A program made the position numbers and the translations under genes. Positions 1-64,000 of a stretch of 64,000 nt of DNA are shown piece after piece (positions within the stretch are counted from its first letter, which is position 1; each line of letters starts with the position of its first letter). The stretch comes from Lingula anatina (lineage: Eukaryota > Animalia > Brachiopoda): the NCBI GenBank assembly GCA_051362555.1, contig CM120640.1:59436788-59500787 (forward strand), given 5' to 3'. A model generated the notes under the pieces. That model did not search any database. It saw nothing but the letters and a program-made list of their open reading frames with translations, and was not told the origin of the DNA.

Positions 1-895
1 CACTTTTGCCGCTTCCACCTCGCCCACCCCCACCATTTGTGGAATCACCATTAAATTGATCGAATGTGGTTGTCCGTTTGATATTGGAAACATGATGGCG
101 TGCAAAGGTGTATAGTCGTAGGTAGATTGTCACCATGATGATGCATGGTAGGTAAAAACTCACGCAGGAGGAGATCACGGCGTAGACTGGACTAATCACA
201 AGCGCACAGAACGGCCTCTCAGTGGGCAACTCCTCCTCCGCCTCCTCAATTCCTATCAACCCAATCTGGTGCCAGCCAAGGTTGACAGGTAGGAAGGAGA
301 TGAGAGCAGAGAGAATCCATACAGCTACGATCATTGAGATTATCTTGTTCGCTGTCATTGTCCGAGCGTATTTAAGGGGGTCCCGTATATGTAAGTAACG
401 ATCAAAACTTATGGCACAAAGATTTAGAATAGACGCCGTGCAACACATCACATCCATTGACACCCAGATATTGCAGTAGTGAATGTCAAAAATCCAGTAT
501 CCCATGAGATCGTTTCCTACGGCACAAATCATAACAAAGACAGCTACAAAAAGGTCCGCCACGGCTAGCGATACTAAGAGCAAATTGCTCCGTTTCCTAA
601 GGTTTCTATCGGTATAAATAGCCACACACACCAGTACGTTTCCCGCTATAGACATGAAGATCAAAATACACAGAATAAACCCTATGAAAATACTCAACCC
701 AAGTCCATAAACTGTAGACGGTAAGTCTGCGATCTGTCCGGCGGATCCATTCTGTGTTATGTTTTCCGTGAAATTCCACGTTATTCCTTCGGAATAATTA
801 CCTAAATGAAGCAGCAAAGATTGTTGCGTGCAGTTCCCCCCGTCTGGTAGATACTTTGTGAGATTTACACGGCTGTTCGAACAGTTATATAGCAT
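1..895 (-). CDS. Dop1R1: Dopamine receptor 1, invertebrate Dop1/Dop1R1 type (class A GPCR); 3' part lies beyond the left window edge
   Basis: Translated by hand (absent from the ORF track because no stop lies in the window): ATG at 895 with in-frame TAA upstream at 908-910. MLYNCSNSRVNLT...IAGNVLVCVAIYTDRNLRKRSNLLLVSLAVADLF...AVGNDLMGYWIF...CNIWVSMDVMCCTASILNLCAISFDRYLHIRDPLKY...WILSALISFLPVNLGWH...YAVISSCVSFYLPC...LYTFARHHVSNIK. TM3 Asp and TM5 serines indicate a catecholamine receptor; NDLxGYW, DRYxHIxDPLxY and ARxHVxNIK match Dop1R1-type receptors. TM1-TM5 and the start of ICL3 are uninterrupted. Confidence 0.88.
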   Translation of the reverse strand, partial: MLYNCSNSRVNLTKYLPDGGNCTQQSLLLHLGNYSEGITWNFTENITQNGSAGQIADLPSTVYGLGLSIFIGFILCILIFMSIAGNVLVCVAIYTDRNLRKRSNLLLVSLAVADLFVAVFVMICAVGNDLMGYWIFDIHYCNIWVSMDVMCCTASILNLCAISFDRYLHIRDPLKYARTMTANKIISMIVAVWILSALISFLPVNLGWHQIGLIGIEEAEEELPTERPFCALVISPVYAVISSCVSFYLPCIIMVTIYLRLYTFARHHVSNIKRTTTFDQFNGDSTNGGGGRGGSGKS

Positions 896-3058
896 CTTAG
901 TTACATGTTAGCTGACGTATGCTGCCGCTGTTTGCAATTTATTCGATGCGCGGTCCTTCTTATTTCTTATATACTCCCAATAACAGAATCAGATTACTTT
1001 ACCATGCTTTACTTTCGCAAGTCACCATCGAGTGTGCTGAGTCCGTAGTGTCTGACAGCCTTCGCTCTTGACCTTGGTCAGAAGCGAATTCTACAACTGG
1101 AGAGTCACTTACCCAGTGCAATCGACAGTCACTGACCACGCTCGATGGGACCTCAGCATAGATCTGATTGCCGCGCGTACATACTTCATGATGTTGTCTA
1201 TGGCTAATAAATGCTATGCACAGTGCGGCTTCAAAGTTTGCTCAAGAGTTGAGAGATTAAATCCGGCCTACCTCCATACATTGCTAATTGCGACTCCGCT
1301 TTTGCCTTGCCGTCAACACTATATAGTTATTTTATATGAGTTACAAGTATGATACAAGTCCTTTCCATGAAGCATAACGCATGTTGCTGCAGAAGGATGA
1401 TTCGGGTATCTTTTAAATCCAACTCTTGTGATTATCTTGTACATAAAGCCTTGTGTATGTAACCTTTCAGACGTACGTCCCAATTTGACGGACAACGAGA
1501 TACCTGCTTGTCATTTACACCCCTTTAATGAGAGAATCTCATGAAAACATCCAAATACCTGCTATGCGGGCCCAACCACAGCTGAAATTACTACAGTGCA
1601 TTCTATTTCCCTTCACAGGTCGATATCTGTGTGGTTATAGAAGTAGTTAAAACACTTCTATTGACGGCTATTATCCGCCACCCATTGAAAACAGCAAGTC
1701 TGTTTACTTTCCCTCAGACGCCTAAGATCACGAATCCACTCTCCTCTCCACTCTCTCAATGCACAGGTGTTAACAGGCGTGTTTAAAACGTTGGCTGTTT
1801 AGTGATGTAAGGAGTCGATACCTCTGCTAATATTTTCATCCCATATGCCAGTTGGCTTGATGAGATCCACTGATCTGTAATTGATTGTAAGAAAGAAAAA
1901 TTGAGTTGCAGCAAATTACTTATGTACGCGGCAAGCCTACGGAATCGGGAGGTGGGGAACACTTTAGGGTGAACAATCACTCGCTCTTTGACCGATCTTG
2001 CGGTTCAGTACCAGTGGGTGGGACCCGGAGTAAATCACGGGGGATTAAATTTGTTCAAACAGTTTACGGAAGAAGAAGTAACAGCAAGCCGCACTATGAA
2101 AGCTTACCACACGTTGGTCAGGGGCGTGTGATTTTTAAATCTGAAAATCCTGGATGTCGTAATCTTAACCAGCACGCGACTTTGTAACTTTGAACTGCCT
2201 CATTAAATCGATTAAAACTATAAAGCGTTAGTATTGTTCAGCATGCCTGCTGTTCACACGGCTCTGTAGGTAATGAAAGTATAGACGTTAAATGATGCCA
2301 GTCGTTTTACCCTCCGTGCTAAATCGAACGAATAATTGTAGTACTTCAATGAACATTGGCGTATGTTAGATTTACAAAATATTGAATAAAACTGAGCACG
2401 ATAAACACAATACTAATAAGCACCGGTCTTGACTAACACTTTAGCCCTTGGCAGGGACTACCGAGCTTACCATGAGATTTGTTGGGGATACATACATACA
2501 TACATGTAGAAACCTTCACATGTATTTTTCACCCTGCCACCATTCTTCCACTAATATTCCCAGTCTGTAGTAATTCCATGTTCCAACAGAGCATAATGAA
2601 TTAATATACTTGTTAGATAATTTGTATGTGTTTATATATTTGTAATTGTCCCTTACTCACCTAAGGTTTTGAAAAAAAGTTAGATATTATCCACAATCAA
2701 GGATGGGCTAGTCAAATCATCTCAACTACCACAATGTAGTTATACGTGGATAAGCATCTCACAGAACATCTTTAAGCTAGGTTTATAACCGTGATATTTC
2801 AAATGCAATTAAATGACTTATCACAAGCAACAACAGTCATGACGGCAGATTTTTTCTCTGCCGGAAGAACGTGGGGCGGGGAGGTCTTTGTAAGGTCGGG
2901 TACACATCACCGAAAATTACTCTCTATCAGAGGTCTTTTAAAATTGTTATACATGAAAGCCGACCGCAACCCCCTCTCCTCAATAAGAAGGCACTTCCTT
3001 TCCTACAGGACCTATCTATAACGCCAAGATGAACACGAAGAATGCATTCGGATTCACA

Positions 3059-3201
3059 CTGGGTTGGTCCAACTCTGTGGGGGATTCTTGTTAAAGTGCA
3101 TTCAGTGGAATCAGCTTAATTGTCTGACACGCCTCCTCGACTATCTTGTGCTGATTATGCTGATTCCACTGATGATACTTTAGCGAGTTGGACCGACCCA
3201 G
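3059..3201. repeat. Foldback / imperfect inverted repeat (possible MITE remnant)
   Basis: CTGGGTTGGTCCAACTC (3059-3075) pairs with GAGTTGGACCGACCCAG (3185-3201); the inner arm AAAGTGCATTCAGTGGAATCAGC pairs with GCTGATTCCACTGATGATACTTT. Confidence 0.6.
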
Positions 3202-6200
3202 CTTGTACGATGGGTTAATTTAAATGCACCCTAAGATAGATTACATACTTTATACCAGTATATCACACTTGGATTGATCATCACACGTTTCTTTTGTTAT
3301 TTGACATGCCTACATGTACACGTACATTTCATTCTTTCTAAAGATCGTTAAATTGATTATTGCATGGTTGTTACTTTTACTTTAAAAGCATTTATGTATA
3401 TTTTCACCTTATCTTTAATCACCTACGGTGTTTTGCCTATAAATGTGATATTTTGGCCCACCAATAAGCGATGAGTCCAATTTGGTGTTATTAGCATACA
3501 AAACGCATTTTTATTCCTCAATATTGGTGGTATGCGCTCACCTCTGCTTCACCCCTTTCGTTAGCCTAGTTTATAGATCTATGTTTATTTACTGGCACTC
3601 TGCTACCTTTGTGCTAGAACGTTACATCGAACAGCAGTGCCTCAATCTATATAAACCCTTTACCATTTATAGCATGGTCGATGCGGTTATTATCCATTTA
3701 ACGTGGCTCTTTATGTCAGAACAGTGTAAATAATAAAAACTCTTTTGTTCAAGTTGTATTTAAATTCTGTGTTCCGCATCTTTCACGCGATGAGAGGGTC
3801 TGAATCAATCTCCACTAAGGTGTCAAGCTATAGGGGCCGCGGAGGTCTCAAGGTGCAAGTACCCGCTAACGCACGTACGGTAACTTTGTTAGTGCTTTTC
3901 TTTCATGGTTATTTTAATAAAGGAAAGAGTATAATTAGAATTTACTTTCTCTTTCTCTGACGGTTTCTAAAGGAATGGGTAGAAATCAAAGGCATATGGG
4001 AGTGAGAACTTTTGCTGACCTTACCTAAGGGCATATTTCATGAAAAAACAGCAGGCCTTGAAGTTTTACTTGAAAGGTTTTTGAAAGGTGGTTGCTGTGG
4101 ATGTTTGATGTGGTATGTGTGTTGGGGGGGGGGGGGGGGGGAGGTTTCGACAAAATTTATTTAGAATGAGGCCACAACGTAAGGATAAAGTGCCCAGGAC
4201 GGGATATGGCTCCAGTCTACATGTACTTCACTTCAAAAGGGAACCGATCATTTAACATTTCCAAAAGTTACTGAAATTACGAATATTTCCGAACTGATAC
4301 CCGGTATATATATAATTTAAAACCGTTATAAGCATCAAACAATTCCATTCCATTTATCTTGCTGATGAGACAAAACCTTTCCGCATTCGTATGTGATTTA
4401 TCAGTATAACCTTGTCCTAGTCGGCACATCTTAATCACAAGGTTACACAAAACGGACAACTACCTGTACATATAGTATTGATTTATTCGCCCAATCTGCA
4501 TTCTCTCATATTCACTTACATTCTCTATAACAACTTTATTTATTTCATCTTGTAAACGGACACGTTAATGGTCCGCGATTTTACTCTGTTGTTACTCCAG
4601 CAATAAACACTAGGTTTAAACTTGGAAATAATGCCTCAGTAGGTACTTGAGATTATTGTGTTAGTTGAGCATATAGCCTTGGTTTCAGCTACTACATTCG
4701 CCTTTTCCAGCAAACTGCTGTATACATTACATGTGCAGTAAGTGGGTTCAAGTAATTTACCTGGACGAAGGATGTTGTTTGTTTAAGTGTTTTTGATTTG
4801 TCTAATTCACTGGTATATGCATTCCCACTTTAATTCACCCTAGAAAACATCGCTCAGGCATGTAGCTAGTGAACAGTCTGTTGAGTAAGTTAATCGTTAC
4901 GTGATGGGATTTAAATGTAATCGCTCAGACACGTAATATAAACAGCCCGATTACTTTTTCCATAAGGGCGTTCATATTCATTTTATCAGGTAAATACGTT
5001 TAGTAACCCAGCAGACTATGTTAAATTGTGCTATTGTGTCAGAAATGTATATTTGTGTAGCAGTGAACGCCTTCCAAAAAGAAAAACAATGAAAATAGAA
5101 ATATCCTTATCTCTCCGTTTGACCAATGTTCCAAAATTGGTCTGAAATCGTTAAGTATGTACTCACCTTTCAAAACAATTCAATTATTAGGAGATCTCAT
5201 CCCAGGGAGTTTGTGTGCGAATTCAACGCCGACATCTAATCAATATGGACGTCGAAAGTAATATCATAAAAATTAGCCAAATTCGATTTTATATGAGACT
5301 ACATAGGTTGCATTTCAACCCTGTGTCCATGTAATGTAACTATAATGTGTGTGTCAGTAATATTTGATCCTACTTGTAACTGATAATGACGCAGTGGAAG
5401 AGGGTATTCAATTTCTGACCCACTAATGACGAAGAAGCAGACTTACATGTACGTACTGAGGTCAAATATTAAGTTTTACAAGTTCAAGATGTGCATGTAT
5501 CACACAATAAGATAAAATGTTCTTGCAGCTGATCCTGTTTATTTTTATAATTAGTTGTTGCAGGGAGATATGGCGACGAAGACAATCCCTATTTCCATTC
5601 ACGCTAATACATGGCACCACAACGGTCGTACATGCAGTAGGCTGAGATAAATGCTCGGGATACATGCAGCAGTTGAAGACCTACATTACATTCAATGGGT
5701 CTGTATGAACTTATCTAGACATTGACTGAAGGAAAAACAAGAGACTTATAGACTTGGAAATAGGAAAAGTTACCAGATCACAAAAAACTTTTCCCCTTCC
5801 CCACAGCCTACAATCACCGTTATTTCAATATTATATGTGTCTAAGCGCCCCACCACCTCTGTATTCTAAAAGCAATGCGAAAAAAAGAAAAATGACTGAC
5901 CGAACTGAAAATCCTTTTTAATCTGCCGCTACTGGCCAAACTTAAAAATGGCCTTATTTATGGAGTTAGCTGCATTACGGCAAATGTTTTATGGCTGACT
6001 TTTAAAGTTAGGATTTTTTTCATTTCAATTTTAGTTGGTTTCATGTATTTCCAGTAAAACTTTAACATGACTCCAGTACATATATTCTTTTGTACGATGG
6101 GACCATTGGATTATCCCATCTATGCCATTTATACAATTCATCAATTATCATGATCTTGTGATCGTGTTTTCCGCTTCTTATCAAAACAGTAGAGATGATG

Positions 6201-7074
6201 TATTGTCTTAAAGGATATCGCTGCCATTTCCGCTAGGTGTACATTGTAAGCTTTTGTTTAAGTGTACTGAATTCGTGCTTGTTGCATGCTTCAGTGTAAT
6301 ACTCCTGTACATGAAATATCAGTTCCGTTGCATACATCTATAGATTAACCCTGACACACAAATTACAAATTATGTGAAATACACACGTAATGTATCAGTA
6401 GGTATAATGACGCACTCATTATTAAAAAGAATAAATAGTAATAACTACTACAAAAATAAAATTAAGCATGTACATGCGACTATGTCATGCCAAAGACGTA
6501 AAAAGTGTTTTCACTTCAATCACTAGTTTTGTCAGGTCGGCGTATTCCTTGAGCTTTTTTCAATTAATTAAACATTCGTAAGGCCTTAACAACTAACGTT
6601 GACAGGCGAGAATGCAGAGGTTAAAGAGCGATGAGTCAAAACCTAGGCGCAGGTACGAATGCTGTTACATGCAAATGTACAGACCAAAATTTTCCTTTTC
6701 ACTCCCTATTTGTGCGTAGTGCATCACAAACAATCTAGTTTGGCTCAGGTTCACAAAAATCGTAAGACCGAAAGTTGACCGCAACTGCCAAACCGAAATT
6801 TACGTCAACATCAATTCGGGCTAAATCTACATGCAGAAGTACACTAAGAATAACCTAAGGTCGAAAAACACAACCATTTTTTGTAACTGTACAAGCGGTC
6901 TGCTCCCAATTTACCCTGGGTTATATTAGATTAAGGGTATTTTATCAGCTATCTGTGGAGAAATTGGCACAAAGAGCCATTATCTCCCAATTGCAGATAA
7001 GATTGGGGTTCTATATGCACTAAAATATAGGACATAACAAAAAAAAAAGAAAGACATAACACTTTTAGACTGAA

Positions 7075-7295
7075 ACCCTGAACCATCAACGCAGGCAGAT
7101 ACACCAGAAGCAACAGAAAATTAAAATTTACACTTAAACAGCCCTAAAAAGACTGAAATAATGGAGGCAATATTGTCAGTGAAGAACAGAAAGGCATCGG
7201 GCAGTGACAACTTGAATGCTGAGCTATACAAAGCATCACCACAGATAGCAACACCCTTTTTGGAACCCTGTACTCTGCAATATGGAAGGAAGATG
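7075..7295 (+). mobile_element. Decayed RTE-like LINE ORF2 fragment
   Basis: Plus-strand translation with frameshifts gives ...PKKTEIMEAILSVKNRKASGSDNLNAELYKASPQIATPFLEP..., matching the KxxKAxGxDxxxAE motif just upstream of non-LTR RT domains. Confidence 0.6.
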
Positions 7296-8118
7296 TATAT
7301 TTCTCTATTGTACTTGACAGTCACCTTGTATATGTAAAATATTTAATAGGCTGCTGCATTCAACTTCAGTATTGATATCTACACCAACTAAACATCTAAA
7401 ATTTGTTGTTTGCTTTAATTTTGATGTCTGAATAATGTGTGTGAAAGTTAATGGTGATCGGCGGCCATTTTAGATATATCAAATTGCAACGTAACAAAAT
7501 AACTCAATAAAGTAAAGGAATAAATATAAACAAGTTTCTGGTGCACATTTGGGCTAAAACCGTCATATGGACCAAAATAAACGACCTTTCATATGCGGAT
7601 GTACCGGGGTATACCCCGGTATATTTTTATGTGACACTGACGGCCATATTGGATGCAACAAGCTGCCAATGTAGCATTCAATATGTATTTGTTCTGAGAC
7701 CAGGTGGAAAAATGAACTAAATCACGATTTTACAAAAACATTTCCACCGCTGGAGACAATATCATATACACGCAGGAGCAGGATAATATGGAACTCGATG
7801 GTTGAAGCCTTCTATTTAAGATCTTGTAAAATATTCAAATATTTATAAATGTAAGTGCGTTTTTTCACCTTTTTGATGCGGGGCAATACAATTCAGTATC
7901 ATTAATAAAATAGATTTCGTTAAAATGTGATGTGTGTAGAAAATTCAATTTTAAAGTTAGGGGTGTTTGTTTACTCGCCTGTTGTGTATGTGTTCGTGTT
8001 TGTGTGTATTCCGATTTGATCAACAAAAATCACAAAACGTTTAAATTTAAAAGAATTAACTATGAGAATAAGCAATAAGCATTGTGAAATGAATCAGGTA
8101 CACATGAACGTAAGCTCC

Positions 8119-8120
<2 letters not shown>

Positions 8121-8202
<82 letters not shown>
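8121..8202. repeat. Compound microsatellite (GT)n(GA)n
   Basis: Directly visible; it produces the spurious SLSL/HTHT ORF at 8056-8253. Confidence 0.95.
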
Positions 8203-8204
<2 letters not shown>

Positions 8205-10761
8205 AGAACAATATGTACGTACCTTCATTCAGCAAGCTCTGAAGTGGTGCCACATTTCATTATTTTGGCTCAAATATTGTCTTAATCAGCACCTAGAAAC
8301 TATACCTTATACTGTTGCAATGAATCTTTAGCCTTTGGAAGTATCCAGGAAATCGTTACCTCTGAAGGATATTTCCTGTTGAAAATTGATTAAACCTAAA
8401 GTGATGTACGGTATCACAAAGTAGCTAGTTTATTGTGAAGGCATAAAGGTATCTTTTCTCTTATAGGGACACGCAGAGTAGAGAAAAGATAACATCATAG
8501 AGCGAACATCATTCATATGCCAAATTAGACTCAGATTCAAGAGATAGGTCCACTTCACTTAAAATGGGATAATACGAAATGCACCATTGGGGTTTGTAGA
8601 GACCTAGAGATGGGCATTTTCTTCCAAGTTTAATTCCAAATAGTCTTCATGTACGTTTCCTTGGCATTTTACATGAGAACTGACTTAACATGCGAAACAT
8701 GGCATATTCATTGAACATAATCTACTATATTAATGGCAACAGTCATTTATACAGGATGGAGGAACCCCCTCACCCCTACTCGGCTAAGATTTCATGGCAC
8801 ATGGAACGTTATATGAAGCCTTATCGCAATGCGCTGAATGAATGTTCACTGTGTGGGCGAAAAACACATTTTGGAAAATGTGTAGGAAGGAAGAATTTCC
8901 TTTGGTTCTCTGACATTTAAAACTGCGCGTCCATAAATAGATTTTGCAAATCAATTTTCAACTTTCGCTACATATGTTGTTCAATATAAAGGAACACTCT
9001 CATTTTTGTTTTGTTTTTAAATTTTCATCACAGATATATTTTGCCATTAAGTTTTCGTGAACGAACCACAATAAGAAAGCATGAATCTCCCTTGAATGGC
9101 AGTTACAACTTCTGAAAATAGAAGGAAACGGCATATGTGTCATCTTGGGCTTTATTCAGCAGTTCGTGCATGCTTTTTCTTAAACTGGTCACGAAAGACC
9201 TTAAACTGGTTATATAAATTGAGAACCTTATCTAAGTTAATTGATTAATTGTATTAATACTTCATTAAGCGGCGTTAATTTTATTTTATTTTCCTTTCAA
9301 ATTTTCTGAATTAAATTTGTGTAACATCTTTAGAGAAATCCACCTTTCCTGGCCCAAAGTTCCTACATAAATGTAAATGATAATTTACAGAACCCGTGCA
9401 ACCACTTTGATCACTTTAAGATATACTGTCAAGTGTGACATTGTCAGTAACAAACAAACGAACAAAAAACTGTTGGAGGCTTAAAATTGTGTCCAAGTGC
9501 TTTTTTGTCTTTTATCCCTTCAGCCGTCTTTTTATTTTGACAAATGCAATCAATTACATTAAAGTCAAACACCCGTCGTAAAATCTCAGAAACGTCACAA
9601 CCTTTAGATCTGAAATGATAATTTTTGACCGTAATCATCTCAACCGACGTTTTTTATCTAGGATCACGGCAGGTGTTCAATGAATGCGACAGACGATCGA
9701 TAGAACGATTGTAAACCGTATTTATAACTGGCCGAGTTTTACTAAAACACCTCCCTTTTACAGCACACCTTGTGTCCAGATCATAAACATTTAAAGGTGG
9801 TCAATTTTATCTGAAGCTTTTTGTAGGATACTGTAGGATAATGTATTGTTACTTGGCGGATATTCCAGATGTGACAACATGGTTTGAAGTAACCACTTAT
9901 GAATTCCCGTTCTTTTTCCAGTTTCCTGCTGACGCTGTTGATGAATCTGACAAAAATCATCTTTCAGTGATTCACACAAACAATGACAAATAAGTTCGTA
10001 TCCATCTAAAGATAAAATGTTCTACGGGAATGTTTTATTAATGATTGAACTTTTATTCCTCCTTTGGGAAAAGTTATGATAAATCTCCTGAAGTAAATTG
10101 AATAAGTTTTCACGTTTTCACGTCGTTATAAAGTATATCAAAATGGTGAGAACTTACATGAACTTATGGTAACTGGCACGTCTGTTAAGTAGTAAGCCAG
10201 AGACGTCGTTTGCATTTGTACATGTGGGTTAATTATCTTTGAACTTTTCAAAAATCGACCTTGACCTTAACGAGTTGTAATAATGAAAATGGGTTTTTTC
10301 AATTAATTACCCAGCCTAAATCACTTCGAAGTAGCTTCGTCAATTTCTATCAGAGAATTAAAACTTGAATCCAGACGTGTATAATGATCTTTGAACAGCA
10401 TGCAAAAGCAATAAAGATATTAGCCTCAGGAAATTAAGAAATGGATCAAATAGATCCTACAGTTGTTGGAAATGTCTAGCACAGCAGAACAGCCAATAAC
10501 AAAAACCTTCATATTTCCCCACTAAACATTCCCAAAGCATAGATCAAAGCATCCACATACACAATTTCCGTTACGCCAAAAATGTGTAGAACTTTGGTGA
10601 TTGCAGTTTGCACAGCGCCAGTGCAAACAATTACGTAGGTTAGGTGCTCCCTTTACATGTTAACCATAAAAGAATGTTTGATACCTGTCATTGTTTATTG
10701 CTTAAATATATTGGAGTTTATGTGCCAAATAACATTCTTACAGTGCGAGTCAAGGTTAAGG

Positions 10762-11000
10762 TATTTTACAATAGAATTTAAATTACTTGTCCAGTAAGTT
10801 TCCTACAATAAGCATTTGGCTACAGGCAATAAAATGCATGAACCTAGCACGTAACATGCTAGCTCATAGTGTCATTTTAAGCAGATTTCATTCAGATATT
10901 TTACAATAGACTTTACATTAATTACTTGTCCAGTTAGTTTTCTACAATAAGCATTTGGCTATAGGCAATAGAATTCTTGTTAGCTCATAGTGTCATTTTA
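10762..11000. repeat. Local tandem duplication, 2 copies of about 105-135 bp
   Basis: TATTTTACAATAGA...ATTACTTGTCCAGT.AGTTT.CTACAATAAGCATTTGGCTA.AGGCAATA...TAGCTCATAGTGTCATTTTA occurs at about 10762-10879 and 10897-11000. Confidence 0.8.
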
Positions 11001-12351
11001 TACGGTTTCCGCCACACCATTTGTGCAGGTCTTCAATACATGTGTAGACACTCGACAATGCTAGGTAAAAACTTTTTCCTGGAGATTTTTCACCGTATAG
11101 TATAGTTATAACACGTCTTCAGTATATTACCTCATATTACCGTAAAATACAACCAGGCATTATCTGTCAAAGTCAATCACAAATCATCATTATGGAAATG
11201 GTGCTCTCGTTTCCATCCAATATGCCAACATCATTGATGGAATAATTTTCGTAATGCGTAGCAATGTCTAGCAAGTACAGATACTCTCTTTTCTCGCAAT
11301 CCACAGGAACTTTCCACGTTGAAAATAAGTTAGTGTTCGACGCGCTCTCATTATGAGTACATAATGTTTAAGGTCGGTTGGCCTTCTGTTGTCTTTAGGT
11401 TGGTGACAGACTTGAGCAGTGATTAATAGAAGCCGCTTGTCAATTTGACCGCTGGTTGTGTTTTGAAAAATCCAAAGTGTTCTTCTTGAAGGTTCAACCT
11501 ATAAAAAAAGTCAAAGAATTAGGTCCATTCCGAAATGTAAAACGAAAATCTAATTAACGACTGTACAAGAAAAATATGTTAAATTGATGGCTCTCGAAAC
11601 CTCGTTCAATATCTTATCATATAGGCCGCCAATAACAAAATGCTTTAAACAGTACGAATACATACATTTAGAGACACGGGCAAAGGTAAACAATAACAAA
11701 AACAATACGTTTGAAATATGAAGCAAAAACAATACATTTGAAATATGAAGCCCACTGTCTTGGATAATCACTAAAGGTGAAAGCACCCACTACACGGAGA
11801 GAAGGACACAAGTTTCTATTGAATATTACAGTGACATCAAGTGACATACTAGGTAGAATGTAATGTGCATGCTGAAGGGTGGTTGCTTTTGTCTCAACAG
11901 CATGCTTTATTGTGTCTCATATGGCCCATTCTTTGAAAGATTATAAAGTCGACTTGAGCGCAATACAACAGTTACCATAATCATGCCCAGTTTTCTATAC
12001 ATTTTTACATGAATACAATCTACAATCGAACAAGTACCCGTTGCATTAATTTTTCCTCTTTCTCTTTCTAGTTTTTTCTTTCTCTTTTGTCTTACCTTTT
12101 TTTCAATTTAATACTGAATCATACTAGAGCCAATTTTTTAAAATAAATAAATAAAAATAGTTAGATTTTATAAAATCTGATATTTTGACAGTTTTGTACG
12201 TCGTGTAAATAAAGCAGAGCACTATTACCTAGGTAACCAAGCAACATTAATAAACATTTCACTGTATTCAACACCAAAACTCGCACTGACTAATTAGCTG
12301 AGGTTGCAGATGGAGGCAATACATCAACCTGCTACGGAAATAACGTTTGCA

Positions 12352-12461
12352 TTACACCAAAAAAACAGGTATACCATCGGCATTATGAGGTAAAACATCG
12401 ATAGATGGCACTGTCGGTAGGGCTCCGCCACTCTCCATTGTCGTTGGTTTTCTTCTGGTGC
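12352..12461 (-). CDS. Candidate terminal coding exon of the D1/D5-type receptor (speculative)
   Basis: Acceptor ...tgcaattatctag|GC is phase-compatible with the phase-1 donor at 18404. It reads (G)TRRKPTTMESGGALPTVPSIDVLPHNADGIPVFLV*, in a locally GC-richer stretch. No transcript evidence. Confidence 0.3.
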
Positions 12462-13006
12462 CTAGATAATTGCAAACCAGAATGAAATACCATGCAGAAT
12501 TATTAGAACAAGCTTAAACTTGTCTTATATTAAAGGCAGAGTAATTACTGCACCTATGAAGATGATTACCGGTTCTATCCACGTTGTTTCCAATGTCCCA
12601 ATCGTCAATCTTTATGATCAATGTTTACCAATCCTAGGTGGAAATCGTACATACACGTGCACATCATTTCAGTGAATGTATCTATAGGTCTTATTGTACG
12701 GCATTCACCTCGGTAATATGCTTATTTCTCAGGATAAAGCGCCAAAACAAGCTGCAGCTGGTGAGAGCATGGCAAAGGTCTTTTTAGTATTACTAGTATA
12801 TGTAAAAGTACGTGCGCATTCCAACTAAATGGACGACGGCTTTATCAAAATGTCCTCCCCTGAAAATCAAATATATGCCAAGAAAGCAATTTCTGTTTAC
12901 CACCTTCCCAAAAAGCAAATTGTAGTAATTATTAATCAGGTGTAAGCATTCTTTTGATTTCAAAAATTGATTCACATTCAACTCTGACTTGTCAGAGAAA
13001 GAGTTT

Positions 13007-13068
13007 TTAGAAACAGACCATGTAACCATAGTGAGAGGGGTCAAACCATAAAGTCTGGGTGACTGAAT
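13007..13068 (-). CDS. Alternative candidate terminal exon of the D1/D5-type receptor (speculative)
   Basis: Acceptor tttttctttttacaaacccgcag|AT has a good pyrimidine tract; in phase 1 it reads (D)SVTQTLWFDPSHYGYMVCF*. No transcript evidence. Confidence 0.2.
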
Positions 13069-13980
13069 CTGCGGGTTTGTAAAAAGAAAAACGCTTGCCA
13101 ACGCGATCAACTAACAAATGCACAATGTCGTTAGGCTTCCGTGAGAGATGGTTTTGATTTAGGTGGATAAAGGTTGTATCTTCAATTACATAATTATAGT
13201 TCTACACGGTTTACATAGTGACACGTCAATTGCTAGCATAATAAAAATAAACATTAATTTGCGCTTTAATGACGCCATCGAGGAGAGCATAACAAAATGT
13301 CATTTACACGTGTCCATGCGATGAAAATAATAATTATTTCGCGCCATTTTATCAAAGGACATTTTAGTAATAGAGAGAGTGAGCACGTATGATTTTCTGC
13401 ACAGTTTCATGTATCAAAGAATGGACAACAGTTCTTTTGCCATTGGTTTCATACAGTATAAAAGGCAACCAGCTGTGACACCTCAATAGAAAAATGCTTG
13501 CATAGATATGTGAAGAAGGATTTTAAACGGTGTCCATGTTAGATTTCTTTGACAGGCATTCTCGTCAAATACGCTACTGTTTAATATGCCTTTCGTTTAA
13601 CTGCATCTGTCGCACAGAAAACTTCACAAATTATTTGTTTGACCACTTTAACGGCCCTAATGGCCGGGAGGTCTACAAATCCCAACACAAACAAAAGTGT
13701 CCAGGGCCAATATGTGTTTCGAGATTTTCAATAGTAATCTACTTTTCACAAGTCAGTGAGCTAGATTTTTTCTATTGAACACAAAACGTTCGTAAATACA
13801 TGTACAAGCACATGGCTTTTTGCCATCTCTATTAGAAGTCCATCAGTGGAATATTATTAACAGCGACAGAATGAAACTACCGTGAACCCATGTCTGTTGT
13901 AAGTTCAGGTCTAAAAATCAAGAATTCGGCATTAGATTATTGAATGAACATATAATTATAGCATATCATTTTTTCCATAA

Positions 13981-14193
13981 AACTAGAAAAACACTCGAGA
14001 GCACGTACTTCCGCCAAAGCAACTGAATTCTCATCATCAATTAATTAATTAATTAATGGACCATCACCTTAATATAATCTACTGTAAGTTAGCCCATTTT
14101 CTGAAATTTTGTAAAGATTATTTTTATAATATTTGAGTTAGGCTTTTAACTTACAGATCAACAAGGCTAAAAAAACAACCCCTTGGCGGAGGC
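13981..14193 (+). mobile_element. HINE/Helentron-like non-autonomous element, diverged copy
   Basis: Starts AACTAGAAAAACACTCGAGAGCACGTACTTCCGCCAAAGC and ends CCTTGGCGGAGG; same architecture as the 63094-63387 copy. Confidence 0.6.
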
Positions 14194-15596
14194 CAAAAAT
14201 AATCGTTGTTTGTACCAAATCTGTTGTTGAATATGGAAAATCATCTTTTTGTTTGTTGCTGTGACTACGAATAATTTAACAATCACAATGTCTACCAATA
14301 AATGAATTGACCGTTCGATGGCGAGATAAGTTTGAGGTATGACTATGCACCAATCCTGAAATGACGAATGGCTTCAATGGTCAATTTAAGCTCGTTTTCC
14401 ATCATTATTGGATAACAGTGGGTTCACTGTACATACACTGTATAAAGAGACATGTTGATATAGCCCGTCTTTGCAGGACCACAATGCTGTTAAGGGAACA
14501 AAACAAAAGTTGAGCAATCTGTTCTTCTCCTCTCCCCGAGCTTAACAACCAAGTGGGTTAATCTGACTGGTGTCATAAGCTCGCTTATTTCTTTGAAGTT
14601 GTCATATTAATAATTCTGGACTCCTATTTGATTGCATCAACGCCTTATGCAATAGCACGCGACAACCGTTTGACAAGAATAACGCTACCATATTACAGAC
14701 TCGTAGGGTTTTTGCAAATCTATCTTCTTTTAAGAGCACAGAATTACTAAAATATGTTATTTCCAATTGCTCTTTGATTAGAAAGAAGATAAAGAGAAAA
14801 AACAACCTCAGCTTATGGGCTGCATGTAATTAAATAGATGACTAAAATTTTACAGTCTAACAATTTCCCTTTGTTCGAGAAAAAATTATATTTGGCAAGA
14901 GCTAGGAGTTGCTGCTTGAAGGGTTCATCGAAAAGTTCATAACAACGGGAAACCAATGAGACGTTAGATTATATTGCGATTCATTGTAGTTCACAGGTAC
15001 TAGTATACAGCTTGGAACGTTCTGTTACAAATGTTGGACTTTATGTAGCTGGATAACTAAAAATAACTGCGAAGAATAGTCATATCAAAAGCTAAATCAA
15101 CAACTTTGGAATCTATCGCCTTTAACCACAAATACGAATAATAATGGCTTACCTGTATATCGATTTAAATTAAGTTGCAATAAAATGTGTTTTGGTAGTT
15201 AAACACCAAGTGTACTCCCAAGAAAATCATCTAAAGACTATTTGCTGGGATTTCATGTTTTATGTTTCTTGTTTCTTTTCAAAAACCTGTGCTATGTTAC
15301 AAACACAGACTATAGTCATCATTTATTAATAACGTAAGTTATTTGTTTAAGTTAATAAAGAACAACCCCTGAGCTGCAAACGACTTTGTCAAAGTTTAAT
15401 AAACGTGACTTGTCATTTATTGCCGTCTTTGTCATCTTTGTCCTTTATATTTAACCAAGAACTCTAGCTTGAAAGTATCATTCACTTAAAGTCATGCTTT
15501 GTCATTGTACCTTCGGGAATTTAGCAAAATAAATATTGACAAGACAAAAAGGCCTGTCTTGCAGCACGAAACCCTAATGGTGACGTTTGGAAACAA

Positions 15597-15598
15597 AA

Positions 15599-15640
<42 letters not shown>
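15597..15640. repeat. (AAAT)n microsatellite
   Basis: Directly visible. Confidence 0.9.
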
Positions 15641-15642
<2 letters not shown>

Positions 15643-16908
15643 CTTCCAACAAGATAAATAAATTAAAGCACTGAACGCGCTGAACACTCTGTCATAACTA
15701 TCACTGAGACTTTTTCAACGTGTTCAAGTGAATTTCCTGATTACAAAGTCTAGGTAGGCAAAGTGCAGAAAAAAACATTGGCATGGTATAATTGTCTTCT
15801 CCGGTCTTGGACAGGAATCATCCTCTCCATCAATCAACGCTCCCAAGAGGGAGAGTAGAACGCCATTTTAATTTGCTTTATTGTATGAAGCATAAAACGG
15901 CTTATTGAATAGAGGAAGATACTTGCATTGAGTTTTTTTTTCTAAAATGAGTTTGAGTTTTCGAGATCATATAAAGATGAAATATGTAGGGGGCAGTTAT
16001 TTTCCGACCGTATTTAATTCAATAAAATTGCTTCCTTGACAAATGATTGTAACTATTCCACATGCAACTATAAGGTATCTACTAGAACGATTACCCATGA
16101 CTTTCATTTGGAAACTGTTCAGGTTAGCCGAGATAATGAATAAATTCATTTTAGGAGCGCTTTTCTTCAAATCTCATCAGTAACACGGCCGCTGTAGTTT
16201 GGAATGCAATAACCAGTTACATTGATCCAGACATAGTATCGTCTTTATCTATCGAAGAACGGACTCTGATTTTTAACAACAAATTTCCCCAGTGTCCGTG
16301 TACCAGTCTTACGCCTTTATCTCTACTTTGCCAAGCCGTGTGCAGTATGTATAACGTTACACAATGTATTTACTCACAATTAACAGCAATATCAGTGAAT
16401 GAAGAGCATATCTATTAATTTGACTTTTCTGTCTAAAAAAATCAATGAACCTATTGTACCGGTAAGATGTACAAAGTTCCTGCACTTTCAATCAAACAAA
16501 TGAGACGGCAATAATGTAAACGTTTATGTCCATTTGCCTTTGATCTTTAGAAAATGATGGTGGAGGCAACAGTTCTCGAAAACTTTCATAAATGTTTTAA
16601 TGATTATCAATGACATGTGACGAAACTATATTTTAATACATCTCGGGTACACGTAAGGATGTATATGATAAGCGTTACATGTTGAAATGCCTAACTGGCC
16701 GGTTTCCCATGCTTCTGGTTGAAGGTTTAACTGACATAGCCCTTTGGTTTAGACTATACTTAACCCAATGCAGGGAAATTCAACCACGTAGAATATTCGC
16801 TTGTGATCTGCATATAGATTTTGCTAGTAAAGATTTAGTTTCGTCCTTTGGTTTTTGATGATATAGTAGAAATGGTGTGGAGGCCAGTGAAATATTTGCT
16901 ATGTTTAA

Positions 16909-17506
16909 GGCCCCTTATTTCACACAGACCACGAATCCCACGAATCGCCAGGAATTGAGAAATTTCAGGATTCGTGAGGATTCGTGAGATTTTGCCAATT
17001 TTCTGGTCTAATTCGACACGCTCTACGATTCAGTTACGATACAGGTGCGATAGTGTTACGAATATTCGTGGGATTCGGCTGGAATCGCACGAAATATATA
17101 TATATATTGTCCAGAAATTCACTACGATTTTTTGGAATCGGGAGTTCGTGGCCAAAACATTGAACAGCTTAAAATGTTTGCCACGAATTCCCGATTGATC
17201 AAGAATTGCAAAAACTAACTACGATTATATACGAATCTGTTAAGAACTTCACGAACTGATTACGATTCAACCACGAATCGTGAAATTTTCAATTCCTGGC
17301 GATTCGTGGGATTCGTGGTCTGTGTGAAATAGGGGCATCAAAGTTTTTGCCACCAATTCCTGTTGGTCACGAAGTGCAAGAACTTACTACGAGTATATAC
17401 GAATCTGTTAAGAACTTCACGATCTGATTACGATTCAACCACGAATCGTGAAATTTGTCAATTCCTGGCCATTCGTGGGATTCGTGGTCTGTGTGAAATA
17501 GGGGCA
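16909..17506. mobile_element. PIF/Harbinger-like MITE with duplicated right end
   Basis: Left TIR GGCCCCTTATTTCACACAGACCACGAATCCCACGAATCGCCAGGAATTGA. Its reverse complement occurs twice, ending at 17337 and 17506. The element is flanked by TAA on both outer sides (3-bp TSD) and has many internal ACGAAT/ACGATT motifs. Confidence 0.8.
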
Positions 17507-18293
17507 TAAGAAGTCTAGCCGGATAATTTCAATAATCGGGAACACCAAAAGCTGGCCATCTATACCCAAATTATCTGCTTCAATAATTCTCCAAAATTTT
17601 CCTAAAACATGTGGCAGATAAACATTATTTTACTTCATTGCTGTATAATCGCTTTACCTAGATCTTTTTTTCACATCACTGCAAGGATTTCCTATTGCTA
17701 AATGGGTGATATAGCAAATAATCAACTCCTATACATATCGCCTCTGCTGCCATGATGCATTTTAAGAAATGTTCCATATGTACATATACCGTATATATTT
17801 GAATTTTTATCCCCAGTTCATTTGAATATTGTTGCAGTGGGTGGATGCGCTTATGAAACGAGACAAAGCATTAGGAATTTATAGTGCATATTCATCAATA
17901 AAACCACAAAACGTCTACAGACATTAACTTTATAGTTGTGATGGTGTAGTCTATAGATCTAATACAGGGTGTACCTGTGAAAAAGTTGCCAATTTATCCA
18001 TTACCTACTCATCGCGGAATGCACCATTGCAAACAAAAAGGTTGGTAATAAATATAGCGCAACTGATGTGGAATCTCAATGCACAAAACTGAAAATTTCG
18101 ATCTGAGGAAGATTAATGACACTAATTGAATTGGGAAAAGAAGGCATGTCAGAAAACCCATCAGTCTTATGCAGGCCTTAAATAATCTAATTACAATGCT
18201 ACATAACCTTAATCTGTAAATTCAGTTTTATCGTTGAAATGTGTAAACATCCTGAAAATTAAACGGGTTTAAACATAGTTAATACAGGTGAGG

Positions 18294-18295
<2 letters not shown>

Positions 18296-18366
<71 letters not shown>
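18296..18366. repeat. Compound microsatellite (GT)n(GA)n at the start of the D1-type receptor intron
   Basis: Directly visible; it gives the SLSL-HTHT tail of the raw 414-aa ORF. Confidence 0.95.
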
Positions 18367-18375
<9 letters not shown>

Positions 18376-18404
18376 GAAGAAGAAGAAAAGGAGGTGATAC
18401 ATAC

Positions 18405-19503
18405 CGACAGTGCTGACTGTATAGTCTTCGTAGTAACCTCTGGCTCTCGATTGTCCCTTGCCACAGCAGCGACACAATATTTTCCTATATGCCGCTCGGA
18501 AACTTGGGTTCAGTGAATAAATAAACGGGTTGAACACCGAGTTTATCCAGCCCAGCCAGACGAAGAAAGAAAATATGTCCATAAAGTTGGGATTTAGTTT
18601 ACACAGTAGCATTTCAGGGTCCCAGCCTAATAGACAGTTCAAGATGAAGAACGGCAACCAGCACAAAATGAATACCCCCATGACAGTTGCCATGGTTTTG
18701 GTGGCTTTATTTTCTGAACGTTTAGTTCCCTTTCCATCTTTGCGGACATTAGCCATCGCTTTGTCCATGTCTGCAATTTGCTTGGCTTGTCTGCGAGCGA
18801 TGGCAAAGACTCTGCCGTACAGGAATGTCATCATTATAAGAGGGACGTAGAAACTGATACTCGACGAGATAATAGCATAATATGGGTTGAACGCCAATTT
18901 ACATAGAGGTCCAAGAGCTTGATCCGTGGCCCACTGGTGCCACCTGTAGTCCCCTTCGAAGTAAAACCATTCTAGTTGTAAAGGGATGAAGGAAACCATG
19001 CCAGAGGCAATCCAAGCAACACCCAGCATGATTCCGGCAGTCTTGTTGGTCACGATTTCGTGATAATGGAATGGGCGAGTCACAGCTATGTATCTTTCGA
19101 CGGCGATCATCAAAAGATTAAGAATGGATGCAGTTGACATCATGACATCAAAACTCACCCAAGTAAGGCAATAATGACCGAATGGCCAGTTGCCGAGCAA
19201 GTCCTGGATGGCAGCAAAAGGGAGAACAAATACCCCTACACACATATCTGATATAGCAAGAGAAACGATAAAATAGTTTGTGATCTTGCTTCTTAATTGT
19301 TCGAACTTCAAAATTGCGATAACGACCAGCAAGTTGCCCAATATTACAGCCAAGTCTATGATACTGAGTAAGACTCCCAGGAATATTCTCACTCCAGTAG
19401 GAATTGGAGAAGGAGCTGGATCATGCCCTGCCGCACATAACGCCTGGTAGGGGGCCTCTGTGGCATTTAATGTCGCATTAATAGCAGACATCGTCGTTGC
19501 CAT
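18405..19503 (-). CDS. DRD1: D1-like dopamine receptor of vertebrate D1/D5 type, main 7TM exon
   Basis: ORF 19503-18259 has all 7 TMs: LRSKITNYFIVSLAISD, WPFGHYCLTWVSFDVMMSTASILNL, ERY, VSFIPLQLEW, YAIISSSISFYVP, VMGVFILCWLPFFILNC, FVWLGWINSVFNPFIY, CRCC. These closely parallel vertebrate D1 motifs (LRSKVTNFF, ISFIPVQLSW, YAISSSxISFYIP, WLPFFILNC, FVWFGWANS). A donor G|GTATGT at 18404 precedes the microsatellite, so the real exon probably ends at 18405. Probable 5'UTR acceptor at 20075 (tcttatctcttctcag). Confidence 0.85.
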
Positions 19504-20110
19504 CTTCTTTGATACTGGTTATGAAGCGACGGCGCAATAAAGTATAATGTACGCAACGCTCTGTTTAGCAATAAAGAGAAGACATTTAAGCCCCCCCTTT
19601 CTTGAAAGCAATGTTAAAATTTGTTTACTTCCTTCTAAGCTGTTGCCAATGCCTGCACAATCTAAAGGTAAAGCTGCACAGTTCTGTGTGTCTACGGTGC
19701 CGTATTTCTGAGATTCCAACCCCGTCTTATTCGGATTACACAGAGATAACTGTCCGTGATCGTTAGCTCAAATCTCCTTTACTGACTTCCAGTAGTTGAA
19801 TACGCAGAGCAGGTGCCCACTCTTCTCATTAAGTATCATTCACTGTCAGTGCAGTGGAAAATTCTCACAGTGCGCATTTCCTCAGCGATATTTTCTGAAA
19901 TCACGAAGATGGCACTATCGGTTTATATCTGCCTTTGGTGACGGATTGCTGCTATCGCAGTAGTGGACTATTTCGTCGTGCAGACAATGCAACACGAGCC
20001 AATCAGCGTCCAGGAAGAGATTCTGCCTTGTCACAAAATGAGAGTCAAACAGTGGTCCTGGTAGAACAGCCTACCTGAGAAGAGATAAGACAGCGTGCTA
20101 ATTCTTTATG

Positions 20111-21180
20111 AAGATAAGATAAGATAAGATAAGAGTTTATTTAGCCAATTATAAAAATCGGAAATCATTTTCCATTGGAGCAATATACAGAGTAAAATAA
20201 TAAAATAATAAATAAATAAATTAATTAAGAATTTAGCTTTGAGATCAAATTAAAATGCGTCACTGCACTTGGATAAAAGCTGTTTAAAAAGCGTTTACTG
20301 CCTTTAAAAGTTAAAAGTCTACTGTTGCTTGGTAAAAAAGTAAAAAGAGAGGATGCAGGATGGAAAGCGTCTTTCATGGTGTTGACAATTCTTTTCTCCA
20401 TCCTGTCCTTAAAAATATCATCCAGCTTGGGGAGATCTTGTCCGATAATCCTGCTTGCAGTTTTTACAACGTTTGCTAATTTCTTCCTTTCCTCCCCAGC
20501 TGTTCCGCTATACCATATTATAATTCCGTACGCTAGAATGCTTTCAATTACACACCTATAAAAATTGACTAAAATAGGCACACTATCAGTAAAAGTTCTC
20601 AATGATCTTAAAAAATACAGTCTTTGTCGTGCCTTCTTTACACTCTTTACGGTGTTATCTTTCCAATTCAATTTACTGTTAAGGTGTATACCAAGTAGTT
20701 TAAATTCCTCTACCCTACTAACTTCATCATTACCAATGGTGAGTGGTACCTTTACATTCTGATTCCTTCTAAAATCCACTATCATTTCTTTGGTTTTAGC
20801 TACGTTCAAGATAAGATCATTACTCTCGCACCAGCTTAACAACGACTCAACAGATTCTCTATATGTACTCTCGTCATTATCAGTGACTAGCCCCACCAGC
20901 GTAGTATCGTCCGCAAATTTCATGAGAAAAGTCCCATCGCTTACACTAGTGCAATCGTAAGTAAAAAGGGAGTAAAGACAAGGTGAAAGGACGCATCCCT
21001 GTGGTGCACCGGTATTTAAGACTGTTATTTTTGAGCTAAATGAGCCGACTTTAACAGATTGTCTTCTATCTAAAAGAAAGTCTAAAATCCAGTCACAAAT
21101 AAAAACAGGTAGCTTAAGATGGTTTAAAAGTTTCAAATATAGTTTTTTTGGCACAATTGTGTTAAAAGCTGAACTGAAGA
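20111..21180 (-). mobile_element. 5'-truncated Rex1/Babar-like non-LTR retrotransposon (RT plus C-terminal domain)
   Basis: ORF 20225-21223: FSSAFNTI, GAPQGCVLSPCLYSLFT, KFADDTTLVG, LNVAKTKEMIVDFRR, KKARQRLYFLRSLR, FYRCVIESIL. A 3' (TCTTA)n tail lies at 20111-20133. RT similarity begins abruptly at about 21180. Confidence 0.88.
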
Positions 21181-23192
21181 CTCGGATTAAATTTGCTTTA
21201 CATTTTAAGTATATTAAAAGCACTTACTTGCACAAAAATCCGTTTTGTTCCTACCGCTCAACGTAAGATTTGTAAACCCGTTTGAGCAAGGGGAAACCTA
21301 GTACTGCTAAACCCGAATGGTATCAACAAACACTGAACTATCGATTTCACACACATATAAAGGCAAAATTATTTGATGAAAACGAGCCCATCGGTATTAA
21401 ACAGAGTATATATAACTTGATTTTGGACATTGTTTACAGTGCCCACACTTAGAGACCATTCACTGACCACTCTTCCTCGCTTACTCCATGCTAGATAAAC
21501 AGGCCATCGTATCATTACGGGTACCTGCCTTAGTCCGTCACCCGGGTTACGAGAGCGCCATGACACAAACAGTCTTTACATTACCCCAAACCCCGTCATT
21601 GAGCGGACAGAATTATTTCACCCTATACAAACCTTAAGAAAACATTAAGATCGATGATGACTGGTCTATTGTTCGATATCAAGAAACCGCGGCATTGTTT
21701 CGCTGATTTAGTTGATTCAACATCAGGAAAACGCGGTACATGTGCATGAACTGCAGCAATAGGAATTATCAATCACCTTATTTATGATTTGAGGATGAAG
21801 TATACAGCCCATCTAATTGATCAATTTCACTAGTTTTCCCATGCTAAATTTAAAAATGCACTATTTCAGTAACCGCGCTCAATTTTGGACGGTATCAATT
21901 TATAATTATAAAAGGTGGTGGACAAATAAACAGAAAGCGCAACAAAATTGATTTCCTATCACTGATGCCAACGATGCTGAAGGGGCTTAATGTTTATAAG
22001 AATGAGATAATGACGCTTTTGACCCTTTACGAAGCACGTCCGGCTGTTTAGCGTTGACCCGTTCTCATTCAATTATTAATTGCAAATTACTATTTCTGCG
22101 CAAGATGGTTAGAGCACGCTTAATTGGTGATTTTCATGGTTTTCTACAGTTAGTGAAAGACATGGGCCTAGTGGAGCATAAAATAACGGTAATGTAAAGG
22201 GACGTGTCCAGGTTCTAGTGATCAGATTTACACCTGGTCCATACAGTGATCATTCGACAAACAAGAGGTCAGATTAGTACCACCTTTGCACTAGACGTCG
22301 GCCAGCCTGCGGATATAAGGGAGCAGACGGTGACAAATGTAACACCCTTTTTACCTCTCGGTGTTAAATGAAAAGTTTAACGATTTTCAGTAATGCACCG
22401 ATCAAACCGCAGAGGGGAATCAAAAATCATTTCGCATATCATTAAATTTTTATCAAATCTGTAAGCACTTTTTGAACAGTTGGATGGATTATTGTATTAT
22501 CATTTTTGGCATGTTTAGTTGTTTTTCTGGACAGTACTACATACTCTTTAAGTATATATCAAAGCCCTCACTAAGGTAAAAAAAAAATCATCGCATGTTG
22601 AAAATAACACTCGATTACGGTTGTTCTTTTGAAAAAAAAAATGTCAAAAATCGAAAGACGGTGTTCTTGTTTTTTCGAACAAGCATCATATCCACAGCTT
22701 GATTACCATTAGTTAAATAAAATTTCATAATTTTTCAATGAAGGAAGCTATCCTTGTTTTACTGTGAGTTGTTATAGGTCGGGAATTGTTAGGTTTTACT
22801 GGTATATCCCAGTCGTACTTTCTAGTATTAAACACAAGATATGATATGTAAATAAATGCAATGAAGAACATTTTCTGAATATTCATTTCTACAATACAAA
22901 ATTATTTCCAAAGGAAAAAAAATAATAATTCTGATATTTATCTTGTTAAAGTCAGCCTTTGGACAGCATTATTGTGCGAGTTTATCTTTCATGGATGAAA
23001 CACGACTTACTAATGAAATAAGTGTTCTGGCAAATTACAACACATTTTGATTTTACGTTTATCGAGTTCCAACCTCGGATTTAATCACATTTGAATTTCC
23101 CCTGATGTGGACGACTGTTAACCCGCACTCACCCCGCATGAAACAATTTAACAATCAAACACCTGCTGTCAACAGAATGAATGGATCATTAA

Positions 23193-23195
<3 letters not shown>

Positions 23196-23230
<35 letters not shown>
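23196..23230. repeat. (CT)n microsatellite
   Basis: Directly visible. Confidence 0.9.
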
Positions 23231-23233
<3 letters not shown>

Positions 23234-25439
23234 ATAATATTGATATGATATATTGCGATTAAATGCAGTTTATTTCTTTAAAATGTATTAACGTTAAAAC
23301 GATACTTATTCTTTAAATTGTGCTCTATGTTTTTCTTTCTTTTTTTTCTTTTTTTTTTATTTATTTATTTTTTTTTTTATGGAAAACTGAAAAACCTCTG
23401 CTTTGGATTTTATAATAGCATATAAATAAAAATAAATAAAAAATTAATATTAATAAAAAAACCCTTCATATTTCTATTAGCAAGTAAATTCACTTACCTG
23501 CTTTTGCCTTACTATTTGTAGGAAAGGAATAACACTCTTACTTCTTCAGCTTCTCTGGTCTCCTCTGTGGCTTCGATAGTAATACAGTGAATGCATATAC
23601 ACCACCAAAGTTGTCTTTCTCGTTTCCATGGCCTATTATCTGCGTCACCACAGTGCGTCCATGCCAATAATATTGGTTAATGGCACAGTAAAAGGCCTGT
23701 CCAATAACATGTTGGCAAACAAGGGGCGATTAGTAAATAGCCAACAGTAAATGTAATGATATAATATACAAAAGAGTGAGGCCTCTCAGGATGAATACGG
23801 AATATGACGCGAGGAATTCTACCATGATGTTGCCACTTCACCAGCCTTAACTTTGATTTCGAAAATAACAGAGACTAAATTAAAATTGTCCTAGTTGCCA
23901 ATTTAATGTCATGCATATTTATATACAATAAATATCAGTTTTTGAAATACTTTCCTCGACGATATAATTTAATCTTTTTTCATTTTCTTCTTTATTTCAC
24001 CCCTTTGATACATGTAAAGGCCATATGCAACGTCAATATATTTGTTTGCTTATCCGCATTGGAAATGTTCAGCAATAGGAAGTGAACACCGTTCTTGAAC
24101 CATGCATAAATTCACGTATTAAATATGATAAATAATAAGTCAAAGTTTACTTGCCTGAGGGGCACACGTCTTGTTCAAACACGAAGAACAATAATAGATT
24201 ACAAAAGATACCATTAAAAACCTTAAACTTTCATTGCGAGATATATTAGTGTATTGACCTTCAGCTAACAGTCTCTTGAATTATAATGGACTCTCGTTGT
24301 TGATTCAAGACAATTTAGCGCGTTTGTCAAGTACCCAGCCCATATTTTGCTTAGAATCATGTTTTATATTACACCTGTCTACTGGTGTTTTGATTTACAT
24401 CTTAAACGATTTAACAAAAATATGACAAATTTCTGAAGGTTTAACGAGGATGATTGGTCATATTTATGTTTTACTTGTAGCTTCTCGAGACAGAGACAGG
24501 ATAAACAATGAAACGAAGAAACATGCTGTATTTTAAGTTGTACGAGAGATCCTCAATATGCATGTGGTTGAAAATAGCATAAACCCATGTTCAAATAAAT
24601 CAGATGATCACTGCATGTTAGATCGATACACTTGCCAATATTTGCTTATGTAATGTTGAAAGACATAACGTACAGGCACATACATAATTTAATAGGTATG
24701 GGCATACTTCTTCCCCGATACCTTCCGTCAAAAGGAAAGCTCTGAAGGTAGAGAATACACTACAGATGTATTGCTGTTGGAAAGTATGAATGTTACCTGT
24801 TTTTATTCATTTCTTCGACTTCTGATAAGATAAAGGCCGTTAAGAAGACCAATTTGGATTGGCAAAAAGAGCGCGTTCACTGTCAGGCAGTCTTTACCTA
24901 ATTAGTGTCTAGATGATATTATACGTGCTAAATGAGCCATTTGCGTTATTGACAATCCGTGTTAGAGTATGTAGATAACAAGTCATTGTGTTACTGTTTT
25001 GTTTATTAAAGATACGCACTAGGTGCGAGAGAGAAAGATACATTTTAAATGTCATTTGTGTAAACAATATAAGTAGAGACAAACATAATAGCTTCCGTTG
25101 GGATAATAAGCCCCAGGTCTCTTCACATCACTAAATACAAATTAAAAATTTAACTGCAGATCATGTGAAGGCCGCCCGGTACAGGCTAATCATAAATCAG
25201 TCGTTTTCTTCTAATCGCATACAGGTAGTGCGGGTTTGCGGGTTTGCACTTTGCAATGTCTTATTTAGTCCTACTCAGTACATTGCTGTTTCGCAATTAA
25301 CTGTTCACTTACGAAGGTGAAATGCAGTTCAATGACTTTTGAGACTTCACGGTCATTGATTTCACTCATTTCCAGATAAACATGTGCAGCAGTCAATCAA
25401 ATACTCCAGAAAAACGGGCATCTAAGAGTGTTCTACAGA

Positions 25440-26775
25440 AAAATTCACATCAAACCGTGGTTCAATGATAGCTATAAAGGATTGTTCGGAAATTATAAAA
25501 AAAGGCACTTTATAGGTTTAATGTGTGCAAAACGCCTGACAATCACCCAGTTTACATCCTCGCAAATGATAGTCTCCTTTCACAAGTTGAGAATCTTGAA
25601 TATACATGTTGAGGAAATATAATCCTAGTGGATTTTATAAGCGTTTTTCAAATTAGAAAATATGTTCATCACGTTTAATTTGCCGACCATTTCTTCAAAA
25701 AGATGCCCAGTAATGACCACGAGGGAGTGGAGATCTCAGCGCCCCTTCAGAAAATGAACGTTGGTCAATTTTTGAAGCATTAAACAGAGAATATAAATAA
25801 GTTGAAATAAAAGAATCCATTAAATCTCCCAAGCGTAATAAAAATCAATAGATATGATGGCATTTTAAATGAGTAATTTATAGAATTTTCAGAAATAGTA
25901 CTGTCATATCTTTATGTCATACCGGTGTTTAATGCAATGATTGATAAAGGATACTTCCCTACTATTCTCTGCAACCCATTGATTGTTCCAGGGTGAATAT
26001 TCTGATCCTAGTAATTATAGGGGAATACGTTTATTAATCTGTATATTTCAAGTTATTCATGTATACTGTAAACACAAGGCTACTCGCATTGTAAGGTAGT
26101 GCTTGTACACACACTGGACAGTAGAAGTGCCACCCCCCTGACTCAGAGAAATCAAAGTTATAATGCCTGGTCTACTTATAATGAGACTAATGAGTATAAA
26201 ACCGTTGTACCATGGAATTGTATTGTTGGTCTTTTTGTGAAATTTGATGTTAATAAAATGATACCAGGAGCATATCATTCCACAGCCATTTATCTCCCCC
26301 AAAGTATTGGTTCAGTAGGGGTCACACTTCTATTGTCCAGTGTGTGTATTATGCATTATTATGCGTCCTAAATTCATACATGTAGTACCACTGAAGCAAT
26401 GTTTGTGTTGTACGCTATAACCAGTAAATTTCTGTGTGAAAAGAAGAAACTCCATTACTGTTTAATGGACTACAAACAGTGCTTGGATATTATAGATAGA
26501 GCCTAATATTGTATAAGTTATCTATTTGAGGAATCGGCGGCAAATCTCTCTCTGTTATTACTGTACGATAATGTGAAAACTGGTATTTTGTTAAATAGAA
26601 AAACATCAGACTTTTTTTGAAAACAATAGAGGAGCCCTTCAGAGAGAGGTCCTATCCCCTATCCTATTTTTCACTACATGATTATGAATGTGAAGAAAAA
26701 ATAAATAAATATGGCATGCAACCAGTTAAGATGAAAGACTTGGCACTTTTCTAGTCATGTTTGCAGATGACAAAT
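25440..26775 (+). mobile_element. Heavily decayed LINE RT remnant (RTE-X/CR1-like), interrupted by a MITE
   Basis: Ordered motif remnants across frameshifts and stops: KPWF (~25452), EIKESIKS..DGILNE (~25804-25873), FN...GYFP (~25928-25960), DPSNYRGI (~26003), MDYKQCLD.IDR (~26465), GALQREVLSPILF (~26630), FADD (~26760). Confidence 0.7.
26108..26346 (+). mobile_element. Tc1/mariner-like MITE, copy 1 (TA TSD)
   Basis: TA|CACACACTGGACAGTAGAAGTGCCACCCC ... GGGGTCACACTTCTATTGTCCAGTGTGTG|TA; highly similar to the inverted copy at 28598-28837. Confidence 0.85.
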
Positions 26776-27810
26776 TTTTTATTTATTTTTTTATTTTATT
26801 TTTTTGCTGATTCTGTTGAACTCTTTATCGATGTATACTCATATAAATGGGGGTTAATGTAAAAAATATATAAATATATATATATACTGGTATTTGTCTA
26901 TCTTCACACAACCTCGCAACTGAAACTGATACACTTAGATAAATTTCGACTGAACAAAGGTGTTTGCACTGTAACGATGTGAAGGAGAATCCACACTTTG
27001 TATTGGGGTGCCTTACCAGTAGGTATACCGCTCTCAGGAGAAAGTTCATTAAGCCATTTTTTATATTAGACCTTCTGTTTTCAAATAAGTTCTCCTGCTG
27101 AATTCTTCCATGCAGTATGAAACTATTATATAATCTGGTGGAAGGATTCAGCATGAGATCTGATCTGATATGATCTACTACATATATGACCTATGTACTG
27201 TAGTCTCCTGTCTCTTTGATTTACATGTAAATGTCCTGTATAAGACTGATGGACCTTAAAAGGTCCAAAGTAATAAACTATTGTTATAATCTTAACCTCT
27301 GAGAAAGAATGTGAGGCTTTCACGATTGAAAGATCTGTTTTCCTCTTTGGCAAAAAAGGTTGTCTTATGTAAAAATTCTTGCCACGGTACATTTACTTCT
27401 GTACATAATGTAATTTCAGATGATATACTAATAACATAGAAGATAAGATTATGAGTTATACGAAAATTAAAATCTTTTCTACTTATTGTACTGAAAAACC
27501 ATTTATAATTAAAAAAAGTAGACTTTAATTGAATTTACCCATGGGATTATAAAGACATTTTATTTGAAATGTGTTATTACTTAAATTCTAGCGTTAACAA
27601 TGTTGAATGCGGCAATCTGAGCAGTGAACTCTCGTAACCTACGACACAGAGTAGGAGCACTACAATGGCCCATAGGAGCCTACGCGTGCGTCTCTCAGAC
27701 GTTCCTTAACATTCGAAAACGACATGCAACCCGTCTATTTCATATGTTATTAAGCCCTGTAGCAGCAGAATTGACAAGGCCCATGCCGCATACGCCTTTT
27801 ACTACAGAGC

Positions 27811-28288
27811 TTTGAGCTCCGAAAATGACATGGCTGTGTCTGTTTCGCCACTTACTGATCTCCATAGATGCGAGATCGACACGACTGCGAAAATCACACG
27901 AGCCATGTCTATTTCGTGTTTTATAACATTGTCATTTAAAAGCAAAAATTTCACAGTTAAAGACAAATGCGACTTGGCACAAGGTAATTTTGCATTTATG
28001 GGAGCCAGCAAGTTACGAAATAAGCATGGCTATGTCAATTTCGTGTTTTATAAAATGCCCATTAATATTATATATTAGTATAAGACAAATGCAGCGCGGC
28101 CTGGTCAATTCCGCATCTATGGGTTTCAGTGAATGACGAACAAGACCATGTGAATTTCGAGTTTTATAACATAGCCATTTGGAGCTAAAAAATCCATAGT
28201 AAGAGACGAACGCGACATGGGTCGTGTCAATCTATGGGGTTCAGTAAGTGGCGAAACAGACACAGCCCTGTCGTTTTCGAGGCCCATA
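27811..28288. mobile_element. MITE-like element with ~58-bp TIRs and internal ~120-bp tandem repeats
   Basis: Left arm CGAAAATGACATGGCTGTGTCTGTTTCGCCACTTACTGA pairs with right arm TCAGTAAGTGGCGAAACAGACACAGCCCTGTCGTTTTCG. The unit ATGT...TTTCG.GTTTTATAA...AGACAAATGC recurs at about 27903, 28030 and 28148. Confidence 0.7.
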
Positions 28289-28597
28289 CAGTCACATAAA
28301 CTATTTTGCGCAAATTATGACATTTGTCGATAATTGAATTTACGGTTCTGTATAAACTCATCATTCATGCACTTAGGCCTACAGCATTGTCATCTAGACT
28401 CTCGGCATTACATGTTTATCATCAATCATAATGTAAATATATTGGAGAAAGGTACCCTTTTGCCATCCTAAACGCGATATTCTTCATAAGTTGTCATATA
28501 TATAATCAGCATATCATATCATATCATATCATCCCCACCTACATTGTTTTCAGCGATTGCCTTTGATTGTTAAAAAAAACATTGACGCGTTCCTATA

Positions 28598-28837
28598 CCA
28601 CACTGGACATAGAAGTGTCACCCCTACTGAACCAATACTTTGGGGAGATAAATGACTGTGGAATGATATGCTCCTGGTATCATTTTATTAACATCAAATT
28701 TCACAAAACGACCAACAATACAATTCCATGGTACTCATAAGTCACATTATAAGTAGACCAGGCATTATAACTACTCAAGATCTACCTACTTTGATTACTC
28801 TGATTCAGGGGGTAACACTTCTATTGTCCATTGTGTG
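28598..28837 (-). mobile_element. Tc1/mariner-like MITE, copy 2 (inverted relative to 26108-26346)
   Basis: Reverse complement of copy 1 with small indels; flanked by TA on both sides. Confidence 0.85.
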
Positions 28838-30182
28838 TACAAGAGACGGTAAACAGACACCAACATGATCGACTTAGATCAGCTCATGTATAAAAAGCAA
28901 GCCCTCAAATGTATTGTTTTCAATTAGGACAGAGGACATTTCCCTATTTATCGTCTCTTGGATACAAACTTTTTTTAATGAGAAAAGGAAATCGCTGAAA
29001 AGGTGGGAATCAATATTAGACTTAGTGGCGTGTTATTTTTATCCCTGTCTTATTGTGGAGTAAAATGAAAAACCGACAAAATGTACCTGGATAACCCTAA
29101 GGTATTCGCATAATTAGTAGGACAAGGTACCGGTGCACATTCGATGTTTACAGTGGTTTTATATCGATTATTGCGAAATGGGGACTCACATTTACACATG
29201 AACTGATCTACGTCGATCATGTTAGTGTCATGAAAACATAATAGTATTGGATGCACCCAAGAAGGACAAAAATATAAGCACCAAGTAAAATACAAACAAC
29301 TAGTTATAATCCAGCTGGTCTGTTGTATTCAACGTCATTATGTTTAAAAAACGCCTTAAGTTTAATATTTCAGTGTAGATTGTCCTTGACTCACTGAGCC
29401 TTCACAAATGCTAATGAAATCCTTGGTAAAATTTCAGTTCAGGTTGGAAGGTGTTTGGTCTTTCCGCTTATTTTTCATTCTTCAATTTTATCGTATCAAT
29501 GGATGTGGTTGTCAGATTGCGTATTCTCATAAAAGAATACAAGGCACTGCTCACCTCATGTTCGGCCTTTATTGTAATCTCACAGTGTGTTCTGTCTACT
29601 GTAACAAGTTTTTTGTCACTATTTGCTAGTCCATTGTAGTAACGCCTTTGAATCAACGAATTCCACATAAAATATAAACAAACTTAACATACAAAGCACA
29701 ATGTTAAAAAAAGTCTGAAATGAAGACAATTATACGAGAAGCGGCGCTAGACAAATGAACCCTGCTGGTAAGTTATTTTTTTAGATGGAGTGTAGGTATC
29801 TCTTACCGAAGCAGAAGCATTTAACGTATGTAAATGCGTTAGAGGTGCGAATGTCCACATCAAAGCCTCTTCGTACCCTACACTCAACAGGTGCAATCTA
29901 CTTCACTGTTAGAAATGCGTACACTTTCATTTGCATACATTGGTCGTTAAATAAAAACGAAATATGCTGTTACTTACAACGTATTTATTAACCTTTTTTG
30001 ACATTAGATGATTTAATTAATCCCTTTGAAGACATTATGAACTGTTGAAGCAGCAGCTGGTTTAACATTCAAATTAAACGTCGAGCAATGGTTTCCAGAA
30101 GAGAGTGCATCAACGCGGTTGAACTCTCAAAACGTAAGTACGTTGAGTTAACTGATAACCCTGACATTTTGCCTTTCTCACA

Positions 30183-30358
30183 CAGGGGCGGATTGAGGCC
30201 GTCTTCTGGGTCTTCTAAAAGACGGTCAGATTATCAAGTTAAAATTGACAGGTATCTAATTATCTTATTATTACTGTCGGAAGACGACCAAAAATAGAGG
30301 ATGGATCCACAAGGATAGTTTGGAAGACTGTCAGAAAATACCTCTGGATCCGCCCATG
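30183..30358 (+). mobile_element. hAT-like MITE with 5-bp TSD (TCACA)
   Basis: TCACA|CAGGGGCGGATTGAGGCCGTCTTCTGGG...CTCTGGATCCGCCCATG|TCACA; same family as 57021-57188. Confidence 0.8.
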
Positions 30359-30381
30359 TCACACGCACTGCATTTGAAATG

Positions 30382-30441
30382 TAAACTTGAAAATCTGACC
30401 GTCTTCCGGAAGACCCAGAAGATGGCCTCAATCCGCCCCTG
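30382..30441 (-). mobile_element. Inverted 5' fragment of the same hAT-like MITE
   Basis: AAACTTGAAAATCTGACCGTCTTCCGGAAGACCCAGAAGATGGCCTCAATCCGCCCCTG closely matches the reverse complement of the first ~60 bp of 30183-30358. Confidence 0.8.
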
Positions 30442-33400
30442 TAGTTAACCTACACACCTTAACTTTCTTCGTCCCGAATGTGTCCATGAAATATATACAC
30501 ACTCAAATCATAATAAAAAACATAGAAAAACAGGTATATGTACGCCCAAGTAGTTATACTACGATGTCTGAGGTCCGAAAATAGGTTTAACTTACCCGTC
30601 TCAAAAATTCAATTTCCCAGTGTAATATCCTCAATTTAGTTGTCCCAAATCGGATGTCAAAATAATACCTTTTTACGTGTTATTGCAGTTATTTTGACAG
30701 AGCCAATTAACCTCAAATACCGCTTAAAGATAGGTCTTCTTTCCTGAGAGACCACAAACTGTGATAGCCGGAGTCTTTGGTAAATCTTCAGGAGACCTGG
30801 ATCCTTGATTTCACTCACTTAGGTCAGGCAAAACTGATAACTTGGTTAGTGTATTAAATTTTAAAGCAGAAAAACAACAGCATTGAGATTTTCCTGGGGT
30901 CAATTGTAAGTTTTTCCGACTTACCAAAACAATACCCAAATTATCTTTTTTCATTTAACAAAATAGATGTGATGAAGAATCCGATTTTCTCAAAATAAGG
31001 ATTTGTTGCCTACATTAACTAACTTATCAGATTTGTCTGGCCTTACTTTGAATTTACCAAAAACGATTAACTGTGATTGCACTGGGGGTCTTTATTGCTT
31101 TTACCGGCTATGTATCATCCATTATTTTTATAGGGGGTGGATAATTTCAAGAGTAGGGCTAGAGAAGTGCTTGTAAGATTGGTACTGATGCGCTTATGCG
31201 TTTAAACATGCAGTCATTTGTAAACAGCGTCGTCGCGTGTTCTCATGCATCCCTAAGCCATTACTGTCCTTAGTTTTCAAAACAGTTGAGAAAAAGCAGA
31301 AACGAATACAAAATAAACATTCTAATACAAAACTCTATGTTCAGAAATCTTCAGGGCCGCCTGTCCATGACCTTCGACACGCGATGCTTTGAGTGCAAAA
31401 GTTAAAAGCATATAGGTATCTGCATCCTGGAGAGAGACAGCCCATTCTGGGAGTTAAACAAAGATTTTAATGAATGGGTAAGGCCGCGTTGCACGAACAT
31501 CATAATCTCATTTACTTAATTTACGGTAGCGATAAGGGAAAGCTGGCGTCCGATAAATAGTGTTTCTAATAATCGAATTAAATGTTTACATGCATGGCAA
31601 GTGTCTCTGCGTCTGTAGTCTCTTGGTCTGACTGAAGCGGTCCTTTTTATCGCTACCGTGCGTTCAGCACCGTACTAACTTTAACTGAAAATAAAATAAA
31701 ATGACGGCACTGGAAGACCAGGTTCTTTGATTTTGGATTTAGTTTCCATGGTGCGAATAGGGTCTCCGAGGGGTTCTTATGTGTAATCTGCTCATCTGGA
31801 CGAAAGCTAGACTATTGACAATTCAACTAGCACGGTTTTGAACGCGTTTTTATTCGACATATACACAACTAGGGAATGTATAAATTTATGCATCTGTATA
31901 TCTGCAAGGGGCAGTCAATAACCAATGTTGACAGGAACCGGTTGATTCAGTAACTCTTCAAGTAATATACGTGTATCTGTAATAACTGACTTATGTTTAT
32001 CTCCTTATTAAACAAATTACTCTAAATGCAGTGATTCTGTGTTATCTGTGGCAAGCCCGTGTATTCAACTCACACCGTATAAAATAACTTCAAGCTCATT
32101 CTACGCCACTTTTAATTACTGTTAATATATTTCTACATTGGAAGGGGGGTTGAGGGAAATTATAATTGTGGAAATATTATACGCAATGTGAGCGTCATTG
32201 GCGTTAACTAAGAAAGTCACTTGTTTGTGGAATGACCGTCATCACTAAGTAGTGGGAGGGAAGAGGCACAATCGACGCAAAATATCCCGGTAGTGCAGTA
32301 TGATTGTATGAGTTTAACCGTTCATCTGGTAAAACTGCTACAGTGTAGTTTTAAGTTGGGGAATTTACTCTTGTTGGAATAACACCGATCAACTTAACTA
32401 ACTTATTTGGAACGCACACACCTACCGGTGTAAGGACGCATAGAAGATATCAGGGCCTTAGGATGGGCGAAAATGATCCGCGGCAGCGGTTAAAGGTATA
32501 TACAGCACATACAGGTTGGTTATTTATACTGCCTGTGGTACTCATCTATACGCTGACTGAAAGAAAAGAAAGAGACTTCTAATGAACTGGGATAACGGAA
32601 GGATCCCATATCTTTTTTTTTTCACTCCCCAAACCAACGACCTGAAAGCCTGAGAACGAAAACTACGAACTGATATGTCTTAAAAGCTCTTTGAATCTCG
32701 TTTAAAATAATGCCTTTATTGTACCAAAGGAACATATACCTTCAACATTTATATTTCCAGTGTTAAACACAATTTACAAATGATAATGATAATATAACGA
32801 AATAATAATAAATAAAATAACAGATAAATAAAAGTGAATAAAATTATTTTCAAATTTTAAAAAATTTCTTCGATTTTTAATCGTGATCAGTTACTAAGTA
32901 TCCCCATTTGAAGCACTAGGAACTTTATTTTAAAAAACAATACCTTACTGCAAGACGTCTATTACACAATTAAAACCAAAAGTTAATTTATAGAAAGGTC
33001 GATGTTTCCGTTGACCAGAGACAGGAATCGTTGAACCCAACTTCCCCAAGAAAAGAAACCTCTCTTGATTCTATAAAACCGTTAGACGATAGGCAGCTTC
33101 CCTGTCAATTGAAAAAAATTAAATGTCCCTCATCTATAATACTGCTGATATCGGCAAGATCCGATGACATTTGAAGAGATATGCGCAGCCATCCACATCC
33201 GCCCTCCAGCGAAATCTTGAAAAATGATAGTTTCTTTTAAATGTTATTAAACCCTTCTATTGGATCCTTCTGCTTTGAGGTATTTATTTCTCAAAATCTA
33301 TGTCACTTAGAAGAGGTGGACCCAAGAAATAAAATAGGTTATTTTTATTAGATATATGAAAAAAATTAAACTCTCCTTGTCTATGCAGGTAATATCTTTA

Positions 33401-33918
33401 AATTATTGGAAGCATGCGACGTTTCTCCCGTGACGGTACATGTAACTAGGGTATACCGCTGTCTTTTTGGTGGTCATAACCACGGTAACGAGACTATTCT
33501 TTGCTACAAGAGCAAATCAGATGCTACATTTCATTGAAAATTACCCCTCCCAGACCGTAAACGACATTGACAAAAGTGGACGTTTTGTACTCAGACGTGA
33601 CGGGCGTGTAAAAAAATACGTTTGACACTCGGATAAAAAATCCACTATTAGATCTAAAGAAAAAAGCATCTATCTTGCCCAAGTAAACGTGCACTGTGCA
33701 TCTTCAAAGTAACAACATGCATGGGGCAAAACAAGCTTTTGCGTTCGTCTAGTACAGGAAACCAAAGACACCCTCAAAGATACTGCAGACAAAAAAAAAA
33801 TTAAAATTAAACACTTGGCCGTGTCTGACCAATCAACTGTAAAGAAACCATAATAAATTACATCGACCGGTGCTGTTTTTAAACACGTTAGTAATTTGTT
33901 TGGATCAGTTGAACAGCC

Positions 33919-35676
33919 TCAGTCTAGCGGTATTGCCTGAATGTTTGCGACAGTCGAACTAGTCTCGTCTGATGGTGGCCGGTCGCCAGCGTGCAAATTA
34001 AAAGTAGACATACTAAACGTCTTGTTCGGTATTTTATACTGATGTTTTGGACAGCACACACATAAAATCCGTGAAAACGCCCGACGGAAGTCTTTCAAAG
34101 ATAGAGCGTAAATGATGGGATTCATTCCCGAATTGATATATCCCAGCCACGTGAAAACGGGGAATATGATATCTGGGTGAAGCACACAAGTTCCACATAT
34201 GCCATATAACAGGTTGGCCGCGAAGAACGGCAACCAACATATGATAAAAACCCCTATGACTATTCCTAGGGTCTTCGCCGCCTTTCGTTCTCTGGCAACT
34301 TTACTGAGTTTTGTTTTAATGACAAATTGTTTCAGTCTTTTCCGTATGAATTTTGCAGGACTGTGTATGTCTGAAACCGGTGCGTTGTCGTCTTCATTTT
34401 CGTTCTGATTTTCAATAAACGCAGAATTCACACTAGCCGTATCATCTTCGATACTCAAGTTGTTATTTGTGGTATTTCTTTTATTACTTTGATTGTGGCA
34501 CCCGTTCCTTAGGTAGCGAGGTTTGATAGGTGAAAAATCGTTTGTCTCCGCTATGGCAGGTGTGTAAATTGATAAATTTTTCCTAACATTCATCATAAGT
34601 AAACTAGTGGCCCCCGGCCTAGCACCTCCCCGGTGTATCCGCAGCGTTAATTTCTGTCCATTCATTCCACTTACTACAGACTTGGACCCGTGTCTTAGAC
34701 TCCTCAGTTGCTCTGCTGCAGCTCTGTATATTTTCCAGTAAACGTATAACATTATAACAAGAGGAGTGTAAAAAGATATGGCTGAGCTTATCAAGAGGTA
34801 AGCGGTATCCTCTGTGAAAAGACAGACCGTGTCTGGTAGTACTGGATCCACCGCTCGCCACCACATTATGGCGGGGAATGATATAGAGCCAGAACATATC
34901 CAAACTAATGCAATAAGAATGCACACTCTTCGCGACGACATCCGGTGTGGATATTTTATAGGATCCGTTATGGCCCAGTATCTATCCATGGATATCACGC
35001 ATAAATTAAGTATGGACGCAGTGCTTCCAAGAACGTCAAAGGAATGCCAAAGATCGCACCACAGTTTTCCATAGACCCACCGACCTGAACGTATCTCCAG
35101 CGCAATGCTGAAAGGCATTACTATACTGCCCACGACAAGATCGGCGACAGCCAAGGACACCAAGAAGAAATTTGTATTGGCCCGTAGATATCTTTCCTTC
35201 ACTATCGCAGTAATTACAAGTAAATTTCCAACCACTGTTAAAAGAGCAAAAAATGCCAGTACAAATCCTAGTGCTGGGTGTTTATGGTGGTAGGCCGCGT
35301 GCTCAAAAGCCGTCTCTTCTTCACCGTGGTAAAGATCACTAGGCGTAGTTCCTGGCAACGACGAATTTCTAACGTAGGTATCGTTTTTGATATTACCAGT
35401 ATAATAGAATATCGTTGAATTTAATGATGAAACCCCCATGACATCAATGATATATTGTTTGACTGACGTCGTTAGTTGTTTCTTATTATTAAGAAAAGTT
35501 GTTAACTCGACTTGGAGCGACTTTGTAGGCCTACAGGCACACTCACCCTTTACACTCTGAGCCGATGATTTCAGATCGAGAAAAGATGCCCTAGTATTTT
35601 GAGAGACATATCCGGCAAGTTGCTTTGCTATTAAAGGAGTAATGCCGATGGTCATGTGTTCCAAAAAATAGTTCAT
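33919..35676 (-). CDS. Dop1R2: Invertebrate-type dopamine receptor (INDR / Dop1R2 / DAMB-like), single coding exon
   Basis: 585-aa ORF with 7 TMs: CDLWHSFDVLGSTASILNLCVISMDRYWAITDP, ISFPAIMWWRA, YLLISSAISFYTP, ICL3 LTLRIHRG, ERKAAKTLGIVIGVFIICWLPFF, FTWLGYINSGMNPIIY. WHSxDV, DRYWAITDP, FPAIxWWRA and LTLRIHRG are characteristic of Dop1R2/INDR. Probable 5'UTR acceptor at 35869. The true start may be Met80 (35439). Confidence 0.92.
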   Translation of the reverse strand: MNYFLEHMTIGITPLIAKQLAGYVSQNTRASFLDLKSSAQSVKGECACRPTKSLQVELTTFLNNKKQLTTSVKQYIIDVMGVSSLNSTIFYYTGNIKNDTYVRNSSLPGTTPSDLYHGEEETAFEHAAYHHKHPALGFVLAFFALLTVVGNLLVITAIVKERYLRANTNFFLVSLAVADLVVGSIVMPFSIALEIRSGRWVYGKLWCDLWHSFDVLGSTASILNLCVISMDRYWAITDPIKYPHRMSSRRVCILIALVWICSGSISFPAIMWWRAVDPVLPDTVCLFTEDTAYLLISSAISFYTPLVIMLYVYWKIYRAAAEQLRSLRHGSKSVVSGMNGQKLTLRIHRGGARPGATSLLMMNVRKNLSIYTPAIAETNDFSPIKPRYLRNGCHNQSNKRNTTNNNLSIEDDTASVNSAFIENQNENEDDNAPVSDIHSPAKFIRKRLKQFVIKTKLSKVARERKAAKTLGIVIGVFIICWLPFFAANLLYGICGTCVLHPDIIFPVFTWLGYINSGMNPIIYALSLKDFRRAFSRILCVCCPKHQYKIPNKTFSMSTFNLHAGDRPPSDETSSTVANIQAIPLD

Positions 35677-37729
35677 AACTGAAGTTTTGATAAACAGTCT
35701 TCATACCAAATGATGGAAAGGCCAAGTGTGATATATATATTTTTTTTGCTTTCGCCTTTATCAGGTAATGGAGCCCATTTGTGTGGTCTTATAATAGCAT
35801 CCCAGAACGATGACTCTTGAAATTTCAAATCAGCAAAAACTGAAAACGACCATCTTGGGAATTGAAATCTGAAAAATAGAAAATGTAAATTGTTAACACG
35901 TGAATGACAGTTGGTGTTACATTTGGTTGAGTGTGCTGTATCTTTTTATTCATACACAACATTTAGATGAGACCAAAAGTTAATATTTTTAGTATCATTC
36001 GACTATCTAGTTAACCGCTTTCACTTCAATCGGTTTGAGGATTATTATTCATTTTAAAGATTTTGAAGATACATGTAGGAGGAAAGGCGCCATGGCCAGG
36101 AGCAAGACACCTCACACAGAGTTGGTAGGAAAAAAAACAGTGCCAGACTGCGGTTCGCTTCTTTACAGGGCTTCACTTACAAATAACAAGTCATCCTATT
36201 TACCAAGTTCTTTTCATTGAGAGAGCTTTAAAAAAGAAAGTATAAGTGGGGATCTCAGTTTCTTCCCAGCACGTTAGTACGCTCTTTATCTCCTTTCAAT
36301 CCAGGGGAATTGCCAGCTGTTTAGGATGAAGGAAGAACCGCACCAATTACTGAGCCAAACCACAGACACGCCACATGCATTATATACTAAGTTTTCCAAA
36401 TGCGCTGCTGGAAATCATTCCAACATTTGTTTACAAAATTTTACCGAACAATTATGATGCCCTATGGTATGAATAGCTGTCATTTCAGTCCGGCCTGTGG
36501 AGAACAGCCAATCTACATGATTCTCGACCTTTTCAACTTGACTTCATACACCTGTGAGTGTTCTATCAAAAGAACAACTTTCTGATCTAAATTAAGGGAC
36601 ATGCATCGAATTAGAGTATTATAAAAAAAACCCTGTAAAACACTCTGTATCCCTAGTTCAGATAAATAAAGGCTTCGAAGTTTTACGAGCTCTGAACATC
36701 TCTGTATTACTACATGTATATCTGAAAGAATAACTAAAACGAATTTGCTAAAGCACAGCGTAAAAGCAACACACATAAGCATGTCAAACACCACCTTTTG
36801 ACCTAAGATACTCCACTGCAATTGCGCTCTTGCACTGGGTAGCATTTGAAATGGACATGAGATAAACCAGGTTCTTCTTAAGGCAGGACGAAATACAAAC
36901 TGGCCGGTGAACGCACACTCTCGCCACACACTGGCAATAAAAAAAGCAATATATCAGCCGTGTAGGCTTCCATCTTTACCTGCTTATTGCATTTTCAACA
37001 ATACTCAAAGCTGCAATCATGACATTGCCTTTTTCTGTGTAGACTTTCTACCGATATCCGGTTATTAGGTTTCGAACATTGGGCTCATTTCATAAACATT
37101 TTCATTGAACTGTGGAATGCATTAAGTTACACGTTTTATCGGTAAGAGCTATTTACTGATAATATGTTAACACACGACCCTTGAAATATCAGAATCGTTT
37201 CTATCCAAGCGGTAGTGTATTTGGTTACAAGAACTATTATGCAATGCTGTCTTGTAAATTTGATTTTTTTATTCTGCTACACCCAATATCACAAATGCCT
37301 AAATGCATTATTGATAAATACGAACGACATTAGAACTGTTACAAAGATAGCTGATAAATATAGTGTTGGGCATATTAATATAGTTACAGCTGAATAAATG
37401 CGCCTATAATGTGGCTGTTTCCGACTTATCGAGAGCTATGTACACTACCTTATTTCAAATTGCTAGGTAACAGCTACAAAGGAGAGAACTATGCTTCTCT
37501 TCATAACTCATAAAATTGTGTTATCTTCATCTCCATGTTACTCGTATCTACCAGTCGCTGCGACAAGCTTTGCTGGAAATCACATTTTTCTTGAGTTGAA
37601 TTCCACAATCAGATCAATCAAAGGCACGCCACCTACGCTTTCTTTTTTTTTCTGCGAATAAAAACGTGTCTGTCTGTTTGTTTGATGGCTCTTGTATGAC
37701 TCAAAGCCCAACAATTTTCTCACACGTAA

Positions 37730-37731
37730 AA

Positions 37732-37774
<43 letters not shown>

Positions 37775-37775
37775 A
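37730..37775. repeat. (AAAT)n microsatellite
   Basis: Directly visible. Confidence 0.9.
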
Positions 37776-40239
37776 AAAAACATCAATCGCTGAGCACATT
37801 CATTCAGGCAGTCTAAGACTGCATTCCCGTAGATTTAGATCGATCCATCTAGATCGACCTAACTCCTTGGGGGTTCACGCTAAATTGATGTCAGCTGAGC
37901 GCGCACGGTAGGTCTTAGACGCCCGTTCATCTGCTCGCTTCTCCTCCCACCTCTTTACCAAAATGTCATCAATAAAATCGTGATACTTCTTACCAAGGCT
38001 GAACGTTTGTGTGGATGGACGCCAGATAAACTTAGACTCATTTCATGTGCAGGTTTATTGCACACGATTTATTTAACCCCGATAACCAACATATATATAA
38101 CCTGACATATACGTATGTGCACCAGCGTAATACGTTTTATTCTTTAGAGTGACACGAAGGATTTTCTGCGAATGAACATTTCTATTCGTCATGAAGATTT
38201 TTCATCGTCAGTTTTCTGTGCCCTAGGGCGACATAATAATAATAATTAAGATTCATAGACCTATCAACACATTGATTTCACAATCACTCATTTGCATCAG
38301 TCATCTTATAATTTCAACTGGAATTAATCGGTGATCACTGATAAACGATCCCATAAGCGGCGAATGGCTACTTAATTGAGAAACTCAAAGGTGATTTCAT
38401 GTCCCACGCAAGTTATGAAAATACCCTGCGGTCGTGACCTTACTTGAGTACACCGAACTTTAGCCGTAAGAATGGTTCACGCTATGGGCTGATCATTCAA
38501 CTACACTTACCGGTCTCAACCGGCCCGATTGTGCTTAATTAATACACAGCTACTGAGTTGGCTAGGCTGGTAACCCATCTTTTAACTCCATTTTTTCACT
38601 TCAGAAGACGTTAGGCTCGGTAGGCCGGTAACTAGTAACTGTAAGAGTGAGATTGTGAAGACACCGAGTCAAAATGTACAAAAAAGCAGGTGCTTTTCAC
38701 ACAACAGTATTGTTCTCGAGCTGCTAAATGTTCATCGTCCATACAGACTCACAGTTACATGCATGTGTTACTGCAATACGCAGAATATTCATATCACGAC
38801 AACAATCGTGTACGTACAATGTAACTAAATATCCTGTCCTTATCACGGTCTATACTATGCTTCATACGTGTTACCACCAAAACTGAATTTCAAAAAATGT
38901 CGTACCCGGTACGCTTCAATACTAAGCAAAGACAAATGAGAAACTGCTACCTAATGCTGGATCAAGCAGGCCATAGTTCTCAACCTAAAACAATAATGTG
39001 ATAAAATAGAATTACGCGAAATCAAAGTTCGATGGCCACACCATTTGTTGTGTAAATAAGATAAATGATTTGCGTCGCCGATTTCATCTGAATATCACAC
39101 ATTTCCCGCGGCGTTTATTAATTCCTTAGCTCATGGGCCAGAATTTAAACCACAGTGGTGGACTCGATAATTGAATCTCTGCAAATTGAATGCCATGTGA
39201 TTTCTTTCTCTCTCTTACTGTGGTAATATCATATACACGTAGTTCTTTTTTCTAAAAGCTGAAGAGAAAACGAAAATTTCTTCTCGCCCTAACAATAGAA
39301 AACTAAAACCATACTACAACAAATGTCAGAACTAACAATACTGAACATGTTTCTGGAGTCACGCTCTTCTTCCAAAGTACATGGAGAAAATGGTTCAACC
39401 CAATAAGTTTCTTTTAAAGATATACATGTATTTGAATCAAGCATAGGATTCCCGGAAACGCCTATAAACCACCTTTACTAGTTTCTCATACGACCCAAAA
39501 ATGTAGTAAAACACATACGCTGATTTTTTTTTACATAAATTGCAATTGACTCATATTAGTGCCAGGGTACGGCTCATAATTTCTAGTATTGAGTAGTGCA
39601 AGACTTTTATTCTAGGGTTAGCACTGATGAGATTATCTTAAAATTTGGAACATCAAGGGTGTTAAGAGAACTAAAGTAAAAGTGTATCAACTTACCCCAC
39701 AAAAAGTCACTCTAGAATCGCAATATCCACCAAATCTCGTTAACACCATGTTCTTTTTGGACGCTATAAGATAACGCAGTGAGGTGCACTGGTTTACCGA
39801 ACGTGGCTGACATTTTATTTCCGGCAACTTCTTTGTAAGCTAAAGTACTGTTAGTAAGCGAATCCCTTGTGATGCACTAATTCTACCATATTCCAGACCT
39901 GCCAATCTGTGAATGCTTTTCGACAGGACAGGAATTATCCAGGGATGAATTTGGCATTAATGGACGGAAGGTATAAAATGAAACAATTTTCTAAAGTGAT
40001 CCTTTTTCCTAGTCCGTGTCATAAAATCTTTTTCCACAGTTAGTACTTGACCAATTCTCTTCTGAAGACAAGGTTTTGTCAGGAGCAATATTTGCAAATG
40101 TTTACATTTGATATAAAATAAGACCCTAAAGGAATGTAGAAAGCATCCCAAAATGCTAATTAGCATATCTACTGCACATATCGGTGTGTGCTTTTATATG
40201 GTGTCAAAAGGGGGGGGGGGGGGGAGCGTAAATGAATGA

Positions 40240-40580
40240 AACTAAAAAAAGCACCCAAGGAGCGCAAACTCCTGCCAAGGCAGATCAATCCCCAAATTTA
40301 TTGATAATCTATTGATTAAAATAAGTAATTAATTTACTCAATTTTCATTATTAATTAATTACGTCTCATTATTAATTGATTCATCACCTCTAAAATCTAC
40401 CCCCTTTCTGGCCTATCCCAAAATTAAATTAAATTTTCTTCATAGCTTTTAACATGTTGCTCACAGACAAAAATACTTTATTAATCAACTTATCAAAAAA
40501 AAAAAAAAAGAATGGATCACCATCAAAATTTAATTGTTTGTTACTTGGTCTCCCCAAAATTTTATCAAAATCCTTCCACA
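40240..40580 (+). mobile_element. HINE/Helentron-like element, truncated diverged copy
   Basis: AACTAAAAAAAGCACCCAAGGAGCGCAAACTCCTGCCAAGGCAG matches the start of the 63094 copy. GGATCACCATCAAAATTTAATTGTTTGTTACTTGGTC (~40514) matches its core. The 3' end was not found. Confidence 0.5.
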
Positions 40581-42219
40581 ACCTTTCCAAACGTAACCAA
40601 AAACATGATCTCCAAGAGGTCAATATTTCAAGTTGGTTTTACAAAAATGTCAGTAAACTAACTATATATAAACGTTCTGCTTTCACTCAAACAATTGAGT
40701 ATTAGAATGCAAATAAAGATAAAACACAGAATGACTGTTTATGGATTATTTGCATAATGTTTGCACAATACGAAAGATCACAAAGGCTGCACGGTTAAAC
40801 ATTCCAGCGAACGCAGCAAAATGTAGTAAGAAATCTGTACAATTTGCCTTCACCCCTTAACACTGCGTATATGTATGTGAATATTTTGTGGACGACAATG
40901 GCACAGTGTCCACGTGTTTGTGTGTTTATATGACGATGGCGTGTTTGGCATCAGTTTGGATCCAAATCTTCAAAAAGCTGATCAAATACCCCGTGTTCCA
41001 AGCACATCATCTCATAAAATGTCTTAACATTCTCAACAGAGCTTCTTTATTTATCTCACTACAAACAGACGCAGAAAGAAGGACAGTGATCAAACATTCA
41101 GATAATGGTAAAGAAAAAAACAAACAGAAAGCGACTTAGACGAAACACTGTGGTCGCATGGCAGCTTTAAATTAAGATTTGTTAATACATGTGGGATTGA
41201 ATGTGTATTTTTTCCAGGCACCCATTTATTTTATTGAGATAAAATGCTGCAGGGGGCTCGGTGTGTAATCAATAGTGGTCACGAAATTTCAAAATTGTGA
41301 TGCACTTCCAATTAGTGCTTCCAAGCAATCCCCACACATTGTATTGTCTCAATCAATTTTCAGAGAAAAAAGATAATCATATGTTTTTCCTAATACACTT
41401 GATCATATAAACCATTCTTTAAACTTTTAGCTATAGAACTATTTTTAGGGACACACTAGTATTTTGGGTGGGATTTGAATCATCCTTGTGTCTACCCGTT
41501 TAGTACACATGCTTTGTCTTTTCCGAGTTTTAATATGGCGTAAATAATCGCATTTTCATTTAACGTCAGTTATCAGTATCTGGAATTAGAAATTGATAAT
41601 ATGATTTAGACGTTTATATTATTATTCTTGAATGAAATATTTAATAAGAAAGGTAATCATTTGCTAGTAATTGAGGTTCTTGGAAAACGAATGACATCTG
41701 GATTAACAATTCAATACGATTAATTCTATATCTTAATAAGAATTTTATTTTATTTCAAGGAAATTGTCATGGTTTTTGAAAAGCTTATTTTCATTTTCTA
41801 TTTAAATTGAAATGCAAACTGTATGATAAAAGTGCTTTCATGTTAGTAACTTGTTACCATTGATGCATGTACTACACCGTACGTCTGGTTAATAGCACTG
41901 CGAGCTTTATTGATATACAATCTAAGACCGTTTAAGAAACACTTAAATACCAAAATCATATATGCGGAGTATACACCCCAGTAGCCATGCACCGTTGACT
42001 TGAAAATACTTGCTTAAATGTGTAAAATATCACCTCCTACCAACAGTACTGAGTATACTTTTGTTTAATAAGCCTTCAAAAAAGTAAAAGGGTACGGTTT
42101 CGTTAAAAGTATAAATACCCGAGCAAATGCAATAATATAAGTGCACTTTCAAATAGCGTAACTTAAATGTCAAAGGGCATTGCCTCATACTCCCCGCAAA
42201 AAATCTGTTTTCTTTTTGT

Positions 42220-42220
<1 letters not shown>

Positions 42221-42305
<85 letters not shown>
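42221..42305. repeat. Compound microsatellite (CT)n(AT)n
   Basis: Directly visible. Confidence 0.95.
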
Positions 42306-42306
<1 letters not shown>

Positions 42307-42913
42307 CCTTCTGTCTTTTCCGGCACTGATTTTTATATTTATACTATTGTCGGTTATGCGTCATACATGTATATTACTTTATCAATTGGCCGATTTGTTG
42401 TAACTGGATGGACGGGAAAAAATCAACTTTCCGAAATGGAATTTGAAGAAGGCGCCGTCTTGCGGCTATTTTTTGGCTGACCAAGTGTAATTTGGTTTAT
42501 CTTTTGGCATGTCGTCTTTACACTAGTAGATGTGGTTTATATGCGTTACAGAGAATCTACGCTCGCTTCATGTGTAACTTTAAATATCTGGTTGGCGAAA
42601 TAACCACTTTACCAATGAAATAATCGAAATTTCTTCAGTTTCGCAATTCCTGGATACACTGACCCCCAACAGTGGCACAGCATGCTATCCAAGACAAAAT
42701 ATAACACATATTCCACCGAGAGTTTTTTTCACTATAGTTGACTGTATCTTCGCAGCTTATATTGTCCGTACTAGAGATTATTTTCAAATAATCCGTTGGT
42801 GGCCATTTTGTTTTTTAAAAGATTTCTTATAGATATTTACATGCAGCAATTCATAAACAATCAGTACTCGCTGCACAACTTTTACGTCATTTAAACATAA
42901 CCATACTAAAATG

Positions 42914-42914
<1 letters not shown>

Positions 42915-43002
<88 letters not shown>
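42915..43002. repeat. (AT)n microsatellite
   Basis: Directly visible. Confidence 0.95.
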
Positions 43003-43005
<3 letters not shown>

Positions 43006-44459
43006 TTTATTGGCTATTGGTGTTATGATGGTCATATATGTAGTCATATTGAAATTTCTTATCAAATAGAAATTGATTTTAAAAGATCTTCGAAATCATG
43101 CACTTTATTAACTTTTATTCGCAATTAACTGTGGCGTGAATACGTTTACAAATTTACGTCGATATTCTTTGACTCTAACTCTAACAGGCACAGGCAAGGT
43201 TTAATCTTACCCTAGTGCATTTTGTTGGAAAATTTCCCTTGCTGAATTTGATTTTAATTTTTTTTCGGTCTTGTCAACAGGAGCAGAAAATCGCGTCACA
43301 ATTTAATTATTTTGTTTTTTTTTCTTATTGTACGTGAGACATGCTATTGCACAGATTTTTCTTTTCTCTGCTTATATTTTATTATACACGTGTCTAGCAG
43401 GTTTCAATCAGGACCTTCTTTGACTTACTTTGAAAGTGTTATAATTATCTTATTTCATATCGCGTGATTTCCAAAGTTTTGTCAATATCACATTATCATA
43501 ACGCCCCCTCCCCCTTCCCAGTCCAAAAAAGGTACACAAGCTCGTTTGGAATTTACTTCAGGTAAACACAGCCTATGCCACAGACAGGGAGGACAAAAAT
43601 TAATTGATGGTCTCCTACCAAGTGGAGATCTTTGACATTTCCTCCTCATTTGTCTTCACTACGGTTTAAATCAATAAGTCAGTGGTTGAGATTGTTTCGC
43701 GATGATGTTTTCAGGTTCTGGCTTGGTTCCATATATATGCTGTTAATCACTCACCGTATTGATTAAAGCTACCACAATTAGGAGTAGAATCCCGCAGAAC
43801 TTAAGCACTCAAACTAAGCATGCATTGATATTATCGAAATCCAAAGTGCCTTACGAGAGGAAGGGGTAGAGGAAACGTTTCGTTTTTTACACAAAAGCTT
43901 CTTTCAAATGAAAATTATTGACTTCTAAATGTTCGCATGACTGTGCATGCTGACAGTACCGGTAGATTGTCCAAACAATGTTTAAACATTGCTTTTGGCA
44001 ATAGATTCATCAATGTGTTTGTTTAATTTTTCAAGAATTTACCATCTGACATAACACTTTCCAACACATGATGTCCGTAGCCCTGGTAGAAATGCAATCT
44101 GCAAATCGCTCCGAGTAGTTCAAGCATTGGTCTTTGAGATAAGCATTACCCAGCACTATCGGTTTCATCAAGACACCAATAACGGGATATCATACCAATA
44201 CATCCTCAACCATCAAGACAAACTGGATTAGAATCCACAGAACTTTGGTGTATGAATTATTTACAATTGAGGAGCCCTCAAGCCTTTTTAATTGTGGTGA
44301 TCTACTCATATACAAGCTAGATTTGATTATCTTTAGAAACACTATACTGAAAGAGTCATCGTGTTAAGAGCTGAGTATCTTTCAACCCATATTAAAAACA
44401 TTGGTGTTTCATGATAGGATTCTGTAGATATGGCTCTAAAGGATAATGTCGTATTTTCC

Positions 44460-44665
44460 AACAAAATATGGGGTTGTTCGTACTGCAAGGTGAAAAAGGC
44501 AGCTATTAAAAGGTTATATAAAACTGAAGTACAGGTATGAATAAAACCGACAGCCAATACTCTAATTTTTGAAAAATATCAAACGTCGCATTTACCAACA
44601 TACGGGGCTGTTCATACCGCAAGGTGAAAAATAGGCTTTTAATAAAAAGTTGTATAAAACTGAAA
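44460..44665. repeat. Diverged local tandem duplication (~135-bp period)
   Basis: GGGGTTGTTCGTACTGCAAGGTGAAAAAG...TATATAAAACTGAA versus GGGGCTGTTCATACCGCAAGGTGAAAAAT...TGTATAAAACTGAA. Confidence 0.6.
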
Positions 44666-47600
44666 ATTGGCGAAATGATCATTTTATCTAAAATGGACGA
44701 CTGGCAAGTTGGAAAAGTAATATATCTGTGGGTATTTTGTGAGCACTGACTGAAAATGCAGCACATACAGTAACTGATTATAAACATTATGAATATCAAA
44801 CCTACATGGTGATGACTTCCTTGCCCAATCTTTTAAAATCATATTAACGTAAACATTTAGTCATAAATAAAGACCAAAATACAGCGGCATAAATATTGAA
44901 TATTCTTGGTGCTGCGTGGACACTACACTATCTGATTGAAGATAAACCAATGCCATGAAGTTCACCTATACACTCAATAAAAATGTCATGTTTGCCATCT
45001 ACATTTGAAACTCAAAACTGGAAAAACAAGAGGCTGGGGTAAAATCTATTGCATCATAGGAACGTAAATAATCCCCTTTGCAAGTGGTTAACTTACACAC
45101 GCCTTGTTTAGTTTGTATTGGCACAATTAAAAACATACAAAAGAGATCAATAAAGAATGTGAAAACAGAGTTATATGTCTAAGGCGCCGTTACAAACCTC
45201 CTTAAACTTGCACCAGTGATGGAATTACCGCACATGCCTACATGTACGTAAGTCACTGCATGTTGCTACATGTATTAAAAAATCACTGCAGCTACACCGT
45301 TTGTCTTTAGATGCATATAAATGTACGTCCTGAATCCAAACATCTTAATTATACATGTACCCTATGATAAAGACGTTGTATTCAGTCAATTATGATAACA
45401 TATAAATAAATTCATATTTCTTATTTTTAGTGTATTGTTTTAAGTTGTCTAACTATACTTTCTGGACAATGGCCACAGTGGCCACCTAGTTGTCAGCCGA
45501 AACCAAAGCTGTGTATACTGTGTAAGATCAATAACAAATTGTGCAACCTCTTAATGGACTGCCTGCGACGGCATGTTGTTTTCCCAGATACCCCCCTCCA
45601 TCATAAGAGAGAAGCTAAGCGCCCAAAGCCACTGATCAATCAGAACGAAAGAGACATAGAAACCTAACCTTAGACTTTTCTGAATGCCTTCAGAAATAGT
45701 AGCTGCAAATATTTAGCTTGAATCTTAACAAGAAGCGAGAAGCAATAAAGCATATGTGTTCTTGTCGAAAGTGAGTTACAAATCCGAGTATTTGAGTCAG
45801 TGGTTCAATAAAGCCTTTTGGTAGACAGATTTAATGCGATAAGTGAAATTTGCTAAATGGTTTTAGTTGAAAAAAGTTGCACAATCACGGGTTGCAGTAA
45901 AACTCTATTACAAAAAAGCAAATGTTAGATAAACTATATATATATAAATAAAGCAGTTGGACCAAAACAATCAATTCAAAATATCCTCTGCCTTTAGAAA
46001 AAGTAGAACACATCATACAATTTCCATGAGACCAGATTAAATGATATGTTGCAATTATTGAAAATGATATTGGTTAGATTTAAAACAGACAAAAGCACTA
46101 ACGAGAAATCCGCTTTGCTCCTCGACAATTCTTCGATCAGCACTTGCAAGCCCCCACCATTTTCACTCGTAACTTGAAAATATCACATGAAAAATTTAAA
46201 TTATTGGTTGAAGTGTAGTCTTGTTTGTGTATTTTAAGGACCAATAAACATTTTAAGACCAGCGTTGCGTGTTTGTGGTTAATTTGCGTGTAACTGAATA
46301 TTTATATCACGGCAGAAGTAAGCCAGCGCCCTTGCAGCACGAAGAGGCTGGGTTTTATCATTCCACATGCTGGGCAGCAGATACCAAAACCTCTATTTCC
46401 TCACAGCAAAGTTTAAGGCTTGTCATAATGTTACGTTTTCTTCTTTAAGAGAGGGATGGTGAAATGTATCTTCAAAAATTCACCAACAAACCTGAATTTC
46501 GTCTTATTTTCCCAGAGTTTCGGCTCAGCATAACTTCCCTTCTGTCAAATACAACAAATATTTCAGACACAACCTTATAATTCGTACAATGTTGTTGATA
46601 TTTGCGACAGGCAGCAGGTTTTCCATATGACAAGTAAAAGTGTTACAATTTATATGCATGCCACACGTCGGTTACGGGCTTAAGATGTTTAGGTCCTGAA
46701 AATTGTGCCGAATAACAAATGGAACACTGTATTACGTCATCTCTCGCATACCTGCACATTGACCGTGAGATAATAAATAAATATTCAGAACAGGTACTCT
46801 TACTTGACCTCACGACCTTAAATCGATATTATTCACTTTACAACGGCCTTCAAAGCCCCACCTAAATCATTTGACATCCCAGTCAACATGCGATCAAAGA
46901 CAAGGCTTGAATTGTTGTTTTTCTCTAGAAGAAATCTGACCCGATCTCGCGGTATTGCATTTCGCGCTGGTTTATTGTGGTTTCTGCAAGTCACGAACAT
47001 TACAAGTTTGATTAATATACTTTTTCTATGAGACATTTAGCAAGACATACCGTGTCAAGTCTCTTTTCAGACCATGGAAGTATTATTGGAAATATAACAC
47101 TCTCGCTGTAGAAAGTGTCCACCTCGCAATTGAATACGAATATCGTTATGCTGTTTTATTTCCAAGACAAAATTTTGAATCAAAAGACAATCTTTATTTA
47201 CTTTTTTATGGGGGGGGGGGGGGGGGGGGGGATAGGCGCTACATCCCAGTGCTGTTCTCAAATATGTGTATGTGTAGTCAGTTCACCAAGTTCAGAATGT
47301 CAATCCCTTTTCACTAGTTTTCGAAAATGTCAAATTATAGCTGGTAAATGCTGTATTTCCATAAATAAAACCTTGCGTATACTATGTGCCTTCCATTAAA
47401 TGTGTTGTATATACAACATTATGTGACGTAAATAAAGTAGCGTTATTTGCTATACCGAGCTACCTGTAGATATAAGGCACATGTAGGTAGGCTGAAACAC
47501 GTGGTGTGCATATGTAGGATATCCGAAAATGACGGAAAATGCCATCAGGCCAGAGACCATGCTCGTCTACTGAAATTCATTAACGATAAACGAAAGAGCA

Positions 47601-48316
47601 AAGAGCATATTCAAATATATATTTTTAATTTTCTGTCAGTTTAAAGTACATGTACACGAAGTGAGCAAGAAATAAATTCTCTCTGTCTTTATCATATTGA
47701 TGAAGTACTCAGTAGATATTATAATCGATGTGGTAACATGTCTACACATTCTGCAGTTTGGAGAGGGGTCAATCAATGCACAGTATACTAGTTAGTCAAT
47801 TCTCCAAGCAATTGTCCGAATAGGCTAAATGTAATTGTCGTCATAAAAGGGATATGCGGACAGATGATCTAATCAAAGCTACAGAATATATTTTATCTAG
47901 GGGGAGTAAGAGTTTACCTGGCATACAGAGATAACGACAACATTTGTACTTGTATTGTATCCGTCTATCACTTGCAGTGAACCTCAAAGTATTTGGATTT
48001 TCGATGTCTATTTTCATAGATTTATACACAGACAAACACCCAGATACATTGAACACTTGCATAATTTTACTGCATTGCAGTAGCACCTACCCGGCACTCA
48101 AACTGAGCAATGTTAATCACCCGTATGACCCTTGTTTAATACATTACATACATCTTTCTTTTTGGAAAGCTAACGAATGTCAATACAAGGTACCCACTTT
48201 ATACATGTAGGATCCCCAAACTATTGCCTGTGGAGAGTTTATATTATATTATATTAACATTTAACACACTCATTTATCATATATGTATATTTTGTCTCAG
48301 TAATATACGGTCCCTC

Positions 48317-48347
<31 letters not shown>

Positions 48348-50611
48348 TCTCTGTGGGGAGGGGGGGCGGGGGCACGCGCAGGCATAGCAAATGAAAAGAA
48401 ACTGAACAAATATTAGCAGAAACAGTGAAATCCCATTCTTCTTCCCTACTCGCTCGTCAGTAACCCGTCTTTGGAGCATTTTGTGTTGCGGTCCAAACAA
48501 TCAGCTTAATTACTGGTCGTATTTACTGACCATTTTAGAATCCAGACAATGTCTTTATATACGCAGGGCTAACTGGCATTTATCTAGCAGTTTTACTTGT
48601 GCAAAGCCCATACATTCTATGACGAACTGGCATATGTTGTATTATTACGTAATGAAGTTCTTGTTTAGAACATTACCCAAGCTCGGCGGTTGGTAGACAT
48701 GATTAGGGCATGTTCAATCTGATTTATCACGTACAGAAGTGATATATTACATATAAATTGAATTTTAAAAAGAAACACTTGCCTGATATAGCCTACACCT
48801 CTAGGCTATTTATCAAAGAAAATCGTCTGAGCAGAAATGGTTGCGAAAGATAATCGGTTCCGTAACATATTATTCAAGCAATATATATAAGCAACCAAGG
48901 AAACATGGATACAAAACACATAAACAGGCCCCAGTCTATCTCTCTTTTCTCCATTTATTTCTAAACCACTTACCTTACAGCTGGAGTATGGAGTTTGGGT
49001 ATAGTTTATGCCAGAACCTCCAGACTTAGTCCATACACTGCACACCGTGCTAATGTCTGGCAAAAATTCCTATGTACACTAACAATAGCATACTTCACAA
49101 CAGGTTAACGCAACTGTTATTGCGGTAGTATACTAAGCCGTATAAATAAACATTTCGATTCCCTGGACCTAACTCCAGACAAACAAAATTATTTCTCCGT
49201 ATCCTAATTTGCCTTGAAGTTGTTCACTGCAATGGAGTTTGTTTCCTTGGGTCAGTGTGAGCGCTTTTCACCGCGTCATGGACTCGCCTGGTATAGAGCA
49301 GGTAAGTCCTTGACTCAACAAGGCACGTCGCTCTTTGACACAGGCATAATACAAAAATCGTATTATTAGGTAGCAGTCACGGCATTGGACAATTCTCAAT
49401 AGAATAATGCATTTAATAACACATAAGGTCATTGCTACAATCGACCTAATAATAAATCACGTAAGTGGTTCCGTTCTTACTCGTTAAAAAGCGCGTCTGA
49501 GGCGAGTTCTAGTATTTCCTCCGTAAACACTGTCGACTTTATGTAATGTTCCTTCTCTGTAAAGCAGTTTTGGTTTGGGCGTGAGAATCGATACGACCAA
49601 GCAAACTTATAAAAAGCTTATTAAGATACAATTAAAATAATATTAAGATAATATTAAAATACAATTTGCAAGATAAAGTTATATTCCTACTGTTGTTGTT
49701 ATGGCCAAGAAACATAAAACTTTTCGTTTTTGTAGAAGGATAATGGCATAAAGATAAGACTACTTGTGCAACACTTTTCTTTTATTAGTTTTTGCCTTAG
49801 AGGATAGCGGGGAGGAATAAAAGGGGGTAGGTAGAGTGGGTGGATTAAAGACTCCAGATATTTCTACACTGGAAATATAAACCCATCCAGTTGTTCCTAG
49901 TAGTTATTTCGGGTTAAAGATAAATTGACAAGTGGAGTAATTGCCTGTGGCATGAGCCCAATCAAGTCTGCCCAAAAGATGTTCTTTATTTAACAATGTG
50001 TCAGTTAATGCAGCAATTATTTTTGCGATCTATTACCAGCAGAATCATAACAGTATACAGCTCTAATATGCGTAACCGTTTTAATATTTACAGCAAATTT
50101 TAATTCGTATTAAAAGAATGTGTGCATGTTATATTTTAATCTTGACCAGGGGGATTTAAAATCAGCTTAGGCCAGGTTAAAATATAAGTCACAGTCAATT
50201 ATGAGTTATAAGTAGCTCGGGATAATTATCACATCCCTTGAAATTCCCACCGGAGTACATTTTAGTTAGATACAATCCATACATAAGAACAACCTCCCGT
50301 TATCATAAATAACTATCTAGCATATTGGGGTTTACAAAACGTTTTTGCCTTACAAGGGTTATTTTGATTGCTACCATCTTATGTACCTTGACAAACATTT
50401 TAAATTCATTTTCATTTTCATATTCTAAAATATAGTCATCATTATTCTCGATTGTGTAAGCATCAATTATAAGTAAATTGGTAGTGAAGAACATAGGGCT
50501 AGGTAGATGCGACATGGTGTCACCAAAAAGTTGAAAATTCTATGTTTCCTACATGGCCAGCCCAAATTGAAATCCAAAACATATATATAGATACTTACAT
50601 ACCAGTTATAT

Positions 50612-52647
50612 TCACACCAAGGCTAACATGTAAACACACCAGTAAATAACGTTAAAAAGCAAAAAAGCTGAGGTGAAGGCTATTCGTGATAATTTATCCA
50701 AGTTGTCAGCGTTCCACTTTGAGTGTAGGGGCGTGAAATCCAAATTGTCTGCTGAAACATGGCACTGCTTTTGTCGTCTTAGAGGAACAGCCTCGGGTAT
50801 TTCTGGTAATGCCAAAGGGATGTTTGACATTATCATGTTGTCCATAGGGCCTTGGAACTGTAAGAAGAGTTTTCAACAACTGATCACAAAATCTGTCAAT
50901 TCACTTTCATGGCATTTAACAGCTCAGCATGTCAAAAGCTTAACAAAAGTAGTTTAGAATAAGGTAATTCCAAAACTGCACATGACGACTCGTTATAGAA
51001 TCCCATAGCCTAACAGCAATATGCGATGCAATATATTACATTTTGGGGGGAAAACATAAGGACAAAACATCAGCTTTGAGTAGGATTCGAATGCATGTTA
51101 TTGTTTTGAATAATTTACAAAGCACACACGAGCAATATGCTTAGGTGAGACTCTAATACTATATGTATGTGGTATGCCTGGATTATTTTTACGTACAGCC
51201 TTCTTAATATTGGCATTTTTCTCTGGTCTAGTTGCCTTTTCCTTCTGTCTAGCCTCTCTCTGGAGCATGACATTGGCCGCTGCATACTCCAACATAGATG
51301 CTACGACAAATATTAGACAGACTGCCATCCACACGTCTACAGCTTTTATGTAGGAGACTCTGGGCAACCTCTGCTGTAAAGTCACGCTCTGCGTAGTGAT
51401 GGTAAGCACAGTGATGACACCTATCGACACGCGCGCTGGCGTCGCTCTGGGATCTATCATGAAGTTTACAAAGGAGATAATGACGACTACGAAAGATGGA
51501 GCGTAGACGTTTAGAACGTAATACCGCATGTCCCGACTCAGCTGAAATTCGGCGTAGATACAAGGGTATTCTCCTGGAAATTTATATGATTGTAATTAAT
51601 TTTAGTTTCAATGATCAATCAATGATACTGTACAATTGGACTTTTCTTGCGTATACAGGATTATTTTTACTTAGATAAGCAAAAAAATGGCAGGCATCTT
51701 TGTTAACTTCCCTTTTCCGCAGGGGGGGGGGGGAGGGGCAATTTTGTAAGAAGGGGTATCGGGAAATGACATTTTATCTAGTCCAAAAGCGATGATGAAA
51801 TCATTCAATTAAATAAACAGTGCTCCCGGCTATATACAGCATCATAACGTTTACCCGTGGAAGTTCCTGTGGTGCAGTATTTAGGAGAGTCACTTTCCAA
51901 TGTGAATTCCGGCAGATAAAGATCGTCTTTTCTCTGAATAGGATCTGTCTCCTTCCAGAAAATGTTGACATCTTCAGTGGTGTACGCATCTGGTAGGGGC
52001 ATTAAAAAAACGTGAGTAATTGAAACTGATTACACTAGAAAGCAACTTTCGTTCTTTTAAATAATCCATAACGACATTTGTGGGAGCAGGTTGTAATAAT
52101 ACTTCTGTTTCTTTCCAAATTATTTTCATTTGGTTCATTTTATAATCCAAGTTGAAAAGTTAACCCAAGCCAAATATTTGAGGACTGTAAACTTGTTATC
52201 ATTTCTTGATTTGGCATGAGCCAACTTCAGGAGGAATGAGACACCTTCACCTCGGAGTGACTTTGAGGAGTTTTATTTATATCTAGTAAATTTCTATCAA
52301 CTTTAGAAACATAATTTAAAAAAAATAATAACTGCACATGTGCGCTTTTACATATACCGATCGTCACATATTCAGTTCCTATAGACACAATTTATGTAAT
52401 TAAGAATTATGCGTTTTTCATTACTTGTAGTCATCTAAACAATACTCACAGCTGTGTATTTCAATCCTGCAGGTCTGTGAATCCATTGGGAATTTGTAGA
52501 AATCGTACAGGCAGGAAAGCTTCATAGAGATTCTAGTGTTAAAAAAGGACCAATTCATCCATCCTGCAATATCTGTACATTGTGGACAATTCATACCGAT
52601 GATGGTGGAAGTATCATATTCAAATAATGAAATATAGTTTGAATCGC

Positions 52648-52697
<50 letters not shown>

Positions 52698-54624
52698 GTT
52701 CGCGATTATGTAAGCAATATGTAGCATAAAGTTAAAGAACCGTTGCACAATTGTTTTACATACACAATCACTTAAAACGAATGGTTTACAAGTTGAGTTT
52801 TGTCTCACACAAATTCATGTCCCATATGTACAGGTATTTGTGCCATCTTTTCAAGCATTTTTGTGTGGTTTATTAATGCATGTTTAACTGCAGTGGCAGT
52901 GACAGATCTAGACAGAACCTCCTAATTACCTTTGTGAGTACAGTATATCACCAGATGGCGCTATCCTAATCAGAACGTTCGGGGTCGTTATATCATGTTT
53001 CCATCCCTGTTTTTCGTTGTAGAAGAACAGGTCTGGCACCCATATGTCTGTCAGTACCTTGTCAGAGAGGGTGATGGCGGTTGCACTGCTTAAATTGAAT
53101 GCATTAAATGCCAACCGGGGATCATTCCAACGTTGGCGCAGATAAATGGAAACCGAAAAGTCCTGTGGGCGAGAATCATGTTTAGTTATAAGAACTATTT
53201 ACAACATAATTAATTTGATGTTTAAGAGCTTTCCTGGGACTTTGGCCCTCTAAACAACCTTGCATTCTGTTTAAACTAGCCATTTATATACCCGAAAGAC
53301 GTGTTTCATTGACCTGCACCTAGATCACTATCACTGCTGAATCGGTTTAGGTCAATTAACGGAAAATGATCAAACACAAATCCATCTGTTGAATCTTCGG
53401 GACGGAACTCGATGTGCCAGAGAGTCTATTTATGGTACTTTTCACGACAAAATTCTGCGGATAGTCCCTTAATCCAACAAATCTGTCATCTTTTTAATTA
53501 CAATGCATGTATACAGAATGATAATTATCTTATGCCAGATAGTCGAAATAATTACATAAACTGATAAAGGAAATCTAAGAAGCAAGACTGGAAATCTGTT
53601 AGATCTATGAAACGGAACTTAAGATTCTGCCAGCTGGGACAATAAAACGATTCATCTGATGTAGAACACATGCCCTTGACATTTATGTCTCCTTGATCGA
53701 AAAGTTCAATACGATGCCGAGAAAGAAGCAATAAAATGACAAACTCAAGTATGATGTTCGAAATTTGGCCGATGGCGGCCGCTTTTATTGTGAATCCTTG
53801 TACTAAAATGAATTAAATTCTGATGTTAAAATTAAATAATTGTGACAGTGCCAAAATACGTAGATTTTACGCCTGAAAAGACTATAAAACGATTCATCTG
53901 ATGTAGAACACATGCCCTTGACATTTATAATATGGGTTACGGGATAACGCGTGTACATTTATTTCAGAAAAACAAAACCGCTGGCCTGTCGTTTTTTTTT
54001 TTTTTTTTTTTTTTTTTTTCGTTTTTACCATAAATGTTTTGGGGTCCTATTAACATAATGTGCGTTTTATGTCAACTTCATTTGCTACCGGTTAACGGCA
54101 TACTGGGAGGGTTTATTCATTTTAACATCTGTCAATACAGTTCTCTTCGTTATTCAAGTCCCCTCACTTTGATGTTTAATAGATTGGATTGGTTCCATAG
54201 CATTATTGGTTGCAATATAAGACATATAAGGAATATCTTGAGTTTGAATCGAAAAGTTAATGCAGAAAAGTTTACCTTAAGATCAATCGATTTAAGAAAT
54301 ACGTCTTCGTCAATAGATATGATAGACTTGGAATATGGTAAAAGTAAAATTTACTGATAAAAAAGGAGTAACTCATGAAAACACAACAGTTTCATAATAT
54401 TAGATCATAAGCGTTGCCGACATAGAAAGGATCAGAATGATGAATACTTTACCATATTTGCTGTGTTGAATTCACCGAAACCATTGATTGCTATATCAAC
54501 TGTGACATTGGTTGGTTTTCCTACATAAAAAGAGCAGTTTCCACAGTTCTCTTAAATGAACGGACAAAGAGAAAAAATCGTTGTTTTTATACCCCAAATA
54601 GATCGTGAAATCTCATTCTGCATG

Positions 54625-54674
<50 letters not shown>

Positions 54675-55729
54675 CGATATTTATTTTAAAATATTGAAGA
54701 TTAAATTATAATCCGTAAAGCATGACCGGCGCAGACGCTTGGAACAGGATTTTTTTAAAACTCCCATCACCGTGTTTTCTTTATACCCCAGTTGGAGACG
54801 AACTTAACACGGTTCACTTACCATCAGGCAGATGCGGACGTATTCGGCTGTCATATGTGCCGTTTGTCAACACGCGGTTGAAGGAGGCGTGTTGCTCTGC
54901 TGTGCTATGTTTGTTATGGAACGAAAACATAATTGATAGATGATGTGGTAGATCAAATACCATAGCTTGAAATTGCAAAAAGACATTGGCATAAGATTTT
55001 GGTTTTACATTTATGGTTAAACTTAAAAAGCCAATACGTTTTCACACGAAGGGCGTCACATTACCACATTCTACACTGAAAAAGGTCTTTGTTGCGTACA
55101 ACCTGTATTTGTGCCAGTTTTAAGAACGGTTCATTTGGAATGACCGTGTTAGCAAGGTATGTGTCAAAAATAGAGGTGGACCATTTAAATAAACTGTATC
55201 AAATGAATTCAATTTAAATATCTGGATAAAAAAGTAAACTTGAATAAATGGGTGATTTAATGTGTAAGACAACAGAGTCCCGCCAACAAAAAGTTAGTTA
55301 AATAACCATAGCACGTGCATTTTAGTCAGTATCTAGATTAATGGCGTAAATGCGTAAATTAAAGGCGCACTTGGATAATATTGGTAATTAGATGGTGTAG
55401 TTGCACATCAATAAAAATACGTAAAATTCTTTAAAATGGTTCATGCATGAATCGCCTCTTGTTTCTTGTGTTTTTGAAATACCCTTGTCATCAACGAGAC
55501 GCGGTTAAATTTATTACGTACACATTTTTAAAAACAGCTTTGTCAGGCAATCCTGTGAGAAATTCAATTAACCTTTATGAGACACACAAATACGACACTT
55601 GAAAAAAAATAGAATTCCATCATATTAAGTTAAGAAGAGATAAACTTACCTTAGCGCAGGCTGAGATCTACTCCAGCCAAATACATTTAGTAATACTGAC
55701 AAAGTGAAGTATGATATAAGCCTCTCCAT
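50612..55729 (-). CDS. Cys-loop ligand-gated chloride channel subunit A (GlyR/GluCl-like), 8 exons, 434 aa
   Basis: GT-AG exons assembled in frame by hand: 55729-55650 (signal peptide MERLISYFTLSVLLNVFGWS), 54904-54822 (YDSRIRP), 54520-54453, 53162-52930 (YLRQRWNDPRL, WVPDLFFYNEK), 52532-52450 (Cys-loop CLYDFYKFPMDSQTC), 51989-51855, 51573-51197 (loop C second Cys, M1-M3, PARVSIGVITVLTITTQS), 50857-50612 (M4 FNVIYW). Total 1305 nt, no internal stops. Confidence 0.92.
52648..52697. repeat. (TTA)n microsatellite in a channel A intron
   Basis: Directly visible; it produces a spurious poly-Asn ORF. Confidence 0.95.
53642..53927. repeat. ~45-bp perfect direct repeat in channel A intron 3
   Basis: ATAAAACGATTCATCTGATGTAGAACACATGCCCTTGACATTTAT occurs at about 53642 and 53884. 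Confidence 0.85.
54630..54671. repeat. (CA)n microsatellite
   Basis: Directly visible. Confidence 0.9.
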
Positions 55730-55996
55730 TTCGGACTACACTCACTCGTCTGAGGACGGTAGACAATACAGCAAAGTTACCGTTCTAATTATACGTATGC
55801 GATGGGCTTGTGGTCAGAACAAAAAGTTTTAGTCTTACCCACGATGTGTCATAGACGATTAAAAGAATACCTGGTGACAGATAAAAGATAACATATAGCC
55901 CTCTCAGGCTGGGTGTTCATAAGGGGGCGCTCGTAAAGAATAGCTTTATTTTTCTGAGACTCATAATTCCAAACCGTTAACTCCAAATAAACAATT

Positions 55997-55998
55997 GT

Positions 55999-56049
<51 letters not shown>

Positions 56050-56052
56050 TTT
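55997..56052. repeat. (TTTA)n microsatellite
   Basis: Directly visible. Confidence 0.9.
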
Positions 56053-57020
56053 GATCAGTGCCGCTTACAAGTAATGAAAAAAGACTAAAATTATAATATA
56101 AGTATATAAGGCTAATAAAAATCTCGGCTATGTTAAAGAAGACTTTACATGTAACATAAACAAGATTGTTCAAAGTATAAATAAATTGCACAAATATTTA
56201 GTAAGATAACGCAGACGCACAGTGTGAAATCCCCACGTCTCAAATTAATTGTGAACACGAATAGATAATCTAGATGATCGCATTGGAGGTACCTTTTTAG
56301 GTACCCTCCACATTTGTCATTTTCCTAGTGTCTCTATCGCCAACTATCTAAGCAACCTATTAATTTTTTTCAACTTGCTTATCTAAAAAATACAGGAAGC
56401 AGACGACTTGATTCCTGTTAAATTTCTAGCCCACATTGTTGAATTTACAAATACAAGTTAGCTCTCTATATATTAACCCTCCCATCCCCAGTTTGTGCTG
56501 GCCGCATTTACTCACGGAATATGAGCTGTTGGGAGGGTGCATGCACACCGTCTTTTTTTCTGGTATTAGTATGAAATTAGTTATAACGAAGTTGAACGCA
56601 ACTTGAGGCTGAATCATTCACAATTGGACATACTTAAGCCAAGCCAAGTACATTAACGCGATTGGGTCTCCTGGCCATCCGGTGGCATTACACGGTCAAA
56701 ATCAAAGATATTGTAGTCTGGTTGCGAACATGCCTTTGAGTACCTCAGCGTAACATTCTTTATGTGTGCTGCATATATCCAATTAACAGGTGTGTAAGAC
56801 ACCTGGCGATGTATTAGTCACAATTACAGCACTTCGTGTTTAACATAATCCCATTAAGGATGCAATTTATCTTTATTCAATATTTATGGTACAATTAAAA
56901 GAAAAGGTGACCCCCTACACAGAGTCTTCTAATGTACATATTATAAAATTATTGTGGAAATAAATCATTGCCTTGTCAGAGGGGACACTTTTCTGGTAGT
57001 AGTTTAGTATAGCTACTTAT

Positions 57021-57188
57021 CAGGGGCGGATTTAGGCCGTCTTCTGGGTCATCCAGAAGACGGTCAGATTTTCAAGTTTACATAGATAGGTATGTAATTT
57101 TTCCTGTTGGAAGACGGTCAAAATTGGAGGATTGATCAACAAAGATAATCTTGAAGACTGTCAGAAAATAGCTCTGGATCTGCCCCTG
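57021..57188 (+). mobile_element. hAT-like MITE with 5-bp TSD (CTTAT)
   Basis: CTTAT|CAGGGGCGGATTTAGGCCGTCTTCTGGG...CTCTGGATCTGCCCCTG|CTTAT; same family as 30183-30358. Confidence 0.82.
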
Positions 57189-57694
57189 CTTATGGAATTA
57201 AGTGCTTGTGTTCCTGGAAAAGTCTACATGTTACATTTAAAGCATAATTCAATAAATCATCAAAGAAATTAAAAATTTAATTCAAACCCTTACAGCATTC
57301 AGCACGTGTGAGAAACGGGGCCAACACATGGGGCTGGTTGATCAAAATAACTCAGCAAGGAAATTGACCAGAGAAGTCCTGTCCAGTCAGTGGAAGTCAA
57401 ATTTAACATCGCACCTGTTTTATCTAAAAACAGGCTTGACTTATGTTTCAGACACAGTGCTTTATTTAACTGACTGCCTTGGGCTTATCTTGAACTGATC
57501 TAAAGAGTAAAAGAATCGTGTTGGATCATTGTCAGAAGCGTGATATAATGATTTACATTTTGAACACCGCGGAAAACCCATTTTGATTGCTCACACGATT
57601 ACCGTTACTTAACCAGACCTTTGTATGCAACATAAACGAATTCTTGTCAATGCTATTTCAAAACCAAGGTACGAGAATCCCCGGTCTGTGTCTG

Positions 57695-60600
57695 CTATTT
57701 CTGCACAATTAAATACACACTCCAATATATAATATTAAATACGGCAAACCCGATGAAAAAAACAAATTTCGCTACTTTGTCAACATTGCTCATAGTTAGC
57801 CAAGGTTTGTCGAATTCAGATGCTCCTAAAGCGCCATTGACTTCTACGTGAAGATCCACTTTGCTCCCATTCAAGTCGGTGGAAAACGAATCCCTGAACT
57901 GAAATCAAAATTTATTTTTTAAATTTATTTAAATTAATTTTTATTGAAATAATGCTCTTTATTTTGTTTATAAGTGCCTGTATTAAATTCGACTTTACAA
58001 TGTTTTCTCCGAGTTAAATTCTACCGTCCTTAATATATTGTATCATAGCCGACGGTGGCTCTTGCAGACAGGCACTTACCGCTTTGTTTATATTTCCAGC
58101 CAATGCTCCAATTCCTTTCTTTTCTCGTTTCTTTTCCTTTTGTAGCAGCACATTAACTGCCGTGTACTCCAACATGGAACCGAATACGAAGAGAAGACAC
58201 GCTGTCAGCCATACGTCAGCCGCTGTGATGTAGGAGACAGTTGGAAGGCGGTCTTGGATGCTGACGCTTTGCGTTGTGATGGTGAGAACGGTGATAAGCC
58301 CGATTGAGACTCTTGCTGGGACTGCCCGTGGGTCTATGAAGAAGTTGAGGAAAGACAACAGCACAACGACAACTGTAGGGGCATAAAGTTTCAACAAGTA
58401 GAAGCGTATGTCTCGTTTGAGTTGAAACTTGACCGAGATGCAGCTATATTCTCCTAGGAAAGATATAAGGTTTACGGCGAACTCAATATACAGTACTTGT
58501 AAGCAAAGGTGAAATGAGGAAGCAATCAGCCCCTCGAGACAAATTAATGTTGTATTGTTATTAATGTCCCAACCTAATGGCCTCCCTTTGTGATATACAG
58601 GTATTGAGAAGAAGTTATGGTAATTTCTTTTCGCAGTTTGAGAACTAACCAAATATTTTTTGCCGATTTTCGAAACGTGCCACCTCGGTGTATGTTATCT
58701 TGGATAGGGAATTTACCTGTGATAGTTCTTCCTGTGCAGTTGTATATTAGTGACCAATCCTCTAAGGTAAACTCTGGAGTAAAGAGGGTCGTTTCTGTCT
58801 GAAGAGGATCGTCGTCCCATTGATATATCACGTCGTTGGTGGTATGTGCGTCTGAAAAGTATTACAAAGGACAAGTTTTGTCTATTCATTAGGATATTTA
58901 AACTACACATCGTATTGCCTTTAACGTGTTTAATAACATGAATTCTATTTAGTAGTTTAAAGATTTTAAATGAACACGCACTTTGGTTGAAAATGTTCAT
59001 CTTTTTAAGATATCTAGATCGTATAACATAAGTTGAAACTGTGCATAAAACAACCAACCAAAGCTTTAAAGGGCAACTTGGTGGACTCTTACAGCTTTTC
59101 ATCTGTATCTCACATGTCTGAGAATCCATTGGGAAATCGATGAAGTTATAAAGACAGCCTAATTTTAGCGATAGCCTGCAATAAAAACCATATGTATACA
59201 AAGTCAGGCGAATAAATAAACCTGCAAACATTCATAATACGTATTTTGTCAATAATGAAAAAAACATTATATCATTTACAGTAAGTGGCAGTTATATCTC
59301 TCCCACCTATCATCAAGTTGGCCAGGGTATTACTAGTTGTTGAAATACACAAATATGGCTGAAACAATTTTGAGGATAAAAACAATACTTTAAGATTTTA
59401 CGAATCAAATCTACTCCATAACTGTTTTGTAGGGTTGCTATAATAACGCACACATAACCCGGTTTTAGTCAATGATGCATTGTAGTCCAGTAGTCACTTC
59501 TATGCCCCTTATAGATGAACTTAAAAATTGTTTCGTATTGATTTCTGGTCCAACAAGGTCCCAGGATAACAGAGATTGTCATTTTGGCAACTTTGAGCGA
59601 CTTAAAATACCCGAAAAGACCGTCAAGCTAAATCTGTTTTAATGCTTAATCGGACACTGTATCAAGAAAGAAACTTTAAAGGACACAACACGTCTAGATT
59701 CCGAAATTGTCACTTCACTTACATGTAGTAGAATCGTGCTTACAGTACTCATAGTCTATCATCAAATCATTTTAGCGTGTTTATATGTAGGTGTGATGAG
59801 AATTTTATGTGTATCCTTTTTGAAAACAAAACAAAACAAAATGGCTGCCATTAGCCATAGAAGGTGGGGTTCAGTTAATACCTGCGAGAGATAGGCTTAC
59901 AAATAAAATGAAGCTGAATTCAGTTGTTATTCTGTTTTTTTAGTATTATTATCCCATGATACATATCTGTTAGGTATTTAATGTCCATATTTTAACATTT
60001 TGGGGAAATCCAAAATGGCCTTCTTTTCCCCATAGGAAAACTGGTGTATTAGATTTTATAGGCACTTCTAAGGCAAATGAGGGTAATCATGATATTTTTT
60101 CAAAATACTTAAGGGTATACACTTGTTACCCACCAGATAGATATCTAAAAGTCCAAAAAGAATGTGGGAAATACCGAGAAACAAAATTCATTTAATATTG
60201 AACCCAATGTCTCTCTGGTAGTAGTTGACTGTACTATTCCTATTGTGAATTGCAGCAATCTTGAATTTTCTCAAATACGCAAGATGCACACTTGCTACAC
60301 ACCGGATTTATAAAGAGTAAGGTTAATAAGGATGTCAACATGTTTAAACATCAAACGGCTTTATTTCATGTTGGAATCAATGTCTTAACTGTTCTATTAA
60401 TTGACACCTATGTGCATTTGAATGATATATTCCTATGACAACTGGCAGCTATCTTTAGTTTTCTCCGAATATTACTCAAGGATACATACACTTTCAAAAC
60501 ACACAGAGTCTTTCATAAGGATAAATAGGATATGAAGAACATTTAAAAACGACCCAAAGTTAACTACATTTAAATCGTACTCACTGTATCTCTAGCATTA

Positions 60601-63600
60601 TTTGATTATGTGTTCGAATATTCTAATGACAAAAGGCAGACATCTTGAATTTTTTCAGAATACCCAAAGATACACACATGCTACAGACCAGGTATACATC
60701 ATAGGGGTAATAATTAATGGAATGAAAAACATAAATTATTTTTAAAACAAACCCTTGGTAATGTAATTGTATAATGAACCATATGCCCCTCTAGCAGCAA
60801 TTGAAACCCACCCATTAGTATTCCTATGTTAAATTGTAGGTATCTTTTTCTCAGAATATCCAAGGATGCACACTATTCACCCACCAGATATTTATATCAT
60901 AGGACTAATAAGGATGGGCAAAACTTTATAAGCAAACACAAATTCACCCTGGCAGTAGATGAAAAGCTATGGGTGTGCAGTTGTAATTCCAGTAGTATTC
61001 CAGTGACGGCCATCTTGGGTTTTCTCAAAATGATCAAATATGCACATTTATTACCTGCTAGATATGTATCACAGTGTAATAATAATGTGTAAAACACTAA
61101 AAAAATAAACTGAATTTGATAGTGAATTAGCTGGCATTATTCTAACCCTTTGTAATACTAGAAGTATTCCTATTACATATGACGGCCATCTTGGATTTTC
61201 TCAAAATGCCCAAGAATACTGTTAGTTGCTCACCACAAACATATTGTGTGGGAAGAAAGGATGTGGAAAACACTCAGAAACCAGCTTAATTTGATAGTGA
61301 AAAATTAATCTTTCCAGTTGCCATTAGTTGAATCCCCCGTATACTAGAATTCCTGTGGCACATGGCAGCCATCTTGGATTTTCCAAAATGCCCAAGAACA
61401 CTTCGTAGTTACTCACCACAAACATATTATGTGGGTAACAAAGATCTGAGAAACAGACTTAATTTGATAGTGGACAACGTATCGTTCTAGCTGGTAATAG
61501 TTGTGCACAAGTATTCCTATGGCTGTTTCTATGGCAAATGACAGCCATCTTGGAATTTTTCAAAAGCTCCAAGGGAACTTGTTTGCTATCTGACATATAT
61601 GAATAAAATGGGTAGTAAGGGTGTGGAAACCTCTGAGAAAATAATTTATTTGATAAAAATCAATATAGGTTTGAACATATTTCTAAAGAATTCAATAAAT
61701 TGGCGGCCATTTTGGATTTTTTTGGCCAAACGGTAATTTTTTTCCGTGGGCTACGGCTCTAATTTGATTTAGAATGTCAAAAGGTACCCACATGCAAAAT
61801 TTGGTGCTTTTATCCGCCGTGTCACGATTTTTTCCCTAAGCCACCGGACTAATAACAATGTACAGTTGTATATGCGAGCGTTAATGTACGTGTGTGAACT
61901 TTACCTTTGTGAGTAAAGGATATCACCTTCAGGTGAAATACGTATCATGACATTTGGCGTAGTGACGTCATGCCGCCATGACCTTTTTTCGTTTGGAAAG
62001 AATAAGTCAGGAACCCAGAGATCTGAGAGCGCTTTGTCGGACAAGGTAACGGTCACGCGATTGGAGTTATTGGCGCTGGCCACCAAACGATGATCGCTCC
62101 ACATTTGCCGAAGGTATAGATTTACAGTGAAGTCCTGCCAGCAAATTAAAGTATTAGATTAACAATACTGCTTTAGCAATCGAAACTACATGGTAGGCAT
62201 ATATAGTTTTATACTTTTTAAAGAAAAGAAACATTCTTGTTGATTTTCAAGATTTACATTGTCTGCAAATGCGGCTTTATCAACAGAAGTTTGTTATCTG
62301 AATATTTATAAAAATAAATGTTATGATTTCACATATGACCGCCGATTTAATATACAGGTACGAATACTACTGTACACAAACATAAATTGTGTTCTCAAAT
62401 ATTATAAAACCATAATTTTACACCAGCACGACAGTTGTAAAACAAAAGCAAAATATTCTCTATAGTCAATACACGAACTGCAGTATATGACGAAACGAGA
62501 AGAAAATACAATAGCTACCATGTCTGCTCCGTTGAATTCACTGAATATATTAATGGCCAGGTTGACTCTGATGGTGTCTGGTGTTCCTGTGGGAAAAAAC
62601 AAACAATTGAGGGAAATGACTACATGTACAAATGTACAGCCCACTGCCCGCCTTTTACTTACAGGTTTAAGTAAACGCAATGCTTCCCTAATGCATTAAG
62701 TCAAAGGAAAGTCAATTAATAATAAACTGAGACGGCATATGCGTCAAATATTGCTTTCCATTAAAGATTACAAACATAATAGGAGTACCAGCTAGGTAAT
62801 TATGCTTTTTATCGAACTGAGTGAACTGAGTGAAGACACTAACTTAGTTAACATAATATTCTAAAATTGTCCAGGACGACCGCACTTACTATAATGCGCT
62901 AGTATACGCTGCTGTTCCTTATCAGCGAAATATCTATGATTTGCTATACCCCCCTCCCCCGGTACTTTACTTACCCACACTAAGATGAGGCCGAATTCTG
63001 CCATCATATCCACTGCTGAATGTTAAATGGTCCAGATTCAATAAGGCATCATGTTCATTATCGAAGGGTGACCTGTTGAGATAAGATTAAATAAACTAGA
63101 AAAGCACTCCGAGAGCGCAGACCTCCGCCAAGGCAGCAAAGTCTCCACCCAATGCCGTTTCACCCATAAATTTTCATTCTATAATGATTTAGTTTTTTGA
63201 TTTTTGATTATTGATTGATTATTGATCCACCACCAAAAACTTATCATCTGTTCCTTGGCCCACTTCTGACAGTTCCTGAAAATTTCATCAAAATCGGTCC
63301 ATAACTTTTTGAGTTATGTTGATGACAGACAGACAGACAGACAAAAAAACAAACAAGGGTGAAAACATAACCTCCTTGGCGGAGGTAAAAATAGCTTGTA
63401 TTTGTATACTTGTTCTTTAATTATTTGAAGGCGCCTAATCACCTTATTTCTGCAACTGGCTTGAAACTACCACGCTATCTCATTACATCTTGGTAAGCAG
63501 AACGCTACAGAGCACAATTATCTAATGCAGTATGTCCTAACATGCCCAAGCAGAGACCACAAACACTGTACATGTAAGTGCACTTACTTTTTCGCCATTT

Positions 63601-63667
63601 GTGCAACTAAATATTCAACGTTGTATAAGACCAGCAGCACCATAATACAAGTCTTATTCGTTGGCAT
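57695..63667 (-). CDS. Cys-loop ligand-gated chloride channel subunit B (GlyR/GluCl-like), 8 exons, 423 aa; tandem paralog of A
   Basis: Exons: 63667-63588 (signal peptide MPTNKTCIMVLLVLY), 63072-62975 (YDGRIRP), 62586-62519, 62134-61905 (YLRQMWSDHRL, WVPDLFFPNEK), 59175-59093 (CLYNFIDFPMDSQTC), 58851-58717, 58453-58080 (PARVSIGLITVLTITTQS), 57898-57695 (FNIIYW). Total 1272 nt, same intron phases as gene A. Confidence 0.9.
59483..61851. mobile_element. ~2.4-kb non-coding TIR element with internal ~180-195-bp tandem repeats (Academ- or hAT-like)
   Basis: Termini TAGTCCAGTAG ... CCACCGGACTA form an inverted pair. The unit core GGC(A/G)GCCATCTTGGATTTT..CAAAAT recurs at about 60250, 60445, 60635, 60838, 61008, 61184, 61365, 61543 and 61703. 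No TSD was recognised. It lies in intron 4 of channel B. Confidence 0.65.
63094..63387 (+). mobile_element. HINE/Helentron-associated (DINE-1-like) non-autonomous element in intron 1 of channel B
   Basis: Subterminal inverted repeats ACCTCCGCCAAGG (63121-63133) and CCTTGGCGGAGGT (63374-63386), a (GACA)n microsatellite at ~63325-63343, a 3' hairpin ACCTCC-TTGGC-GGAGGT, and A-run flanks without a TSD. Confidence 0.7.
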
Positions 63668-64000
63668 GATTGCTGCTATGGTTCAGGTGTCCATTGTTCA
63701 AATCTATATCTTCTGCTACCGGGAGTAAAAAAACCTCCATCAACTCATATCTCGGTTGTCCAATTGGAGCTTGACTTAAGTTCACATGTGACGTTTTCCT
63801 AACCCCAGTCCCTGGAGCGTCTTGAATGTGTCAGCCGACGGTACAATAATGAAACTCAAGACTAATACACAAAGTGATACGCACTATTATTCATTGATTT
63901 GATATGTATCCTATTAATACTTTAAACAAACCTGTGGAAATTACCGTATCGCCGTTGATTAACGAGTCCGACCTCATGTACATTGAAGCCATATTGTAGT

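Follow-up and report, generated by a model that had tools for sequence, protein, structure and literature searches.

Three ancient aminergic receptor lineages, one of them likely of the vertebrate D1 type, lie head-to-tail in the brachiopod Lingula anatina

Introduction

Are three neighbouring receptor genes of the lamp shell (brachiopod) Lingula anatina the product of a recent local expansion, or a surviving piece of the duplications from which the excitatory dopamine receptor families arose, and does the middle gene belong to the vertebrate-type D1 lineage? We addressed these questions for a window of 64,000 nucleotides (the whole stretch of DNA analysed; contig CM120640.1, positions 59,436,788 to 59,500,787). 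Published sources are cited from the parts available to us.

Results

Arrangement of the three genes

Three aminergic GPCR genes with ATGs at 895, 19503 and 35676 lie head-to-tail on the minus strand, at a spacing of 14-18 kb. Each has a Pfam 7tm_1 match, and the three catecholamine-type genes of one orientation described in an earlier, sequence-only reading are thus borne out by open reading frames and Pfam, starts included. The corresponding public Lingula anatina proteins are each listed on a 1,890,239-bp contig.

Features of the window:
1..895, minus strand: gene 1, Dop1R1-type (invertebrate D1/DOP1) dopamine receptor, XP_013419281 (clade support 100/100)
18259..19503, minus strand: gene 2, receptor likely of the vertebrate D1 type, DRD1/DRD5 lineage (indel triple, trees, RNA reads)
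20225..21223, minus strand: LINE-type reverse transcriptase fragment (RVT_1 and ALKBH8_N) upstream of gene 2 (open reading frame and Pfam)
33919..35676, minus strand: gene 3, INDR/Dop1R2 invertebrate-type dopamine receptor, single open frame of 585 aa, XP_013419306 (clade support 100/100)
50615..55041, minus strand: flanking Cys-loop channel gene A, glycine-receptor-like, several exons, ends approximate (Pfam and further comparison)
57698..63086, minus strand: second flanking Cys-loop channel gene (B), a multi-exon paralogue of A with approximate ends (Pfam and further comparison)

The DNA between the receptor genes contains only repeats and the one LINE fragment. None of the 53 other intergenic frames of at least 68 aa (out of 105 listed frames of at least 60 aa) passed the Pfam cut-off, a scan that short-exon genes could escape, and the earlier statement that no host gene intervenes agrees with this result. 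Intergenic RNA reads were mostly partial, repeat-like matches.

All three proteins display class A catecholamine GPCR hallmarks (7tm_1, DRY, CWxP, NPxxY) together with D3.32, S5.42/5.43/5.46 and N6.55, gene 1 TM6-7 being taken from the full public protein. Their pairwise identity is 38-42%, whereas genes 1 and 3 reach 53-63% against members of their own families in other phyla.

Genes 1 and 3 belong to known invertebrate families

Gene 1 is cut at the window edge within ICL3, with 298 of its 462 codons inside. It is monophyletic with arthropod, spiralian and ambulacrarian Dop1R1 (100/100), by which it is firmly placed in this family; the DHKAA motif is common to gene 1 and clade members such as Drosophila Dop1R1 and Sepia Sof_D1 (PMC13661766). 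The same study already includes the gene in its alignment as Lingula_D1 XP_013419281, and reports a dopamine-selective cAMP rise for the Sepia orthologue. Dop1R1 and vertebrate D1 are treated there as one D1 family, whereas in Lingula a Dop1R1 and a gene likely of the D1 type are adjacent in one genome.

Gene 3 matches 'dopamine receptor 2 isoform X1 [Lingula anatina]' at 582 of 585 residues and is monophyletic with protostome and echinoderm INDR (100/99-100 across trees). The tree position firmly assigns it to INDR/Dop1R2 (DOP2, AmphiAmR2, Sof_D3), of which XP_013419306 is a known Lingula member (PMC13661766, PMC5282848 supplement). These sources already date the INDR family to the bilaterian ancestor; the portions available to us contain no description of its linkage to Dop1R1 and D1. 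Dopamine evokes Gq/IP1 responses in INDR/Dop1R2 receptors, often with cAMP (PMC13661766, discussion).

Gene 2 is likely a D1 receptor

The seven helices and helix 8 of gene 2 are all contained in a single exon (18403-19503). The public model ends at residue 367, with a likely splice donor near 18404, and the unspliced frame continues across a microsatellite to 18259; no splice joint was seen at this 3' end in the RNA reads, the adjoining repeat having been skipped in mapping. Gene 2 is transcribed, as found in RNA runs labelled with the same species, and its reads were absent from four of the seven runs mapped. Within the runs of one study, read depth was 1.3-7.3 for gene 2, <1 for gene 3 and 0.22 for gene 1. 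Among the best 40 of 96 rows, the reads contain 12 listed coding differences (7 non-synonymous, 5 synonymous), too small a set to judge selection, and no stops. The GC content of 0.45 equals that of gene 1.

Gene 2 carries three one-residue indels: ICL1 +1, ECL1 -1 and TM7-helix 8 -1. This triple, a D1 diagnostic derived from our alignment and not from print, occurs in 10/10 D1 rows and in 0/41 others (beta-like 0/10, Dop1R1 0/8, INDR 0/6, other 0/17). It was likewise found in none of the 119 search matches of gene 1 and none of the 119 of gene 3.

Phylogenetic support for grouping gene 2 with D1 is SH-aLRT 91/UFB 92 under LG+F+G4 (54 rows), UFB 96/SH-aLRT 90 under LG+C20 with the H2 long branch broken (39 rows), and 93 in one further tree. 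Its position was not settled in three other trees, one of which (a mixture model) gave bootstraps split between gene 2 with a lone H2-like row (478) and gene 2 with D1 (473). The AU test is compatible with gene 2 in the beta group (p=0.15) or as sister to Dop1R1 (0.22), INDR (0.14) or octopamine-beta-like rows (0.32), and other ancient placements are compatible with the substitutions alone. The D1 and beta profiles score almost alike (369 and 361 bits, respectively), and PDB scores for D1 and beta2 are tied at ~250 bits. Gene 2 forms a long branch, with at most 46% identity to any sequence and 41-46% to any deuterostome protein; its named top matches are all deuterostome proteins.

The binding pocket of gene 2 has S3.36, V7.39 (7x38) and W7.43. 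The first two are the D1 states at the main dopamine-versus-adrenaline switch positions (PMC13150006); they also occur in some non-D1 rows and are not unique to D1. The vertebrate beta-adrenergic residues V3.36, N7.39 and Y7.43 are absent. The indel triple, pocket residues, short ICL3 and intron-free 7TM region are common to gene 2, vertebrate D1A/D1B/D1C/D1E and amphioxus AmphiAmR1 (PMC3603308), from which gene 2 differs in its protostome host, fast evolution and short C-tail.

A supplementary tree of PMC10244343, read by tip order only, has a Lingula tip labelled DRD1 among the D1 tips as sole protostome; no comment on it was found in the parts of that paper available to us. Our searches yielded no further protostome D1. 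A metagenome scan with a D1 alignment found the indel triple in 4 of the 80 loci kept, all vertebrate-like (63-83% identity), and none of the 80 held two different aminergic receptors. An ESM Atlas search returned only generic GPCR clusters by features and D1A/D1B first by structure, a lead only. Of the family assignments made in the sequence-only reading, those of genes 1 and 3 stand firmly (100/100), and for gene 2 a vertebrate-type D1 identity is likely, given its indel triple and its support of 91-96 with long branches broken.

The three lineages are old

The AU test rejects the trio as one clade (p=4e-4). It also rejects gene 2 at each position tried next to or within the protostome Dop1R1 and INDR groups, the p values of the rejected trees running from 4e-4 to 1e-58. 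A recent tandem expansion is thereby rejected, in agreement with the sequence-only reading, and the three lineages are shown to be of great age. The 'D1-class' label applied to all three describes signalling and is not a demonstrated clade: in the mixture tree, INDR branches apart from a group of D1, beta and Dop1R1 (95/89), though monophyly of the three families is compatible with the AU test (p=0.23). Fly Dop1R1 is likely a paralogue and not an orthologue of human D1, because D1 and Dop1R1 occur together in hemichordates and echinoderms. Amphioxus was already known to have D1 alongside INDR; our searches found no Dop1R1 there, and the literature available to us in part reports no receptor clustering.

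Linkage in other animals

Shared chromosomes were read by proxy from contigs of equal size, and distances from the spacing of gene accessions. RefSeq XP spacing was dropped as an adjacency measure, genes 1 and 3 themselves being 25 numbers apart, and the running ids in the PMC10244343 supplement were uninformative on linkage.

By these proxies, Dop1R1 and INDR share a chromosome in 4 of 6 chromosome-scale protostomes, as do Dop1R1, D1 and beta-like genes in Glandiceps, Dop1R1 and beta-like in Amphiura, INDR and beta-like in Asterias amurensis, and D1 and D1/beta in amphioxus. Different contigs carry Dop1R1 and INDR in Dreissena, Tachypleus, Capitella, Limulus and Tetranychus, Dop1R1 and D1 in Anneissia, and an INDR and a beta-like gene in Patiria. 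The Dop1R1-INDR gap is 1371 accessions in the annelid Owenia, and 742 and 826 in the bivalves Mactra and Sinanodonta, respectively. Neither the tight trio nor any tight pair was found outside Lingula in the genomes checked by proxy (three with ordered accessions); so far the close grouping of all three is confined to Lingula, in a comparison whose mapped genomes lack lophophorates, priapulids and a complete ambulacrarian trio.

Shuffling a chromosome of 1,500-3,500 genes places the three named genes consecutively with a chance of ~1e-6; for any three out of 10 receptors the chance is ~1e-4, gene numbers being assumed. The proposal that the cluster is an ancestral relic is therefore favoured by chance arithmetic and by shared chromosomes elsewhere, but not by conservation of the tight cluster, Dop1R1 and INDR being ~740-1370 accessions apart in the annelid and two bivalves.

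The human regions 5q35, 4p16, 10q23 and 8p21 also hold adrenergic and glycine/GABA-A receptor genes. As a vertebrate paralogon with D1-class genes (PMC3603308), they likewise put D1 in one ancestral chromosome region; this is chromosome-scale linkage of 2R copies, whereas in Lingula families predating 2R are adjacent gene to gene.

Discussion

Origin of the trio

We consider the trio to be a surviving piece of tandem duplications in the bilaterian ancestor, with gene 2 a D1 orthologue (probability roughly 0.65). Duplications before the protostome-deuterostome split would have produced the Dop1R1, D1 and INDR/Dop1R2 families; most protostomes would then have lost D1, with this brachiopod an exception, and vertebrates would have kept D1 and lost Dop1R1 and INDR. 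If gene 2 is a D1 orthologue and these losses occurred, Dop1R1 and D1 are paralogues. Elsewhere, inversions would have spread the array along the same ancestral chromosome. All three receptors are predicted to bind dopamine via D3.32, S5.42/5.43/5.46 and N6.55, with genes 1 and 2 raising cAMP through Gs and gene 3 acting through Gq/calcium, perhaps also cAMP, like its cuttlefish orthologue. A bolder version, to which we give slightly better than even odds, is that Lingula keeps this piece of the urbilaterian array in its original tandem order, including a gene of the vertebrate D1 lineage known from no other protostome, that the array may reach an alpha1-adrenergic receptor, XP_013419311, on the same scaffold, and that fly Dop1R1 and human D1/D5 are reciprocally lost paralogues.

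Ancient paralogues from one ancestral chromosome might instead have been rejoined by inversions in the Lingula lineage alone, making gene order uninformative on the ancestor. The distance between Dop1R1 and INDR on one chromosome in Owenia, Mactra and Sinanodonta, and the lack of a tight pair across the other genomes examined by proxy, are consistent with this; we regard it as unlikely, as adjacent paralogues usually arise by tandem duplication and random same-orientation adjacency of three family members is expected at only ~1e-4 to 1e-6 per genome. It seems equally doubtful that gene 2 represents another old lineage (of beta-adrenergic/amphioxus D1-beta type, or an orphan Dop1R1 sister), so that the locus would be an ancient aminergic array and not 'the three dopamine receptors'. 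Such placements are compatible with the AU test, the PDB scores are tied, the position of gene 2 is unstable in several trees, and amphioxus D1/beta matches it in two indels of the triple and in W7.43, yet the full triple is confined to D1 among the reference rows, vertebrate beta V3.36 and N7.39 are absent, and breaking the H2 branch gives strong placement with D1.

Persistence of a relic cluster would need no shared regulation. Active maintenance as a co-regulated dopamine receptor module with shared enhancers, which would add to the relic reading and is no alternative to it, is a tentative suggestion that we rate only a little higher than the two preceding ones. The single orientation, 14-18 kb spacing and absence of a detected intervening host gene fit such a module, but the genes are dispersed in other animals, so linkage is not generally required, and their read depths are unequal, although bulk data from one study cannot settle this. 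A Lingula-specific recent expansion, or arrival of a deuterostome gene by transfer or contamination, is largely refuted and very improbable: the exclusively deuterostome named top matches of gene 2 would suit a foreign source, but the modest identity to any deuterostome protein, the GC content shared with gene 1 and the RNA reads under the same species label argue against it, as the AU results do against recent expansion.

Significance

The protostome host makes gene 2 itself the surprise, a sharper point than that of the sequence-only reading. Studies of learning and reward routinely treat Drosophila Dop1R1 and mammalian D1 as equivalent; if the proposed relationships are true, what flies, worms and molluscs have as a 'D1 receptor' is not orthologous to the human one. 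Adjacent Dop1R1, D1-lineage and INDR genes in a protostome would imply a bilaterian ancestor with at least three excitatory dopamine receptors, of which flies and vertebrates retained different ones, and would make the D1 lineage older than the divergence of protostomes and deuterostomes. The trio would then be a physical trace of the expansion of the monoamine receptor family, in an animal that allows direct comparison of all three receptors in ligand, G protein and cell type.

Three same-strand receptor genes lie side by side

The same-strand trio proposed in the sequence-only reading was confirmed by a six-frame scan, with all three GPCR frames matching Pfam 7tm_1. The features of the window are as follows.

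Start 895, minus strand: gene 1, Dop1R1-type receptor
Start 19503, minus strand: gene 2, likely vertebrate-type D1 receptor
Start 35676, minus strand: gene 3, INDR/Dop1R2 receptor
20225-21223: LINE reverse-transcriptase fragment, ~0.7 kb upstream of the gene 2 start, open for 332 codons
16904-17507, 26102-28843, 30182-30442: dispersed, transposon-like repeats with inverted ends
50615-55041, 57698-63086, minus strand: tandem pair of Cys-loop channel genes, glycine-receptor-like, next to the trio on its upstream side

Gene 1 is truncated at the window edge; its full product (P0241) comprises 462 aa. In public records, the proteins of genes 1, 2 and 3 are assigned to a contig of 1,890,239 bp. The claimed absence of host genes between them also holds: only the one reverse-transcriptase fragment and repeats were found, and none of the 53 intergenic frames scanned (those of at least 68 aa, from 105 of at least 60 aa) passed the Pfam cut-off. 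The three dispersed repeats are abundant in RNA reads originating elsewhere in the genome. Human 5q carries GLRA1 and the GABA-A cluster near DRD1, ADRA1B and ADRB2, and hence the channel neighbourhood beside the trio may also be ancient.

Family membership of the three receptors

Named matches of gene 1 were mostly labelled 'dopamine receptor 1-like' and came from arthropods, spiralians, hemichordates and one echinoderm, while those of gene 3 were mostly labelled 'dopamine receptor 2-like'. Each gene fell within its own cross-phylum clade with support of 100/100 in a 54-row tree, a placement repeated in two further trees. Gene 3 (33922-35676) shares 582 of 585 residues with 'dopamine receptor 2 isoform X1 [Lingula anatina]', the 3 differences from the RefSeq protein indicating that the window allele differs from that of the record. 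The supplement of PMC13661766 contains rows corresponding to genes 1 and 3 (XP_013419281 and XP_013419306), which are thus already known proteins.

The closest matches of gene 2 are 'D1' proteins of amphioxus, vertebrates, echinoderms and hemichordates (38-45% identity). No named protostome occurs within the 119 matches listed, and no relative above 46% identity was seen among the leading matches from 1.84 billion representatives. Grouping with chordate/ambulacrarian D1 was recovered with support of 93 (FastTree, 173 rows), SH-aLRT 91/UFB 92 (LG+F+G4, 54 rows) and UFB 96/SH-aLRT 90 (LG+C20 PMSF, 39 of the 54 rows, three H2-like rows retained); in three further trees the position was not settled. 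One of these three, built on 40 of the 54 rows with one H2-like row, divided the bootstrap for gene 2 between H2 (478) and D1 (473), a split that resembles long-branch attraction since it was gone once the H2 branch was broken. Named proteins of arthropods, lamprey, coelacanth, turtle and amphioxus served in these trees in place of named human and fly references. The 'other' and vertebrate beta labels are motif-based readings of unnamed sequences, and 'beta-like' as applied to ambulacrarian rows has weak tree support.

The AU topology test rejected the trio as one clade (p=4e-4), bearing out the claim that this is not a recent tandem expansion. Pairing of gene 2 with gene 1 or with gene 3 was likewise rejected, as was its nesting in protostome Dop1R1 or INDR. 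Placement with the beta group (p=0.15) or octopamine-beta-like rows (0.32), or as sister to Dop1R1 (0.22) or INDR (0.14), was not rejected; the gene 2 lineage is still ancient under each of these placements that adjoins a cross-phylum family. By tip order in the supplementary tree of PMC10244343, a Lingula tip annotated DRD1, not provably gene 2, comes right after vertebrate, amphioxus and echinoderm D1 tips, with a second Lingula protein among Dop1R1 tips. A further Lingula protein in that supplement, labelled ADRB2, adjoins H2-like tips.

Three one-residue indels (ICL1 +1, ECL1 -1, TM7-helix 8 -1) provide evidence on gene 2 that is independent of substitutions. Gene 2 has all three, as do 10/10 D1 rows, compared to 0/10 beta-like, 0/8 Dop1R1, 0/6 INDR and 0/17 other rows (one of the 17 only partly measurable). 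The triple is present in 109 of the 119 matches listed for gene 2, in 0/119 for both gene 1 and gene 3, and in 9 of 136 representatives, all 9 inside the D1 clade of the 173-row FastTree tree. Amphioxus D1/beta carries two of the three indels.

P0033, P0007 and P0038, which are hemichordate and echinoderm proteins with the annotation 'D(1)-like', make up a second clade tending, with weak support, to group with amphioxus D1/beta. This suggests ambulacrarian beta-type receptors; in PMC5282848 beta receptors are reported only in chordates and Meara.

Linkage of the receptor families in other animals

Linkage was read by proxy, from matching size of the contig listed for each protein and from accession distance. 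GenBank accession and locus-tag numbers should track gene position. Nine protostome species are named in the match lists of both gene 1 and gene 3. One contig holds both Dop1R1 and INDR in 4 of the 6 whose assemblies reach chromosome scale (Owenia, Mactra, Sinanodonta and Mya; not Dreissena or Tachypleus) and in none of the 3 with smaller scaffolds (Capitella, Limulus, Tetranychus). In Owenia, Mactra and Sinanodonta the two genes are 1371, 742 and 826 accession or locus-tag numbers apart, respectively. By the same proxy, Glandiceps has a beta-like gene on one chromosome together with Dop1R1 and D1. A beta-like gene likewise shares the chromosome of Dop1R1 in Amphiura and that of INDR in Asterias amurensis, and in Branchiostoma lanceolatum one chromosome carries D1 and D1/beta at a distance of 176 accessions. 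Separate scaffolds were found for Anneissia Dop1R1 and D1 and for Patiria INDR and beta-like. The Asterias rubens D1, INDR, alpha1, alpha2 and D2 accessions fall within one block of ~1,100 numbers. This contig sharing implies that the families belong to one ancient linkage group, in agreement with the vertebrate paralogon described in PMC3603308.

The accession of a Lingula alpha1-adrenergic receptor outside the window, XP_013419311, is 5 numbers from that of gene 3; this receptor may therefore share the trio scaffold and lengthen the array.

Predicted function and expression

All three genes retain D3.32, S5.42/5.43/5.46 and N6.55. The gene 2 pocket has S3.36, V7.39 and W7.43 as in vertebrate D1, where beta receptors have V/N/Y; 3x36 and 7x38 are tested selectivity switches (PMC13150006). 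In Sepia, dopamine raises cAMP through the gene 1 orthologue, and the gene 3 orthologue raises cAMP and IP1 (PMC13661766); the activities of the Lingula receptors are predictions.

RNA reads cover gene 2 in all 3 runs from one study, at a summed depth of 1.3-7.3, and in none of the 4 runs from two others; depth is below 1 for gene 3 and at most 0.22 for gene 1. The reads show transcription of gene 2 and do not demonstrate co-regulation. The gene 2 C-terminus (18259-18405) is ambiguous between a splice donor near 18404 and read-through into a CT/CA microsatellite; the public model ends at residue 367, matching the donor.

Origin of the arrangement

Chance reassembly has a probability of ~1e-6 for the three named genes and ~1e-4 for any 3 of 10 receptors, given assumed gene numbers. 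Together with the ancient linkage group, this favours an ancestral tandem array retained in Lingula. The proposed relic of bilaterian duplications is thus partly supported, as regards ancient families and shared linkage; against it, adjacency is seen only in Lingula, the proxy survey of protostomes and deuterostomes having revealed no gene-to-gene adjacency elsewhere.

The three families are already known, and the bilaterian age of INDR is in print. No report of the trio cluster or of a protostome vertebrate-type D1 was found in literature that included few subscription papers; preprint supplements, outside this scope, could hold trees with gene 2. The novelty appears to lie in the physical grouping of the three genes and in what follows from it: gene 2 is likely a D1 orthologue in a protostome, the brachiopod Lingula, and its position beside Dop1R1 in one genome would make D1 and Dop1R1 paralogues.
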